A stretch of DNA of 64,000 nucleotides from a virus (IMGVR_UViG_3300014205_000170:1-64000), one strand, 5' to 3'. Positions 1-64,000 are shown, counted from the first letter of the stretch. Notes: generated by a model not told the origin, from the sequence alone. Numbers and translations: made by a program.

Positions 1-2
1 AC

Positions 3-161
3 TACAACCCTTATTCTTTTATGTCTAACGACATTGTTGCTTGGAACGGTATTCTTACCAGCTTCGGAGCAATTGCACACTTAACCGCTGATGGAGATTC
101 ATTACGAATGGCCAATGAGGAAGAAGAAAGAAATTATCAAAATGCACCTCACTCATTATAA
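3..161 (+). CDS. Partial hypothetical protein (3' end)
   Basis: Open frame from the window edge to TAA at 159-161. Confidence 0.6.
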   Translation, partial: YNPYSFMSNDIVAWNGILTSFGAIAHLTADGDSLRMANEEEERNYQNAPHSL

Positions 162-174
162 GTAAATAGAACAC

Positions 175-507
175 ATGGATAACAACTTAGATAAACAGAT
201 TATAGATGCTCGATTGGCTTGTGAAAAAGCTAATTTAGAATTGGAACGTTTATTGGTAAAAAAGAATGAGTTCCCGCGATTAGAAAAAGTGGCAAGAACT
301 TTATTACGTGTTGGTCATTCAGACTCTTACGTAGAATCTCGTTTATATGCAACTCGTGGCCAAAATATATCTATCGAAGATATTTCAGGAATTATAACCG
401 ATGTAAAAAAATCAATTGAGATTTTAAGTAAAGGTGCTGATGTATCTAATTTTGGTAATCCTGTTGACTATCAAAAAGAAATTAGAGAAGATAGAAATTT
501 AAGTTAA
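175..507 (+). CDS. Hypothetical protein
   Basis: 110-aa ORF with A-rich leader. Confidence 0.75.
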   Translation: MDNNLDKQIIDARLACEKANLELERLLVKKNEFPRLEKVARTLLRVGHSDSYVESRLYATRGQNISIEDISGIITDVKKSIEILSKGADVSNFGNPVDYQKEIREDRNLS

Positions 508-547
508 TTGCCGTAACATTAGTTCAAGTAAAATCGTATAGTACAAT

Positions 548-985
548 ATGAAAGAACACGATATAGTAAAATCCAAACTTGACATAAGCATTCCAAAAGG
601 AATCATTCCTAAAGGTAGCAAAGGAACAATTGTTCATGTTTATAATGCACAATCAGTTGTGGTGGAATTTGTGGATGAGGCAGGAAAAACAATTGATGTT
701 GTTGATGTTAACAAGGAAGACTTACAAAAAGACCAAGTAGTATTAGAAGTTGTATTAAAGTTCTTATATCGTGTTGTAAAATTCATATTCGAAGTTCTTT
801 GGTGGTTGTTGAAATATATCATAAAAAATATACTGTGGATTTATCTTTATGCGTATATTGCATATGGATTTTACTTGATAAGTAAAGAAGAAGAGGTGAA
901 AAACAATTATTTGTTTTTAGGTATTATTTTATCTGTACTGTTTTGTATGGACTATGTTGATAACAAAATTAAAAAAGAAAAGTAA
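548..985 (+). CDS. DUF4926-like N-terminal domain plus membrane C-terminus
   Basis: KEHDIV..IPKGSKGTIVHVY..VEFVDEAGKT pattern, hydrophobic C-terminal segments, class I promoter. Confidence 0.6.
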   Translation: MKEHDIVKSKLDISIPKGIIPKGSKGTIVHVYNAQSVVVEFVDEAGKTIDVVDVNKEDLQKDQVVLEVVLKFLYRVVKFIFEVLWWLLKYIIKNILWIYLYAYIAYGFYLISKEEEVKNNYLFLGIILSVLFCMDYVDNKIKKEK

Positions 986-986
986 C

Positions 987-1271
987 ATGAAAGTAACTTT
1001 AAAATCGGTTGGAAATCCTGACTTTGGAGAAAATCCAAATGAATCTGTATGGGGTTGTGAAGACAATAAAGAAGTCACTGTAAATTCCTTTAAAGAAGCA
1101 AGTAAAGTTTGTTCAAAATTTATTGAAGAGAATGACCTCGGTAGTGGCAATTGGGCAGGTGGTCAAATAAAAGATGATAGCGGAAAGGTTATTGCTTTTG
1201 TTTCATACAATGGTCGTGTTTGGGAAGGCGCTGAATACACAGAACATAATATAGAAATTAAGATTAAGTAA
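987..1271 (+). CDS. Conserved phage hypothetical protein
   Basis: GNPDFGENP, DLGSGNWAGG, VSYNGRVW motifs; ATG at 987 preferred. Confidence 0.7.
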   Translation: MKVTLKSVGNPDFGENPNESVWGCEDNKEVTVNSFKEASKVCSKFIEENDLGSGNWAGGQIKDDSGKVIAFVSYNGRVWEGAEYTEHNIEIKIK

Positions 1272-1273
1272 AC

Positions 1274-1465
1274 ATGGATAAAATTGGATTGATTATTTTC
1301 GCAGCTTTGTTTACGTTTGTAACAGCAGTTGCATTTGACTTTGTGGTGTTTGTTTTAAAATCAGCGCCCAAACAAGCATATTTTTCAAGAAGACTTTGGA
1401 AACTTGCATTGTTAGCAGCCATAGCTTTGGTGTATTGGTATATGAATGGAATGAAATTTTTATAA
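1274..1465 (+). CDS. Small membrane protein
   Basis: Two hydrophobic segments. Confidence 0.6.
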   Translation: MDKIGLIIFAALFTFVTAVAFDFVVFVLKSAPKQAYFSRRLWKLALLAAIALVYWYMNGMKFL

Positions 1466-1502
1466 GTGATATTGGTTCATGGTTGGTTTAATGGTTCAAG
1501 AG

Positions 1503-1529
1503 AGCCGCTCGTAATTGGGCGGCTTTTTT
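1503..1529 (+). terminator. Rho-independent terminator
   Basis: AGCCGCTC/GGGCGGCT hairpin plus T tract. Confidence 0.8.
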
Positions 1530-1539
1530 GTTTTTTCTT

Positions 1540-1790
1540 CAGCCCTGGACTCGACCTGGTCCTGGGGCCGGCGACATCTTTGGCGCTTTTTCAACATGAA
1601 CTGATATACGAATATTCCGTTTTAACTTCTGCCAATCGTTTCTCATTTCGCGAATTGCGAAAGGCAGAAATCTATTCTGACTTATCGTATATATGAGACC
1701 TAGTAAAATCCACCCAGAACCAGCCGGCCCTTCAGGACCCAGGGAGGTCTGGCGAACTCCAGCTCCACCTTGGTTTTTTAAGTATTCCGT
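1540..1790. repeat. Class II element: divergent GGCAGA-N17-CGTATAT pair flanked by GC-rich segments
   Basis: Motif at 1602-1638(-) and 1662-1695(+); GCCGGCGACATCT shared with the 10.8 and 25.97 kb loci. Confidence 0.75.
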
Positions 1791-1855
1791 AAGTCATATA
1801 AATATCTTACCTTTGTTGTAACAATATGATACATAATTTCGTATAGTACAATAAG

Positions 1856-2719
1856 ATGGAAGTAGAAAATACACAAATACAGAAAGATTCATTGGTAGTT
1901 AAGGGCTATGAGTTTTTACGCCAACTATGCTCTTTTAAGGCTGATTACAGCTCTTTTAACAAAAGACCACACCCAAACACCAATCGCGTTGATTACATTA
2001 ATGCTCAGTTGGATAGGCATGGTATTCCTTATACAAACGATTATTTTATCCCAACGTTAGGAACTCCTGATGCGGAGCCTGATAAAATTATTGTAGATGG
2101 TTTTTCTACTTGTTTTGTGAATGTAATTGTTGAGATTGAAGGAACCAATAAAGAGCAAACTACTGTGTTTTTAGCTCACCATGACGTTAACAATAAACAC
2201 TCTGAGAATTGTCAGGACAATACAGCTTCGGTTGCAAACCTATTGGATTTATGTGTACGCTTGTCAAAAGACAAACCTGCAAATAATGTGGTTATTGCTT
2301 TTGTGGATGCAGAAGAAATTGTAAGACCTGATGTTTGTGGTTCAAGACGTTTAGGAAATAATATTTTGGCAGGTAAATACGGTAACGTAAAATACGCAGT
2401 AAACCTTGAGTTAACAGCGAATGGACGTAACTATTGGATGTCATTTGAAAATGAGAGCTTGTTAACTGAAACTATTGAAGAAAAGCACCCAAACACAGCA
2501 AAGGTAATGACTCCTTATAACGATGCTTGGGTACTTGAGCTTACAGGTGTTCCAAGTGCTTGTATTGGTTCTTTGGATAATTTTAATATAGCCTCAGTAA
2601 GAGCAAAAGGGTTTTGTAAAACATGGGCAATGTGCCATAGACTTGAAGATACATTTGATTCTCAAGCAAACGAAGCCGATATGGATTTATTTATGGAATA
2701 TCTTTTAACTTTGATTTAA
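1856..2719 (+). CDS. M28 family Zn metallopeptidase
   Basis: AHHD, QDNTAS, DAEE, NLE and C-terminal H..ED motifs; paralog at 34480. Confidence 0.8.
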   Translation: MEVENTQIQKDSLVVKGYEFLRQLCSFKADYSSFNKRPHPNTNRVDYINAQLDRHGIPYTNDYFIPTLGTPDAEPDKIIVDGFSTCFVNVIVEIEGTNKEQTTVFLAHHDVNNKHSENCQDNTASVANLLDLCVRLSKDKPANNVVIAFVDAEEIVRPDVCGSRRLGNNILAGKYGNVKYAVNLELTANGRNYWMSFENESLLTETIEEKHPNTAKVMTPYNDAWVLELTGVPSACIGSLDNFNIASVRAKGFCKTWAMCHRLEDTFDSQANEADMDLFMEYLLTLI

Positions 2720-3075
2720 TGAATAAAAAGATTAAAGATTTTACAATCAGTTTTTTTATTCTTATGTCTTTTGGAATTACTGGAATTGAAGTTGTGATAG
2801 GTTTTGTAACTCTAGGTTTATATCAAAAATTATTTCCTGTTGGATTTAGTCAAAAATTATTAAGACATATTCAAAAAAAAACATACTAATGAAAAAAACC
2901 GATAAAGACATTAATCTTGATGAAGCTCTTGAAAAAGCTGTTAAGGCAAAAAAGAAAAAAGTTAAGGTTGGTTCATTAACAATGGACGTTGAACAACAAA
3001 CCATTGGTAAAAGAACTTTCAATATCGGAACTCTTAATCTGTAACACCGTTTCTTTTTAATTCGTATAGTACGGC

Positions 3076-3279
3076 ATGAGAGATTTAGTTTTATCCCGTA
3101 TCAATTCAATTGCTCACCAGCAAAGGAATTTCCCAAAAACAACAATGCGTTGGCAGAATTTTACCTTTCAAGGTAAACACATCTCAGATATAGATGCTGA
3201 TTTTGTTGAGGGTTTAAGCGATGCTGACCTGTTAACATTCTATGAATCATTAATTCGTCAGGTAAATAAATCAATGTAA
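3076..3279 (+). CDS. Hypothetical protein
   Basis: ATG 3 nt after class I promoter. Confidence 0.7.
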   Translation: MRDLVLSRINSIAHQQRNFPKTTMRWQNFTFQGKHISDIDADFVEGLSDADLLTFYESLIRQVNKSM

Positions 3280-3479
3280 AATGCAAATGCAATCACACAC
3301 AGTTAATCGCCATCTTGCTTTGATAAATAAAATTCAAACGCTTAGGGCAATTGTTGAAACAAAGCGTAAATGGTCTTATCTACCTAATACCTGCAAACGT
3401 ATTTGTAATATATTAGAAAGAGACCATTGGAATTACACAAAAAACTTAAGTCCTTTTGGATTTTTAATAAACATATAAC

Positions 3480-3806
3480 ATGGCAATGGAACCCCAAGAA
3501 TATCGAGAGAAACTCAAAGCGTTAGAACTCGAATATGAGAAGAAACGTAAAATCCTACACGTTGAGTATGCTATGGGTACAGCAAAATATGGCATTGGCG
3601 ATATTATTAAAGATAACATTAAAGCTATTCTTATTAATAAAATCACTGTTAATAAGCATTGGGAAGAATTACCTGAGCCAGTTTATCATGGTATTGAATT
3701 AGCTAAAGATATGAAGCCAAAGAAAAAACGCAACGATGCGAGTATCTATGGCAATGGTCATAAAAATAATCCGGTCGAGCTTGTTAAAAAAGCTGACCAA
3801 GTGTAA
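3480..3806 (+). CDS. Hypothetical protein
   Basis: 108 aa; stop lies in GTAAC of the next promoter. Confidence 0.75.
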   Translation: MAMEPQEYREKLKALELEYEKKRKILHVEYAMGTAKYGIGDIIKDNIKAILINKITVNKHWEELPEPVYHGIELAKDMKPKKKRNDASIYGNGHKNNPVELVKKADQV

Positions 3807-3837
3807 CACACATTTTTTCTAATTCGTATAGTACCGT

Positions 3838-4113
3838 ATGGACACAGCAAAGGAAATACAAAAGGTAAACGAACAACATAATAAATTACCCTATTCAGCT
3901 TTTAGAGCTTTTATGAATAGGATTTTTGTAAAAAATGCTATACAATGCGTTTGTTGTGCAAGTTGGGATACTCAATATATTTCAAGTGCGGGTACATGGA
4001 TAAAATCCAACCATACTAAATTAAAACTTACACCCATTAATAATTGGCACTATCACATTTGTCGTACTTGTGGTAAAGCTATGACAATATCAATTAATCC
4101 TGTTAATAAATAA
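3838..4113 (+). CDS. Small Zn-ribbon protein
   Basis: CVCC...CRTC; class I promoter. Confidence 0.65.
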   Translation: MDTAKEIQKVNEQHNKLPYSAFRAFMNRIFVKNAIQCVCCASWDTQYISSAGTWIKSNHTKLKLTPINNWHYHICRTCGKAMTISINPVNK

Positions 4114-4413
4114 AATACATGAGTAATAGCAAATACATAAAATATTATATTAACGGTAAAGAAGTTGATAAAAAAATTATCACACAAAGAAAAGGTAAAT
4201 TGACCAATACCACCACTGTTGTAAAAAAACATTATGAAGCTACATTAACAATCGAGGAAAAAAAAGAACGTGACGTAGCTGCGAAAAATTCTGCTAAGTT
4301 CTTTCAAAACATGAGAGATATGAGAGAAGACTCAGAAAAATATCATGGAGGATAAGTGTAACGCAAAATCCAGGAAAATCGTATAGTACAGTATAACCAA
4401 ACACAAACACATT

Positions 4414-4635
4414 ATGGATACTGCAAAATTAACTCCGGTACATATCTCAACAATAAAATCAGGAGATACGATTGAACACGAAGGAAAGCTTACCACTGTA
4501 TGTGCAAACAACATAAAAAGAGGTGGATTTTGTGGAGATACTCTATTTGGAGATAGCTACCGTTCAGGAACCGTTCTTGTTAAAAAGGTTGTAGGATGGG
4601 TTGGTAAAAATGGTGATGTTTTTCCTGTGAGATAA
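4414..4635 (+). CDS. Conserved phage hypothetical protein
   Basis: VHISTIKSGDTIEHEG..TLFGDSY; class I promoter. Confidence 0.7.
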   Translation: MDTAKLTPVHISTIKSGDTIEHEGKLTTVCANNIKRGGFCGDTLFGDSYRSGTVLVKKVVGWVGKNGDVFPVR

Positions 4636-4817
4636 ATTATTTTAAAATAAGTGTAACACCAAAGAAATAAAAGTCGTATAGTACAATAGAAAAGCAAAAG
4701 AAACTAAAAATCGAAAGTTATGAAAAAGTAAAAACGTAAAACCCAAACTTATGCCCTTGTCGTTCGGGGATGCAAACATAAGAAAAATGCCCAATTTGCG
4801 GGAAGAACGAAACAAAA

Positions 4818-4891
4818 GGTGAGGTAGCTCAGTTGGTAGAGCAGCGGCCAAGAAAAACCGTGTGTCGGATGTTCGATTCATTCTCTCACCA
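4818..4891 (+). tRNA. tRNA-like RNA (Phe-like GAA, aberrant anticodon arm)
   Basis: Acceptor GGTGAGG/TCTCACC, D arm GCTC/GAGC, T loop TTCGATT; 18-nt anticodon arm with no U33. Confidence 0.75.
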
Positions 4892-6173
4892 CAATTAAAA
4901 GTATGTTCTGTGTCTATGGTTTATGTTGGTTCAAACCGCCTCGAAGAAATTCGGGGCGTTTTGTTTTAATGTGGACACAATGTCCAAATAAGTGTCCAGA
5001 TGTGTAACGTGGCAATAGGATTTTACGTATAGTACAATAGAAACAAACAACCCCTTATAAAAATGGAAACAGCAATTTGGATTTTAGCTTGCATTGCAAT
5101 TAGTTTTGCAGCAGGTTGTGTAATCAACAAACAAAAAAAAGAAATTAAAGCATGGCAAGATAAAGCAAGCCGTCTTGCAACTAAAGGTACACATATGGAA
5201 GTGGAACACGCTGCTGCAATCGGTGAAAAGAATAAAGAAATTAAATTCTTACGTGAGCATCTTACGCAACAATCACAAGATATGCAAGTGTTACAAAAAT
5301 TAGCAACAAAGAAATAATGGAAGATATTACAGTAGTTCAGATTGGAGCAGCAATGATAGCTTTTGGTGCTTTGATATTTTGTGTAGGATTAATTCTTATC
5401 ATGAAAAGTAATAAAACCCCTCAGTGGGAAGCTATTTGCGATAAACAGCAAGAGGTTATCGACATACAAAAAACAACTATCAAAAATCAAAGAGATACGA
5501 TTGATAACTATAAAAAAATACTTGGTAAAGGCATATTTTTTGTCGACCTACCACAACAAAATTAATAATGGCAAAGAAGAAGAAAAATAAACGCAAAAAG
5601 AAACTAACAGTGGAATCTATCCGTTCGGAACACAAACGAAAGGATATGAAAGACGCTGGCGTTTATGACGGGAGATATAGACCGCGTGTTGTGAAGGATA
5701 AGAACAAGTATGACCGGAAAGACAAGCATAGGGGGAGACGTGAAGAGTAACTTTAACTCAAAATACTTCTACAAAAACGGTTGTTTCCCTACGGTCGGTT
5801 TTAACCTATATGGGTATTGGAACACATTTCTTTATCTACTTTATAAGAATAGAAAAAATGACATCGCTCCCTTTTTTGTTTCGGTCATCATAACTGCCTT
5901 ATTGTTATTTTTAATTTATAAGGTGTAACTTAAAATCCAGGAAAATCGTATAGTACAATATGGCATATATAGGTAGAATTCCAATGGGTGCTTTCCGACG
6001 TTCAGGAAACTCAGGGTATATGGGAACTGGTAGCGGAGGAGACGATGGAGATGATAATGATTTTAAATATATATTTTGGTCACTTTTTAGTATTCTTGCC
6101 GCTTTTGTTATAGCATTCATTTGTGCTTATAGTTAAATGTAACACCGTTCAAAATAAATTCGTATAGTACAAT

Positions 6174-6572
6174 ATGAGAACTAAAGTAAAAATCGGACAA
6201 GTAACCCTAGGAAAAGTAGACTTAGGTAAAATTAAAGTTTATGATATTGTCACGGGTAAAGTTTGGGCAAACGAAGTATTTGAAACATACGAAGAAGCTG
6301 AGGAGTTTTGTAAGGACAACAAATTAACTATTGTAGAAAAGCAAGAGGTTAAGTTGAAATTTGAAGAAACAATTCAAGGAGTTATGGTTGATTCTGAAGA
6401 TAACAACGAAGTAAAATTAACTGATGTTTCTACGAGTACAGATAAAAATCGTAAGGATGCTGATGGAGGTTTATTTATTCGTTTAATTTCAAATTGTCCT
6501 GACGAATCTCACTACGACATAAACAGCTTGATAGGTCGTAAAATCCGTATAACAATTGAAACTATCGACTAA
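6174..6572 (+). CDS. Hypothetical protein
   Basis: 132 aa; class I promoter. Confidence 0.75.
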   Translation: MRTKVKIGQVTLGKVDLGKIKVYDIVTGKVWANEVFETYEEAEEFCKDNKLTIVEKQEVKLKFEETIQGVMVDSEDNNEVKLTDVSTSTDKNRKDADGGLFIRLISNCPDESHYDINSLIGRKIRITIETID

Positions 6573-7052
6573 TGTTTAAAAAACTCAAAAAATGGTGGCA
6601 AGACTTATCACTAATTAAATGTGATTATTGCGGTAATAAAGTTAAATATGCACACTATGCTTTTAACTTACCAGTCAAAGAATATAAAGACCCAGAGATA
6701 TGTATTGATTGTGTCAAACAGTTAGACCAAACAAACATCACTTATGTTAATAACCTGTAACGCACTTACAGGTTTTTTCGTATAGTACCATATAAACCAA
6801 AACAAACAATATGAAAATAGTATATTCTACACTCTATCTTTTGAAAGATAGTCATGGTAATATGACCAGCACAGTTGCTGAGGATAGTTCTAATACAGTT
6901 CAAATATGCGGAATGAAAGATGCAGATGGAAAGGATGCGTATTTTGAAAGTTCGGCTTATCATCTCGGAACTTTTTGTGATACAAACAAAATAGAATTAA
7001 AAGTAATTAAGCGTGAAGAAGATTTTGATAAACTTTGGGAAGAAGCAAAATA

Positions 7053-7919
7053 ATGAAAGAGACAGAACAAAAAATATCAAAAGAAAAAATCGAATGGGTA
7101 AAAACCTATCTCGCTGTATTTGCTAAAATGTACAAACTACAAACAAGCAAAACTTTAACTTCGGTTGACCAAATCATCAAGTTAATTTCTAGTGGAGAAT
7201 TTACATTTGACGATGTGTTTGAAACGTTTTTATGTCAATGTTTGGATACAAACGCAAGTAAGACCGAACAAATATTTTGGGAAGACAACATGAGTCTTTT
7301 TTATGTTGAGAATTATTTTCCTAATGACAACAAGAATGTAGGCGAAGGTGCATGGATAAAAATTCGTACCGAAAATGGTTTTGAAGTTCACTATGCAAAA
7401 AAAGCGAATCGTAAACGTCGTTATAATGAGGAATACGAAGCAGCTCAAAAGAAATATGCAAAACTTTTAAAGGTTACTATTGCAGAACTTGAGGACATGA
7501 CAATTCCTTATAGTGAAAAGAAAACTGATGAAAAGGAAAGTAAAATCAAAAAAACGGAACGACAAATGTATGAAGCTGGGGTAAGGATGGCATTGTTGTT
7601 ACCTGTGTACGAAGTAAAAATCATGCGCACCAAAACTGTTGCGGAATATTATTTACCTACGCAATATGAACTTGTAACTGATATTGATGAGTTCTCTGAT
7701 GCTTATATCAACCAAATTCCGGGTGTGAATATCAAATCACTTTATAGTGCAGCAAATAAAGATGCAGTATTCTATTTACAAAGCAGAGGTATTTCAAAGA
7801 AGGTAGCAGAAATGATGGCAGCATTAAAACAAACATACTTCAAAGTAAACATGGAAGAAGCAATAAATGCTTACAATGATTTCCTAAGAAAACACGTACA
7901 AATTGTAGAAACCAATTAA
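7053..7919 (+). CDS. Hypothetical protein with SufB/SufD-like C-terminal motif
   Basis: DAVFYLQSRGISKKVAEMM; ATG overlaps the upstream stop. Confidence 0.6.
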   Translation: MKETEQKISKEKIEWVKTYLAVFAKMYKLQTSKTLTSVDQIIKLISSGEFTFDDVFETFLCQCLDTNASKTEQIFWEDNMSLFYVENYFPNDNKNVGEGAWIKIRTENGFEVHYAKKANRKRRYNEEYEAAQKKYAKLLKVTIAELEDMTIPYSEKKTDEKESKIKKTERQMYEAGVRMALLLPVYEVKIMRTKTVAEYYLPTQYELVTDIDEFSDAYINQIPGVNIKSLYSAANKDAVFYLQSRGISKKVAEMMAALKQTYFKVNMEEAINAYNDFLRKHVQIVETN

Positions 7920-8010
7920 GATAAACGAAGTCTTTGGAATAAGCTATAAACGCTAATACTAAGGACGCGACAACTAAAAAGGTCGAGAACGATTCCTTAT
8001 AGACTTCACA

Positions 8011-8039
8011 AAAGCCCTCACAGAAATGTGGGGGTTTTT
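8011..8039 (+). terminator. Rho-independent terminator
   Basis: CCCTCACA-GAAA-TGTGGGGG plus T tract; near-identical to 25898. Confidence 0.8.
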
Positions 8040-8047
8040 GCGTTTTT

Positions 8048-8152
8048 ACTGGGCGAGGAAGATTTTTCCCTGGGGACCGGAGCCGGCTGCAGCTGGAGCG
8101 TTTTCCTTTATAACCTGATATACGAAAACTCCGAATTGTTTTCTGCCAACCG
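8048..8152 (-). repeat. Class II element with GC-rich segment
   Basis: TGATATACG-N17-TCTGCCAA at 8116-8149 next to a CCCTGG/GCCGGC-rich segment. Confidence 0.75.
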
Positions 8153-8563
8153 AATTATGAAAAATAGTTTGGATTTTACTTGCTAGTGTAACTCCTTTTT
8201 CTTTATATTCGTATAGTACATAAACAAAAGGTAAACATGAGTCAAAACGCGAATTCAGAACCATTTCGTACCCATATAGTAAAGGGACGTTTAAATATCA
8301 ATCCGAACAATGATATGGTTAAGCATTGGTTATTTGATGCTGATGTAAAGAACGAACAAGAGTGTTTAAAGGCCGAGAATGAAGCAGAGCTTGCCAACTC
8401 TATGGCAAAGGTATGTATTGACAATGGGATGAATGCAAATGATTTACAGCATCTTTTCCCAGCAGTTCTAAGGATGCTAAAGTCTAAATCTAATTGGACA
8501 AAATAAGTGTAACGTAGTGTTTTGTAAAATCGTATAGTACAGTATAACCAACCAAAACAAACT

Positions 8564-8929
8564 ATGGAAGATATTTTTAATATAATAGAAGAAACTGTAA
8601 AAGAGGAAAATCAAAGTGTTGTTGTTTTAGACACAACTAAGCCTAACAGTATTGATAACGAAAGTGAGGATACAATTATTATCCCTTTAGCTTATCAAAT
8701 CATTACCACAAAAGATAATCAACCTACCGGAAAAAAGGATACAATCGTTGACACGTACTTATGCGACCGTGCTAAAGGAATTGTTCCAAAAGAAAAAGCA
8801 CAAAAGAAAGCCGACATGATGAAAAAAGTATTTCAAAAGAACACTTATTTTGTATTGGCTTCTTATAGTGTAATTCGTCCAAATCAAAAGGCTTTTACTA
8901 AAGATGAAATAATCTACCAAACCAAATAA
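8564..8929 (+). CDS. Hypothetical protein
   Basis: 121 aa; class I promoter. Confidence 0.7.
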   Translation: MEDIFNIIEETVKEENQSVVVLDTTKPNSIDNESEDTIIIPLAYQIITTKDNQPTGKKDTIVDTYLCDRAKGIVPKEKAQKKADMMKKVFQKNTYFVLASYSVIRPNQKAFTKDEIIYQTK

Positions 8930-8930
8930 T

Positions 8931-9230
8931 ATGAAGCAGTTAAAAATCAGTCCAAAAAAGGTACTTCCTTTTATAGTGTGTGCGCTTATAATTTTATTAT
9001 CAGGTTGCGCTGATGTGTCTCATGTAGAACAATGTTTACCGGTTGCGGAACATACATATGGGTTTTGGGGTGGTCTATGGCATGGTCTAATCTGTTTCTT
9101 TTCATTCATTGGGGAGCTTTGCTCGAATGATATTGCGGTGTATGCCAAGAATAATAATGGTGGCTAGTATGACTTTGGGTTTATTTTGGGCACAGGTGGT
9201 TTTGGAAAAGGTCTTAGTTTATTATTGTAA
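8931..9230 (+). pseudogene. Putative lipoprotein interrupted by in-frame TAG (likely from TGG)
   Basis: LLSGC lipobox, GFWGGLWHG; NNGG*YDFGFILG continues in frame to TAA at 9228-9230. Confidence 0.6.
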
Positions 9231-9259
9231 CATTCTCCCTTAAAAATCGTTTTATAGAT

Positions 9260-9613
9260 ATGAGCAAAATCTTAATAATTATATTCAAAGGGTTAGCGTT
9301 TTTCCTTATCCACATACTGATAACTCTCCCTCTACTCACTTATATCATACAAGATATAATTAAATTGTATGAATTAAGTCTCTTGTATGATTTAAAAGAC
9401 GAAACAGTATATGGCGCATTGATATTAATATCAATCATCAAACTGAAAGTTAACAAGGGATACATTCTCACAGCTAAAGATGAAGAATCAGATGAAGACA
9501 AATATGGTATGCCAAAAACTGTTCAGTATATTTTAATGTTACTTTCTTATATTATTGTGATGTTGATTTTGTGGGGAGCGGCATATTTTGTTCATTATAT
9601 TAAACATTTTTAA
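9260..9613 (+). CDS. Membrane protein
   Basis: Three hydrophobic segments. Confidence 0.65.
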   Translation: MSKILIIIFKGLAFFLIHILITLPLLTYIIQDIIKLYELSLLYDLKDETVYGALILISIIKLKVNKGYILTAKDEESDEDKYGMPKTVQYILMLLSYIIVMLILWGAAYFVHYIKHF

Positions 9614-9616
9614 AAC

Positions 9617-10036
9617 ATGGAAAAAGAAACTTTAATGGCCAAATTTAATAAGGCTCCAGCATTGATACAATTCATTATATGGTTCATATTTTGTTACACG
9701 GTGTTTTTTATTGCTTGGAGTCTTGTAGAAATGAGAACACAAATGTTGAACAAATTAGACTCAGACCTTACATCAACTATCATATCGGTCATCCTTGCAT
9801 TAATGTTTACTATAATGCAACACCAAATGAAAAAGTCTAAAAGATTTTGGGAAACGTTACGTGAAATAGAAACAGAGGTAACTAACAGTACTACCGCTGA
9901 TGAATTAAAAAGTTTAAGAAAGAGATTGCGTACACTTGCCAATACAGAAGTATATCATATTATGATTATGGAATGTAATAAGGTTTTTACAATCATTGAT
10001 ACTCGGTTGAGATACGAATTTAAGGAATCGGAATGA
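9617..10036 (+). CDS. Membrane protein
   Basis: Two TM segments and a helical C-terminus. Confidence 0.65.
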   Translation: MEKETLMAKFNKAPALIQFIIWFIFCYTVFFIAWSLVEMRTQMLNKLDSDLTSTIISVILALMFTIMQHQMKKSKRFWETLREIETEVTNSTTADELKSLRKRLRTLANTEVYHIMIMECNKVFTIIDTRLRYEFKESE

Positions 10037-10581
10037 ATAACGAATTATATCAGCAACTCTACAACCTCTTTATGTCATATAAAGGGGTTGGTTTCGTTTC
10101 ACTCCAGTATAAGAATAAACACGGAGAGTTAAGTAAACGTTTATTGAATGTTGGTGCAAATTATGATAACGCAAAGAAGTCTGATTTAAAATTATTAGAG
10201 AATGGAATTGAATACGTTCCTTCTAACGACTATACTCAAGCAGATTGGAATACAGCACTGATGGAATTAAAAGAGTCTCTCACAACTCCTAATGCAGTTT
10301 TATCTCAAGCACAATCGAATGCTTATATGCACTTTAATGATTATAATTACAGTATTAAATATAATTTCGAACAGAAAGAAATTTATTTATTCGCTAAATC
10401 AGAGAAGAAAGAAGTGTTACAAGCTGGAACAAAGAAAGAAGTAAAATCCTCACCAAAAACCCTAGCCAAAAAAGCTATCGGTGAATTTCTTAAGACAACT
10501 AAATTTCGTACATTCATTTTAAAAGGTGTGCGAGGTACTGTAAAAGTTAATGGACAAACATTGGACATTATAGTCGATTAA
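10033..10581 (+). CDS. Hypothetical protein
   Basis: 182 aa, ATGA overlap, followed by terminator. Confidence 0.8.
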   Translation: MNNELYQQLYNLFMSYKGVGFVSLQYKNKHGELSKRLLNVGANYDNAKKSDLKLLENGIEYVPSNDYTQADWNTALMELKESLTTPNAVLSQAQSNAYMHFNDYNYSIKYNFEQKEIYLFAKSEKKEVLQAGTKKEVKSSPKTLAKKAIGEFLKTTKFRTFILKGVRGTVKVNGQTLDIIVD

Positions 10582-10600
10582 TAATTAAATAATATTTTTT

Positions 10601-10632
10601 AAAAGCCACTCTGTAATGGGGTGGCTTTTTTT
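10601..10632 (+). terminator. Rho-independent terminator
   Basis: AAAAGCCAC/GTGGCTTTT plus T tract. Confidence 0.8.
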
Positions 10633-10637
10633 ATTTC

Positions 10638-10850
10638 ACCTGGCGGAATTCTTCCCTGGTCCCAGCCGGCGTGCAGGCAGCGGCTGGTTTTTGGTTTTGT
10701 ACTGATATACGAATAGTCAGAATAAGTTTCTGCCAAACGAATAGGTTTACGAATGGTAGATTTGTAATTGGATTTTTCGTATATCAATTATAAGTTAAAA
10801 AACGACGAAAGATGTCGCCGGCTGGAAGGCCAGCTGAAGAAGCTGGAACA
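10638..10850. repeat. Class II element: divergent pair with GC-rich flanks
   Basis: 10703-10739(-), 10754-10786(+); AGATGTCGCCGGC at about 10810. Confidence 0.75.
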
Positions 10851-10902
10851 TAGACACAATGTCTATGTAACACAATACAATCCTTTTCCGTATAGTACGC
10901 AA

Positions 10903-11313
10903 ATGGGATGGCTAGAAGATAAACAAAAAGTATTTTTAATTAACCTAACAACTTATAACGTTTTTGAAGTTGTTATCCATAACCTTGAAAGTAATCAATA
11001 TATTCATTTCGGAAAAGACGAAGTTAAAGAAGTAGCTTTTTACAGAGCAGGACACAATGTATTGTTTGAATATGATTGTACTGTAAATTATCCTAATGAA
11101 CAATATATGCACAAATGTCGTTGGGGTCGTCCTGATGTGGTAGAGTATATGATTTTCACAACCGAGGAAAAAGCCAAATGGTATTTAAAAAACCACATTT
11201 TACCATATGACGTACACAAACATTCATTTCAAGCAGATTATCATTTAAAAAAATATATGGAATCGGTATCAAAGATAGAAATAATTGAAAATATCAGTAA
11301 CGCCATTAAATAA
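10903..11313 (+). CDS. Hypothetical protein (paralog of 24238 and 25054)
   Basis: ATG 4 nt after class I promoter; shared IF[ST][ST].EKA..LP C-terminal motif. Confidence 0.7.
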   Translation: MGWLEDKQKVFLINLTTYNVFEVVIHNLESNQYIHFGKDEVKEVAFYRAGHNVLFEYDCTVNYPNEQYMHKCRWGRPDVVEYMIFTTEEKAKWYLKNHILPYDVHKHSFQADYHLKKYMESVSKIEIIENISNAIK

Positions 11314-11331
11314 GTTTTCGTATAGTACATT

Positions 11332-11967
11332 ATGCCAAAACAAACCAAACCATTAGGAAAATTAGTATTTAAATTAAAAGACGTTATGCTTTTAGTTAAT
11401 CATTCTTTATCCTCTAAGAAGTTTTTAGAGACTCTTGGCGAAGCATATATTGGTCTTGAACGCAAGACACAAGAAGAAATTGATAATACAGTTAAGGCAG
11501 GGCTACACTTAGTAAAAGACCGTGGCGCTTATTTAATGAGTAACGGAAAGCCTGACTTAATGCGATGGCAAGTAGATAAACAATTTAAGAATAGCCTTAA
11601 AGTTGTTTGTAAAGAATATCAGAAGAAATTACTTTTAGATAACCAATATTGGAGAGATAAGTTACCCGATTATGTAGAGGCAAATCAAACGAAAGACCCT
11701 GTGGAATTTGCTGCAAGGTTTGGAGGAGAAAAAGAAATACCTTTTCTTAAATATCGTTATGTGATATATGCAAAAGGATTTAATCCTAATGAAGTTGCTT
11801 TTGAAGATTGGTATGATAAACTTCATAAAATTTGTGGTGGGGATGATTTTGTGGAACTGCTTGATTATAACATGATTCAAATTATCAAAAAAGCTGATGC
11901 TCACAAATTGTGGAAAACTCTCATCATTACAATGTACAAAGATAGTTTCCAAATAGATTTTAATTAA
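11332..11967 (+). CDS. DUF3085-like protein
   Basis: LHLVKDRGAYLM, YAKGFNP, GGDDFVE motifs. Confidence 0.7.
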   Translation: MPKQTKPLGKLVFKLKDVMLLVNHSLSSKKFLETLGEAYIGLERKTQEEIDNTVKAGLHLVKDRGAYLMSNGKPDLMRWQVDKQFKNSLKVVCKEYQKKLLLDNQYWRDKLPDYVEANQTKDPVEFAARFGGEKEIPFLKYRYVIYAKGFNPNEVAFEDWYDKLHKICGGDDFVELLDYNMIQIIKKADAHKLWKTLIITMYKDSFQIDFN

Positions 11968-12372
11968 AATTTTTATCTGTAACTTCCCAAAAAATTAAAT
12001 CGTATAGTACCTTATAACCAAAACAAGCACTATGGAAATTAACAGCAGCTCATTTAAAAAAATCATCGTAAAATCCATTGATGAGGAAAAGAAATTTACC
12101 GAGAAGATGATGGAGTTAGAACGACAATCAGCCACCGCAGAGAATCTTAAGGATATAGACTTAAAGATACGTGTTGGGCATGAGAGTGCAAATTTATATC
12201 GTAAAATCGAAAACTACACAATGGGTAAAATGATTGCTATGGTAATGGCAGTTGAGGAGTGTCCAAATTTTCAGTATAATTAATTCGCCTAACAAATGAG
12301 AAAAACAAATCGTATGCACCGAGCAAGACCACCGACCGAAGATGCGCTTTAAGAAACATATTTTATTTATAT

Positions 12373-12410
12373 AAAACCTCCCAAAGTTAAAAGTTGGGAG
12401 GTTTTGTTTT
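12373..12410 (+). terminator. Rho-independent terminator
   Basis: AAAACCTCCCAA/TTGGGAGGTTTT hairpin. Confidence 0.75.
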
Positions 12411-12450
12411 TATGTGTAATACGGTTCCAAAAAAGGTCGTATAGTACACT

Positions 12451-12876
12451 ATGAAAAAGATAATACTATTAACAGTCCTTATGTTTTGCTTTGTCAAATC
12501 ATACGACGTAATTCAAATTGTAAATCACAAAACTCATTCGGTTGAGAAAAAAGTGGATAAACCTACTTTTAAAGTAACAGCGACCATGTATTATGCCGTG
12601 GTTGGTCAATGTGATGATTCTCCTTTAGTAACGGCTTGTGGCTATAAAATCAATCCAAACAAAGCAAGTGAGCATAAATGGATAGCGGTATCAAGAGACC
12701 TTTTAAAGAAGTTTAAGTACGGAGACAAAGTCCAGCTAAGTAATGCTGGTGATAAGGATGAAATTTACATTATAGCAGATACCATGAACAAACGTTTTAA
12801 AAATAAGATTGATATTCTCGAAACAAAAGGAACACCATTGTATAAATTAACAGATGTTGTTTTAACAAAAGTGTAA
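12451..12876 (+). CDS. Secreted 3D (Asp-Asp-Asp) domain protein, putative peptidoglycan-active
   Basis: Signal peptide, VTATMY, TACG, IAVSRD, IADT, IDI. Confidence 0.75.
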   Translation: MKKIILLTVLMFCFVKSYDVIQIVNHKTHSVEKKVDKPTFKVTATMYYAVVGQCDDSPLVTACGYKINPNKASEHKWIAVSRDLLKKFKYGDKVQLSNAGDKDEIYIIADTMNKRFKNKIDILETKGTPLYKLTDVVLTKV

Positions 12877-12907
12877 CACAGATAAACCTTATTTCGTATA
12901 GTACAAT

Positions 12908-13942
12908 ATGAGCAATCAAATAGATAAAATAGAAAATGCCGAAGACTTACAAGCAGCAGAGGCTAGAATAAAGTTTCTACAAAATTCTTCTGAGTCTATT
13001 AGGACTCAATTAAAAGACCTTAGAAAAAAAACAATTCAAAATCTTTTATCTATGTTTTTGCAAAATGTTACGATTGCACCGGAACGTAAAATTGCCATTT
13101 TCATAGATGAACAATCTGTGACTGTAAGATATATATGGAATGTAGAAAAATCACATAGCACTGATATGAATTTCCGCATTGCTAAAAAGTATGATGTATT
13201 TGAATATTCAGAAATCAGAAATACACTTGCAACAAAAAATAACATTAGTATTAATAGTCCTTATGCGTTTAGTTTTAATGGTTCAGGAATTGATTTATTA
13301 AACAGAGAAGGTGAAAGAAAAGATTTTGATATTGTAGAGGAGCATTTAGCTATTTCTACTTACTTGTTGAAAGAATTTAAGTATAATGGTTTATTTGTAC
13401 AAAACATTACGGAATCTTTTACTGAGATGCGAGTACTGTGGGATGAGTTGGATAATGTTTACTCGGAAGGGAGAAATCTCAACGGAACGATAAGTAATTA
13501 TAACACTGAACAGTGTCGAGCAGAAGTGTTAAGTGCTGATTATATCAAAGAAGGAAATGTAATTGTCGTTAAATTAAAAAAGAAGGAATTTGTTCATGTT
13601 ATAGCTTATCATATACTTCAATCAAAAAAGAAAACTTTTGTACACAAAACAACATTGGTTGAGGTAAGATGTGACTTCGGGAGAGATGATAAAACTAAAT
13701 TTTATTTAAATATTAACTATCGTTCGTCCGATACTCGTCGAGACAAATCACATATTAATAGTTGGTTAACAAGTCATAAAGCGTCGGGAGACGAGATATT
13801 AATTTATACAGAGGAAGAATGGAAAGATTACATAGATTTAGTTCGAACTGAAACTGAAAATATTACTCAAAGTAATAAATTAGAAAAACATTATGCAGAA
13901 AGGTCGGCATACTATGAAAAGATTTATAAACTTGATAGATAA
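12908..13942 (+). CDS. Hypothetical protein
   Basis: 344 aa bracketed by class I promoters. Confidence 0.8.
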   Translation: MSNQIDKIENAEDLQAAEARIKFLQNSSESIRTQLKDLRKKTIQNLLSMFLQNVTIAPERKIAIFIDEQSVTVRYIWNVEKSHSTDMNFRIAKKYDVFEYSEIRNTLATKNNISINSPYAFSFNGSGIDLLNREGERKDFDIVEEHLAISTYLLKEFKYNGLFVQNITESFTEMRVLWDELDNVYSEGRNLNGTISNYNTEQCRAEVLSADYIKEGNVIVVKLKKKEFVHVIAYHILQSKKKTFVHKTTLVEVRCDFGRDDKTKFYLNINYRSSDTRRDKSHINSWLTSHKASGDEILIYTEEEWKDYIDLVRTETENITQSNKLEKHYAERSAYYEKIYKLDR

Positions 13943-13979
13943 GTGTAACGTGTCTCCCTTTAAAATCGTATAGTACAAC

Positions 13980-14402
13980 ATGAAACAAGCAAACAAAACA
14001 AAAATATTAAAGTTGTTAGCTAAACTTTTAGCAGACTATAAAAAAACCAATACTACAGTAATCCAGGAATTTCCTACTGAGGATGAAAAAAAAGAGTTAG
14101 CAAAACTCGATGCGGAAGTTGAAAAGTATAAAAAAGATTTTAAGGCATTGCTTAAAGTTGAAAAGAAAAAGATGTTCTTTCTTTTTATGAATCACAAGTC
14201 TGGAGAACATGGTTTATCAGCTCATGCTACTATTAAAGAGTTAAAAGCAGAAGTTCAATCGGTTGTTGATTTAATTAAAGATGATGCAACAGAAGCACAA
14301 TATAATGATGATTGCAACATTGTTGAAGAAATCACAGGAGATGGTGATTTTTATGAATTATCTGATACCACATGGTTTGATGTTTTTGAAGTAGAAGTGT
14401 AA
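13980..14402 (+). CDS. Hypothetical protein
   Basis: Bracketed by class I promoters. Confidence 0.75.
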   Translation: MKQANKTKILKLLAKLLADYKKTNTTVIQEFPTEDEKKELAKLDAEVEKYKKDFKALLKVEKKKMFFLFMNHKSGEHGLSAHATIKELKAEVQSVVDLIKDDATEAQYNDDCNIVEEITGDGDFYELSDTTWFDVFEVEV

Positions 14403-14772
14403 CGCACAAGAAATAAAAATCGTATAGTACAACATGAAAACAATCACAATAAATAATCTATCTATTCAAATAGATGTTAATGAAGGAGAAGATAATGTAA
14501 AGGCAGCCCACGAAGCTATTATGCTCATTAATCAATCATTACAAAGAGAAACTCATGGATTGGGTGCGCAAATTTTAAGTAGTGGTTTGGATGGGTCGGA
14601 TATTCAAGAAAGTAAAAACGAAGAAGAAGAAATCTAACTTCAAATAAGTGTAACACCTACGAAATAAAAATCGTATAGTACATTCTAAAAGGAACTCAAT
14701 GAAGAGTCTCGCAAAACGGCCAGCGAGTGTATAAGTGGTCGAAGTAAAAACAAGAAAGAGAGGAAAAAAAGT

Positions 14773-15069
14773 ATGAAGTTCAAAATGCTCATGTTCTTGA
14801 TGGTAAGTTGCATCTGCATCGCCATCGCCAACACAGACCGGCACACGCCCAACTATGGAATAGAGAATTCCAAGGCTCAGCCCAGTGTGGCAGAGGTAGT
14901 TACTAAAGTAACTGCACCTGCCCCAACTACGACCGAAACAAATCGTAAGATTAGGGACGTGGATAGTCGGGATGGCAAAACATCTATTCTACATAAAAAC
15001 ATTACCGCGTGTACCGAAAGTAAAGTTAACCATTACGGCAAAGTTTGTCGAGTCCGGTGGCTCTCCTAA
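14773..15069 (+). CDS. Putative secreted protein
   Basis: Signal-peptide-like N-terminus; structured leader. Confidence 0.5.
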   Translation: MKFKMLMFLMVSCICIAIANTDRHTPNYGIENSKAQPSVAEVVTKVTAPAPTTTETNRKIRDVDSRDGKTSILHKNITACTESKVNHYGKVCRVRWLS

Positions 15070-15215
15070 GTAAGTAACAAAAAACAAAAAAAATAATATA
15101 AGGCAATATGCCACGAGGTTTTGACCTCAACAAAAGAATTAAGACCGACGCTCATAGCCTCGGTCTTTTCTACTTTAAGTGTAACACTTCTTATTAATTA
15201 TTCGTATAGTACAAT

Positions 15216-15569
15216 ATGAACAAGATAGAATCATTTTTAAATCAAATTATCGCAGAAGCTCGTTCTGATGAAAAACAGTATGAGAACGATAAGACTCCAG
15301 CAAACAAAGGTTTGTATGAAGAGTATAAGGCTAAACGAGAAATGTTTGAGGAAATTAAGCGTTTGTTACTTACAAACAAACAAATCTCCCTTACAAAGGA
15401 AACTTGTGATTTTGTTGGAGTAATGTTCAGTTCATTTGTAAATAGATTACAAGAACAACAAAAAACAGCCCCGACTCCTGATATAAGAGCGGTGTACGAT
15501 AAGAATATCAATCAAGGTTATGCATCTTGGAAGGAGTTTGAAGAACAAATGCAAAAATTAAAGAAATAA
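15216..15569 (+). CDS. Hypothetical protein
   Basis: Class I promoter. Confidence 0.75.
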   Translation: MNKIESFLNQIIAEARSDEKQYENDKTPANKGLYEEYKAKREMFEEIKRLLLTNKQISLTKETCDFVGVMFSSFVNRLQEQQKTAPTPDIRAVYDKNINQGYASWKEFEEQMQKLKK

Positions 15570-16254
15570 TGGAAAAAGATATTTTAGTTACACAGGAAGG
15601 ACAGAACGTAGTGGTTCAAATTAAAAGCGAGAAGGCTCGTAAAGCGTTCTACAACAAAGAAAAGAACACTACACCAAAAGCTAAGTTAAAAGTTCTTTCC
15701 GAGTCTATTGCAAACATAATTGCTTGGGCTATCATCAATGACCTTACAGTTGAGAGTAAACTGAAAATTGTTTTAAAAGCGAAATAATCTATGAAAATAA
15801 CATACGTTGGAAATACAGAAGAGTCATATACTATTCTTTTAGATGGTAAAGAACAAGTAAAAGTTTCTTTAGGCGAAGATAGCGTCATAGAACTAGTAAA
15901 TCAAATAAGAACAGATTTATCTAATAAACAATATGACAATGGAAAACACACCATAGATATTAAAAAATTGGCTGATTGTATTGTTATAGATGTGTATGAT
16001 TCAGAACTTAAATTTCAGGATGAATTTCATTATTTCTTTTGTGATTATATTTCTTAACTGTAACAATTTAAAAACACTTTTCGTATAGTACCTTATGGAA
16101 AACAAACCCGAAACCCCTGAAGAAAAAGTTGAAAGAGAAATCAACGAATACCTGGCCAGAGTGCCAAAAGTACCGGATACATTAGGTGTACTTTAACATT
16201 TAAGAGTGAAACAAAAGGAACCACATTTCGTTTAAACTTTAAAAAGGAGCCAAA

Positions 16255-16674
16255 ATGTTAATTGAAATTTTTGATTTTTCTATTTTAAGAAAAAGAAAGC
16301 AAGAACAAGAACGCAGAGAACAATATGTTAAAATGATGTCTAAGACTAAAGTACATTTTAACGGTGTGCGTGTAAATGAAGAACTGGTTGGAAAAATCCT
16401 ATCAGCCAAATCAGACGAGGTCATCACTGAGTCATCATATAAAGTTCCAGTACAAAGTTCAGTAGACCGACCAATGAGTTTTGGTAATAACGTTTTCGCT
16501 TGGTTAGATTATATCAGACAAGAAGCTAAAGACATAATGAATAAGAACCATTCTTATGAAAAAAACGAAAAGGATACTGAACATAAAGCAGCTCTTGAAA
16601 ATGACACCAAGATTCTAACACAGCGTAGAAAATTCTTTCAAGACTTTGGAGTTCTCCCTAAGCAGATGGCTTAA
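16255..16674 (+). CDS. Hypothetical protein
   Basis: 139-aa ORF. Confidence 0.7.
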   Translation: MLIEIFDFSILRKRKQEQERREQYVKMMSKTKVHFNGVRVNEELVGKILSAKSDEVITESSYKVPVQSSVDRPMSFGNNVFAWLDYIRQEAKDIMNKNHSYEKNEKDTEHKAALENDTKILTQRRKFFQDFGVLPKQMA

Positions 16675-16742
16675 GAGTTTTTTGGTTGATTGAAACTTTT
16701 ATCGTAGATTTACGTTTCATAATAAACCATAAAATTATAACT

Positions 16743-17156
16743 ATGACTTTCGACAATTATCTGAAAACTTCTGGTATGGGAGCAGTAAAGCAAGCAATTG
16801 CTAATGCTCTGTACAAAGACAAAACCTCTGCCGAGGCGCTTCTAAAAATTTTAAAGACCTTCCCAGAAAACCGAGGAAAGAAATCATCCCAGATGAAATC
16901 GCACATTACAATGGTGCAAAATGATTTGGTAAAACACGGTCTACTTACAGCTACAAAAGTTACGGCTACTGCTGCTAAGAGTGTAAAATCCACCAAAACA
17001 ACAGCACCGGTAAAAACCGCCGCCAAAAAAGTAACATTAAAAACTATCTCAAAAACCAAAAGACTCTCCCTAAAGGACGTTAAAACTCTTTTGAGAGGTT
17101 CTGGTTTCCGATTGGCCATTACAATTAAGCCGATTCGCAAGACAGCTAAGAAATAA
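16743..17156 (+). CDS. Basic K/T/A-rich protein, possible nucleoid-associated protein
   Basis: TAAKSVKSTKTTAPVKTAAKK linker; ATG 16743; followed by terminator 17162-17189. Confidence 0.55.
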   Translation: MTFDNYLKTSGMGAVKQAIANALYKDKTSAEALLKILKTFPENRGKKSSQMKSHITMVQNDLVKHGLLTATKVTATAAKSVKSTKTTAPVKTAAKKVTLKTISKTKRLSLKDVKTLLRGSGFRLAITIKPIRKTAKK

Positions 17157-17725
17157 AAATCAAAACCACTTTAACAGAGTGGTTTTTTTGTTTTAGGTGT
17201 AACGTGGTTGGATTTTACTTCGTATAGTACGGTATAAAACAAAACAATATGAACAGAACATTCTTTTTTATCATTATCGCTTTAATCATCGCAATTGTGC
17301 TTGCTCACGTTTCGTATGGTTTAAAAGCTAAAAGCGAAGGTAAGTCGGTTTATACTATTACAGTATATAATTTTGGTGTAGCGGAAGGAGACACTTATAT
17401 AACGGACAGTATTATTTCTCAAGACGGAAACAAAATAATGTTTTTTGATATGCTTGGTAGAAAACAAACTGTATCAGGTTCAGGAATAACTGTAACGCAA
17501 TACTAAATTAAATCGTATAGTACAACATGAGAATAAAGAAAAATAAAAACGGAACATATACTCTTGAAGAAGTATCGTTGGGTAAATTACAAGCAATGGT
17601 ACGTGGCATTGACGATTTAGAAGAGCTGCATGAAAGACATCATATTTCCATACTTCTTGACGATGTGAGAGGAGCAATTAAAAACAATCCTGATTATATC
17701 AAGGATACCAAACAAGCATAACACA

Positions 17726-17791
17726 TTCTAAGATGAAGCCGTAGAATCAGGTAAGTTGCGGACGAAATAAAATTATCCTGTTATCTTAGAA
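17726..17791 (+). ncRNA. Candidate structured RNA upstream of tRNA-like gene
   Basis: TTCTAAGAT/ATCTTAGAA closing stem, CCGTAG/TTGCGG hairpin, possible CAGG/CCTG pseudoknot. Confidence 0.4.
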
Positions 17792-17798
17792 TAAATAT

Positions 17799-17872
17799 GG
17801 AGAGGTAGCTCAGTTGGTAGAGCAGCGGCCAAGAAAAACCGTGTGTCGGATGTTCGATTCATCCCTTCTCCA
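17799..17872 (+). tRNA. tRNA-like RNA, second copy of 4818
   Basis: Acceptor GGAGAGG/CTTCTCC; same aberrant anticodon arm. Confidence 0.75.
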
Positions 17873-18157
17873 CAACAAATAATAAAATAAGCAATATGAA
17901 AAAAGGATTTTTTGATGTACATGTAAATCATGGAGGAGGTGTAGGATTTTCAGTTTTTATAACTGGTACAGTTGTAAACAATTGGGAAAAACAAGATATA
18001 ATTGGAATTGCAATTGACCAAGGTAAAATCGAACCTGATGATGACAAGTACGTTGATAACGTAACTGAAATCACAGAAGAAGAATATAATAAAGCAATAA
18101 AATAAATATTTTTATTTCCTTGTAACTTTTATGTAACTGGGAACGTTAAAGTAGTAA

Positions 18158-18237
18158 GTTTGCAAAGAATGTTGGCCGCATGACCGTTCCGGCTACTAAA
18201 ACCCAAAGGTCATAAATCATGGGACTAAATTGCAAAC
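18158..18237 (+). ncRNA. Candidate three-way-junction RNA with kissing loops
   Basis: GTTTGCAA/TTGCAAAC, TGGCCG/CGGCTA, CCCA/TGGG; loops ATGACC/GGTCAT complementary; variant promoter at 18122. Confidence 0.5.
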
Positions 18238-18244
18238 AATATAA

Positions 18245-18344
18245 GGAAGTATAGCTCAGGGGTGGTGAATCGAAAGGTTAATCTTTAAGAGCAATGCCCT
18301 GAAAAAGCATGTGTCGGAGTGTTCGAGTCCTCCTACTTCCACCA
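18245..18344 (+). tRNA. tRNA-Phe(GAA)-like with expanded D loop, CCA encoded
   Basis: GGAAGTA/TACTTCC-ACCA, anticodon loop CTGAAAA, 31-nt D loop. Confidence 0.7.
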
Positions 18345-18381
18345 CCTAAGTACCAAGCCTAGCTTGTGGAAAAGGAACAAG

Positions 18382-18416
18382 AAAACCTCAACGGCAGACG
18401 TTGGGGTTTTCTTTTT
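18382..18416 (+). terminator. Rho-independent terminator
   Basis: AAAACCTCAACG/CGTTGGGGTTTT. Confidence 0.75.
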
Positions 18417-18455
18417 AAATGTAACATCGGTTTAATTTATTCCGTATAGTACGTT

Positions 18456-19127
18456 ATGAGAAAACAAACAGAAATCGACAGGATGATTAAAGCTCTTTTA
18501 AAACAAAGAGAAGCATTACCTGAAATAAATTTTTTCAATGAAAATAATCATATTCTGATTGATACTCAAATTGAAATCCTGGAAGGTAAAATCCTTTCAG
18601 AGGACGAAGTTTATGATAGAGAGGATGAGTTCTCGGAAGGTCAACCTTCCGATGTTTGTCAAGCATTTGATTGGTTACATGAAAGGATAAAGGATGAAGA
18701 TTTAGTGGATGCAGAATATTTGGAAAATATTGAAGAAGAAGAAACAAAACCTAAATTAAAAGTTTGCAGTAAATTGTGCGGAGAATGTCCTTTCAGCAAT
18801 AAATCAATAAGAGGCTGGTTGACAGACTATACTATTGAGGACATCAAAACATTTCAAAGAAATGATGGATTATTTCCATGTCATAAAATGGTAGAGGGCG
18901 ATGGTTTATCTCAAGCAGAGGTTTCTAAAGCAATTGAAGCTGGTGAGATGAAAATGTGTCGCGGATATGTGGAGTCGATTGTAAAGTCAGCTAAACTGCC
19001 ACAGAAAGGTTCAGCGTTGTATGAAGCATATCTTACAGTAAAAGCAGAAGGTACATCAGAAAAATCAATGACCATCTGGGATTTTGAAAAACACCACACT
19101 GTATTTCAGGAAAAGAAAAAGAAGTAA
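18456..19127 (+). CDS. Hypothetical protein with C-terminal Cys/His metal-binding domain
   Basis: CGECPF, FPCHK, MCRG. Confidence 0.7.
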   Translation: MRKQTEIDRMIKALLKQREALPEINFFNENNHILIDTQIEILEGKILSEDEVYDREDEFSEGQPSDVCQAFDWLHERIKDEDLVDAEYLENIEEEETKPKLKVCSKLCGECPFSNKSIRGWLTDYTIEDIKTFQRNDGLFPCHKMVEGDGLSQAEVSKAIEAGEMKMCRGYVESIVKSAKLPQKGSALYEAYLTVKAEGTSEKSMTIWDFEKHHTVFQEKKKK

Positions 19128-19321
19128 AGTATTACTTTAAGTAAAAACCTTTATCGGCTGAAATACAGAATCTAAAGAATTTTAAGTAAAAAAACTCAAG
19201 ATAACTCTTGGGTTTTTATGTTTTTTGTACTAAGTTTGTATCATAAGTAGCTTTCACAAGCAGCTTTTTTTGTTTTGGTAATGGTAAAAAGCTCAATCTA
19301 TAAACGGTTGGGCTTTTTGCT

Positions 19322-19575
19322 TTTCCAGATATCTGGTCGCTGGCCCTGAAGATATCCCGGTCTCTTCAGGAAGGCTGGTACCTTTTTTATTACGCAGATA
19401 TACGATTAATCAAAATAGAATTCTGCCAACCGTTCTGTTCTTAGATAAATCTACCATTCCCATAAAATGATTATATTTGCATGGTATAAAAAACAAATAA
19501 ATTCAATTCTGCAGGTCCGGATGTGACCAGGGATATCCGGGTCTCCTGGTTCCAGATATCTTCAGAACTGGTGGC
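19322..19575. repeat. Class II element with GC-rich flanks
   Basis: Motif 19396-19432(-); clusters of CCAG/CTGG/CCGG/GATATC on both sides. Confidence 0.7.
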
Positions 19576-19786
19576 GTAGATATGTGTAACTTGCTTTTTA
19601 TATTTATCGTATAGTACATAAAGAGATACAGTATGAGAAAGAAAGTATTCGTAAATGGTTTTGAGTGGTGGATAGATACAGTAAAGTATATTATCTATGA
19701 AACTTCAACCTCAACAGAAGGAACCAGCTTGTTCTCAAATTTCTTAACTGGAAGCGAAAGAAAACAATTTTATAATAAATTACGTT

Positions 19787-20344
19787 ATGACAGGTAAAAT
19801 CCTCCCAATCGTAGGTTACGGTTCTCCTATCTTAAAAGAGATGTGTGTAGAGGCAGAAAATAATCCAGAGACTCTGAGTCTTGTGGATAATCTCCTTGCC
19901 ACCATGTATGGATTGGGAAGCGCAGTAGGTTTAGCAGCACCTCAAGTAAATTCCAACTCAAGAATATTTGTGATGTGTGTACAAGGTGAGGAAACAGTAA
20001 TGATAAATCCGGTTGTTATTAGTCGTGGCGGCAAACAAAAATCTGAAGAGGGTTGTATGAGCATACCCGGCCTTAATGGAATTGTTCCTGATAGAAATGA
20101 AATTATGAACGTTGAATATTATGATTCAAAGTTTAATAAAAAGCAATTGCGCTTAAGAGGATTCGCTTGTATTGTATTTCAACATGAGTATGACCACCTC
20201 AACGGTATTTTATATACTGATAGGATGACCAAGGAAGGCAGAGAGAAGATCGCTGACCAGTTGGCTACTCTTGAAAAAGGACATACGAGAACACATTACG
20301 ATATGATTTTCCCTAAAACCGATATAATTCAAATAAAACTATAA
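19787..20344 (+). CDS. def: Peptide deformylase
   Basis: GLAAPQ, EGCMS, QHEYDHLNG motifs. Confidence 0.95.
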   Translation: MTGKILPIVGYGSPILKEMCVEAENNPETLSLVDNLLATMYGLGSAVGLAAPQVNSNSRIFVMCVQGEETVMINPVVISRGGKQKSEEGCMSIPGLNGIVPDRNEIMNVEYYDSKFNKKQLRLRGFACIVFQHEYDHLNGILYTDRMTKEGREKIADQLATLEKGHTRTHYDMIFPKTDIIQIKL

Positions 20345-20617
20345 TGAAGGATTTGACAGTTAATGCCGTAAAACAGTTTATTCAGGCAAATAAGCTATGC
20401 GAAATAGAAGTGGCCTCAGTACTTGACAAAGATATTAACAAGTCTCTGAGAGCCGTTGTGTCTCCCTTTGATGGTTTTAAATACCATGAGACCAAGTTCA
20501 GGCTTTATAATCAAAAGAAGCTCGTTAAAGAATATTCAGGAACCGAGCTTGAGCAAGCAGTAAAAGCTTTTAACGAAATAGTGTAACGCAATTCTCCCTT
20601 AAATCGTATAGTACAAC

Positions 20618-21115
20618 ATGGAAGAAAATTCAAACCTAAAAATAGTTCAACGTTTATTAGAACTTTCCAGAAATGAACCTGGATATAATGAGGAACGTCC
20701 AATGTTTCCGAGAGAATATAAACAGGAACAGATATGGCTTGCAAATATTTTAAGTGATTCTCTTCATAAAGAAGAAAGGAATTTTAAAGCCATTTTCACT
20801 ATGGCCGTCGCTGAATATAAAATGAATTTAAAAAAAGGAAAAGGCTATGGATGGTTTAATTCCGGCACAGCAGAAAAATTAGAATGGTCAAACACACATA
20901 TTAACCAAATGACATATGCTATTTATGGTGAAAGATTTGAAAGACCACTTCGTTTTAAATCATCACTAAAAAATAAAGCCTATAAGGATTTTATTAATCA
21001 AATTGACCGTACAGTCTTAATGACACCTAGGCAACTTAAAAAACATAATTCTGATATAAACAGAATTTCTAAGGAATTAGTGAAAGAAATTTTAGCAAAA
21101 TCCAAAAAAGTGTAA
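20618..21115 (+). CDS. Hypothetical protein
   Basis: Bracketed by class I promoters. Confidence 0.75.
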   Translation: MEENSNLKIVQRLLELSRNEPGYNEERPMFPREYKQEQIWLANILSDSLHKEERNFKAIFTMAVAEYKMNLKKGKGYGWFNSGTAEKLEWSNTHINQMTYAIYGERFERPLRFKSSLKNKAYKDFINQIDRTVLMTPRQLKKHNSDINRISKELVKEILAKSKKV

Positions 21116-21146
21116 CACCAATTTAAACAAAATCGTATAGTACAAC

Positions 21147-21461
21147 ATGGGACATAAAACTCAAAATATTAAGCTAGTTTTCATTGGAAAAGAATTGTAT
21201 GTAAGTGCTTACGAAGCGAATAAACGTTACCCATTATTCAGCGATATTGGATTTTATTATCAAAAAACTAATAAGGATTTTGAAATTCAAGTAAGAACAA
21301 ATATAGGCTGGGATAAAGCAACTGCTAAAACTTCTGAAGAAGCTAAAGAAAAATTAATAGAACTTTACGAAGCTTATCAAAATCGCTATCAATATCACCT
21401 TGCTAGTCTTTTTAAAACACACAAACCTAAAAACATTAAGGTTTCTATATTAAAAGCGTAA
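21147..21461 (+). CDS. Hypothetical protein
   Basis: Bracketed by class I promoters. Confidence 0.75.
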   Translation: MGHKTQNIKLVFIGKELYVSAYEANKRYPLFSDIGFYYQKTNKDFEIQVRTNIGWDKATAKTSEEAKEKLIELYEAYQNRYQYHLASLFKTHKPKNIKVSILKA

Positions 21462-21507
21462 CACAGTTTTAAATAAAATCGTATAGTACACAAACAAACA
21501 ATAAAAC

Positions 21508-22032
21508 ATGGGATTTTTTAGCTGGAAAACGTCAGATACAAGAAAAAGTGTTCCGAATATTCATTCATCTCGGAAAGCATTCACTATACATATGATTACA
21601 GAATATGGTCAGGTTTTTACAGAACCGGCCTATGACGGATATGGTGAGTTTGGCGGAATGGATATTTATGTTCTTATTGCTGAACTAAATGGTATTGAAG
21701 GAGCAAATAATGATGAAAAAAGAATTAAAGCAATTGATTTACTTCATAAAACTATTCTCACTGATGGAGAAAAGGTATTAGAATGTGGTAAGGATTTTAC
21801 AAATTGGGGTACACCCATAAAAGGTTTTAATAAAACCGCTAATGAGTTGGTAGAAGCAGGATGGACAAAAGTTTATCCTAATGGATATGGCGACTTTAAC
21901 GCAGCAGCGAAGAAAGGAATTAGCTTACCAAAATTGGTTCAAACACTTCCAAGCGCCGATTCAAACTGGAAAGAATTTTGGGATAAATTACCTTATCCGA
22001 AAGATTGTGAAAATCAAGGATATTTTTATTAA
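21508..22032 (+). CDS. Conserved phage hypothetical protein
   Basis: MGFFSW, YDGYGEFGG, C..QGYFY. Confidence 0.75.
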   Translation: MGFFSWKTSDTRKSVPNIHSSRKAFTIHMITEYGQVFTEPAYDGYGEFGGMDIYVLIAELNGIEGANNDEKRIKAIDLLHKTILTDGEKVLECGKDFTNWGTPIKGFNKTANELVEAGWTKVYPNGYGDFNAAAKKGISLPKLVQTLPSADSNWKEFWDKLPYPKDCENQGYFY

Positions 22033-22070
22033 GCTGTAACGTAGCAATTTTAAAGTTCGTATAGTACAAC

Positions 22071-22919
22071 ATGGCAAAGAAGAAACCACTAGAAACATAT
22101 AAAGCAGGTGATAAGGTTAAAGTTAATCGTGGTGGTTCCGGTAATGGAATACAATTTTTAACTATTAAAGATGGATTCGTTACGGATAATTGTAATGGTT
22201 ATAAAGATTATAACTTTGAAGAGTTAGATGAAAAAATAAAAATGTCTGAATATGATATTCGTCCAATTAGTCAGTCGGATTTAAAACTCAAAAAACTTTT
22301 TGAAGAACACAAAGCTGATGAATTTGAATTTGATTATGATGACATCAATCGTTCTTTCTGGGAATCTCAAAAAGACAACATAAAGAAATCTAGAAATTAT
22401 ATAGATAACGTTTTACATCCATATTTGACAGAATACAAAAATGTACTTTCAGTTGAAGAGATGGTAAATTGGGATACCTATTATAAAAAAGGTATGCACA
22501 CAAAAAGCCGTTACATTTTTATTATCCCACATCCACATTTGAATATAATTGTTTTTCAAGGAACTGGTTATATTGATATGATTATCACCGCTCCAGAAGA
22601 ATTGGAATCTCCTAAAAGAAGTAGAAAATTACATTTATTTTCACTAGGAGCAGAGTACACGGATGAAAAATATGTGGATGTAATAAAAGAAGTTACAAAA
22701 TTGATTATCGCAGATTTTGAGAAAGGAATGCAAAAGCATTATTGTTCTTATCATATAAATCCTGATTATAAATTATTAAAAAAATTAAAAGTTTATAAAC
22801 ACATAGGTTTACACGGCGATTATAATGATTATCAAAATATGCCTTCCTCTCATTATGTGTATGTATTACGTGAACTAAATTATTTGAAACATTACGCATT
22901 TAATAAAGGCTTTGAATAA
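22071..22919 (+). CDS. Hypothetical protein
   Basis: 282 aa between class I promoters. Confidence 0.8.
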   Translation: MAKKKPLETYKAGDKVKVNRGGSGNGIQFLTIKDGFVTDNCNGYKDYNFEELDEKIKMSEYDIRPISQSDLKLKKLFEEHKADEFEFDYDDINRSFWESQKDNIKKSRNYIDNVLHPYLTEYKNVLSVEEMVNWDTYYKKGMHTKSRYIFIIPHPHLNIIVFQGTGYIDMIITAPEELESPKRSRKLHLFSLGAEYTDEKYVDVIKEVTKLIIADFEKGMQKHYCSYHINPDYKLLKKLKVYKHIGLHGDYNDYQNMPSSHYVYVLRELNYLKHYAFNKGFE

Positions 22920-23680
22920 CTAACTGTAACACCAATAAATTAAAAGTCGTATAGTACAATGCAAATGGATTCAAATACAATCATATTTCATAAAGCCACA
23001 AAAACTGCCGACTTTCCTTATTTACGTGATACAAAAGAGGCTTACGAAAAAGATAAGGATTTTACTCTTTTTGAAATAGGGGATACAGTTTCATTTATTT
23101 CTAATACACAACTTGGAAGTGAACACGGAATTAAAAAAACAGGGATAATTACAGCTACTGGATGGTCAACAAAGTCTCCACGTTCATATCCGATTGTTGG
23201 TGTTAAAGTTGAGAATGAGCAATTCGGTTCAACATTAAAATATAATCATGAAATTTTTCCACAGTTTTTAATTAAAGAATAATGATAGAATTAACCAGCA
23301 ATAACAGCGACGAAAAAGGAAAGACAAAACTTTACATTATCGGCGCAGGACTTGAAAGTGCAGCACTTGGTAAAATGGCAGCATTACACATGGATGTTGC
23401 CAAACATGAAATTATCATTGTAAATTCCATTGAGGATGTAAACACAAAAGAAGGTCTTACATTAACCGCTGATGACTTAAAAAGTATGGATGTAAAAAGA
23501 ATCGCATCGGAGAACTTAAAGACATTCGGTCCACCTCCTATTGTTTTAAAAGCACTATCAAGAGAAGATACAGTATTTTACCCTTCAATAGAAAATAACC
23601 CCTGGCCATCGAAGAAAGGCCGCAAAAACAAAAGACGTTGGTAGTGTAACGTCTTTTTTTTATTTAACGTATAGTACATT

Positions 23681-23938
23681 ATGGATAAAGAATATAATAA
23701 AGCATATATCACAGTTAGAAGCGAAAAAGACCAAGAAGGTAAGCAATCATTTACTATTCAATGGAAATCAAATCAGGTAGGTTATTATAGAAATCTAACA
23801 GGATATTTTGGACAAGGATTCCGTGCAAATTTGGAAGAACATTTACAGCGACTCAAAGATATGAATAGGGAAATTGTTTTTATAAAAGAAGAATTGAAAA
23901 ATCCGCACATTAATCTAAAAACTGGACTATTAATATAA
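23681..23938 (+). CDS. Hypothetical protein flanked by identical promoter copies
   Basis: 32-bp direct repeat at 23647 and 23936. Confidence 0.7.
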   Translation: MDKEYNKAYITVRSEKDQEGKQSFTIQWKSNQVGYYRNLTGYFGQGFRANLEEHLQRLKDMNREIVFIKEELKNPHINLKTGLLI

Positions 23939-24237
23939 CGTCTTTTTTTTATTTAACGTATAGTACAACATGAAAAAAACAAAAACAACATTTTTCGTAT
24001 ATAAAAAAGGAAAGCTTTATTTAAGCATAGACAAAAATCCAGAACCAGGAAAAATGTTTGTTTATAATTTTGTAAAAGACATTGATAAAGCAAGTTATTG
24101 GGAAAAACAGAAGGATGCTAAAAGCTGGTATTTAGAAGAGAAATATCCGGATATAGAGTTAATTCCTTGTGGATTAATTGAAAAAAGAAAAACCAAAAAA
24201 CTGTAATAGAAGTTATTATTAACTCGTATAGTACATT

Positions 24238-24720
24238 ATGGCAAGAAAAGGTAAATTTAAAGGAATTTCATTAGTAGTCTTAGACTGCAAGTCTGGACAA
24301 ATTCATTCCGGCACATTAGTTTATAAGAAACCTAAAGGTAAATATGATTCAGACATTGATTATTATCTTGTGATTGATAATCCAACTGACTATGAAAGAT
24401 TATTATTTAGAATAAATTTTAGTTTAAGCACACAGGTAGATAAAGCCTATGAACGTTTTATAAAAGATAAAAAAGAGAAACCCTCTTTAATATTTTATGA
24501 AGTTGAGTGCAGCAAAAAAGATTTTATAGACCATAATCACGACAATAATCACTCAGTCATTCTTTTTTCTAGTGTAGAAAAAGCACAGGTTGTTGCAAAA
24601 GAATGTTTGTTACCAAAATTAATTAAAGAACACACATATCAAACCGAACAAACAGGGAAGAAATATTTTGAAATGGTTGATAGTTTGAATAACTTAGAAA
24701 CTTATTTTAAAACCCTTTAA
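24238..24720 (+). CDS. Hypothetical protein (paralog of 10903)
   Basis: ILFSSVEKAQ..LLP..EHTYQ. Confidence 0.75.
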   Translation: MARKGKFKGISLVVLDCKSGQIHSGTLVYKKPKGKYDSDIDYYLVIDNPTDYERLLFRINFSLSTQVDKAYERFIKDKKEKPSLIFYEVECSKKDFIDHNHDNNHSVILFSSVEKAQVVAKECLLPKLIKEHTYQTEQTGKKYFEMVDSLNNLETYFKTL

Positions 24721-25053
24721 TATGCACATAATAGGTCTAATATTATTAATCATGATAGGAGCGTTTGTATTTGGAGTAATACTACAACCGTTAATAATGA
24801 AGTTTATAAAAAAACATTTTGTTCATTGGCTCCACAGTAATTTGAAACGTTTTGAAATAGAATTCAGGATAGAATTTTATAGTCAACCCAGCATACATCA
24901 TTTAGGTGAACAAGGTATATTAGTAAAAACCGACCCAATCAAAGTTCAGGTTGATGCAGAAACTCAAGATGACGCATTAACCATTGTAGATTTAATTGTG
25001 AAACAAGAAATAAAATCCGAACTCATAAACATTAAAGAAATAAGTAAAATATA

Positions 25054-25494
25054 ATGTTTTCAATAGGTCAAAAATTTTATGCTATTCAAGTTGGTAGTAC
25101 TAACATTCGTGAGTGGGATATAAAAAACATTTTACAAGTTAGTGATACCGAAACTTTATTACATTTTGGTCATTTAAAAGATAAAACAGTTATGTTTGGA
25201 ATATCTACAAATAAAATTGTTGTTGACCCTAAATTGCTTTATGTATATAAAGTGAATAATATATTTCAAGTAAAATCTTTTAATCGTAATGAAGGACATA
25301 ATAGAGGTTTTTATATTTTTAGTTCCAGAAAATTAGCAGAGGAAGCAGTTGTGAATTTCTTTATACCTTTAAAATTAGCAATTAAAAATGATGAAATTGA
25401 TGGATTGCGTGAGAAACACTTTAAGGCTATAATGGAATCGGAAGCCATTTTAGAAGAATTAAGAATTGCAAAAGAGAATTTAAACAAATTGTAA
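25054..25494 (+). CDS. Hypothetical protein (probable paralog of 10903)
   Basis: YIFSSRKLAE..FIP. Confidence 0.7.
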   Translation: MFSIGQKFYAIQVGSTNIREWDIKNILQVSDTETLLHFGHLKDKTVMFGISTNKIVVDPKLLYVYKVNNIFQVKSFNRNEGHNRGFYIFSSRKLAEEAVVNFFIPLKLAIKNDEIDGLREKHFKAIMESEAILEELRIAKENLNKL

Positions 25495-25505
25495 AACGAT
25501 ATAAG

Positions 25506-25880
25506 ATGAAAAAGAAAATCAAAGAAGCAAAAAACATTTGGGCGGAAATTCGCACAAATTATGTTGATGAAGAAACTGGAATTACACACGTTGATGCTTG
25601 GACAAAACCTGATGATGATGAAAATGGAACAGTAATTGCCACCATTGACGATAAAGGTAATGTCACTTATAAGGATGAACGAGCCAAAGCAGACAAATAT
25701 GCTCAAGAAGAAATTCAAGCCGCAATACAACGTATAGAGGATGCTCGACATGAACTTGTGGATAAAGTAATTGAGCGTTTAAAATTAGACTTCCTCCAAG
25801 AAGATTACACAGTAATAGATGAATTGCTTGTACATAATGTTTCCATGAGTGCATTGCGAAATGTTTTACCTGAAGATTAA
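25506..25880 (+). CDS. Hypothetical protein
   Basis: 124 aa, followed by terminator. Confidence 0.75.
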   Translation: MKKKIKEAKNIWAEIRTNYVDEETGITHVDAWTKPDDDENGTVIATIDDKGNVTYKDERAKADKYAQEEIQAAIQRIEDARHELVDKVIERLKLDFLQEDYTVIDELLVHNVSMSALRNVLPED

Positions 25881-25897
25881 ACATAATCGAATTTTAT

Positions 25898-25927
25898 AAA
25901 AGCCTCACAGAAATGTGGGGCTTTTTT
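25898..25927 (+). terminator. Rho-independent terminator
   Basis: GCCTCACA-GAAA-TGTGGGGC plus T tract. Confidence 0.8.
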
Positions 25928-25930
25928 ATT

Positions 25931-26038
25931 TCCTGGAAGCGGCGGAATTTCCCTGGTCTTCACGGGCCGGCGACATCTCTCGCCTTTTTTACACTTATAA
26001 TTGATATACGAAAAGTCAGAATAAATTTCTGCCAATCG
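25931..26038 (-). repeat. Class II element with GC-rich segment
   Basis: Motif 26002-26038(-); GGCGGAATT..CCCTGGTC and GCCGGCGACATCT shared with the 10.6 and 1.56 kb loci. Confidence 0.75.
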
Positions 26039-26614
26039 AATGATAAAACTTATATCTTTGTTTGTTTGGTGGTGTAACGTTAGAAGAATAAACATCGTAT
26101 AGTACAGTAAATAAAGAATCAATGAGCCAAAGTAGAAAATTTAAAATAGACGGAAAGGAAGTTTTTCAAGATAATGCAAGCGCATCCTTAATGCAAATTT
26201 TAAAAGAGATTGACAGAGACAAACGTAAAAAAATGTTAGCTGAAATCGAAGTGCTTACTACCCTTGAAGAAGTTGCGCAGATATTGGCTAAACAAGAACA
26301 TTCAGAAAGATGTACGAGCGTTGCATCCACATTTTTATGTAGACGAGTAGAAGAAATTAAAAAACAAAATAATGAGAAAAAATAAAAAACCAGTTGAATT
26401 AACTGAATCAGATTTAGCAGCTTTAAAAAACGGTCTTAGTGCTTTTGCTAAAACTCTTGTAAAAGAAATTGAGGATAATGGCGGAAAGATTCCGAAGAAG
26501 CGTTTAGAAGAGCATCGAAAGTATTGCAAGAAACATGATTTAATGTAGTTATTAACTACACATTGTGTGTAACTCAGGATTAAATAAAATCGTATAGTAC
26601 ATTAAGAAAAAGAT

Positions 26615-27340
26615 ATGCCAAACTGGTGCGAAAATAGACTTACAATAACATGTGCAGAGAACACTAAAGCAGCTCTTGCTCAACTTGCACAATTCATCTC
26701 TGATGTTAAAGAAGAAGGACAAAAAGTAAAGATGGAGGATGCGGAAAAGTTAAGACAGGATTTTATTGAAAGTAATTTTGATGAGAAATATCGTGATGCC
26801 CTTGATTCTTATACGGCACATCAAGAAATGGACATTAGTAAATTTATGACACAGGTTTGTTATTTTGAACAAAATGATAATATATTTCAATCTAATCACA
26901 CTGAATTTTCTATGCACAAACTGTTTCCTGTTCCTATGGATTTATTAAATCCAATTCTTGATAAACCGGCAGAAAGTAAAAAACTGCGTGTAGAACTCCA
27001 AAAAAAATATGGTTTTGAATCTTGGTATGACTGGAGGATAGCGAATTGGGGTACAAAGTGGGATGTTAAATGTAATCAAATTGATGGATACCCTTTTACA
27101 AAAGAATATATTACGTATTACTTTGATACAGCTTGGTCGCCTCCTACTGAGTTTTTAAAAGAGATTGCTCCAAAATATCCACTATTAACTTTCTTTCTTG
27201 GGTATGAAGAGCCGGGAATGGCCTTTCAGGGAGAACTCCAAATTACTAAAGGTGAAGTAGATTTTGAAACTCAGGAAGATATGGAATCTGATTTTGAAGA
27301 TGACGATGAAACAACAGAAGATGATACATTATTAGAATAA
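26615..27340 (+). CDS. DUF1281/YubB ferredoxin-like domain protein
   Basis: MPNWCENRL, WYDWRIANWGTKWD, FDTAWSPP, YEEPG. Confidence 0.8.
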   Translation: MPNWCENRLTITCAENTKAALAQLAQFISDVKEEGQKVKMEDAEKLRQDFIESNFDEKYRDALDSYTAHQEMDISKFMTQVCYFEQNDNIFQSNHTEFSMHKLFPVPMDLLNPILDKPAESKKLRVELQKKYGFESWYDWRIANWGTKWDVKCNQIDGYPFTKEYITYYFDTAWSPPTEFLKEIAPKYPLLTFFLGYEEPGMAFQGELQITKGEVDFETQEDMESDFEDDDETTEDDTLLE

Positions 27341-27577
27341 AAAACAAAGATTATGAATGCAAAAAAAATAACAGTTGGTAAAAACGAGGCAGGGATGTTC
27401 GAATACCAGGATTCAAAGAAAGCAATTGAAATGGGAGACACAGCATATGTTATCCAGAGGGAGAATATAGCGACCGAGGAAACGGAAACTCTTTATTTTG
27501 AGAAGCAAGAAAATGTTCGATAAGTGTAATACCGGTTTAAGTTAATTCGTATAGTACATTAAGAAACAAATTTTAAT

Positions 27578-28306
27578 ATGCACTTTCCAGTTTTAATATT
27601 CCATGAATCATTTCAAGTTGATAACTTGCTGGTCAAATACTATCAGGATGCTGATGAAGATGATGGTGGGGTAATAGAATTTGTAAAATCCATTAGTGCA
27701 AAAGAAGCCGAAAAAAACTTTAAAAAATACTTAAAGAAAAATCCACAAGATGCAGACAAATATGATTCTTTAGATTCGTGGATGAATGCTGAGGATGGAT
27801 ATGAATTAAAAGACGGTCATTATGGTTATACAACCAATTTACTTGGGTTGTATGATTATTATGAAATAGGAGGTCGTTATGCCAATATTTTACCAGATTT
27901 TTCAGAGGAAGAAGAATTGGAAAAACTCGTTAAGAAAGCTTTAAATTTAAAAAACAAAAAGGTATATGAAACTTTTAGAGATGATATGCCTAGATATGTT
28001 GAGTTAAGTGAAATGCACTTTAAAGCAGCCGCAGTTGAATTACAAATTGGTGGCACAAATTCTATCTTAGTATCTAACAATTTAACTCCAGACACTATTT
28101 TAGATTATATTACATCTTGTTTTAATGTAAGTGGTGGGGAACAAAATACACGTACAGAAATTTTTGATAAATTTTTTGAAAATATTATTTTAGAAGAAAA
28201 TGCTCTTAAAAAAGAAGAACTTATAACTGGAATGAAATTACAAAAATTTATTGACCTTTATAATTATTATGCAAATCTTAATAAAAAGGAAAAAGATTTT
28301 GTTTAA
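27578..28306 (+). CDS. Conserved phage protein, possibly frameshifted at the 3' end
   Basis: MHFPVL, YDYYEIGGRY; LTVVDMHT* in another frame to 28329. Confidence 0.7.
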   Translation: MHFPVLIFHESFQVDNLLVKYYQDADEDDGGVIEFVKSISAKEAEKNFKKYLKKNPQDADKYDSLDSWMNAEDGYELKDGHYGYTTNLLGLYDYYEIGGRYANILPDFSEEEELEKLVKKALNLKNKKVYETFRDDMPRYVELSEMHFKAAAVELQIGGTNSILVSNNLTPDTILDYITSCFNVSGGEQNTRTEIFDKFFENIILEENALKKEELITGMKLQKFIDLYNYYANLNKKEKDFV

Positions 28307-28365
28307 CTGTTGTCGATATGCACACATAGTGTAACGCCGTTCTCCATTAAATCGTATAGTACCTT

Positions 28366-29748
28366 ATGAAAAAGAAAGTCACACAATATATATTACAACA
28401 TGGGAAAGTAATTTTCTCAAGCGATGACGGAGTATCAATTCCAATATTGTGGAACAATATTACCGGTAGAAACTTCGTAGGTAAAGATATTACCGGTGCT
28501 TCTTTAAAAGACCAATATGTTCCTTATTTAGAAAATATGAAACGTACAGCAGGACTACCTTCTGGATATATTCAATATTTTAAGAAGGCTGGTCATATGT
28601 CTGAAGAGTTTATGGTTCCGGATTCTATGAATATGGAGACGCGTAAAATCGAAACAGAAAACGGAGGAACATCCATTTTATTTAGAGAAGCCACAAAGTT
28701 CTCTGATATTTTTATAGCAGACGAAAAAGGACCACATGGTTATGGATTGCCTGGAAAATTCAGTTTAACTGAAGAAGCTCTCAAACAAGTTCGTAGTTGG
28801 CACTGTGTTCAATGGGGACATTCATATCATTTTAATACACATGATGATAAGGATGGATTTTACAGAATTTATTTAAAAGCAGACCAAATCATAGCAAGCA
28901 CGTTATTTGCGATAGTGGAGATTGGTTCAGTACCTGTTGAGAAAGAGGAAGAAGAAAATACTGAAGATGAGGTTATAACAGCTCCGGTAGTTGAAATGCA
29001 GACAACAGAACCACTTGCTGCAATGGATGTATTCAAACAATGTACACTTGAGAACGGTGTCGTTCGTCTCCCTAATATTAAGTTAGATGCAAAAGTCTAT
29101 AACGACGTAAAAACCATTCTAACAAAGAATGGTGGCCAATGGAAAGGCGGCAAGACTCAAGGATTTATTTTTGGTTTTGACCCAACAAATATCTTTCTAC
29201 AACTTCAAGAGGGAGAAAAGGTAAACAACAAAAAGAAATACCAGTTCTTCGCAACTCCTCGTAAGTTATCTGAGCAGCTCGTAGAATTAGCACAACTAAA
29301 AAATACAGACCGTATTCTAGAGCCAAGCGCCGGACAGGGAGACATTATCAATGTTATAGAAATGGAGACAGGAGCAACTGTAGAATGTTTTGAGCTGATG
29401 CCTGAAAATGTTTCCATATTAAAAAAACGTACAGCCGCCATTTTACTTGGAGATGATTTCTTAAAATCTAATGCCAAAAATTGTTTTGATAAAATCATTG
29501 CCAATCCACCATTCACAAAGAATCAGGATATTGACCATGTAAAGCATATGTACACTCACTTAAAGAAAGGTGGACGTTTAGTTTCTATTATGAGTACAAG
29601 TTGGGGAAATGGTACACAGAAAAAACAAATAGAATTCCGAGACTGGTTAAGAGAAGTAGGAGCAATCATAACAGATGTGGAAGCTGGAATGTTTAAAGAA
29701 AGCGGAACAAATATCGCAACTGTAATCGTTGTGATTGATAAAGTGTAA
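28366..29748 (+). CDS. N6-adenine DNA methyltransferase with N-terminal extension
   Basis: QFFATP, ILEPSAGQG (motif I), ANPPF (motif IV). Confidence 0.85.
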   Translation: MKKKVTQYILQHGKVIFSSDDGVSIPILWNNITGRNFVGKDITGASLKDQYVPYLENMKRTAGLPSGYIQYFKKAGHMSEEFMVPDSMNMETRKIETENGGTSILFREATKFSDIFIADEKGPHGYGLPGKFSLTEEALKQVRSWHCVQWGHSYHFNTHDDKDGFYRIYLKADQIIASTLFAIVEIGSVPVEKEEEENTEDEVITAPVVEMQTTEPLAAMDVFKQCTLENGVVRLPNIKLDAKVYNDVKTILTKNGGQWKGGKTQGFIFGFDPTNIFLQLQEGEKVNNKKKYQFFATPRKLSEQLVELAQLKNTDRILEPSAGQGDIINVIEMETGATVECFELMPENVSILKKRTAAILLGDDFLKSNAKNCFDKIIANPPFTKNQDIDHVKHMYTHLKKGGRLVSIMSTSWGNGTQKKQIEFRDWLREVGAIITDVEAGMFKESGTNIATVIVVIDKV

Positions 29749-30303
29749 CATCTAAGAATTTTAATTCGTATAGTACAACATGAAAACAATTAAACATAAT
29801 AAAACTCCAAAATTTTCTAATGGTGATTTACAAAAAGAACTAGAAAAGATTAAAAGATATGATTCTTTAAAAATTAAAAAGGATGAGTATAAAGATGAAA
29901 ATACTACAACATATACTGTTGAAGTAAATGATAATTCTTATTTATATGCAAATTCTAAAGAAAGAAATTCAGACCTTAATTTGTTAAAAACTTATTTTAA
30001 ATAACATGAAGAAAGTAGTTTTAATAGTAGCATTAATGTGTATCTCCAGCATAGGAGTTTCTCAGACAGCACAAAAATCTATTAAAGATAGTACAGACAA
30101 TTACGTTCCGTGTACTGATTGTTTTGAATCCTATAAGACCAGGACAGAACCAAATCAAACTCAAATGGCAACTCCAAATCTGAATTTAAATAACACAGAA
30201 CGAAAGATATTTGGAGAGTTAAGCCGTCCGGTCAAAGTTGTATTAGCAACTGTTGGTGCTATATTTATGGTAGCACTCGTAACCAAAACAACAAACATGA
30301 CAA

Positions 30304-30834
30304 ATGCAATTACCTTTGAATAAAATATTAATCATATTCATTTCCTTATTATTAGGAGGAGCATGTACATCAACAAAGATGGCTTTTACTCCAGCTATTC
30401 AGAAACAAAATGATTTTTCTGAATCTACTCTGAAACACATTCAGTTTTACACCTCAGAAGAAATCATTTTATATAACTCAAAGGAAGCCGAAGGAGTATC
30501 TGTATCAAATGGTAAAATCCTTTTGAACAGCGATAAGGAATTTGAGAAAATAGTAATACCAAAAAATACTCCTTGCGTCTTAGAACGAATGGTCAGCCAA
30601 GATAAACTGATATTAAGTTTTGAATACGGAAATGGAAAGATATTGTATTTTACAAATAATAATAACGCTTATTATAGTTTATCCGCAACCGATTGGGCAG
30701 GCGGAGTAGGTAGAGTAAAATACGTAAACAAGTTTTACTACACAAATGCTGGTACTGTTTTCTTAACTGTTAAAACTAAGAATTTTAATAGAATAAGAAA
30801 TAAGCAAAGAATTGTTTCAGGAAGAAAAATCTAG
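30304..30834 (+). CDS. Putative lipoprotein
   Basis: LLLGGAC lipobox-like signal. Confidence 0.65.
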   Translation: MQLPLNKILIIFISLLLGGACTSTKMAFTPAIQKQNDFSESTLKHIQFYTSEEIILYNSKEAEGVSVSNGKILLNSDKEFEKIVIPKNTPCVLERMVSQDKLILSFEYGNGKILYFTNNNNAYYSLSATDWAGGVGRVKYVNKFYYTNAGTVFLTVKTKNFNRIRNKQRIVSGRKI

Positions 30835-31111
30835 GCAAGAAAAATAGCAGAAAAATACTAGAATATTTTCTACACATCGGGCAGGATTTTACCGAGGCTT
30901 AAATCTTTAGTTTAATACACATAATGCAACTTTCTAATAACTAGATAGTTGCATTTTTTCATTTTGTGGCACGATGTTTTCTAATAGATATACTATACCA
31001 TCTATTTAAATTCCTTTTATAGCTATGCAAAACAGGCTCTTACCGAAAATAAATACAGGGTATACATACTAAACATAAATTTGCATTAATAATCAATTAA
31101 CAAACAAAAAA

Positions 31112-31606
31112 ATGACAACAAAAAGAAAAATCAATGTAGGTAACGGTAGCAGAGCAGTTTCATCAATAAACAAGCTCGTTGACGTTTGTGAGAAGCAGGA
31201 AAAAACAATCCATTCCCTTTTGGACATTATTCGGGCTAATAGCTCGAAACTCATTGCTCCGAATGGTCACAGTAGTCCAATACGAATTAAACGCTCCTAT
31301 CGCAAATCTGCGCCAGTAGACCGTAATTCAAAAGAAGCCTTGGATAAAGAATTTAAAAAATTCAAATACGAATTATTCCTGGATGGCTTAAAACAAATTG
31401 GTCGCCCAGCCATGACCAAAGAAATCGCTCAAAGGCTAATTAAAAACCCACAATTTAAAAGTATCACAAGAAACAAAAAGAGATTCATGCAATTTCTTTA
31501 TTCAAGCGTTTCTCACTTTGTAAAACAAGGAATTCTTAAAAGAAAACCAGTTGGAGAAAAGAGTTATGAATACTCTTTAAAAGGTAAATACGCTTTAGCT
31601 GCTTAA
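31112..31606 (+). CDS. Putative winged-helix DNA-binding protein
   Basis: Basic; C-terminal LKQIGRPAMTKEI..GILKRK..YEYSL; TAAATTTG box at 31076. Confidence 0.45.
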   Translation: MTTKRKINVGNGSRAVSSINKLVDVCEKQEKTIHSLLDIIRANSSKLIAPNGHSSPIRIKRSYRKSAPVDRNSKEALDKEFKKFKYELFLDGLKQIGRPAMTKEIAQRLIKNPQFKSITRNKKRFMQFLYSSVSHFVKQGILKRKPVGEKSYEYSLKGKYALAA

Positions 31607-31664
31607 AAATTAAACACTTTATTTTAAACACACAAGATTAATCGTCTTGTGTGTTTTTTTTTTG

Positions 31665-32015
31665 TCTGGATACCGGGTTATCCAAGAGCCAGCCGGGTGT
31701 TGGCGAAAGTCTATAGTTTAAACTGGAGATAAAATACTGGTAATCAATTACTTTTAAAAATGAAGATATCTTTTAGGCTGTAGAACAACTGCAGATAGAC
31801 TGCACTCCAGGGGGAAACCCCTACTATAGATAATTTTAATGTTATTATATAGTTATACGATTATTCATACTGTAAATCTGCCAACCGTAAAATCCCTTGT
31901 AAATCAAGCAGTAAGAGATTGTTAGAAAAATTTTGTACAAAAATTTCGAGATACAAAAGTGTTTCTGGGCCTTTGGAATTATCCCGGACCTGGCTGATAT
32001 CAACCAGGCTCCAGT
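31665..32015. repeat. Class II element with GC-rich flanks
   Basis: Motif 31853-31887(-); CCAG/CCGG/CTGG clusters at 31.67 and 31.97-32.01 kb. Confidence 0.65.
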
Positions 32016-32085
32016 TCTTTTTTAATTACAGGTAGTGTAACACCATTAATATATTCATCGTATAGTACCTTATAAAAACAAACAC

Positions 32086-32466
32086 ATGGACAAATTCTTA
32101 TATATTGACGAAGGACAAGATAACGGTACTCTTTTAGCCCAAGACGGCGGCATAGCTATTATATGGTATAATGAAGAACATATGGTTGCGCAATGTTATC
32201 GCGAACGTCTTGAAGCAGCTCAAATCAAAATTGGATACGAACACGCCTTTCAATATATGGCTGGTCGCAGCTCTAATTCATCTTTAATGGATTATGAAGA
32301 TGACGATGAAATTAAAGATGAACACCTAGAAGAAATGGCCAATTGGCTGGTATGTCCGAGAGAAGGAAACTTCTTAGAGAATGTAACAAGAATAGATTCT
32401 ACCAAAATATCTTCGGAAGAATTAGATAAAATCGTTCAGGAATTTTTAAAAGATGTAACAGAATAA
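32086..32466 (+). CDS. Acidic hypothetical protein
   Basis: Class I promoter. Confidence 0.75.
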   Translation: MDKFLYIDEGQDNGTLLAQDGGIAIIWYNEEHMVAQCYRERLEAAQIKIGYEHAFQYMAGRSSNSSLMDYEDDDEIKDEHLEEMANWLVCPREGNFLENVTRIDSTKISSEELDKIVQEFLKDVTE

Positions 32467-32648
32467 TAAATAAGCTCGTATAGTACATTATGAAACACAA
32501 TTATATGAATAAGAAAGTCATGTTAGGTATTAAAGCCGGTATTGTACTTATAGCTATCGTTGTGATTTTAATAATGGTAAAAACCAAAGTTGATGGCAAA
32601 GATGTTGTAATAAGAAAAGGATATAACCACACAAAATAAACCAATAAT

Positions 32649-33614
32649 ATGAAAATCATTTTATTTCAAAAACACATACATGCTACTAACAGCTCTTATG
32701 CTAGTGGTGATGCTTGGCTTTCAGTGGAAACCACAGAAGATAAGCTGGATTTTAAAATTTCAGAAGGACGTAGAATTCTTTCTGAAAAATTTCCGATGAT
32801 TAATAATGAGATGGTTGAAAGTTTAGAAGGAGATGAATTGTTTTTATGTGTGTCTCTTCAATCAGATAAAACATTTTATCATAAATCAGCAGGATTTGGT
32901 CGGGATAATTTTAGTAAGACACCTGAATTTCAAGAACTTGTTCAATCTTACATGAAGAAAGGTTTTAAGCCAAAAGATTCAACAACATCATTAAATGAAT
33001 ACCTAGAACGCTACAAGACAAGAGAACGAGACAGAAAACAAGCTGAAGGTATTGTTTTATGGATGGATTATGATGAATACAAAACTAAGCCGGAGTTATA
33101 TCAAGGTGGATTTTCTACTATGGTGTTTAAATCTAAAGAATTAAAAAGATACGTTGAGAGTGGTGGCGCATTTGGCTGGATTGGAGACAGCAGTGTAAGA
33201 AAGAAATGGCATGACGAACTTATTGAGGCAGGTTTACATGAACGTGGTGTACCACCAAGCATAATGTATAATTGGATTTCTTCCGGAGACGGAAGACATT
33301 TTGCAGATAGTTTGGAGGGTCTTTCAGATGAAGAACAAAAAGAAAAAATTGAGGGTCATTTAAACTATATGTTTAACTTGTGTTTTATTTATGGTTGTCC
33401 AGCTCATGAAGGCACTTATTCTTCAACGGTAAAAATCTCAGAGAAATATTCAAAAGACGGCATACTTCTCCCTACGGATAAACCTTTTAATAAAAAAGCT
33501 CATACAAAAAAGTTATTGGCCTTATATGAAAAATTATCTCAACAAGATTCATTAGATAAAGATGAAAAATATGTTTTTGAATTTGCTAAGGAAGTTTTTT
33601 TAAATCAAGTGTAA
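32649..33614 (+). CDS. Hypothetical protein
   Basis: 321 aa; stop inside the next promoter. Confidence 0.8.
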   Translation: MKIILFQKHIHATNSSYASGDAWLSVETTEDKLDFKISEGRRILSEKFPMINNEMVESLEGDELFLCVSLQSDKTFYHKSAGFGRDNFSKTPEFQELVQSYMKKGFKPKDSTTSLNEYLERYKTRERDRKQAEGIVLWMDYDEYKTKPELYQGGFSTMVFKSKELKRYVESGGAFGWIGDSSVRKKWHDELIEAGLHERGVPPSIMYNWISSGDGRHFADSLEGLSDEEQKEKIEGHLNYMFNLCFIYGCPAHEGTYSSTVKISEKYSKDGILLPTDKPFNKKAHTKKLLALYEKLSQQDSLDKDEKYVFEFAKEVFLNQV

Positions 33615-33665
33615 CAGTTCTCCCTTTTAATTCGTATAGTACATTAAATCAATAAATATAAAACC

Positions 33666-34292
33666 ATGAGTACAAGAGGAGCAGTATTAATCGCGCAAAA
33701 AGGTAAAATCAAAGGATTTTACAATCATTCAGATTCGTATCCAGGTGGACTTGGAGAACACATCATTAAAGCATTAAAAAACATTGAAAAGAGCAAAGGT
33801 GGTTGGGAACAGTTTAAAGAAAATTGCCTTAAAGTTAAATTGGTAAGAGAGGATGCTAAGCCATCAAAAGAATTACAAGAGCGCTATGTAGGCTATTCTG
33901 ATACCGGTGTAAGTACTGGTACATTAGAAGAATGGTATTGCCTCTTACGTAATCTACAAGGTGTACAATATCTCAAAGAGATACATAAAGGAAAGGTTGA
34001 ACATATGGTAGATTCAAGTAGCTTTCCTAAAGATTCTTTATTCTGTGAGTATGCTTATGTGATTGACCTTGATAAAATGGTTTTAGAATTTTACAAAGGC
34101 TTTCAAGAAGTTCCTCAAAAAGGAAACAGATTTGGCGTAAAACCAGATAAATCCGAACACAGAACAACGGTATATTATCCTTGTGCCAAAGTTGGAGAGA
34201 TACATTTAATAGGTATTTCAACAGACAGAAAGACTATTAAAACAATGCGAGAGCTTTATGCAAAGGTTGAAGAAGAAGAGGTAGAAAATTAA
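33666..34292 (+). CDS. Conserved phage hypothetical protein
   Basis: MSTRG, YNHSDSYPGGLG, DSLFCEYAYVIDLD. Confidence 0.8.
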   Translation: MSTRGAVLIAQKGKIKGFYNHSDSYPGGLGEHIIKALKNIEKSKGGWEQFKENCLKVKLVREDAKPSKELQERYVGYSDTGVSTGTLEEWYCLLRNLQGVQYLKEIHKGKVEHMVDSSSFPKDSLFCEYAYVIDLDKMVLEFYKGFQEVPQKGNRFGVKPDKSEHRTTVYYPCAKVGEIHLIGISTDRKTIKTMRELYAKVEEEEVEN

Positions 34293-34479
34293 TACATCAC
34301 TCTAGACATTTAAAATCCAGATATCAAAACATCTGGATTTTTTTTATTCGCAAAAGTTACTCACACTTCTTGGAATTGAGAAAATAATCTCTACCTTGCA
34401 CTAATTCTTACCAAAAGTGTAACAGGTTACAATGGTTTTACGTATAGTACATAAAGAAGAAGAGCAAGAATCATACTGT

Positions 34480-35484
34480 ATGAATAAAGACGATAATAAT
34501 CAAAACCTATATAGACAGTTTCCAAACTGGCTTGAATGGGCTACACATACAGATAAATTCAAATTCTTTGAAAAAAAATATGACAGCTATGACTTCTTAA
34601 TGGAATATGCTGATGTATTCAATATCTATCCGGCCAGAACAGAACAGCCAAATCCTTTCTCTCCTAAAGTAATGTACATCATCGACACCTTAAATAAGTT
34701 CGATGTAAAATACACAGTAGACATATTTGGATATGATGGATATAAAGTATTCTGGTCTAACACTGCTGATAGTCACAAGCTCGTTAACATCATAGTTGAA
34801 CCGAATCCAAACGCAACAGGACCAGCTATCGTATTCTGTGCACACCATGACGTAGCAAATCCTCGTTCGAACAATTGCCAAGATAATGGTGCTAGTGTTT
34901 GTAATTTACTTAAACTCACCAATTTAATAAAAGAATCTAAAGAAAACCTTCAACGTACAATTATTCTTTTCTCTGACTGTGAAGAGTCAGGTGCAAAAGG
35001 TGCTGGAAAATTCGCAAAGGATTCTACCAAAACAGATAATCCAAATATTATCAAACATAATAAGTTTGGTGAAATATCAGGAGTTGTAAATCTTGAATTA
35101 ACCGGCCTAGGAGACGTTATATGGACAGATTGCCATAATAATGAACAAGACATCACCTTACATCAAAAACTCGAAGCAACAAAGAAAGAAAAGCTTATTA
35201 AGCTGAGTACTCCTCCGAGCGATGTTATTGCTTTTAGAACAAGCAAGTTTCCGGCATTATGTATTGGAATTCTCCCTAAAGAAGATTTAAAAGACCGCAA
35301 AACTTGGAGACTATGTCATTCAATGGAAGACACCATTGAAAAATGTAACCGTAAAAACATGGAGGATTTTACCAACTTCCTTCTTGATTTGACCAAAATC
35401 GAAACCACAGAAAACCAAAATACCAACAAGGAACATGATACTGATAACGGAGCAAACAAAACCGCCGGGACTATGCAAACTTAA
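34480..35484 (+). CDS. M28 family Zn metallopeptidase
   Basis: AHHD, QDNGAS, DCEE, NLELT, CHSMED; paralog of 1856. Confidence 0.8.
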   Translation: MNKDDNNQNLYRQFPNWLEWATHTDKFKFFEKKYDSYDFLMEYADVFNIYPARTEQPNPFSPKVMYIIDTLNKFDVKYTVDIFGYDGYKVFWSNTADSHKLVNIIVEPNPNATGPAIVFCAHHDVANPRSNNCQDNGASVCNLLKLTNLIKESKENLQRTIILFSDCEESGAKGAGKFAKDSTKTDNPNIIKHNKFGEISGVVNLELTGLGDVIWTDCHNNEQDITLHQKLEATKKEKLIKLSTPPSDVIAFRTSKFPALCIGILPKEDLKDRKTWRLCHSMEDTIEKCNRKNMEDFTNFLLDLTKIETTENQNTNKEHDTDNGANKTAGTMQT

Positions 35485-36319
35485 AGGATGTAACAACAAA
35501 GTAAAAAATAGCAAACGAGTATTCTGCTCAAGAGATTGTTGTAAAAAACATAAGGGAGAAAAAATACCCAAGTGTTCGAATCCAAGCTGCATTAAAAAAG
35601 TAAAAAGAGGACGAAATTTATATTGTTCTTGGACTTGCTATAAAGAACACAACGACGTTCATGCACATGAAAACTGTCAGAGACAGGGTTGTGAATCAAA
35701 ATTAATATCGCGTAAAAGCACACGGAAATACTGTTCTCAGAAGTGTTACCGGTTGGACCATCCAAATAGGCCAACAAGAAAAAAAATCCGCACCTGCACT
35801 CTCCCTGGATGTAATAAACAAATACGTCGTCGAGGTAATGGACGAAAATTCTGTTCAGTCGATTGTTCAGTAAAAGCCAGGAAGAAACTTAAATCAATAC
35901 TTTGCCCAACCTGTGATAACCAATTCTCCCCCAAGCGTTTTCGCCAGATATATTGCTCAGCAAAATGCAGAAAAGAAAATAAAGAATTTTGTCTTAAAAC
36001 GACCACTTTTGGTAACGTAAGAAGGTTCGTAAAGGTTAATAAAAAATGGAAGTTGGCTGCACTTGTTACATGGGAAACACACCATGGTGATGTTCCGCAA
36101 GGAAAGTCAATTTGGTTTAAAGATAATGAGTCATTTAATGATTTGGAAATCAGTAATTTATATCTGATAGAACACAAAGAATTTATCGCTCTTTCTAAGA
36201 AAAATTCACACAACCAGCTAGAAGAAGATGAAAATACATCAACTTACTCTCAAAGGATTGTTGAACCGGACCAAAATAATAAAGAAAAGTTCTTTGACCA
36301 CAAGCAAGAATTTTTCTAG
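35435..36319 (+). CDS. Tandem Zn-finger (C..C..[FY]CS..C) protein with degenerate HNH-like domain
   Basis: Five [FY]CSxxC repeats; WETHHGDVPQG..FKD...N..ISNL. Confidence 0.65.
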   Translation: MILITEQTKPPGLCKLKGCNNKVKNSKRVFCSRDCCKKHKGEKIPKCSNPSCIKKVKRGRNLYCSWTCYKEHNDVHAHENCQRQGCESKLISRKSTRKYCSQKCYRLDHPNRPTRKKIRTCTLPGCNKQIRRRGNGRKFCSVDCSVKARKKLKSILCPTCDNQFSPKRFRQIYCSAKCRKENKEFCLKTTTFGNVRRFVKVNKKWKLAALVTWETHHGDVPQGKSIWFKDNESFNDLEISNLYLIEHKEFIALSKKNSHNQLEEDENTSTYSQRIVEPDQNNKEKFFDHKQEFF

Positions 36320-36619
36320 AAAATGTAACAATTCTTATTAAAATTTCGTATAGTATATTATAGGCTTACACTTATGAACACATACTTTATTGCCATTTTC
36401 AGTCATTATGATGCAGTTAACAAATTACATGTTATAATTGCAAAAAATCATGTTGATGCGGCAAAACAAGCGATTCTACTTAACACAGCAGAACAACATA
36501 GGACTGATACCTATAAAGAGTGGATAGATAAACTCGGAGACTCTGTTGGAGACATAACAAAGAACGCAGCATTAAGTGGTTTGGTTATAAGTGAAGCATT
36601 AGTAATTGAACCGTAACTT

Positions 36620-37120
36620 ATGGAAGGAAAAGATTTTTATTTTCAAATGGTGAATGAAGCATCAGGAACTATTTTTTATATTACACCAAAAAAGTACTAT
36701 GATACCGAAGGTTGTTTATCTGATGAATCTGGAGTAGCTAATGCAATTGTACCGAAAGGATTTTACGAACTACAAGAATCAACCTATCAATTTGAAGGCA
36801 GTTCTGATACCGGTAAAAGCCTTCTTGTATCACTTGAAATGATTGAGATTGATTTTGGTCTTCATACACCAGCCACACCAATGAATGGTAATCAAAATAA
36901 TGACATTGAAGAAGAATATACAGAAGAACATGAATATGATGACCTGGATACACTTCTTGAAGATAAACTTCCCGGTGATGAAATTGACCCGTTAGATTAT
37001 AAGAACACTTCAACGGCAAAACTTTTACGACATATCAAAATGATGTTACGTACTGAAAGTTTTGAGGAAGCAGAAAAAATAAAAACAGAGTTACACAGCA
37101 GAGGTGTAACAGAATTTTAA
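36620..37120 (+). CDS. Acidic hypothetical protein with UVR-like C-terminus
   Basis: ESFEEAEKIKTEL. Confidence 0.6.
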   Translation: MEGKDFYFQMVNEASGTIFYITPKKYYDTEGCLSDESGVANAIVPKGFYELQESTYQFEGSSDTGKSLLVSLEMIEIDFGLHTPATPMNGNQNNDIEEEYTEEHEYDDLDTLLEDKLPGDEIDPLDYKNTSTAKLLRHIKMMLRTESFEEAEKIKTELHSRGVTEF

Positions 37121-37374
37121 AAAACAAAAACATGTCAAAAAACAAATTAGAATTAGCATTCAAACAAATGCTATCAAAGAAAAAAGTAGGTCTATCGAAA
37201 AAAGGTGTTCTAGTATTAGAAGCATCCAAAAAAGGAATTTCTAAAACCAAACCTACCATCATTTCAATTCACGCAAACGATAAAGTTGATTTATCATTTG
37301 ATGAAAAAAAAGGATTTAATATTTTCCACGGAGTATCTGTGGATTGTTTGAAATTAAAATAATTACAACACAAA

Positions 37375-37490
37375 ACCGACCCAATAAGAGGTGGATGGCG
37401 TAAAGTGAACCTTGTAACAACGGTGACCAAACCAGAGTTATAAGGGAAAACGGTGAAAGCTGAGGCGGGTGCTACCTTGAGTGCAAAATG
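37375..37490 (+). ncRNA. Candidate structured RNA upstream of tRNA-like gene
   Basis: CCTTGTAAC/GTTATAAGG stem, CGGT-GAAA-GCTG hairpin, GC above background. Confidence 0.4.
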
Positions 37491-37496
37491 TAATAC

Positions 37497-37585
37497 GGAG
37501 ATTTAGCTCAGTGGGTAGAGCGGCTTCATCAGGGATACGAAAGTTGACCGGGGGTGCGTCGGTGGTTCGAATCCATCAGTCTCTA
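37497..37585 (+). ncRNA. tRNA-like RNA with anticodon loop replaced by an extended arm
   Basis: GGAGATT/AGTCTCT acceptor, GCTC/GAGC D arm, GGTGG-TTCGAAT-CCATC T arm, about 23-nt insert with AC-GAAA-GT. Confidence 0.7.
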
Positions 37586-37639
37586 CAAAAGTGTAACACC
37601 TTTCTTTTTTAATTCGTATAGTACCTAAAAATATAACAC

Positions 37640-38176
37640 ATGGGAAAAGAATATTTGGTACAACCAGCACTTTATGCTGAAAGACTCGCAGACTACAAAA
37701 AAGGAGAATCCATTAACAATAAATGGAAACCTATTTCACAGAAAGTAGCATATAAAGGATCTACTAATGGATTTTGCGGCAATATCGCGATGAATCTTGG
37801 AGTAAATTCCAAAACAAAAAAAATCAAATTTTTTACAAATTTGGATTTCGGGAAAGGATATGCTCATTTGTATGAGACTATCTCAGCAGCTCTTCTTTTA
37901 TATCGTCTCATTTGTTTAATAAAACAACCTATTGTAACTTCTGAAGGTGCAGAAGGTTATAAAGTGCCTTGGGTAATATTTTTAAAACATTTTGAAACTG
38001 GAGAAATACTTGGTATAAGCGAATGGAAAGGAGCAGTTACTTTGAAATCAAGATTTCATTCTGTTAAAGAATTACCGGAGTCTTACAAAAAAGACATGAC
38101 CGAATTACTCAATTTGGTTTTTAGTAATAAGTCTCCACATCCTTACGATGACACAACAGCAGGTTCAGTAGCATAA
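37640..38176 (+). CDS. Hypothetical protein
   Basis: Between class I promoters. Confidence 0.75.
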   Translation: MGKEYLVQPALYAERLADYKKGESINNKWKPISQKVAYKGSTNGFCGNIAMNLGVNSKTKKIKFFTNLDFGKGYAHLYETISAALLLYRLICLIKQPIVTSEGAEGYKVPWVIFLKHFETGEILGISEWKGAVTLKSRFHSVKELPESYKKDMTELLNLVFSNKSPHPYDDTTAGSVA

Positions 38177-38455
38177 CCGTAACACCTTTCATATTTAATT
38201 CGTATAGTACAATATGGGAAAGACAACTAAAAAATACAAAGGCAAAACCTATAAGGCTAAAGACCGAAAGAAGACCAAAGAAAAGAAATACTTTGGACAA
38301 ACAGATGGAGCACACTCAAGAAGTGAAAATCCTCAGCCAAAAAAAGGTGAAGATTTTATAAAATACGGTTGGCCTCTTGAACTTCGTAAAGGTAAAGTTC
38401 TAAAGAATCTTCAAAAGGAACGCGACGCTGATAAACAAATTAAAGAAGCAAAGTA

Positions 38456-38878
38456 ATGTCAAAACCTATTTTTCATGCAGAGTCAAGCGCTCGTAGATTC
38501 GGTGGTAAAGCCGAAGACTACATGGACATCCACAACTTAATGGATAGTTCAAAAGGCGCAATCGCTGATAATAGACACAGGGCTTTGACACATAACTCTT
38601 GGTTCATCAGTACTATTATAGAAAAGGTGTTTGGATTTTACATCATCAACTCAGCCGGTAACAAAGTATCTACCCGCGATGTGGCCGAGCAGCATGTATT
38701 AGAAGACTTTGGAGGACAGTACATCCCAACAGCTCAGGATTATCTTCAGGAGATTGAGATTCAACCCTGGATGAGCAATGGAATAGGAGAGAAACCGTCA
38801 TCAGCAAAGAAATTAAAAGGAGTTAAAGCATTACAAACAACAAAAATATCACGTTCTCTAATTCATATATCAGACTAA
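38456..38878 (+). CDS. DUF6915-like protein
   Basis: HAESSARRFGG, DSSK, RHRALTH, AEQHVLED. Confidence 0.7.
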   Translation: MSKPIFHAESSARRFGGKAEDYMDIHNLMDSSKGAIADNRHRALTHNSWFISTIIEKVFGFYIINSAGNKVSTRDVAEQHVLEDFGGQYIPTAQDYLQEIEIQPWMSNGIGEKPSSAKKLKGVKALQTTKISRSLIHISD

Positions 38879-38885
38879 TAACACC

Positions 38886-39344
38886 ATGGCAAAGAAAGTA
38901 GCAAAAAAGAAACCGGTAAAGAAAACAACCAAGAAGGCAGCTCCAGCTCCAGAAACAATATTCGTGATTGTAGAAGGTAAATTTGAATATGATGATGAAG
39001 GTGGATATGATAAAAAAGACTCCGTGCAAATTAATGGATATAAGAAAAGAGAAAAAGCAGAAGAAGTTTGTGCAGCAAAGAATATTAAATGGTTAAGAGA
39101 AAATAATGTCCGTTCATATGCTTATAATTTAAAGTATGATGATAAAGGAAAAACTTTTTATAACCTAAAGTGGACAGTTGAAGATATAGCAAAGGGCACA
39201 ATTAAAGGAAATGAGGAAGACCGGTATTCTGAGGTTATAATTAAGCTTCCAGATAACACAAAATTTTCACATGTCCTTGAAGTGTTTAAAGCAATGGGAA
39301 TGGAACCATACTTTCAAGTTCAGGAACTAGAAATGGTGGATTGA
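38886..39344 (+). CDS. Hypothetical protein with histone-H1-like N-terminal tail
   Basis: MAKKVAKKKPVKKTTKKAAPAP. Confidence 0.7.
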   Translation: MAKKVAKKKPVKKTTKKAAPAPETIFVIVEGKFEYDDEGGYDKKDSVQINGYKKREKAEEVCAAKNIKWLRENNVRSYAYNLKYDDKGKTFYNLKWTVEDIAKGTIKGNEEDRYSEVIIKLPDNTKFSHVLEVFKAMGMEPYFQVQELEMVD

Positions 39345-39865
39345 GAAAAATTTTCAACAAAGTGTAACAAATTGATACTGGTTCCGTTAAAAAAATCGGA
39401 ACATGTATTTAATAGGAGCAATATTAATCGTGGCGTGTATTCTTATATACTTCGCCATCAAACTAGCCTTCAAGTTTAATAGACTAAAAAAGGCCAGGGA
39501 GCGCTACAACGGCGTTCATCTTGGGGAGATGACACATCATGATTTACCAAAAAACATCTCTGGTAAATACACTGGTTATTACCAAGATAAAAGAAAACAA
39601 TTAAAGGGAAAAAGTACTTATGGAAAAGAAGAAAAAAGAACTTGATGTTAAGAAATTAAAAACTGACATCCGTAACGCTGAACTGTATTTTACAAAAACC
39701 GGCGAAGACGCAAAAAATGCTTATAAAGCCTTAGAAGAAGAAATCACCGAGAATGATGTGGTGACCCAGACGATTTTCTTATACATCCCAGGTACCATTA
39801 AAGATATCTACGAAATATTTAAAAACTAAAAAAGTATCCGGATTACATTTATAGAAAAGTCTCCC

Positions 39866-40378
39866 TTAAGAAAGGAGACTTTTTCTTTGTGTATGTTTTT
39901 CTATTAATGTTAGTCTGACAGAGCGTCCGGTAACAATACTCATATTAGTAATCTCTTCCTGCGAATCTATTTGATGCATACGTAGACCATATAGCCCTTT
40001 AGAAACGTCAGGAACAAATCCTGTCCAAATAATATATTGTATCGGCTCGTCATAAAAGAAACAAAACTTTAACATGATTACACAAGTATCGCCACACATT
40101 CGCAAATGACATCCACCAATATAAGATAACGATTTTATATCTTCTTTTATAAGATATTCTTTTTCAAAATCTTCATGATTGTCATTTGTTTTATAATTAA
40201 CCAATTCTTTGTGTTGTGAAATTTTAAGTACCTTATATAACAAATGTTCAAAGACCGGCATCTCTTTATTTAATTCAACTACATTAAGAGGTTTAAATAA
40301 TCTAAAATCATGCTTATGTTTCGTATTAGATTTAAATCTTTCAAAGATTCGCCTTATGAAATTAAAGTATTGATACAC
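39866..40378 (-). CDS. Hypothetical protein with C-terminal EK motif
   Basis: RLTLIEK; TATCTTTG box upstream (40383-40390, -). Confidence 0.65.
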   Translation of the reverse strand: MYQYFNFIRRIFERFKSNTKHKHDFRLFKPLNVVELNKEMPVFEHLLYKVLKISQHKELVNYKTNDNHEDFEKEYLIKEDIKSLSYIGGCHLRMCGDTCVIMLKFCFFYDEPIQYIIWTGFVPDVSKGLYGLRMHQIDSQEEITNMSIVTGRSVRLTLIEKHTQRKSLLS

Positions 40379-40454
40379 ACTTCAAAGATATGAAAAACCC
40401 ACCAAAGATTTCTCTAAGATGGGTTTAAGTACACGGCCAAGAATATTTTAAAGC

Positions 40455-40548
40455 AAAAGGCCCACCGAAGTAAGTAGGGTCTGGAACACGAATCGTAGGA
40501 GCAAACAAACAATGCGGGAAACCCTGGTATACTATCTAGTGAGCCTTT
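40455..40548 (-). ncRNA. Candidate sRNA or 3' UTR structure complementary to the sigma gene leader
   Basis: AAAGGCTCAC/GTGGGCCTTT and AGGGTTT/AGACCCT stems (G-U pairs favour - strand) enclosing ATTGTTTGTTTGCTC. Confidence 0.5.
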
Positions 40549-40659
40549 CTATTATCTTTAACGAAAAACCTCAACCCAAAGTTACTGAGTTGAGGTGATT
40601 ATTTAAGTGAGTTTGTCTAACCAGTTGATATTCAAAAGAATAAAATTGTTAAGAACTTA

Positions 40660-41706
40660 TTATCCCTGCACGCAAACTAGCAAACCTTTGTGTTCTTCCA
40701 GATATGCTTTCATTTTCTTCTTTGCGCGATAAAGGTTTCCTTTCACAGTGCCTTCCGGAACGTTCAACGTTGCAGCAATGTCTTCATATGATTTATCTTC
40801 AATAAAACGCATTACAATCAAACGACGGCTGTTCTTATCAAGTCTAAGCAATGCTTTGTTTAAAGCAACAGTCTTATCGTTCTGTAAGATGATTTCTTCA
40901 CCATTCAACGAGTCTTCATCGCGAATAGATAGTTGAATTCCATTACCCTGGCCATTTAATAATTGTTGCCCATTATCAGATGTCAGATTACGGTCAATAG
41001 AAATCGTATTAAGTTTTCTTTTTCGAAGGTAATCAATAAAGAAGTTCTTCGCAATTTTTGTAATCCAACTGTTGAACGTATACGTTGGCTTGTATTCACC
41101 AATCTTTTCATATACTTTAATGAACAAGTCAGCTGTAAGGTCATCTGCTGCATCATCGTTAAACTGAAGATTCTTTGCATACATACGGTTAATAACCGGA
41201 TAGTAACGCTTATAAATTACAGCGAAAGCATTTATCTCACCGGCCATTATAGATTTAACTGCCTGGATGTCTTTTAAATCTTCACCAACGAACTTATCAC
41301 TATTACATGCATTCTCAATAGTTGCCAAAGATTCCTTGTTGAATTGTACAATCGTCTTAAGAGGTTTGATTGTTTCTACAACCACCGGTGTAGACATGTT
41401 TTTAATTTCTTCCGGATTCACAATTAATTTGCCACAACGGAATTCAATTTCACCAAACAATTCTTTAAGTTTTGTTTTATTACAATAAGCTCGTAATGTA
41501 GAATTAATAGAGAATTCTCTCGAATCAAGAATGTTAACCATTCTAATAGAAACATGTTTGTTTCCAGTATCCGATGGATAAATCCATTCGTTACCTTTGA
41601 TTTTTGCTTTCGTTAATGAAAACACACGAATAGAAATTTCTTTCTTCGTAGTAATACGACCAACTATCTGATAGAGTGGTGCTGATTTGATTTCTTTAAA
41701 ATTCAT
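40660..41706 (-). CDS. ECF (group 4) RNA polymerase sigma factor with N-terminal extension
   Basis: Sigma2 DLTADLFIKVY..FNSWITKIAKNFFIDYLRK; sigma4 SYEDIAATLNVPEGTVKGNLYRAKK. Confidence 0.92.
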   Translation of the reverse strand: MNFKEIKSAPLYQIVGRITTKKEISIRVFSLTKAKIKGNEWIYPSDTGNKHVSIRMVNILDSREFSINSTLRAYCNKTKLKELFGEIEFRCGKLIVNPEEIKNMSTPVVVETIKPLKTIVQFNKESLATIENACNSDKFVGEDLKDIQAVKSIMAGEINAFAVIYKRYYPVINRMYAKNLQFNDDAADDLTADLFIKVYEKIGEYKPTYTFNSWITKIAKNFFIDYLRKRKLNTISIDRNLTSDNGQQLLNGQGNGIQLSIRDEDSLNGEEIILQNDKTVALNKALLRLDKNSRRLIVMRFIEDKSYEDIAATLNVPEGTVKGNLYRAKKKMKAYLEEHKGLLVCVQG

Positions 41707-42314
41707 GTTCCTTTTTTTTTATATTGTTTGTTTGCTCACTAATTACTTTTTAATATTCGACTTCACCTATTGTAGCGTCATCAATGTCATCTTTTTTATC
41801 AAGATGTTCTTTGATTTCTTTCTTCACTTTAGCGCGACGTATTCCAGATGTATTTTTCTTTTCACCTTTTCCTACATGTGCACCCCATTCACCGTTAAGT
41901 CCGGCATTCTTTTTATTTCCTGGTCTGATTTTTCCCACGTTAGATTTTATTTGCTCCCAGATTTTTACGTAAAATTATACAAAGAGTTGACATTATCTAC
42001 TTTTTTCTGTGTTAAATCTGGTAACTAACTGGGTATCAATTTAATTGTTTTTACAGTTGCCTGCGTGCATTTAATCAACGGGCAAGTTTGTATAAGCAAA
42101 ATGTGTAACCCAATCTTTTGGTGCGCCAGTTACTCCTTCTATTAAGAAACTGTTAGCGAACCCATGAACATAGCGACCGAATCTCATTTGACCATCCTTG
42201 CAAAAAAGCAATAATTTATCACTTGCTCCTTGTATAAATGTCTCCTTTGCAGCTTTTGGAGATGCTGGAGGTAACACCACATTTTTGGTTACTTTAATCC
42301 AGTTAATTAGTTTT

Positions 42315-42779
42315 TTATTCATGGGATTTTACTTTTTCTATTAAAACATGTTTGGTATTTTCTTCAACAAATTTCATCATAAATTTATCTGGTGGTGTAA
42401 TACGTTTTAAACTCTTCGTATATACCTTTCTGTTGTCTACTGTGTATACAATACATCTATAAAATATTGTTGCAAGATTACCATCAATCCAACATCCTTT
42501 TTTTGATACAACTCTTTTCCAAGGACCATATCCATAAGTTGTCCCGCCGTAAGCTAAAACAACTGCTTGAGGAGCTTTAGATGTATCAATATATCTTACT
42601 CTACCATTTGGTGATGTCCTACCGGTATCTTTACAGTCCTTTACGCGAACAATCACAACATAATTCCATTCAACCGGATTGCCTTCATCATTTACATCGG
42701 TAGTTCCATTACCATCACGATAAGTAAACTCTCGTCTACGAGTACCTATTTGTTTTGTTTGTGTTACTCTTCGTATCAT
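42315..42779 (-). CDS. Hypothetical protein, EK motif (paralog of 42825)
   Basis: VLAY..GYGPWK; NTKHVLIEK. Confidence 0.75.
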   Translation of the reverse strand: MIRRVTQTKQIGTRRREFTYRDGNGTTDVNDEGNPVEWNYVVIVRVKDCKDTGRTSPNGRVRYIDTSKAPQAVVLAYGGTTYGYGPWKRVVSKKGCWIDGNLATIFYRCIVYTVDNRKVYTKSLKRITPPDKFMMKFVEENTKHVLIEKVKSHE

Positions 42780-42824
42780 GTGTGTTGTTTCTTAAGGTAC
42801 TATACGAAATAAAAAAGAAAGGTG

Positions 42825-43301
42825 TTACACTTCACCCGTTTCAAATTCCATATAAGATGGAACTTTGGTTTTAAATTTAACTTTTTCGGTTAACACAGTT
42901 TTTGTGTTTTCCATTTTTAAAATCTTTTGAAATGTATTTGGCTCATCAAGAACTCTGTGAACCTGGGTAATTACTTCACCATTATTTCCTAAAGAATAAA
43001 AATTTGATTGATAATATACGGTTGTATATTTATCTTTATAAATACTGTCTTTGTATTTAATGGGGGTTTTTAAGACAATTTTTTTCCAACGACCATATCC
43101 TGAATTTCTATCTTTATAAGCCAAAAAAACTACTTGTTGTTTAGTTTTCTTATCTATTATTACGATACACTCAGGATTGGTGATTATAGTATGAGCAAAA
43201 GATATATCAGAAATTAAATTGGCTTTTCTATAAGTTAAATTATTTCTTATAATAGGAAAGTCACAAAACCTTAATTCTTTTTCTTTTTTAGACTTGGTCA
43301 T
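42825..43301 (-). CDS. Hypothetical protein, EK motif (paralog of 42315)
   Basis: FLAY..GYGRWK; NTKTVLTEK. Confidence 0.75.
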   Translation of the reverse strand: MTKSKKEKELRFCDFPIIRNNLTYRKANLISDISFAHTIITNPECIVIIDKKTKQQVVFLAYKDRNSGYGRWKKIVLKTPIKYKDSIYKDKYTTVYYQSNFYSLGNNGEVITQVHRVLDEPNTFQKILKMENTKTVLTEKVKFKTKVPSYMEFETGEV

Positions 43302-43788
43302 CTAAATATTGTATGGGCTTACAAATTTTGCTTTTTAATTCTTTATAGGACTTTTTGAAAGGTGAATAAAAAATTCCTCTAACAATCAAACCTACAATTG
43401 CTGCATATAATAAAGTAGAAGGATATATAATAACACACATTAAAGCAGAAGATATAGTTGTGTGGAACATATTGGCAATACCAATGTTTATCCAAAAGGC
43501 AATGAATATAATAAAAATAAAGAACACAGAAGAAAGACGAACATGTTCCCACTTTGTATCGTTAACTATTTCATTACTTTGTTTATTATCCTCTTTTTTC
43601 TTAAAATTCATATCCAAACAACCACATCTAAATATTAACTCTAATGCACCTAACATAGGAAATAACATTATAGATAAAAATAAATTCCAATAGAAACTAC
43701 AAGTGTTTGTTGGTTTATAAAATGTCCTTGATTCAAACGTATACATGATAAGTTTGTACATCCAGTTATTTTTGTTTATAGTTTTCAT
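43288..43788 (-). CDS. Membrane protein
   Basis: Three hydrophobic segments. Confidence 0.65.
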   Translation of the reverse strand: MKTINKNNWMYKLIMYTFESRTFYKPTNTCSFYWNLFLSIMLFPMLGALELIFRCGCLDMNFKKKEDNKQSNEIVNDTKWEHVRLSSVFFIFIIFIAFWINIGIANMFHTTISSALMCVIIYPSTLLYAAIVGLIVRGIFYSPFKKSYKELKSKICKPIQYLDDQV

Positions 43789-44191
43789 TATGCTATAATT
43801 AAAAGATTAAGAACAAAAAGAAATGCAGCAATACCAAGAATACATACACCAAGAGAAGACCCTGAAAGAAATACAATAACAGCAGTAAGAACTGCACAAA
43901 ACAAAACTACTCCAAAAGTTAGCTTCCAATATTTTTTAAAAAATGATTTCATCGTTAATCTATTTTTTCTTTAATTAGAATCGACGAACTAGGCATTGGA
44001 GTAATATTAAGTTGAACTCCTGGTTCAGATACAGAGTGAATTTGTAAACTATCTTTACCAACCACCACACGGAATTTTTGTCCATGCTTGGTGGTTATTA
44101 ACACCACCGGCTCATTTGAATCTCCTTCTGTTTCAACTTTAGGCGAACCTAAACTATAAATTTTTTTTGCCATATCGTTTGGATTTTACAA

Positions 44192-44551
44192 TTAATCTTC
44201 AAATCTTTTTGGAGAATTTTCCAACAATTCCATCACGGCATCAAAAACCGACTTATCTTCTTTCTTTGCGCGTTTACCCCATCCTCTGTCATAAGCCACA
44301 ATGAGACTGTCATCATAGTTTTTCTTTGCTTCGCGAACAACTGTGTCAGATATGGCAAGACATGAAACACGGCCTTTTTTAATGCCATACTCTGAACCGG
44401 TATCAAAGAGCTTTGATTCAAATGTAAATTGCTTTCCATTAAGTCCAGTAACTGTACCGGCTACCCAATTAGTTTTATTATTAAATTCTGTAAAAACCGC
44501 TACTGGTTTTTTATTTACAATAACCTCTCTTTTTTCAGCTTGCTTTGCCAT
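44192..44551 (-). CDS. Conserved phage hypothetical protein
   Basis: GSEYGIKKGRVS, YDRGW. Confidence 0.7.
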   Translation of the reverse strand: MAKQAEKREVIVNKKPVAVFTEFNNKTNWVAGTVTGLNGKQFTFESKLFDTGSEYGIKKGRVSCLAISDTVVREAKKNYDDSLIVAYDRGWGKRAKKEDKSVFDAVMELLENSPKRFED

Positions 44552-44604
44552 GTACTTAATGTTTTATAATGTACTATCCGAAATTTAAATCTTAGGTGTT
44601 ACAC

Positions 44605-45666
44605 TTAATCTTCTTCTTCAGAACCTTCCTTATAAATAAGTTGACTCGTCAAACACTCGCGAAAATCTACGTCATCTCTCTTTTCTTTAAAGGTTGGTTG
44701 GAAAATTGCTCCACCCAAATAAGCATAAAGATATCGAACCTCAACCACATCACCAATCGCCGGAATTTCTTTATTTGGAGGAATTGTACATTTACCCATG
44801 AATACGCGTTCCTTATTCTCATTTAACAATTCTAATCCAACACTCCTCTTACCTTTTGTAAAATCCTTTACTATAAAGCTTGCTTCTTTATAAAACTTAA
44901 ACTTCAAATGAGCGCCACCTGAGTTTGGTCGACCAGCAACATACTCACTATCCTTACGTTTAAAAACAATACCCTCAGCATTACGAGCTTTTAACTCATT
45001 ATACAACTTTCTCTTTTCAGAGGTAGTATAGGCGGTTTTTACTTTTTCAATTGAGTTGGTATGATTTAAAGACTCAAGTAACTTAAGTCTATGGTCTAAT
45101 CTATGTTCCTTTATACTTATTGTGTCCAAAAAAAGAACATCAAATACGTACAATTTATTACCAATAATTTCTCCATCAAGAGTACACTTGTTATATACAC
45201 AACCTTCAAAAGAATCTGGTAACTGTACTTCCTGGCCCTTTTTATTTAAACCCGTAATTTTTTCGTCCTTTGAAATAACCATACGACGCTGCCCATCAAA
45301 TTTCTCCTGAGCTACATAAGCATCATTTTGAATAAGACGCTCCACTTCAGACTCTTCAATAGAATTTAACAATTGAGGAAAAATCCCATGAGTCTTCTTT
45401 TCAGTAACTGCTGGGCCGGAAAATCCTGAACCTTTACCCTCCTTTTCAGCGTAACCCTTAGCCATCTTTTCCTTTACAAGCTTATCATATATCTTCAAAG
45501 CAGAAGCCTCATCAACCGGTTTAGGAGTTTTGGAACCACTCTGTAAAGCATTCCCAACTCGGCCATATTGAAAGTTAACCAAATAACCGGGCCCAGACTT
45601 TTCCATCTGAACATGATACTCCTTATCCGAGGAGCCTTCTTGAAAGTATAATGAGATTTTATTCAT
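44605..45666 (-). CDS. WGR-domain ATP-dependent DNA ligase
   Basis: SDKEY..QYGRVG (WGR); EKFDGQR, LDGE, FDVL, EGIVFK, KFK ligase motifs; OB-fold-like C-terminus. Confidence 0.88.
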   Translation of the reverse strand: MNKISLYFQEGSSDKEYHVQMEKSGPGYLVNFQYGRVGNALQSGSKTPKPVDEASALKIYDKLVKEKMAKGYAEKEGKGSGFSGPAVTEKKTHGIFPQLLNSIEESEVERLIQNDAYVAQEKFDGQRRMVISKDEKITGLNKKGQEVQLPDSFEGCVYNKCTLDGEIIGNKLYVFDVLFLDTISIKEHRLDHRLKLLESLNHTNSIEKVKTAYTTSEKRKLYNELKARNAEGIVFKRKDSEYVAGRPNSGGAHLKFKFYKEASFIVKDFTKGKRSVGLELLNENKERVFMGKCTIPPNKEIPAIGDVVEVRYLYAYLGGAIFQPTFKEKRDDVDFRECLTSQLIYKEGSEEED

Positions 45667-45728
45667 CTTTTATAAGGTTTTTACGTTTAAGGTACTATAC
45701 GAGATTTAAATCTTAGGTGTTACACTTT

Positions 45729-46100
45729 TTACCCTTCAACATCAACCATAACCGGAATTAAAGTACCATCCTCTAATTGGTCATGGAATTTGATTACTTC
45801 CAAAAGTAAAAGTTTATCCAAAGAAAGAATCGGAACATATTTTTCAATCAGGACTTTACGCTTCTGTTCTGCCAATTTTAATCTAAAAGTAAAAGTTTCA
45901 TAACCTACAACATCTTCAACCCATCTCCTGGTTCTATACATTCCATAGGTAGCAGAATCGCGAGTACACAAAGGATTCTTACAAATATCAAGCCTATGAG
46001 CTAATTTATAATCCACACCCTTCTGATAATTATGAATACCAACATAACACCTGAATTTTACAACCCATGCCTTAAATCTTATCTTTATACTTTTACTCAT
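45729..46100 (-). CDS. Hypothetical protein, EK motif
   Basis: RKVLIEK. Confidence 0.7.
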   Translation of the reverse strand: MSKSIKIRFKAWVVKFRCYVGIHNYQKGVDYKLAHRLDICKNPLCTRDSATYGMYRTRRWVEDVVGYETFTFRLKLAEQKRKVLIEKYVPILSLDKLLLLEVIKFHDQLEDGTLIPVMVDVEG

Positions 46101-46106
46101 ACAGTA

Positions 46107-46445
46107 CTATACGAAATTAAAACTCTTGGTGTTACACTTCTCAATTAGGATTTTACGGGTATTTTGCTCTAAATTCCACCACACCTTCTCATATTCATAT
46201 TTAGGAATCCAATCCAAAAGTTCACCTTTAAACCTGAGTTTTAATTGAGCTAAGGCAAACTGACCAGTAGAAAAACATTTAAACTTCTCTTCTTTATTTT
46301 TACTTACAGACTCAGTCATAAATTTATGATACCAATAAATATTTGACCAATGAGATTGTGTGACCATATGATATGGAATCCGATTGCCATCCGCAGTCAT
46401 CCAATCACCATATTGTAAGTCTGCTTCTGTAAAATATCTGACCAT
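46107..46445 (-). CDS. Hypothetical protein, EK motif
   Basis: RKILIEK. Confidence 0.7.
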   Translation of the reverse strand: MVRYFTEADLQYGDWMTADGNRIPYHMVTQSHWSNIYWYHKFMTESVSKNKEEKFKCFSTGQFALAQLKLRFKGELLDWIPKYEYEKVWWNLEQNTRKILIEKCNTKSFNFV

Positions 46446-46470
46446 GTCAGTTTAAACGTAAAATCCTAAA

Positions 46471-46911
46471 TTACGTTGCAATGGTATTAGGGGTTCTAAT
46501 AACAAATACTCTATTTGTCCAAGCGTTGCAAATCATAGCAGAAAAATCGGTGGGGTCCATAAAAATGTGCACATCCAAATCTATTCTAAATTGTATCTCA
46601 TTTAAATGCTCATCATAAAAAACAACGTTCTTTGGAGCGTAAGAGTAATTATAATCCGAAACAGTAATTTGATAGTTCCTTAACTTTAATAATTTGGCTA
46701 ATATACATTTTGCGATAAAATCTGCCATCAAGTCATACCCACCAGGAGCATCTCGAAATAACTGATACCAGTATTTTTTTGAAATAGAATAAGGCTCATT
46801 ATAAGGAGAAAGTCCATAGCTCTTTTCTAAAATAACTTCTCTAGTTAAAAGTCCTTCCGGAGTATAATTTGAGCCGGAGTAACCGGTGCCTATGGTGATA
46901 AGTCGAGCCAT
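46471..46911 (-). CDS. Hypothetical protein, EK motif
   Basis: REVILEK; TAACTTTG box upstream. Confidence 0.7.
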   Translation of the reverse strand: MARLITIGTGYSGSNYTPEGLLTREVILEKSYGLSPYNEPYSISKKYWYQLFRDAPGGYDLMADFIAKCILAKLLKLRNYQITVSDYNYSYAPKNVVFYDEHLNEIQFRIDLDVHIFMDPTDFSAMICNAWTNRVFVIRTPNTIAT

Positions 46912-46933
46912 ACTGCAAAGTTAGGTTATTTCT

Positions 46934-47896
46934 TGATATACGTAAAATCCAATTACACTTCTACCAAACGACAAAATATAATAAAAATACAGTGCACCAA
47001 AAATCGATTGGCAGATTTTGTAATTGAAAAATCGTATATCATTTTAAAGTTTTTTTATACCAAAAAATGAGGTCCAGAAATCACCGGAATTCCTGGCAAA
47101 ATTTAATACGATTTTACCAGCATAAAAATAACCGGAATAACCACCGGAATTTTATGTAAAATCCTCAATAGATAATCGGTTTTTTTCCGATTGTTTATAT
47201 ATATTTTTACAAAGGTAAAATCCTACTCAAAAAATATAAAATTAGATTTACCACTTTCTACCACTTTATCCCACCACAACATTAAAAATTTTTATTTTTT
47301 CATCTTAGATAAAAGTAGATACTATTGGATTTTACATAGGCAAGGGCTGGATTTTACCATGACACCACAAGGAGAAAAGTAGATGGAAGTTATTAACACA
47401 ACTAATTTCGTTGGTTGAAAACTTTTGACCCCTTAGAACGTCAAATATTTATAGAATCGTCCACTTTTTTCTTTACCCTAAATTCGCCATTTATCTACTT
47501 TTCTCCTATCTGCACCATTAACTGCTTGATTATCAACATAATAAACCTAAATTTGTTTAGTAAACCTATTGAGTTTATTACCACTTTATACCACTACACT
47601 AGGTAAAATCCTTAATATTTCCCCAACAAAATACTCCCTTTCTACGTTCAAAAAATACTCTCCATAAAATGAGATATAGTCCCAGTAAAAACCCTCTATA
47701 AAATTAATAAAAATTTACTATCTTGTTTAGAGTATTTTAATAGGATTTTACCATAGCAAAACAACGTTATTTTTTAAGCCTTTTTTCTCACAGTTTTTTA
47801 TGTGAAAATATAAGCTCAAAAAGTGTAACAAAAAAACCATTTTTTCCGTTGTATATAAAAGGGGCAAATAAGCATAAAAATAATACAGTAAAATCC
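46934..47896. other. Non-coding strand-switch region with class II pair, GTAAAATCC repeats and phased CCAC repeats (candidate origin or control region)
   Basis: Class II 46934-46970(-) and 47005-47041(+); GTAAAATCC x8; CCAC at 47251/47261/47271. Confidence 0.5.
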
Positions 47897-47949
47897 TACC
47901 AAAAGAACAGAAGAACCAACCAAACCGATTCAAAGAATATTCAAAGAAC

Positions 47950-48969
47950 ATGGCACAAATTAGACCAAATAAGAGAACTAAAATCATACGTAAAAGGAGA
48001 CCAACGCCCACCATAATAAAAAAGAAAGGCGCAAGGAAAAAACCTCTAACACGTACCGAATTTTTAGAGAGTTGTTCAGATGAAATACAGAAGCACATTA
48101 ACGGGTACGAAAACACTATAATTGACCTAGGTCAAGAACCTGTTAATTGTACTTTAAATCACATTAACGGCACAGACGGCACACAAAAATGGAATGTTGT
48201 AGAAACAAGAGATGATTTTGGTAACGAATATTATTCAGAAACAAGAGATAATTTTGGTAACATCATATCAAGAAAAAGAATTAAAGGTTTTAAAGAAAAA
48301 AAGAGCAAACCTTGTTCGATAGATGAAATGAAACAAACATATACACAGACTTGTCAAATGTGTAAGTATCCAATGAGAGTTAGTTATAAAGGACTTGCAT
48401 TTTGTAGTATCTGTAAAACCCAAACAAAAAATGAGATTTTTAAATCCATTAAAAAAATCAGTTCAGAGATAATGAATTTAGAGATGGACGAAAGAGATAT
48501 AAGACACAGATTTCAACAGACAAGCGATGGGCGAGAAAAACAAAGATTAAGGGTAGAGTTAGCAAATAAAAAAATAGAAAAACAAAACAAAATGAAACTA
48601 TACGATTCTAAATACGAACCGGCCTCAAGAAGAAGCAATGACAATTCAAAGTCTAGTGGTTGGTCTGGTATCACAGACGCAGATTCTAAGGCTTATTCTT
48701 ACTTTAGGGAGAAAGAAAAACAAGCTCAAAAAGAACTCGAATTCGAAAAGGCCGAACTAAAGCAACCTATCGTAGTAAAAAACCCTTTGGCCAACATGAC
48801 CATCTATTCTTTTAGAATTCCACCTAGCAATGGTGGACCTTTTGCTTTTTATATCCTTCAGGATAATGGAGAGCATGAGGGAAAGTATCTAAGAACAGAT
48901 GGGAGTGGGGAGACCAAGACATTAGACCAAATGTTCTATATGATGAATGAAATCAATAAAAAGAAATAA
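47950..48969 (+). CDS. Hypothetical protein with Zn ribbon and coiled coil
   Basis: CQMC..CSIC; variant class I promoter at 47825. Confidence 0.75.
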   Translation: MAQIRPNKRTKIIRKRRPTPTIIKKKGARKKPLTRTEFLESCSDEIQKHINGYENTIIDLGQEPVNCTLNHINGTDGTQKWNVVETRDDFGNEYYSETRDNFGNIISRKRIKGFKEKKSKPCSIDEMKQTYTQTCQMCKYPMRVSYKGLAFCSICKTQTKNEIFKSIKKISSEIMNLEMDERDIRHRFQQTSDGREKQRLRVELANKKIEKQNKMKLYDSKYEPASRRSNDNSKSSGWSGITDADSKAYSYFREKEKQAQKELEFEKAELKQPIVVKNPLANMTIYSFRIPPSNGGPFAFYILQDNGEHEGKYLRTDGSGETKTLDQMFYMMNEINKKK

Positions 48970-48991
48970 GGGATAATCATAAGAATCAAAA

Positions 48992-49678
48992 ATGGGAGTG
49001 GGTCGTAAAATAAAAACTAAAGAACTTTATGGAGCTTTACAAGATGATAATCTTCCCTTGTTGTCTGAGGCTTGTCATAGTATGTATGATTCCATTAAGT
49101 CTTTAAAAAATATAAAGAATAGACACTTAGAGACAAGTGTGTGTCCTCAAAAATCTGCTTGCCGTTTCTGTAAAACCATGTTTCTCCCTAAAGTAGAAAG
49201 TTATCATAGTGGGGTATCGGAATGTCCTAAATGTATTGAGAAAGCCGGTGGAGGATTTTACACCTTGGAGGTAAAAGCCTATATATATTTAAAAGGATAT
49301 GTGGAGGGAGAAACGGATATATACGGGGAGAACAATAATGTTCATGTGGAAACAAGATACTTATGGGTTCCATTCAATGTGTTTAAAACGAGTCATGTTT
49401 TAACGGAGAAGTTTAGTATCAAGATACACAAGAACAGTAATATTAAAATAATCTTTAATGAAGCTGTAAAAGCCTCAAAACTTACAAAGAGGTTTGATAA
49501 GATTCGTTTGTTGGAAATCTTAATAAGAGGAGAACGCGGAGAATTGGAGCCTTGGGAGTTTATATTTTCTAAAGAAGAGATACGTTGGACCTTATATATG
49601 GATAAAACAAGAATACGACCATTGGGGTTAGAACATGAAAAATTAAGCGTATGGAGGAGTGATGATAACAGAGATTGA
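48992..49678 (+). CDS. Zn-finger/EK-motif paralog family A
   Basis: CRFC..ECPKCIEKAGGGFY..WVPFN..HVLTEKFS. Confidence 0.8.
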   Translation: MGVGRKIKTKELYGALQDDNLPLLSEACHSMYDSIKSLKNIKNRHLETSVCPQKSACRFCKTMFLPKVESYHSGVSECPKCIEKAGGGFYTLEVKAYIYLKGYVEGETDIYGENNNVHVETRYLWVPFNVFKTSHVLTEKFSIKIHKNSNIKIIFNEAVKASKLTKRFDKIRLLEILIRGERGELEPWEFIFSKEEIRWTLYMDKTRIRPLGLEHEKLSVWRSDDNRD

Positions 49679-50141
49679 TACTTATCCTCCTGATGGATAT
49701 ACTCGCAGTGTAACTTGTAGATTTTGTCGTACTAAGTTCTTTGAGCATTTCACATATGATGAACGTATAAGTGAATGTGATGACTGTACAAACAAGGCTG
49801 GTGGTAAATTCCATATAGTAAACATTTATGCCAAGAATGAAAAGACTAAGATGTCTATTGATTCCTTTATGTGGGTATTTCATAGTATCTTATTGAATAG
49901 GCATGTACTTGTTGAGAAGTTTAGTAGAGACGCAGAAAGAAACTCTGTGGCTACAATAATAAAGAAAGAGGCTTTAAGGAGGTTTTCTACTGATGATGAA
50001 ACAAAGGATTATACCAGTAAAGATTGTCATATAGTTCACATAAGGTATTATGAGAAAAGGGCTATGGGGAATTTACGTCCGGTGAGTAATTGGGATTTTA
50101 TAATTAAGAAAGAACTTCTTGTGGAAGGTTATATGTTTTAA
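49659..50141 (+). CDS. Family A paralog
   Basis: CRFC..ECDDC..KAGG..RHVLVEKFS. Confidence 0.8.
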   Translation: MMITEIDTYPPDGYTRSVTCRFCRTKFFEHFTYDERISECDDCTNKAGGKFHIVNIYAKNEKTKMSIDSFMWVFHSILLNRHVLVEKFSRDAERNSVATIIKKEALRRFSTDDETKDYTSKDCHIVHIRYYEKRAMGNLRPVSNWDFIIKKELLVEGYMF

Positions 50142-50167
50142 AATAATATTTTAAACTTAAAAAACAA

Positions 50168-50686
50168 ATGCATGTGTGCAATTCCCATTTAATTGATTAT
50201 AGTAAGATGAAACCAAAATTTTCAACTGCTTGGTGTAGGATATGTGAAACGACCTTTACTTATAATTCAGGTAAGAAACACTATCAATATAACATGTCTG
50301 AATGTGAAGAGTGTATAAAGGAAGCCGGAAATGGGTTTTATGCAGTAAGAGTAGGCATTCCAAAAGATGAAGATAAGGTATTTGGTGGTCTTCTTCGTTT
50401 TAAAACACTAAAGGTGCCATTTAAAGTATTATGGTATCAAAATGTATTAGTTGAAAAATACAGCAGTGAGCCTTCTAAGAATACATTATATAAACTCTTA
50501 TTCAAATACACCACAAAAGAGTTATTAAACTTAAAGAATAAAGACTATGTCTCAGAAGAAGAATTTAACAATAGAGAAGTAATAAGTGTCTTTATTGACC
50601 GGTCAGATTCTGGTTTTTTGGAAGACTTAAATGAATGGCATAGAAAAGAGAATAAAACAAAAGAAGAAAAGGAAATCATATTTTAA
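50168..50686 (+). CDS. Family A paralog
   Basis: CRIC..ECEEC..AGNGFY..NVLVEKYS. Confidence 0.8.
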   Translation: MHVCNSHLIDYSKMKPKFSTAWCRICETTFTYNSGKKHYQYNMSECEECIKEAGNGFYAVRVGIPKDEDKVFGGLLRFKTLKVPFKVLWYQNVLVEKYSSEPSKNTLYKLLFKYTTKELLNLKNKDYVSEEEFNNREVISVFIDRSDSGFLEDLNEWHRKENKTKEEKEIIF

Positions 50687-50707
50687 ACACTTTAAAAGTC
50701 AAATATA

Positions 50708-51154
50708 ATGGGAAATATATCATTTATAATACCAAAAGAGAATATCAAGGATTTAACTGTTGAGAATATAGTTAAATTGATTACGGAGCATTTTCGTAAT
50801 AAGTTAAAGATTCAGGTGGAGTTACATCATACCGGTCAAATCATTGTTAGAGACAATAATGAAAGAACAGTATGCGAACTATGGATTCGCAAGGATGGCT
50901 GTTATTTGTTAACTGAAACTGAGGAGAGCAATTCTGGGTCTCAAGGTTGGTGGAAAAAGCTAAATGATTTGAATTTAAGTAGTACTGAGCCTTGTATTGG
51001 AAGTAGCTATGGCGACCATTCTCTTACGAAGGAGCGTAGTAAAATCCTAACCTTCCTTACCAAGCATTTTAAGGGGTATTGGTTGGATGAAGGTATTCAC
51101 CCGGAATTCATTACTTACAATGAACAATTTTTGGAAAAATACGTTATAAAATAG
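50708..51154 (+). CDS. Hypothetical protein
   Basis: 148-aa ORF in the operon. Confidence 0.7.
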   Translation: MGNISFIIPKENIKDLTVENIVKLITEHFRNKLKIQVELHHTGQIIVRDNNERTVCELWIRKDGCYLLTETEESNSGSQGWWKKLNDLNLSSTEPCIGSSYGDHSLTKERSKILTFLTKHFKGYWLDEGIHPEFITYNEQFLEKYVIK

Positions 51155-51156
51155 AA

Positions 51157-51480
51157 GTGGATAAAAGACCAGAAGGCATAGATTTTATAAAGGCCAATTT
51201 AAGCCAGATGCATAAGACACGAGTTGTTCTTACGGAAAAGGTTGGTTGTCCTAATGTTTTAATGACAGATGAAGAGATAAGTAAATTTTCAGAGTGGGTT
51301 AATACATTTGAAGAATATGCTCATTCTGGACCTTCTGTAAAACGTGTTATCTCATTTTGTAAAGCACATTATGGAGATAAGTTCAATAAATTGTTTGATG
51401 AGGAAGCTTTAAAAAAACTAAACGATAATTGGATGGAGATAGCTCTTTGGGAAATGGAACAAAATATAGCTTGCGATTAA
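51157..51480 (+). CDS. Hypothetical protein, EK motif
   Basis: RVVLTEK. Confidence 0.7.
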   Translation: MDKRPEGIDFIKANLSQMHKTRVVLTEKVGCPNVLMTDEEISKFSEWVNTFEEYAHSGPSVKRVISFCKAHYGDKFNKLFDEEALKKLNDNWMEIALWEMEQNIACD

Positions 51481-51734
51481 ATGAAAAAGACAAAAAAGAT
51501 AGAAGAAGGGGTAAAATCCAGGATTATTGAATCACTTACACCAACTAAGAGTAATGATAATTATGTTAGGAATGAGATTTTAGACCGGATTAAGTATTTG
51601 ACAATAGATTGTCCAGAGTGTGAGAATATCATCCATGACGATGAGCAATACTCATGTGGTACATGTAATGGTGGGCAGATATTTGCTTTCGAATGGGTAA
51701 AACAACAAATTAAAACAACAAAATAATATACAAA

Positions 51735-53057
51735 ATGAAATCTACCTCAAAATACTCAAAGAGCCTAACAAAAGAAATTAACGCATTTCTTAAGGCTTAT
51801 AAGGAATACTATAAACCTGGAATGCATCCTGTGGAAGGAATTCAGTTGACAGATGTTATTAATAACATTAAGGGTACTAAATATAAAATTACAAAGTTAT
51901 CTGATGAGCAGTTGAATATTGATAATTTTGATAAGGATGAACGTTTGTTTGAAAACACGTTTACGGTTATGAATGAATTGAAGTTATATCCGTCTATTGA
52001 GTTTATAAAAACCTTTCATGAAAAATTGCCAATACCTCAGATTTTTTGGTATGAGCAATCCAAAGAGACAACAGACTATGTATTAGAGAACTTTAGGATT
52101 CTTGGTGGATTTAAACACAATGTAGCCGGATTTTTCAGAATGGTCATTTTAACTGAAAAACAGTTAGATAAAATAATAAAGGAGTATAATGAGGTAAGGA
52201 GTAATAAAATTGAATTAAATGATTTTAATGATAAACAACAGTTTTCAGAACGGATATTAGAGAAATATTTTAAACCAGAGAATGTATTTTTTAATGGTCG
52301 CTCAAAGAATATACCTTTATCTTATACCAAAAAATATATAAAAGAATCATTAAATAGAGGTAATTTTTGGTCAAATAATGATGGTGGTGAGCTCTTATCT
52401 CAATGTATCAGCAAGGCGGAATATCAAAAATTATACAAAGAAAGACATGGGAAGATAGCGTATTGTTCAAAATACATTACAAAGAAATTCTTCTTGGAAT
52501 TATTAAATTTAAAAGACATAACTTCAAGGGTTTGGGATGATTTTAGTCATATCAATCTTAATTGGCATCAACAAAATCCAAATTTTGATTTGGAGGTTTT
52601 TGAAAAAATGCAAAAGAAATTCCCAAACAATTGGGGATTGGAACAATATCTTAATAGAGGAATTTTCCACAAAGATATCTGTAAAAAATACAGAAAGAAG
52701 ATAGCTCCGTTTTTAGAAAGAGGTTTCTATAACGAAAAGAATATACTTAAACAATTAAAAGAGATAGATAAATCCTTACATGACATTCTTATGTTAAGTT
52801 CAACAAAAAGGGAGTTAAAGAACTTTATTCAATATGAAAATAATAAAAACAATCCAGAATTTTTTGGTCGTATGTTTTCACCGGTCATTACCCATATGCC
52901 TATACATATTGATAGTTTGTGTCAATCAACTCTTTTAAAAGAGTTTACTGAAAAAAAGAATGAATTAAAGCAACAATATATTGTAAGAGCCGAAAAAGAA
53001 ATAAAGGATTTAGACAACCAGATAAAGAAAATTGAAACAACAATGACGCATGAATAG
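51735..53057 (+). CDS. Hypothetical helical protein, EK motif
   Basis: 440 aa; RMVILTEK. Confidence 0.8.
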   Translation: MKSTSKYSKSLTKEINAFLKAYKEYYKPGMHPVEGIQLTDVINNIKGTKYKITKLSDEQLNIDNFDKDERLFENTFTVMNELKLYPSIEFIKTFHEKLPIPQIFWYEQSKETTDYVLENFRILGGFKHNVAGFFRMVILTEKQLDKIIKEYNEVRSNKIELNDFNDKQQFSERILEKYFKPENVFFNGRSKNIPLSYTKKYIKESLNRGNFWSNNDGGELLSQCISKAEYQKLYKERHGKIAYCSKYITKKFFLELLNLKDITSRVWDDFSHINLNWHQQNPNFDLEVFEKMQKKFPNNWGLEQYLNRGIFHKDICKKYRKKIAPFLERGFYNEKNILKQLKEIDKSLHDILMLSSTKRELKNFIQYENNKNNPEFFGRMFSPVITHMPIHIDSLCQSTLLKEFTEKKNELKQQYIVRAEKEIKDLDNQIKKIETTMTHE

Positions 53058-53910
53058 ATTAAAGAAAAAAACTAAGCAATTACAAGAAAATAACTTATTT
53101 TTTATTGTTTTTGGAAAGCCACATTTGTACTTTAAAAAGTTGATGATAAGTACAATTTCAATTGGAATAATAACGTTGATTTTAAATTATATATACATAA
53201 ATACTGGTTTACATTCTTTTAGAATTCCATCAACCATGCATAGTTTGATTGGAATTGTTATTGGATTGTTACTTGTATTTAGAACAAATACTGCCTATGA
53301 CAGGTGGTGGGAAGGAAGAAAGCGAATATCAGAAATATCAGCATCAATATATTTTATTATGGTGAAAATTAATTCGTGTCTTCAAAAAGAATCCAATGAA
53401 TATAAAAAAGGACTTGATGTAATACGAATAAATTTAATAAGTTTCATGAATAACATGAAAAACTATCTAAAAGAAGAAATAGAAACTAAAGAGATTTTTG
53501 TATCTGAAACGTTTATTGACCAGCAAAATGTGCACATAGAGAAAGTTATGCAAGCAATTAAAAAATTAGAAATGGAAAAAACAATAGATGGAAGAGACGC
53601 AACAATTATTGAAATTTCCATCAAATCTTTAATTGAAGGTTCTGTTGCTTGTGAAAGAATTAAAAACACTCCAATACCAATAGCATATGCTTTACATATA
53701 AAAATTTCAATTTTAATTTATCTTATAACCCTACCATTTGGTTTATTTTATGATTTGGGTATTTGGTCCTCATTAATGGTAATGCTTGTATATTATTTAA
53801 TAGCCGGAATAGAGATAATAAGCAGCGAGATAGAAAATCCATTTGCAGGAGAACCAAATGATTTACCTGTGGTAGAACTTATTGATAATATTATAAAATC
53901 TATAAAATAA
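53050..53910 (+). CDS. Bestrophin (YneE-like) family ion channel
   Basis: LLLVFRTNTAYDRWWEGR, ERIKNTPIP, EIENPF..NDLP. Confidence 0.9.
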   Translation: MNRLKKKTKQLQENNLFFIVFGKPHLYFKKLMISTISIGIITLILNYIYINTGLHSFRIPSTMHSLIGIVIGLLLVFRTNTAYDRWWEGRKRISEISASIYFIMVKINSCLQKESNEYKKGLDVIRINLISFMNNMKNYLKEEIETKEIFVSETFIDQQNVHIEKVMQAIKKLEMEKTIDGRDATIIEISIKSLIEGSVACERIKNTPIPIAYALHIKISILIYLITLPFGLFYDLGIWSSLMVMLVYYLIAGIEIISSEIENPFAGEPNDLPVVELIDNIIKSIK

Positions 53911-53926
53911 AAACAACACACACAAA

Positions 53927-54460
53927 GTGGAACTTACAACAACGCAAATAATAGATTTAACCAAGCAAATTTCAACGCCTGAAAAACGTAGTTATAGAGC
54001 CGGTTGTCGTATGTGTGGACATATTTTTTATAACCCTATGGAATTCAGCATAGGTGAATGTCCAAAATGTATAGACAAAGCCGGAGGTTCGTTTATTGTT
54101 GTAAGGACAAATTATGGATTTTCCAATCTTAGTTTAAGAAATCGTACAAACAAAAGAGATTATTGGGTTCCGATAAACTTTACAAGAAGGCGTTATGTTT
54201 GTGTTGAAAAATATAGTGCCAAATTTACAAGTCTCTTATTAATTAAAATCTGCACAAAATATATTAAAGAAAAAATAGCGGGTAAAATTCTAGAAAACAG
54301 TTTACAGGAACAGTACTATAAAGGTATGAGTATTGAAATAGAAGATGTTTATATGGTAAAATACGATAACGAATATAAAGGACCATTTGAACTTTTGTTT
54401 AAACTTAGTGATGAAGAAATGGAAGAGACAAGATTTCATGTATCTAATATTAAAAATTAA
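53927..54460 (+). CDS. Family A paralog
   Basis: CRMC..ECPKCIDKAGG..WVP..RYVCVEKYS. Confidence 0.8.
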   Translation: MELTTTQIIDLTKQISTPEKRSYRAGCRMCGHIFYNPMEFSIGECPKCIDKAGGSFIVVRTNYGFSNLSLRNRTNKRDYWVPINFTRRRYVCVEKYSAKFTSLLLIKICTKYIKEKIAGKILENSLQEQYYKGMSIEIEDVYMVKYDNEYKGPFELLFKLSDEEMEETRFHVSNIKN

Positions 54461-54463
54461 ATC

Positions 54464-54742
54464 ATGGGCTTACACTTATTAAATAAAGACACACAAGTAC
54501 TTGTTGAAAAAGCGCCATTCTTAATAGAAATAAAAAGAGGTGATTATATATTTTTTGATGTGTGGTACAAACACAATCAAGGACAGCATTTTATGGTTCG
54601 ACAATGTACGAGGGAAGATATAGCTGAAGTAAAAAACAGCCAAAATATAAGTCCTAAAGATTTATATATTGTATGTACTGATGGTAAAGGTTATAAAGCT
54701 GGTGCAGCAATTTATAAAAAACATTGTATAAAATTAAAATAA
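54464..54742 (+). CDS. Family B small protein, N-terminal EK motif
   Basis: QVLVEK..VWY..FMVRQC..YIV..C. Confidence 0.7.
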   Translation: MGLHLLNKDTQVLVEKAPFLIEIKRGDYIFFDVWYKHNQGQHFMVRQCTREDIAEVKNSQNISPKDLYIVCTDGKGYKAGAAIYKKHCIKLK

Positions 54743-55059
54743 CGACAGCGCCAATTAGTTGTTCTTGGTTTTTAGAAGTATCGAAGGAAAAATTAAAAAA
54801 TGGAAGATTACACGTTATACATAGTTAGTGGTTACAAACTTGATTTGTATTGTAATAAATGCAAAGACAAAAAGTGGCCAGAAAGAAGGAATGGTGATGG
54901 TGTCACTAACCCTGTAAGTTTTCATGCAGACGGAAAAGACTGTTATTCCAGAGTGAGAAAATTTGCAAGGAAAGCAGGCTGGATTCTCAAAAAGGATGGA
55001 ACAGCTATATGTCCGAGGTGTACGAGTAAACGTGCGGCTGGGCAAATTGAAACATAACA

Positions 55060-55323
55060 ATGGATATAATTAAAAGAATAGTATTAATTGAAAAGTCTGA
55101 ATTCACAATTATGTCTAATGATGGAAGAAGATTTTGGGCAAGACAATGCAATAAGAAAGATTTAGAAAGAGCTCATGATGAATATGAAGAAGAATATAAA
55201 GAATACAAAGACAGACAAATATATAGACTTTCAAATAATCCGAGTGATTATTATGTTATTCTAGAAAGGAATGTATTTCTGGCTAACATAATCAGCGTAG
55301 ATATATGTGAACGAATAAAATGA
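55060..55323 (+). CDS. Family B small protein
   Basis: RIVLIEK..FWARQC..YYVI. Confidence 0.7.
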   Translation: MDIIKRIVLIEKSEFTIMSNDGRRFWARQCNKKDLERAHDEYEEEYKEYKDRQIYRLSNNPSDYYVILERNVFLANIISVDICERIK

Positions 55324-55688
55324 ATAGTAACGTAAAAATAGTATTAGTAGAGAAGAAACAAAGACCTATTTTGTTTGGTGGTCATAATTTGGATGAAAAA
55401 GAAGAATACAATTTAGAAGATGCTATTGTTATAATATCTAAACTTATAAACATTAATCGTGAAAAAGGTGGTAATATTGTGTATGTTTCAAATTACGCTT
55501 TAACCAAAGAGGTAATAAGTGTATTGATAAAAAACGGAGTTACGATGACAGAAAATTCTATTGGAGATGGTAAATACATTCACATAAGTAAGTTTAATAC
55601 AGATTGCAGAACTAAAGGATGTGTGTATAATGTTTATGGAAATTGCAAATGCAATGGTATTGGAACTGAGTGTAAAAGTTATAGTTAA
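55320..55688 (+). CDS. Family C protein (paralog of 59270)
   Basis: KIVLVEKK..PI..GG..EY; Cys-rich C-terminus. Confidence 0.75.
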   Translation: MNSNVKIVLVEKKQRPILFGGHNLDEKEEYNLEDAIVIISKLININREKGGNIVYVSNYALTKEVISVLIKNGVTMTENSIGDGKYIHISKFNTDCRTKGCVYNVYGNCKCNGIGTECKSYS

Positions 55689-55996
55689 TGGCTGTGGTTA
55701 TTCAATGTTCATATTGTGAAAATAGTTTTGTGTGGCTTTCAGAAACAAAGTGGATTGATGGCAAATTGGTACATAAACCTTTTTTAAGAGAATGCTTTGA
55801 TACTACGAATGCTTGCGCTGATTGTTCTGAATGTATTGAAAATGAAAAAACCGTTTTAATAGAGAAAAACCCTACTGAAAATGGTGTAATAAAAAGAAGA
55901 TATAATATTAAAATGAAATTAGCTGAATGTGGTTTTTATAAAGTTGTTGCAATGATTGAAAGAAAAAAAGAAATACGAAAATATATTAATGTATAA
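55688..55996 (+). CDS. Zn-binding protein, EK motif
   Basis: CSYC..CSEC; KTVLIEK. Confidence 0.7.
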   Translation: MAVVIQCSYCENSFVWLSETKWIDGKLVHKPFLRECFDTTNACADCSECIENEKTVLIEKNPTENGVIKRRYNIKMKLAECGFYKVVAMIERKKEIRKYINV

Positions 55997-56603
55997 CACC
56001 AGTAACATATCTACTAATTTCAAGGCTCAATTTGAGCCTTTAAAACGTTTTGTTGTGGAGGGTGGTAAAAACCTACAAAAATTTATAAATGTAAAGCGTG
56101 GCAAGATAGAACAAGAGCCTATATACTTTTCATCACATTGTCGTTTTTGTAAAACGTTGTTTAATGCTAATTCAATATATCGTTTAGGATTATCCCAGTG
56201 TGATACTTGTTATGATAATGCCGGAGGAGGATTTTATTTTATAAGAACAGAATACATTTTTAAGACCGTAGCAGGATACCGTACTGAGCAGAAGCTTTTT
56301 TGGATTCCGTACAATATATATAGAACGCGTTTTGTTCAAACGGAGAAGTACAGTCCAAAAATTTCAAAGAATTTCATTATTAAAACGACAATACAATATG
56401 TAAAATCAAAAGCAGAGGAAATAAACAGAGAAGATATTTTAAAAACACCAATGGAAATTGCCATTCAAGAGGTTTGTATGTTAGAAAAAGATGGTATATG
56501 TAAAACAATTATGATTTTTGATAAAATTGACTTTATAAAACATTCTGATTTGATGGTTGATATTTCTTCTCCCAAACGATATAGTAATCCTTTAAACGCA
56601 TGA
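55989..56603 (+). CDS. Family A paralog
   Basis: CRFC..QCDTC..AGGGFY..WIPYN..RFVQTEKYS. Confidence 0.8.
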   Translation: MYNTSNISTNFKAQFEPLKRFVVEGGKNLQKFINVKRGKIEQEPIYFSSHCRFCKTLFNANSIYRLGLSQCDTCYDNAGGGFYFIRTEYIFKTVAGYRTEQKLFWIPYNIYRTRFVQTEKYSPKISKNFIIKTTIQYVKSKAEEINREDILKTPMEIAIQEVCMLEKDGICKTIMIFDKIDFIKHSDLMVDISSPKRYSNPLNA

Positions 56604-57124
56604 GTTATTTATTGTTGCATTCAGACCCACATCTTGATTCTTTACCTAAAGAGATTGATTCGAACGTAGGTAAAACTTGGTGTCGCATATGTAATACTTT
56701 TTATAATAAACAAGGTTTTTTAAACAATAAAACAAGGGAAGGGTTTTATAATAAAGGAAGAATAGCAGAGTGTCCAAAATGCATCGAGAAAGCTGGTGGT
56801 GGATTTTATCTTGTAAGGATAATGAATCTTACTTCTGAAGGCTCTGTTAGTATAATGTATACTCCTTTTAATGTTTTGTGGAATAGAAATGTTTTGACAG
56901 AGAAGTTTAGTGCAAATGAACGTAAAAACACCGTATATAAGACAATATCTAAATACGGATTTAAGAAGTTATACAGTATATATCCGGACTTATATGATAG
57001 TATTCTTGAATTTCATCATATGGATGTATGTGTTGAATCACCTATAACAGGCTTTGTTTATTCTTTAAATGAGTGGCATTTTAGAAAATTAAAGACAGCT
57101 GAGGAATGGGCTATAAAGTTTTGA
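56600..57124 (+). CDS. Family A paralog
   Basis: CRIC..ECPKCIEKAGGGFY..RNVLTEKFS. Confidence 0.8.
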   Translation: MSYLLLHSDPHLDSLPKEIDSNVGKTWCRICNTFYNKQGFLNNKTREGFYNKGRIAECPKCIEKAGGGFYLVRIMNLTSEGSVSIMYTPFNVLWNRNVLTEKFSANERKNTVYKTISKYGFKKLYSIYPDLYDSILEFHHMDVCVESPITGFVYSLNEWHFRKLKTAEEWAIKF

Positions 57125-57125
57125 T

Positions 57126-57440
57126 ATGAGTAGTGATTTAATAGTTAAAAAAAGCATATATAAAGAAGATAAAAGGATGGTCCTTATTGAAAAGACTGAG
57201 ATTCATTATTATGGAATGAGTCCAACAGGTGCTTGTATAGAACAGTGTGCTGTATATGAACGTGATGTTTGGATTGGAAGTTCATGGTGTATTCATTGCA
57301 AACACTCTTTAGGTTATAACAGTATTGATTCCTTTATTATGTGTAAAAAACTTTCGAGGGCTTTAGGAAAAACTGACCAAGATAAGTCCAAAGAAACCTA
57401 TATGGTCCCACATTCAATAAACCCTGATGAATTATTTTGA
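57126..57440 (+). CDS. Cys-rich protein, EK motif
   Basis: RMVLIEK; IGS..C..C. Confidence 0.7.
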   Translation: MSSDLIVKKSIYKEDKRMVLIEKTEIHYYGMSPTGACIEQCAVYERDVWIGSSWCIHCKHSLGYNSIDSFIMCKKLSRALGKTDQDKSKETYMVPHSINPDELF

Positions 57441-57790
57441 TGAGTATTACTAAAGGACATAAATATAGTTTTAGAGACTTTAATGATATGTGGGATAAAG
57501 CTGGTAATTTTGCTTATACCATTACTTTTCAAAATCTAAGAAAAGCTCATGAATTGGAGGAGCAATTATTAAAGCTTGGATACCAACGGTCAGCCTATAG
57601 TGCAATGATAAACTGGGGTGATGGTCGAAGAATACGGTTTTACTTAAGAGTTGCTCCAAGACAAAAATTTTTTTATAGAATAAACAAAAAAGAAATCACC
57701 AAGACATCGTATTTTAAAGATAGATATACTGAAGATTTCTTTGATAGTATTTGTTTTAAATTTATAATGATTGAAAAGAGTATAAAATAA
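57437..57790 (+). CDS. Family D protein (paralog of 58912)
   Basis: LL..GY..NW..G.R; CFKFIMIEK. Confidence 0.75.
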   Translation: MMSITKGHKYSFRDFNDMWDKAGNFAYTITFQNLRKAHELEEQLLKLGYQRSAYSAMINWGDGRRIRFYLRVAPRQKFFYRINKKEITKTSYFKDRYTEDFFDSICFKFIMIEKSIK

Positions 57791-58098
57791 TGACGTTGGA
57801 AAGCCTAGAGAGAATTGTTTTGTTTGAGAAGACACCTTATAAAGTTAAAATCAAAAGTAATATTGATTTTGGAGGATGGTGGTGCGAAAAGTATCAAGGA
57901 GAATTTTTTTATATAAAAGAAGCCTCTTTAGCAGAATTAATTGCAGCAGGTTATAATATACAGGCTTTCAATTCACTGAACATAAAAAACAATATGAATA
58001 TATATGATTATTTTTTAACTAATGAACCTAAGCAGCACCCAAAATTTGGTTTGGCTTTGCCTAAGAAATTTTGTACAACAATATCGGGAAGTAAATAA
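57790..58098 (+). CDS. Family B small protein
   Basis: RIVLFEK; IDFGGWWCE..QG..PKKFC. Confidence 0.75.
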   Translation: MTLESLERIVLFEKTPYKVKIKSNIDFGGWWCEKYQGEFFYIKEASLAELIAAGYNIQAFNSLNIKNNMNIYDYFLTNEPKQHPKFGLALPKKFCTTISGSK

Positions 58099-58407
58099 AT
58101 GTCAGAAGTTAAAGATGATATAAAAGAACAAATGTTTCCAACAACCAGAAGTGTTATATTTGAAAAACGAGTGGACACCATAAAAGTTAAAAGTCATATT
58201 GACTTCCAAGGTTGGTGGTGCGAGGAACATCAAGGACAAACATTTCAAGTAAGACACACAACCATTAAAGAACTAGAAGAATTTGGATTTGATACTAGAG
58301 AAATGTTAGATGAAGATGAAATATATGATGTATATCTAATTGTTGGACCAGAAGAGAAACATTGGGTTATACCTAAAAAATTTTGCATACCAGTATCAAG
58401 ATATTAA
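58099..58407 (+). CDS. Family B small protein (tandem paralog of 57790)
   Basis: RSVIFEK; IDFQGWWCE..QG..PKKFC. Confidence 0.75.
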   Translation: MSEVKDDIKEQMFPTTRSVIFEKRVDTIKVKSHIDFQGWWCEEHQGQTFQVRHTTIKELEEFGFDTREMLDEDEIYDVYLIVGPEEKHWVIPKKFCIPVSRY

Positions 58408-58421
58408 TAAAACCGAAAAGA

Positions 58422-58904
58422 ATGAATTCAATGTTAGATAAAATAAAAGATTTAAAAGACTTAGAACCTTTTCAGAGAAATTTTACTCATCAACCTGAAG
58501 TTAGAGAAGGGTATGAGAAATTCAAAAAAGGTGAATTTAATTCTATTGAAGAATGTAAGGATTGGATATTAAAACAAAAACTAACTTGTTTTAGAGATGA
58601 CCCATTTATAGAACATTTAAACATATTGAATTATTTCGATACCGGAAAGTTTCACTTCAAGCAATTTGAACATTTAAATGAACAATTCAATCACTTACAA
58701 GGACAATTATTAACTTTTAAGTTTTACAGAAATGCACCCAAGAGGCAAATAGTGTTACTTACCAGTGCTTTTGGATGTGTAAATGCCTTATGTCATGACC
58801 TTACAGAAAATAAGCTTGTTTGGATAAGTTGGGATGTATTTGATAATGTGAAAAAACCAAAGGTGAATAGAATTAAAAAGAATATCATACAACAATTATT
58901 TTAA
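58422..58904 (+). CDS. Hypothetical protein
   Basis: ORF in the operon; ATG 58422 preferred. Confidence 0.7.
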   Translation: MNSMLDKIKDLKDLEPFQRNFTHQPEVREGYEKFKKGEFNSIEECKDWILKQKLTCFRDDPFIEHLNILNYFDTGKFHFKQFEHLNEQFNHLQGQLLTFKFYRNAPKRQIVLLTSAFGCVNALCHDLTENKLVWISWDVFDNVKKPKVNRIKKNIIQQLF

Positions 58905-58911
58905 AATAAAA

Positions 58912-59286
58912 ATGAACAGGGTTGCACAACATAGAAATATAAACTTTCAACAGTTTACTAAAAAATGGAATTTAGCAGAAACTAAGCCTTTCACTGTTCA
59001 TTTTACTTGCAGAAACAGAGCTTTTAGTTTTGAGCACAAGCTATTAAATGAAGGATATGCGGAAATTGAAAGGGTGCAACATTTTAATTGGTATCATGGT
59101 TCAAGAAAAAATTATTATATAATTGTGTATTCTCAAAGTCGTGGTTATCTTAGAGCTGCTAAGTTTACATCAAAACATTCTAATATATACAACACATTAT
59201 TATCAGAAGAATTTTGTAGTAAATTTTGTTTTAGAGAAGTGATGATTGAAAAACGTAATAAAACACAGAATGAAAACAGATATTAG
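58912..59286 (+). CDS. Family D protein
   Basis: CFREVMIEK. Confidence 0.75.
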   Translation: MNRVAQHRNINFQQFTKKWNLAETKPFTVHFTCRNRAFSFEHKLLNEGYAEIERVQHFNWYHGSRKNYYIIVYSQSRGYLRAAKFTSKHSNIYNTLLSEEFCSKFCFREVMIEKRNKTQNENRY

Positions 59287-59713
59287 AATAGTGCTTTTTG
59301 AAAAGAAGGAAAAACCTATTACAGTTGGTGGTGCTCTTCCGGAAGAAAGAGTTGAATATAGTGTTGAAAGCGCTCTTCATATTTTGGCAACATGTATGAT
59401 AAGCAACAGAAGTCAAGGTCGTAATGAATATTTTATACCAAAAGAATTTTTAAATCAAACTTCTCTGAAACTTCTCCATCTTAATGGATATGATATTGTA
59501 GGAAGGCATCCAAACGGTATTAGTGTAGAAATAAGCAGATTTCAAAAACCTTGTAAAAAAGTTGATTGTATACATAATATAGTTGGTGTTTGTCAAGCAA
59601 AAGGAGTAAAACAAATATGTAATGCTTATAACCCTATGGAATTTTATGAAGTTACAATTAATGGACAAAAAGAAACAAGAGTGAAATTTAAATACAACCA
59701 TGAAAATACTTAA
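59270..59713 (+). CDS. Family C protein
   Basis: RIVLFEKK..PI..GG. Confidence 0.75.
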   Translation: MKTDIRIVLFEKKEKPITVGGALPEERVEYSVESALHILATCMISNRSQGRNEYFIPKEFLNQTSLKLLHLNGYDIVGRHPNGISVEISRFQKPCKKVDCIHNIVGVCQAKGVKQICNAYNPMEFYEVTINGQKETRVKFKYNHENT

Positions 59714-60053
59714 AAAAAATAAAATAATTGAGAAAGGTTCTAAAAAGATAGATACAGATAAAATTTTAGAAAAGATTGCCAAACAAATACAATTTCAGAA
59801 GCAACGAATGAAGGCTGAAGAAAATAGTTACGGACTCAGTAAAAACCAGCGAAAGAAACTGTATGAAAGTATAATAAGTAGTATTGGTAAAGTTACTAAG
59901 CTCCGAGAACAACTTGGTATTAAATCAGAAGAAAGTTCAATTTGTACTTATTATAAACACAAGCTTAAAAACGTGAATGAAGCCATAAAAAGGTCACAAA
60001 TTGTCGGAAAGAGAATTATATTACTTGAAAAAGTTTATAAGAATAAAATATAA
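59700..60053 (+). CDS. Basic helical protein, EK motif
   Basis: RIILLEK. Confidence 0.7.
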   Translation: MKILKKNKIIEKGSKKIDTDKILEKIAKQIQFQKQRMKAEENSYGLSKNQRKKLYESIISSIGKVTKLREQLGIKSEESSICTYYKHKLKNVNEAIKRSQIVGKRIILLEKVYKNKI

Positions 60054-60343
60054 AAACTATAAAAGTCTAATTAAAAAATAAGACATGGAACATTGGGAAT
60101 TGGAAGCTCAAAGGGCAAAAGAAAAAAAGGAACTACTAAGTAAGTTTCCTCATTTGGGCAAAAAAGCACGAAGAAAAGGAAGGGGAAATAAATGGGAGTA
60201 CGGTACAATCATACTTGATAAATTTAATGATGACACCGAAAATTATGAATTTATTAAATACGATGATGGCACTTCGGAACAATTAATGTGTCTTCCTTAT
60301 GAGATATGGGATGAACAAAAAGAAACCTGGGTTAATGGTTGGG

Positions 60344-60757
60344 ATGAAACAAATTAAGAATATAGCTATATCTGTTCGCGACTGGGCCGAAACATATGCT
60401 CAAGAAAACAATAAATTTCCTTCAGACCTTGAGGGTATGTGTGCTATATGCTCTGTGAAAATATTCAATCAACTTAAAGAATTTGGTTATTCACCGGTTC
60501 TTTGCATGAGTTATTATACTGAGAGTCAAAGAGATGGTGCTCATGTATTTATTATTGTGAATGGTTTATTGGTAGATGTTACGGCTACCCAGTTTTCGTT
60601 AAAACACCAGAAAGTCATTGTGCGTGAGAAACTTAAGAAAGAAGATGAGTGGTATTGGAGTAAATTTCATAAATTTAGAACTAGTAACGGATTGATTAAA
60701 AAACAACATAAAGATGGGTGGTCGATGCATCAAATTAAAACAACAGAGTTAGAGTAA
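60344..60757 (+). CDS. Putative papain/transglutaminase-like fold protein
   Basis: GMC..S, HVF, VDVTATQF could form a Cys-His-Asp triad. Confidence 0.5.
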   Translation: MKQIKNIAISVRDWAETYAQENNKFPSDLEGMCAICSVKIFNQLKEFGYSPVLCMSYYTESQRDGAHVFIIVNGLLVDVTATQFSLKHQKVIVREKLKKEDEWYWSKFHKFRTSNGLIKKQHKDGWSMHQIKTTELE

Positions 60758-61047
60758 TGGAAGTAATAACAAAAGCTGTATTGATTGAAAAGAGTCCTTT
60801 TTTTGTTTCTATTATTTTACGTAATAGTAATAAGGAAAAATTATTAGTAAGACCATGTGTAAGTGAAGATGATTTGCAAATAGCACGACAAGAATACAGG
60901 AACATGCAAGGTGTAGAATATAAAAATATTCTTTCATTCAATCCATCTCCATATTATCTTGTACTTAAGGGAGGTGCGTTTGTTGGTAATATTGTAAGTA
61001 AAAGCATATGTCAAAAAATAAAATATAACAATGCACATTCAGTATAA
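60757..61047 (+). CDS. Family B small protein
   Basis: KAVLIEK..VRPC..YYLV..C. Confidence 0.7.
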   Translation: MEVITKAVLIEKSPFFVSIILRNSNKEKLLVRPCVSEDDLQIARQEYRNMQGVEYKNILSFNPSPYYLVLKGGAFVGNIVSKSICQKIKYNNAHSV

Positions 61048-61438
61048 ACAAGAAATTTTTGTTGTAACTATTCCATCTGGAGATGAATATTTTACAAAAC
61101 TTTATATGGATGGTTTTAGTTTTGCTAGAGTAAACGGAGTGTGGAAACATTACACTGGCGGAAATTTGTCTGAGACAAACCCAATTGACAATGAAGAGTT
61201 TTGTAATGTACTTGAAGAAAGATTTCAAAATATACAAAAAAGATATATCATAATTGAGAAGGCTATTAATATTGCGACAGAATTATTTCCAACAGATATT
61301 GAAATTGAAGCGGAAGCAGAATCTCGGTATCCGGTAAATACACATATGACTCCGAATAATAGTCCTTATGTTGGAAGCAAGATAACTTTTACTCATGGGA
61401 TTAATTGGTTGAAACTCTACATGACAAACAAACAATAA
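61031..61438 (+). CDS. Hypothetical protein, EK motif
   Basis: RYIIIEK. Confidence 0.7.
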   Translation: MHIQYKQEIFVVTIPSGDEYFTKLYMDGFSFARVNGVWKHYTGGNLSETNPIDNEEFCNVLEERFQNIQKRYIIIEKAINIATELFPTDIEIEAEAESRYPVNTHMTPNNSPYVGSKITFTHGINWLKLYMTNKQ

Positions 61439-61439
61439 T

Positions 61440-61874
61440 ATGGATTTTGAATATATAAATGTAAATCAAATTTGTTCTTTGAAGGTAAGTACTTTTTCAA
61501 AAAGTAATTATTATGAATATAAAAAAACAAAAAAAACATTCTTTGGAAAAATGACAAAAGAAGGATTTTATGATTATGATGATTATTGCTCTGTTCAGCA
61601 AATTGAAGCTCGTGGAGAATACATTTGTAAAGGCGAAGAAGTATTTCTTAAACCATACATTGTTATTAGAATGAGCAATAACGACAATCATAAAAAAATT
61701 TTTCATACAAACGAGGAAATGTTTAAGTTTATATGGAATAGTCAACTTTCAACCCTTAAGTGGATTAATAAGAAGGATATACTAGAAAGCAGACAAGTAT
61801 TGTTGGAACTATATAAGGGTTATCCAGATGAATACCGGATACTTTCAAAAAGAACTTTAGAAACAAATTATTAA
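61440..61874 (+). CDS. Hypothetical protein
   Basis: RQVLLEL motif variant. Confidence 0.7.
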   Translation: MDFEYINVNQICSLKVSTFSKSNYYEYKKTKKTFFGKMTKEGFYDYDDYCSVQQIEARGEYICKGEEVFLKPYIVIRMSNNDNHKKIFHTNEEMFKFIWNSQLSTLKWINKKDILESRQVLLELYKGYPDEYRILSKRTLETNY

Positions 61875-62084
61875 AATTATGACATACTTAGGTGTTAAAT
61901 ATGAAATAATGTGTTATCTATTGTTACTTGTAACAGTAGATGATGTCAAAAAATGCATAACTCCTAAGTGCAATAATATGACTGGTATTATTGCTGTAAA
62001 TTTTTGTAAAAAATGTTATATTGATAAAAAGAAAAAACGTAATAAGTTAAGTAGATTTATAATTCTAGAAAAAACAACAGAAAA

Positions 62085-62378
62085 TTGTTAGAAGAAATTT
62101 CATATAGAGTAGTGTTGACAGAAAAGGTTGATAGAAACTTTTGGGTAGAACTTCTTGAAGAAGAAGTTGGACAAACTATTAATGGAAGAAGATTATATAC
62201 TTGGTATTCTAAATGTGAAATTGAGAGACACAATTCTAATAAATTTCAGTCAAAATACAAAGTAAAATTCGCATCAAATCACCAATATTTTTTAGTAGTA
62301 AATTTTGAAGATGTTAACTTATCTCCTAATCACGTTTATGGAATAGCATTTAACCATTGTAAAAGACTAGGATATTAA
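62085..62378 (+). CDS. Family B-like small protein
   Basis: RVVLTEK..WY..YKVK..C. Confidence 0.65.
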   Translation: MLEEISYRVVLTEKVDRNFWVELLEEEVGQTINGRRLYTWYSKCEIERHNSNKFQSKYKVKFASNHQYFLVVNFEDVNLSPNHVYGIAFNHCKRLGY

Positions 62379-62615
62379 AATGAGCATAAAAAACATAAGA
62401 ATGCCAATGACAGAGAAAAAAATGAATGTCATTTTGAGAGCACGTATAGAAAATAGAATTAAAGAACTAAAATCTGGTTTAAGAGATTATCAGGGATTTA
62501 ACGAAGATGGTAGTAGAAAAATACAATATATTTCTACTACATTTAGTGCTGGTGCTCATTCTTTTTGGAGAAGTGCCGCCGATAGAATTGAAGAATTAGA
62601 ACGATTATTAAGATA

Positions 62616-62963
62616 ATGAATAGAACGCTTAAAAACAAAGAATTTATTGCGCCAAATCCAGATTTAAATTCTCGTGATGTTTTGATTGAAAAGAATTTCT
62701 TAATTCGTATCAAAATTAATGAAGAGGATTTATTTATGAATGATGAGGTATGGTATTTTAGATTTGCGAATAAACGAATTTTAGTAAGATGTTCTACAAA
62801 CTCAGAGAGAGAAAGTATTAGAGTTAACATTAATGATTATGGTGATATGTTCGTAGACAGATGTAGGAAAAAAGGATTTTATGTAGTTGCAAATTATACT
62901 TGGGTCTACAATGGTTGTTTAATTGGAAAATGTGATACAGAAAAATTTAAAACAATTGGATAA
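62616..62963 (+). CDS. Family B small protein
   Basis: SRDVLIEKNF..VWYF..VRC. Confidence 0.75.
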   Translation: MNRTLKNKEFIAPNPDLNSRDVLIEKNFLIRIKINEEDLFMNDEVWYFRFANKRILVRCSTNSERESIRVNINDYGDMFVDRCRKKGFYVVANYTWVYNGCLIGKCDTEKFKTIG

Positions 62964-63387
62964 AAATAACACAAATATTCTTCAAAGAGTAATTTTATTT
63001 GAAAAAACTCAAAAATCATTAGTTACCTGGATTTCTGATTATGATAAAGGAACTATAGTTAAATCCATTGAAATGGGTGGTATGGGCGAAGGTTATGAAT
63101 TGGCAATACAAGAATGTTTAATTGAAATATTGAGAAGTTTACAACATTTAAAACCTTCAGAAGAACCTGAAAGTTTTACTGTTGAAGTAAAGGATGCAAC
63201 GAACAAAGCTGTTGCAAAATTAGATGAAACTTTTGGGTTTTCAGGAGCACAAGTTTCGGCAGCGCAAAGTCTTGCTTCTTTTATTTGGAGAAACACACTA
63301 GAAAAAGCATTTAAAGAAATTTCAGAAGAACGTATTATTAAAATTTTTAAGAGTAAAAATGGGACGGCTCGATTAATTAAAGAATAA
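62956..63387 (+). CDS. Hypothetical protein, N-terminal EK motif
   Basis: RVILFEK; SIEMGGMGEGYE; start uncertain. Confidence 0.65.
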   Translation: MDKNNTNILQRVILFEKTQKSLVTWISDYDKGTIVKSIEMGGMGEGYELAIQECLIEILRSLQHLKPSEEPESFTVEVKDATNKAVAKLDETFGFSGAQVSAAQSLASFIWRNTLEKAFKEISEERIIKIFKSKNGTARLIKE

Positions 63388-63388
63388 A

Positions 63389-63616
63389 ATGAGTATAGCA
63401 AAAATTAAAAGTATATTGATAGACAAAGGTTATTATTCAGATGACCATGCTATTTCAAGTAGATGTATAAGAGATATTATTTCTGCATATAAAAAAGTAG
63501 AAAGACAATCTATAAATAAAAAAGCGAAGAAGATAGCAATAGCTAATCTAGAAAGAACAAGAAATGTACTACTCGAAAAGAAAAATTTAAAAAAAGTACG
63601 TAAAAGAAAAACTTGA
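63389..63616 (+). CDS. Basic hypothetical protein, EK motif
   Basis: RNVLLEK. Confidence 0.65.
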   Translation: MSIAKIKSILIDKGYYSDDHAISSRCIRDIISAYKKVERQSINKKAKKIAIANLERTRNVLLEKKNLKKVRKRKT

Positions 63617-63726
63617 GACGAAGCGTAAAAAGGAACAAGAAGAGTTGAAAAAAAATATTACTCCAGCACAAAGAGAAGAATTTAAAAGAATTGCCGAACA
63701 AATGAAAGACACAAACAACACATAAC

Positions 63727-64000
63727 ATGCAAGATATTTTAAATACGCATTATGGTTCGAGAGATGTTTTGATTGAAAAGAATTTTATAATTAAAATAAT
63801 TCCTGCTGAATATGTAAGTCCTGATTTGGTATGGTATTTTAAATATATAAATGAGAAATTTAGTGTTAGACATGCTACAAAAAAAGAAAAGGAAGATATA
63901 ATTAATGATAGAAATTATTTTGGTATGTCATTTAGAGAAAGATGTAAACTTAATGGAATTTATGTGTCAACAAATGAATCTTGGATGCTTAATAAATGTT
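63727..64000 (+). CDS. Partial family B protein (paralog of 62616), absent from the ORF track
   Basis: MQDILNTHYGSRDVLIEKNFIIK..VWYF..; open to window end. Confidence 0.75.
   Translation, partial: MQDILNTHYGSRDVLIEKNFIIKIIPAEYVSPDLVWYFKYINEKFSVRHATKKEKEDIINDRNYFGMSFRERCKLNGIYVSTNESWMLNKC

Follow-up and report, generated by a model that had tools for sequence, protein, structure and literature searches.

In bacteriophage T4, the capsid targeting sequence (CTS) is an N-terminal peptide that is cut off and occurs on a few packaged proteins, and the T4 protease gp21 has a cleavage preference for I/L-x-E. Adaptors such as SspB and RcdA on ClpX, and viral F-box proteins on SCF, combine a short docking motif with variable substrate domains; we know of no virus-encoded pseudoprotease hub. 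The T4 internal proteins are diverse and counter host defence, with the CTS as their sole common part (PMC3012670). On the host side, Avs families sense the MCP, portal and tail tube (10.64898/2026.01.04.697583), CBASS senses the prohead protease (10.64898/2026.03.04.709575) and DSR2 senses the tail tube (PMC11087589), the last being countered by the phage inhibitor DSAD1, which is one protein and bears no shared label. ThsB is bound by Tad3 (PMC13728456).

The window analysed here comprises the first 64,000 nt of the 519-kb genome of an uncultured T4-type Bacteroidota megaphage. As with the CTS of IPI, IPII and IPIII, one short peptide recurs on diverse small, putatively counter-defence proteins, and its core recalls the I/L-x-E site that is tied to gp21; unlike the CTS, this tag occurs at any position, on ~200 proteins, mostly under non-late promoters and with an invariant P1' Lys. 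The logic of variable baits joined to a common docking motif is that of SspB/RcdA and the F-box proteins, although these bear no sequence relation to the tag system. DSAD1 likewise sets a phage protein against a sensor of a virion protein, but as a single protein, whereas here mimics of six virion proteins share a tag with ~190 others. A literature search of incomplete coverage returned nothing relevant on such a tag, on tagged decoys or on a dead prohead protease.

A peptide tag recurs across the phage proteome

The original prediction described a recurring motif in 34 listed ORFs, and estimated about 35 carriers between positions 39,866 and 64,000. All 34 ORFs exist, 26 with the strict pattern and 8 with variants, but the range was too narrow: the tag, with the consensus [TKS]-R-x-V-[LI]-[IFTLV]-E-K, is found genome-wide in ~200 of ~760 ORFs, about a quarter of the proteins, mostly in one copy each. 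The strict motif occurs in 141 of the 747 called ORFs, compared to 1.4 ± 1.2 in shuffled sequences. Between 39.8 and 64 kb it is present in 24 of 45 called ORFs (0.07 when shuffled), and its near-absence from 0–39.8 kb, as first noticed, held, with strict matches in 0 of 71 called ORFs of this left arm, which constitutes a distinct promoter class. A PSSM trained on this genome and used to score tag candidates reached at least 12 in 186 real proteins against 2.0 shuffled ones, and at least 11.5 in 31 of the 34 listed ORFs. ORF 51735 (440 aa, PSSM score 6) is probably a chance match, while ORFs 50168 and 54464, despite low scores, probably carry real tags, because they are paralogues of tagged families. 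The tag sites in the window are:

39896–39916, minus strand: borderline tag variant near the C-terminus of ORF 39866–40378 (170 aa; PSSM 11.5)
42333–42353, minus: tag, ORF 42315–42779 (PSSM 20)
42882–42902, minus: tag, ORF 42825–43301 (paralogue of 42315)
45840–45860, minus: tag, ORF 45729–46100 (PSSM 21.9)
46137–46157, minus: tag, ORF 46107–46445 (PSSM 20.1)
46822–46842, minus: tag, ORF 46471–46911 (PSSM 19.5)
49391–49411, plus strand: tag, ORF 48992–49678
49899–49919, plus: tag, ORF 49659–50141
50438–50458, plus: weak tag variant, ORF 50168–50686 (paralogue of tagged family; PSSM 8.5)
51220–51240, plus: tag, ORF 51157–51480 (PSSM 22.2)
54191–54211, plus: tag variant, ORF 53927–54460
54491–54511, plus: weak tag variant, ORF 54464–54742 (paralogue of 57790/58099/63727; PSSM 5.2)
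55075–55095, plus: N-terminal tag, ORF 55060–55323 (PSSM 22.6)
55335–55355, plus: N-terminal tag, ORF 55320–55688
55847–55867, plus: tag, ORF 55688–55996
56328–56348, plus: tag variant, ORF 55956–56603
56885–56905, plus: tag, ORF 56600–57124
57174–57194, plus: tag, ORF 57126–57440
57758–57778, plus: C-terminal tag, ORF 57437–57790
57811–57831, plus: N-terminal tag, ORF 57790–58098
58147–58167, plus: tag, ORF 58099–58407
59233–59253, plus: C-terminal tag, ORF 58912–59286
59285–59305, plus: N-terminal tag, ORF 59246–59713
60012–60032, plus: C-terminal tag, ORF 59700–60053
60772–60792, plus: N-terminal tag, ORF 60757–61047
61241–61261, plus: tag, ORF 61031–61438
62053–62073, plus: C-terminal tag, ORF 61879–62091
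62106–62126, plus: N-terminal tag, ORF 62085–62378
62398–62418, plus: borderline tag variant, ORF 62380–62616 (PSSM 12.9)
62673–62693, plus: tag, ORF 62616–62963
62986–63006, plus: tag, ORF 62923–63387
63560–63580, plus: tag, ORF 63389–63616
63760–63780, plus: tag, ORF from 63727 running just beyond the window end

ORFs 48992, 49659, 50168, 53927, 55956 and 56600 form a Cys-rich paralogue family, and the in-window carriers gave no useful match in Pfam, PHROGs, PDB or the ESM Atlas. Beyond the window lie about 170 more carriers, together with the virion mimics described below and the candidate reader.

A six-frame scan placed 143 strict matches in frame inside called genes and 20 elsewhere, most of the latter in real ORFs missed by the gene caller. 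Codon choice within the motif differs little from that of the whole genome, and selection therefore acts on the peptide, as had been argued from synonymous codon variation; a DNA-level repeat or recombination site was rejected, since codons are not conserved and the matches lie in frame in genes. Carriers have a median length of 120 aa, with none above 300 aa, and with the motif masked they fall into 162 BLAST families that include the unrelated folds of capsid, tube, terminase, protease, Acb3, Tad3 and PrsW. A single fold common to all carriers was accordingly rejected, bearing out the claim of unrelated families; of the outcomes named beforehand as counting against the tag, a lack of enrichment and one shared homologous fold, neither was found.

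N-terminal, C-terminal and internal tags all occur as described, but with a C-terminal bias: among 198 tags, 88 lie at most 20 aa from the C-terminus (39 expected), 52 lie at most 25 aa from the start (48 expected) and 58 are internal. The residue following R-x-V-L-x-E is Lys in 71 of 73 cases and never Arg, Val is absent from position 4 (0/121) and Asp never replaces Glu (0/71). In orthologues the tag is retained, relocated or doubled; all 28 true orthologue pairs keep it, four of them at a shifted position, and identity is 84% at key tag residues against 41% elsewhere. A low-confidence single-sequence AF2 model of ORF 55060 (pLDDT 56) has the tag in a strand.

Very probably, the tag serves as a docking label, short and extended, through which a large number of non-late accessory proteins become clients of a single shared phage partner. 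This agrees with the portable address and single hub proposed at the outset, which stand unrefuted and well supported by the 162 families, by the moved and doubled tags and by the wholesale replacement of the tag in a sister phage, G002, even if the mechanism is only partly borne out.

Tagged proteins include virion mimics and anti-defence homologues

Several carriers resemble the phage's own virion parts, namely MCP (three), tube (two), terminase, protease and portal, and a tagged sheath mimic was identified via orthology to G002. Each is a fragment of its virion counterpart (capsid, tail tube, terminase, portal, sheath or head protease) or a dead copy, and the mimics retain conserved stretches of the virion proteins and are found across the phage family. 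The capsid fragment is retained by 11 related proteins, nine of them with two tags. Two further carriers are clear members by Pfam of the Acb3 (PF25187; 128 bits) and Tad3 (PF25185; 95 bits) families (curated cut-off 27), and both bear an added tag of which the literature found on these families makes no mention. Other carriers are enzyme-like, including PrsW and a protein with an 8-oxoG glycosylase match. Around 95% of the clients, every in-window carrier included, are without functional assignment, and the anti-defence reading thus rests on the ~11 proteins whose nature was identified.

The mimicked virion classes are mostly those detected by bacterial immune sensors, and by sequence the mimics show the likeness to sensed virion proteins expected of a DSAD1-type countermeasure. 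Together with the Acb3 and Tad3 homologues, this suggests that much of the client set probably acts on host immune proteins, either by baiting or by inhibiting them. Tagged, truncated mimics would then be a direct and testable answer to how phages hide their conserved and essential capsid, tube, portal and terminase from pattern-recognition sensors, and one label defines a candidate counter-defence set from ~200 orphan genes and can be used for mining relatives.

A catalytically dead gp21-fold protein as candidate reader

The candidate reader is an untagged, conserved protein encoded at 270303–270773 of the genome (270303). Its AF2 model (pLDDT 85.7) has T4 gp21 (5jbl) as the best Foldseek match (E 2e-4, probability 1.0), but in a 53-row alignment of its family the CDHP, SSRG and FDFV motifs of the phage's prohead protease 358997, which hold the catalytic His, Ser and Asp, are replaced. 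It further differs from gp21 in a shorter N-terminus, an acidic loop, an Ala-ending tail and a host-type promoter, the last as for the clients. Identity is 66–81% among its closest 25 homologues, Ala is the last residue in 31 of 53 family members compared to 3.7% of genome ORFs, and no match was found among GenBank phages. Among nine virion mimics, 270303 is the sole untagged one (Fisher p 9e-4).

The V-L-x-E core of the tag fits the I/L-x-E specificity of gp21, with which 270303 has its fold in common, and we tentatively propose 270303 as the most likely reader. It would hold V-L-x-E in a substrate-like manner, without cleavage, while its acidic loop would contact the Arg and Lys of the tag. 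The early hint at a gp21-type [LI]-x-E site would thus survive in modified form, as the mark of a dead gp21-fold reader, and not as a cleavage site as such. Complex prediction with the 270303-family alignment and a 34-residue tagged tail (ORF 63389, residues 42–75) scored 0.02 with controls that did not fold, and so carries no weight for either side. Alternatively, 270303 could itself be no more than one of the decoys, directed for instance at CBASS systems that sense proteases.

The docking label, the immune baits and 270303 as their reader make up our best explanation, which as a whole is put forward with reserve. The tag and the bait-plus-tag anatomy are solid, with the reader and the outcome as candidates, and the data suggest that anti-immunity proteins are sorted by a system not described before. 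More speculatively, reader and baits may collect immune sensors, which would be kept inactive or handed to a host protease via the Ala-ending disordered tail. It is conceivable, though improbable, that megaphages possess a modular neutralisation kit of ~200 swappable baits, including decoys of most of the virion proteins that are sensed, a seven-residue tag and a dead head protease that sequesters immune proteins or delivers them to a host protease, and that sister lineages rebuild it with another tag and reader. A pseudoprotease hub, if it does read the tag, would add a new type of adaptor to those of viruses.

Alternative explanations

The rival that survives best, although unlikely, is T4-style head loading, in which the tag would direct its carriers into the core of the prohead, cleavage after Glu would fall to the active prohead protease 358997, and the cargo would be ejected at infection as counter-defence. 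Besides the precedent of the T4 internal proteins, it can draw on the I/L-x-E in the tag and on the register R-x-phi-phi-x-E that the tag shares with the phage's N-terminal head-type leaders, partly built into the selection pattern. However, these leaders are a separate family already present in the phage, with Lys absent from their listed P1' residues, and G002 has the same prohead protease yet a tag without Glu. Measured against the CTS, the tag has a putative I/L-x-E site in its core, but has neither the N-terminal placement (52/198, 48 expected) nor, by crude promoter calls that leave 126 carriers in no class, co-expression with head genes. By these classes, defined with our own regular expressions, tagged genes are depleted under late and phage-sigma promoters (9/207), and the late promoter motif precedes only 7 tagged genes against 54 small untagged ones; this avoidance of late promoters argues against head packaging. 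Plain capsid packaging or maturation cleavage, both suggested originally, is therefore disfavoured by the non-late promoters, the free position, the 58 internal sites, the six carriers that look membrane-bound and the invariant P1' Lys.

Equally, we consider it doubtful that an AAA+ protease recognises the tag itself as a degron and clears early proteins and bound sensors before assembly. Such a protease could be host Clp, Lon or FtsH, or else a ClpC without N-domain (173917) or a soluble AAA+/M41 peptidase (484139) of the phage. Both 173917 and 484139 are phage-encoded, the tag is biased toward the C-terminus, and virion mimics that persisted would interfere when the phage assembles its own particles. 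On the other hand, the 80 loci with N-less ClpC homologues are nearly free of tags and the AAA+/M41 family also occurs in the tagless relative L281, so that neither is supported as a clade-specific hub; moreover, typical degrons lack an invariant Glu-Lys and many internal sites, as seen here.

The clients could instead be dominant-negative capsid, tube and terminase pieces that poison competitor assembly, with the tag keeping them off the phage's own assembly line. The conserved stretches retained by the mimics and their family-wide occurrence would suit this improbable reading, which leaves the tags on Acb3, Tad3 and ~190 other proteins unexplained. Less probable still, the invariant Lys would be a covalent modification or conjugation site for a phage enzyme, consistent with its strictness next to R-x-V-L-x-E and with the near-invariant Lys of the G002 tag; a tight binding pocket accounts for the same strictness, and no tag-clade writer enzyme was identified in the partly annotated genome.

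Docking on host GroEL through mimicry of its strand at residues 36–42 is very improbable: R-N-V-[VI]-[IL]-[ED]-K is present in 28 of the 32 Bacteroidota GroEL sequences and no chaperonin was found in the phage, but the Val at position 4 and Asp at position 6 common in GroEL are absent from the tag, the DNA pattern occurs 7–41 times per host genome, so that one match is expected, the strand's site is occupied in the assembled ring, and the G002 tag is unrelated. The host-genome scan, with hits mapped to genes in part only, singled out no one conserved host protein. Homotypic assembly, with tags self-pairing in an antiparallel Arg-Glu register or amyloid-like core and clients co-aggregating without a hub, is just as far-fetched. 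In its favour, the core has beta propensity and complementary charges, and genome-wide swaps could be understood from a self-code; against it, the exclusive choice of Glu over Asp and of Lys over Arg suggests a pocket, and the G002 tag is not self-complementary.

Tags and candidate reader in related phages

G002 has corresponding mimics with a different tag, MRKxFY, and a de novo tag search found none in G001, G003, G004 and G005. Neither a 270303 homologue nor enrichment of a [TKS]-R-x-V-type tag was found in G002–G005, of which G004 and G005 are incomplete. Because G002 has a tag system without 270303, this protein cannot be the general reader of such tags. L465 has the 270303 gene with no tag within 20 kb, tags are present in five of five sampled loci of the main 270303 clade, and the outgroup G001 + G009 has a 270303 homologue together with degenerate tags at the same site on a portal fragment. 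The co-occurrence of reader and tag is one evolutionary transition, not independent co-evolution. The tag is also borne by a 210-kb relative, L201.

A short peptide label on small proteins

The original prediction that about 35 ORFs in the right arm of the window (39.8–64 kb) carry a peptide tag, [RK]-x-[VI]-[LIM]-[ILVTF]-E-K, was borne out, as all 34 of the ORFs listed exist, with the strict pattern in 26 and a score of at least 11.5 in 31, on a PSSM trained on this genome. The claimed right-arm enrichment (strict pattern in 24 of 45 called ORFs, 0.07 in shuffles) and absence from the left arm (0–39.8 kb; 0 of 71) also held, as did selection on the peptide amid synonymous codon variation (motif codon use lies near the genome's own) and the mostly unrelated nature of the carriers (198 carriers, 162 BLAST families with the motif masked). 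Genome-wide, the motif reads [TKS]-R-x-V-[LI]-[IFTLV]-E-K, and 141 of 747 ORFs contain the strict pattern, versus 1.4 in shuffles. By the PSSM, the carriers number about 200, almost always with a single tag; their median length is 120 aa and none exceeds 300 aa. Information is restricted to seven or eight alignment columns, and the residue code is strict: in unbiased counts, the open position of R-x-V-L-x-?-K is Glu in 71 of 71 cases and Lys follows R-x-V-L-x-E in 71 of 73. Tags lie near the C-terminus in 88 carriers (39 expected), near the N-terminus in 52 (48 expected) and internally in 58.

The virus record is complete (518,809 bp, direct terminal repeats; the window is its bases 1–64000, and genome positions run on in the window's numbering). 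The top GenBank match of its gp23-type major capsid protein (MCP, gene at 355857), from a Flavobacterium phage, is only 35% identical. We infer a Bacteroidota host, because 4.5% of genes are preceded by a Shine-Dalgarno site and the phage GlnRS finds nearly all of its 80 best genome matches in Bacteroidota, chiefly Flavobacteriales (55–58%). ARAGORN called tRNA-like elements with abnormal anticodon loops (window 4818–4892, 17799–17873, 37497–37586) and a doubtful tmRNA (17780–18274).

Conservation and replacement of the label

Relatives with an MCP 89–90% identical also have the tag, as do further syntenic contigs (ENA, Logan, JGI). Of 33 homologue pairs, 24 keep the tag in position and 4 have it elsewhere; the 5 apparent losses are non-orthologous pairs (two with the real tube gene, two with orthologues of an untagged paralogue, one with a split fragment). 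Key tag residues are 84% identical in homologue pairs, versus 41% for the rest of the protein, and most distant-phage homologues of carriers lack the tag or the extension bearing it. As judged from these comparisons, the tag is portable and strongly selected. In a PrsW-family membrane metalloprotease homologue (genome 155926, +) it sits internally, and relatives of this protein are tagless.

The sister phage G002 (388 kb, MCP 67%) lacks this motif; instead, about 30 of its small proteins carry M-R-K-x-F-Y at the N-terminus (38 matches, 4.8 expected; examples at 168541–170264, 222859–229146 and 371573–373442), among them its own MCP fragments, a tube paralogue, a terminase copy and a sheath fragment. 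A different label on the same baits argues that the label is a lineage-specific address, separate from the baits' folds. No such tag was found in the related genomes G003, G004 and G005; G003 encodes two MCP-derived pieces with no detectable tag (16446 and 73409), one of which seems to have a deaminase-like N-terminus joined to it. One G002 gene is matched by two window paralogues (1856–2719 and 34432–35484, +) that by eye resemble M28-type zinc peptidases.

Identity of the carriers

In-window carriers were orphans in the searches run on them; elsewhere in the genome, the following tagged genes were identifiable.

Tagged genes with recognisable relatives (genome coordinates)
432124–432528, +, MCP fragment (MCP 18–107), two tags
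469916–470308, −, MCP fragment (MCP 274–346), two tags
308534–308767, −, MCP fragment (MCP 439–506)
261867–262433, +, tail-tube paralogue
367880–368494, −, tail-tube paralogue
472490–473170, −, terminase ATPase copy, degenerate Walker B
291960–292424, −, prohead-protease fragment
290801–291124, −, portal fragment, weak match
432529, sheath N-terminal fragment, by orthology to G002
302212, fibre repeat
341232–342056, +, Acb3 homologue
268856–269506, −, Tad3 homologue

The MCP fragment at 432124 aligns weakly (E 0.12) with T4 gp23 residues 96–127, which we take to be the Gol region; the fragment is retained in eleven related proteins, nine with two tags. Terminase is sensed by Avs1–3. [quoted passage not shown] Most of the mimicked virion proteins are known immune triggers, and Acb3 and Tad3 homologues are present; on this basis the identifiable clients, which make up about 11 of 200 proteins, resemble baits for immune proteins or inhibitors of them. 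Untagged genes also lie among tagged ones, including a fusion of a WGR domain to an ATP-dependent ligase (window 44605–45666, −) and a bestrophin-family channel gene (53050–53910, +).

Promoter classes and timing

Intergenic motifs gave four promoter classes. The phage-sigma class, GTGTAAC-N19-TCGTATAGTAC, drives the tag-free left arm: about 40 copies (spacer N~19) lie upstream of left-arm genes (window 548–44605), coinciding with the tag-free region, and are probably read by a phage sigma factor.

Window 40660–41706, −, ECF-type sigma gene

The late class, CTATTTAT, precedes head and tail genes; TAnnTTTG is the Bacteroidota host class; the last is a fourth motif.

Genes by promoter class (tagged; small untagged)
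Phage-sigma: 2; 61
Late: 7; 54
Host-type: 60; 107
Fourth: 12; 50
No class: 126; 158

The distributions differ (p = 4e-13) and tagged genes avoid the late class, although promoter calls are crude. A distinct leader family, N-terminal and amphipathic with a phi-L-x-E end, is probably the true head-targeting signal, marking likely head-packaged proteins; several of its members lie under the late promoter.

Leader genes (genome): 146592, 164808, 165649, 179342, 402935, 431058, 431577, 442709, 451862, 510016, 510411

In working, the tag system is closest to the T4 capsid targeting sequence (CTS), one peptide on diverse counter-defence proteins (PMC3012670), combined with DSAD1-type mimicry. Because it fails the position and timing tests, we do not file it under the CTS, and head loading with cleavage of tagged proteins is unlikely.

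A candidate reader

Genome 270303–270773, −, candidate reader, dead head protease

By structure model and structure search, 270303 folds like T4 gp21; the catalytic motifs of the active prohead protease (358997) are gone and an acidic loop is added. It has a host-type promoter, shows 66–81% identity among its closest 25 homologues, and alone among nine small virion mimics is untagged (p = 9e-4). The gp21 preference, I/L-x-E, is the core of the tag. The family tree has two supported clades: in the large clade, tags occur at 5 of 5 sampled loci; in the outgroup, genomes G001 and G009 have degenerate tags on the portal fragment, at the matching site, and locus L465 has no tag within 20 kb. Co-occurrence of candidate reader and tag is one evolutionary transition, with no independent co-variation. 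We did not find 270303 in G002–G005, and G002 needs another reader. Ala is the last residue of the disordered tail in 31 of 53 family members, against 3.7% in the background; this points, speculatively, to recognition by a protease that reads C-termini. The protein at 270303 may itself be one more decoy.

The tag is likely a docking label read by one partner, and the carriers are rather probably an anti-defence repertoire. Tagged baits would dock via the label on that partner, for which 270303 is a tentative candidate, at somewhat under even odds; onward degradation is possible, if unlikely. Taken whole, this explanation is the best available, held a shade more tentatively than the reader itself. 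A direct degron is slightly less likely than head loading, and clients acting as anti-competitor poisons are improbable. Conjugation at the tag's Lys is more doubtful again, and tag self-assembly or GroEL mimicry would surprise us. The labelling system is real, strongly selected and, as our literature search found no description of one, apparently undescribed; its reader is a candidate and its function putative.

Host GroEL and two phage proteins were each tried as tag reader and fitted poorly. One, a fusion of a soluble AAA+ protein with a zinc peptidase of the M41 (FtsH) type (genome 484139–486160, +), has an intact HExxH and belongs to a large family on viral-looking contigs. The other, a ClpC-like ATPase without the N-terminal domain (173917–175938, −), has a DnaJ gene nearby and is common in jumbo phages.
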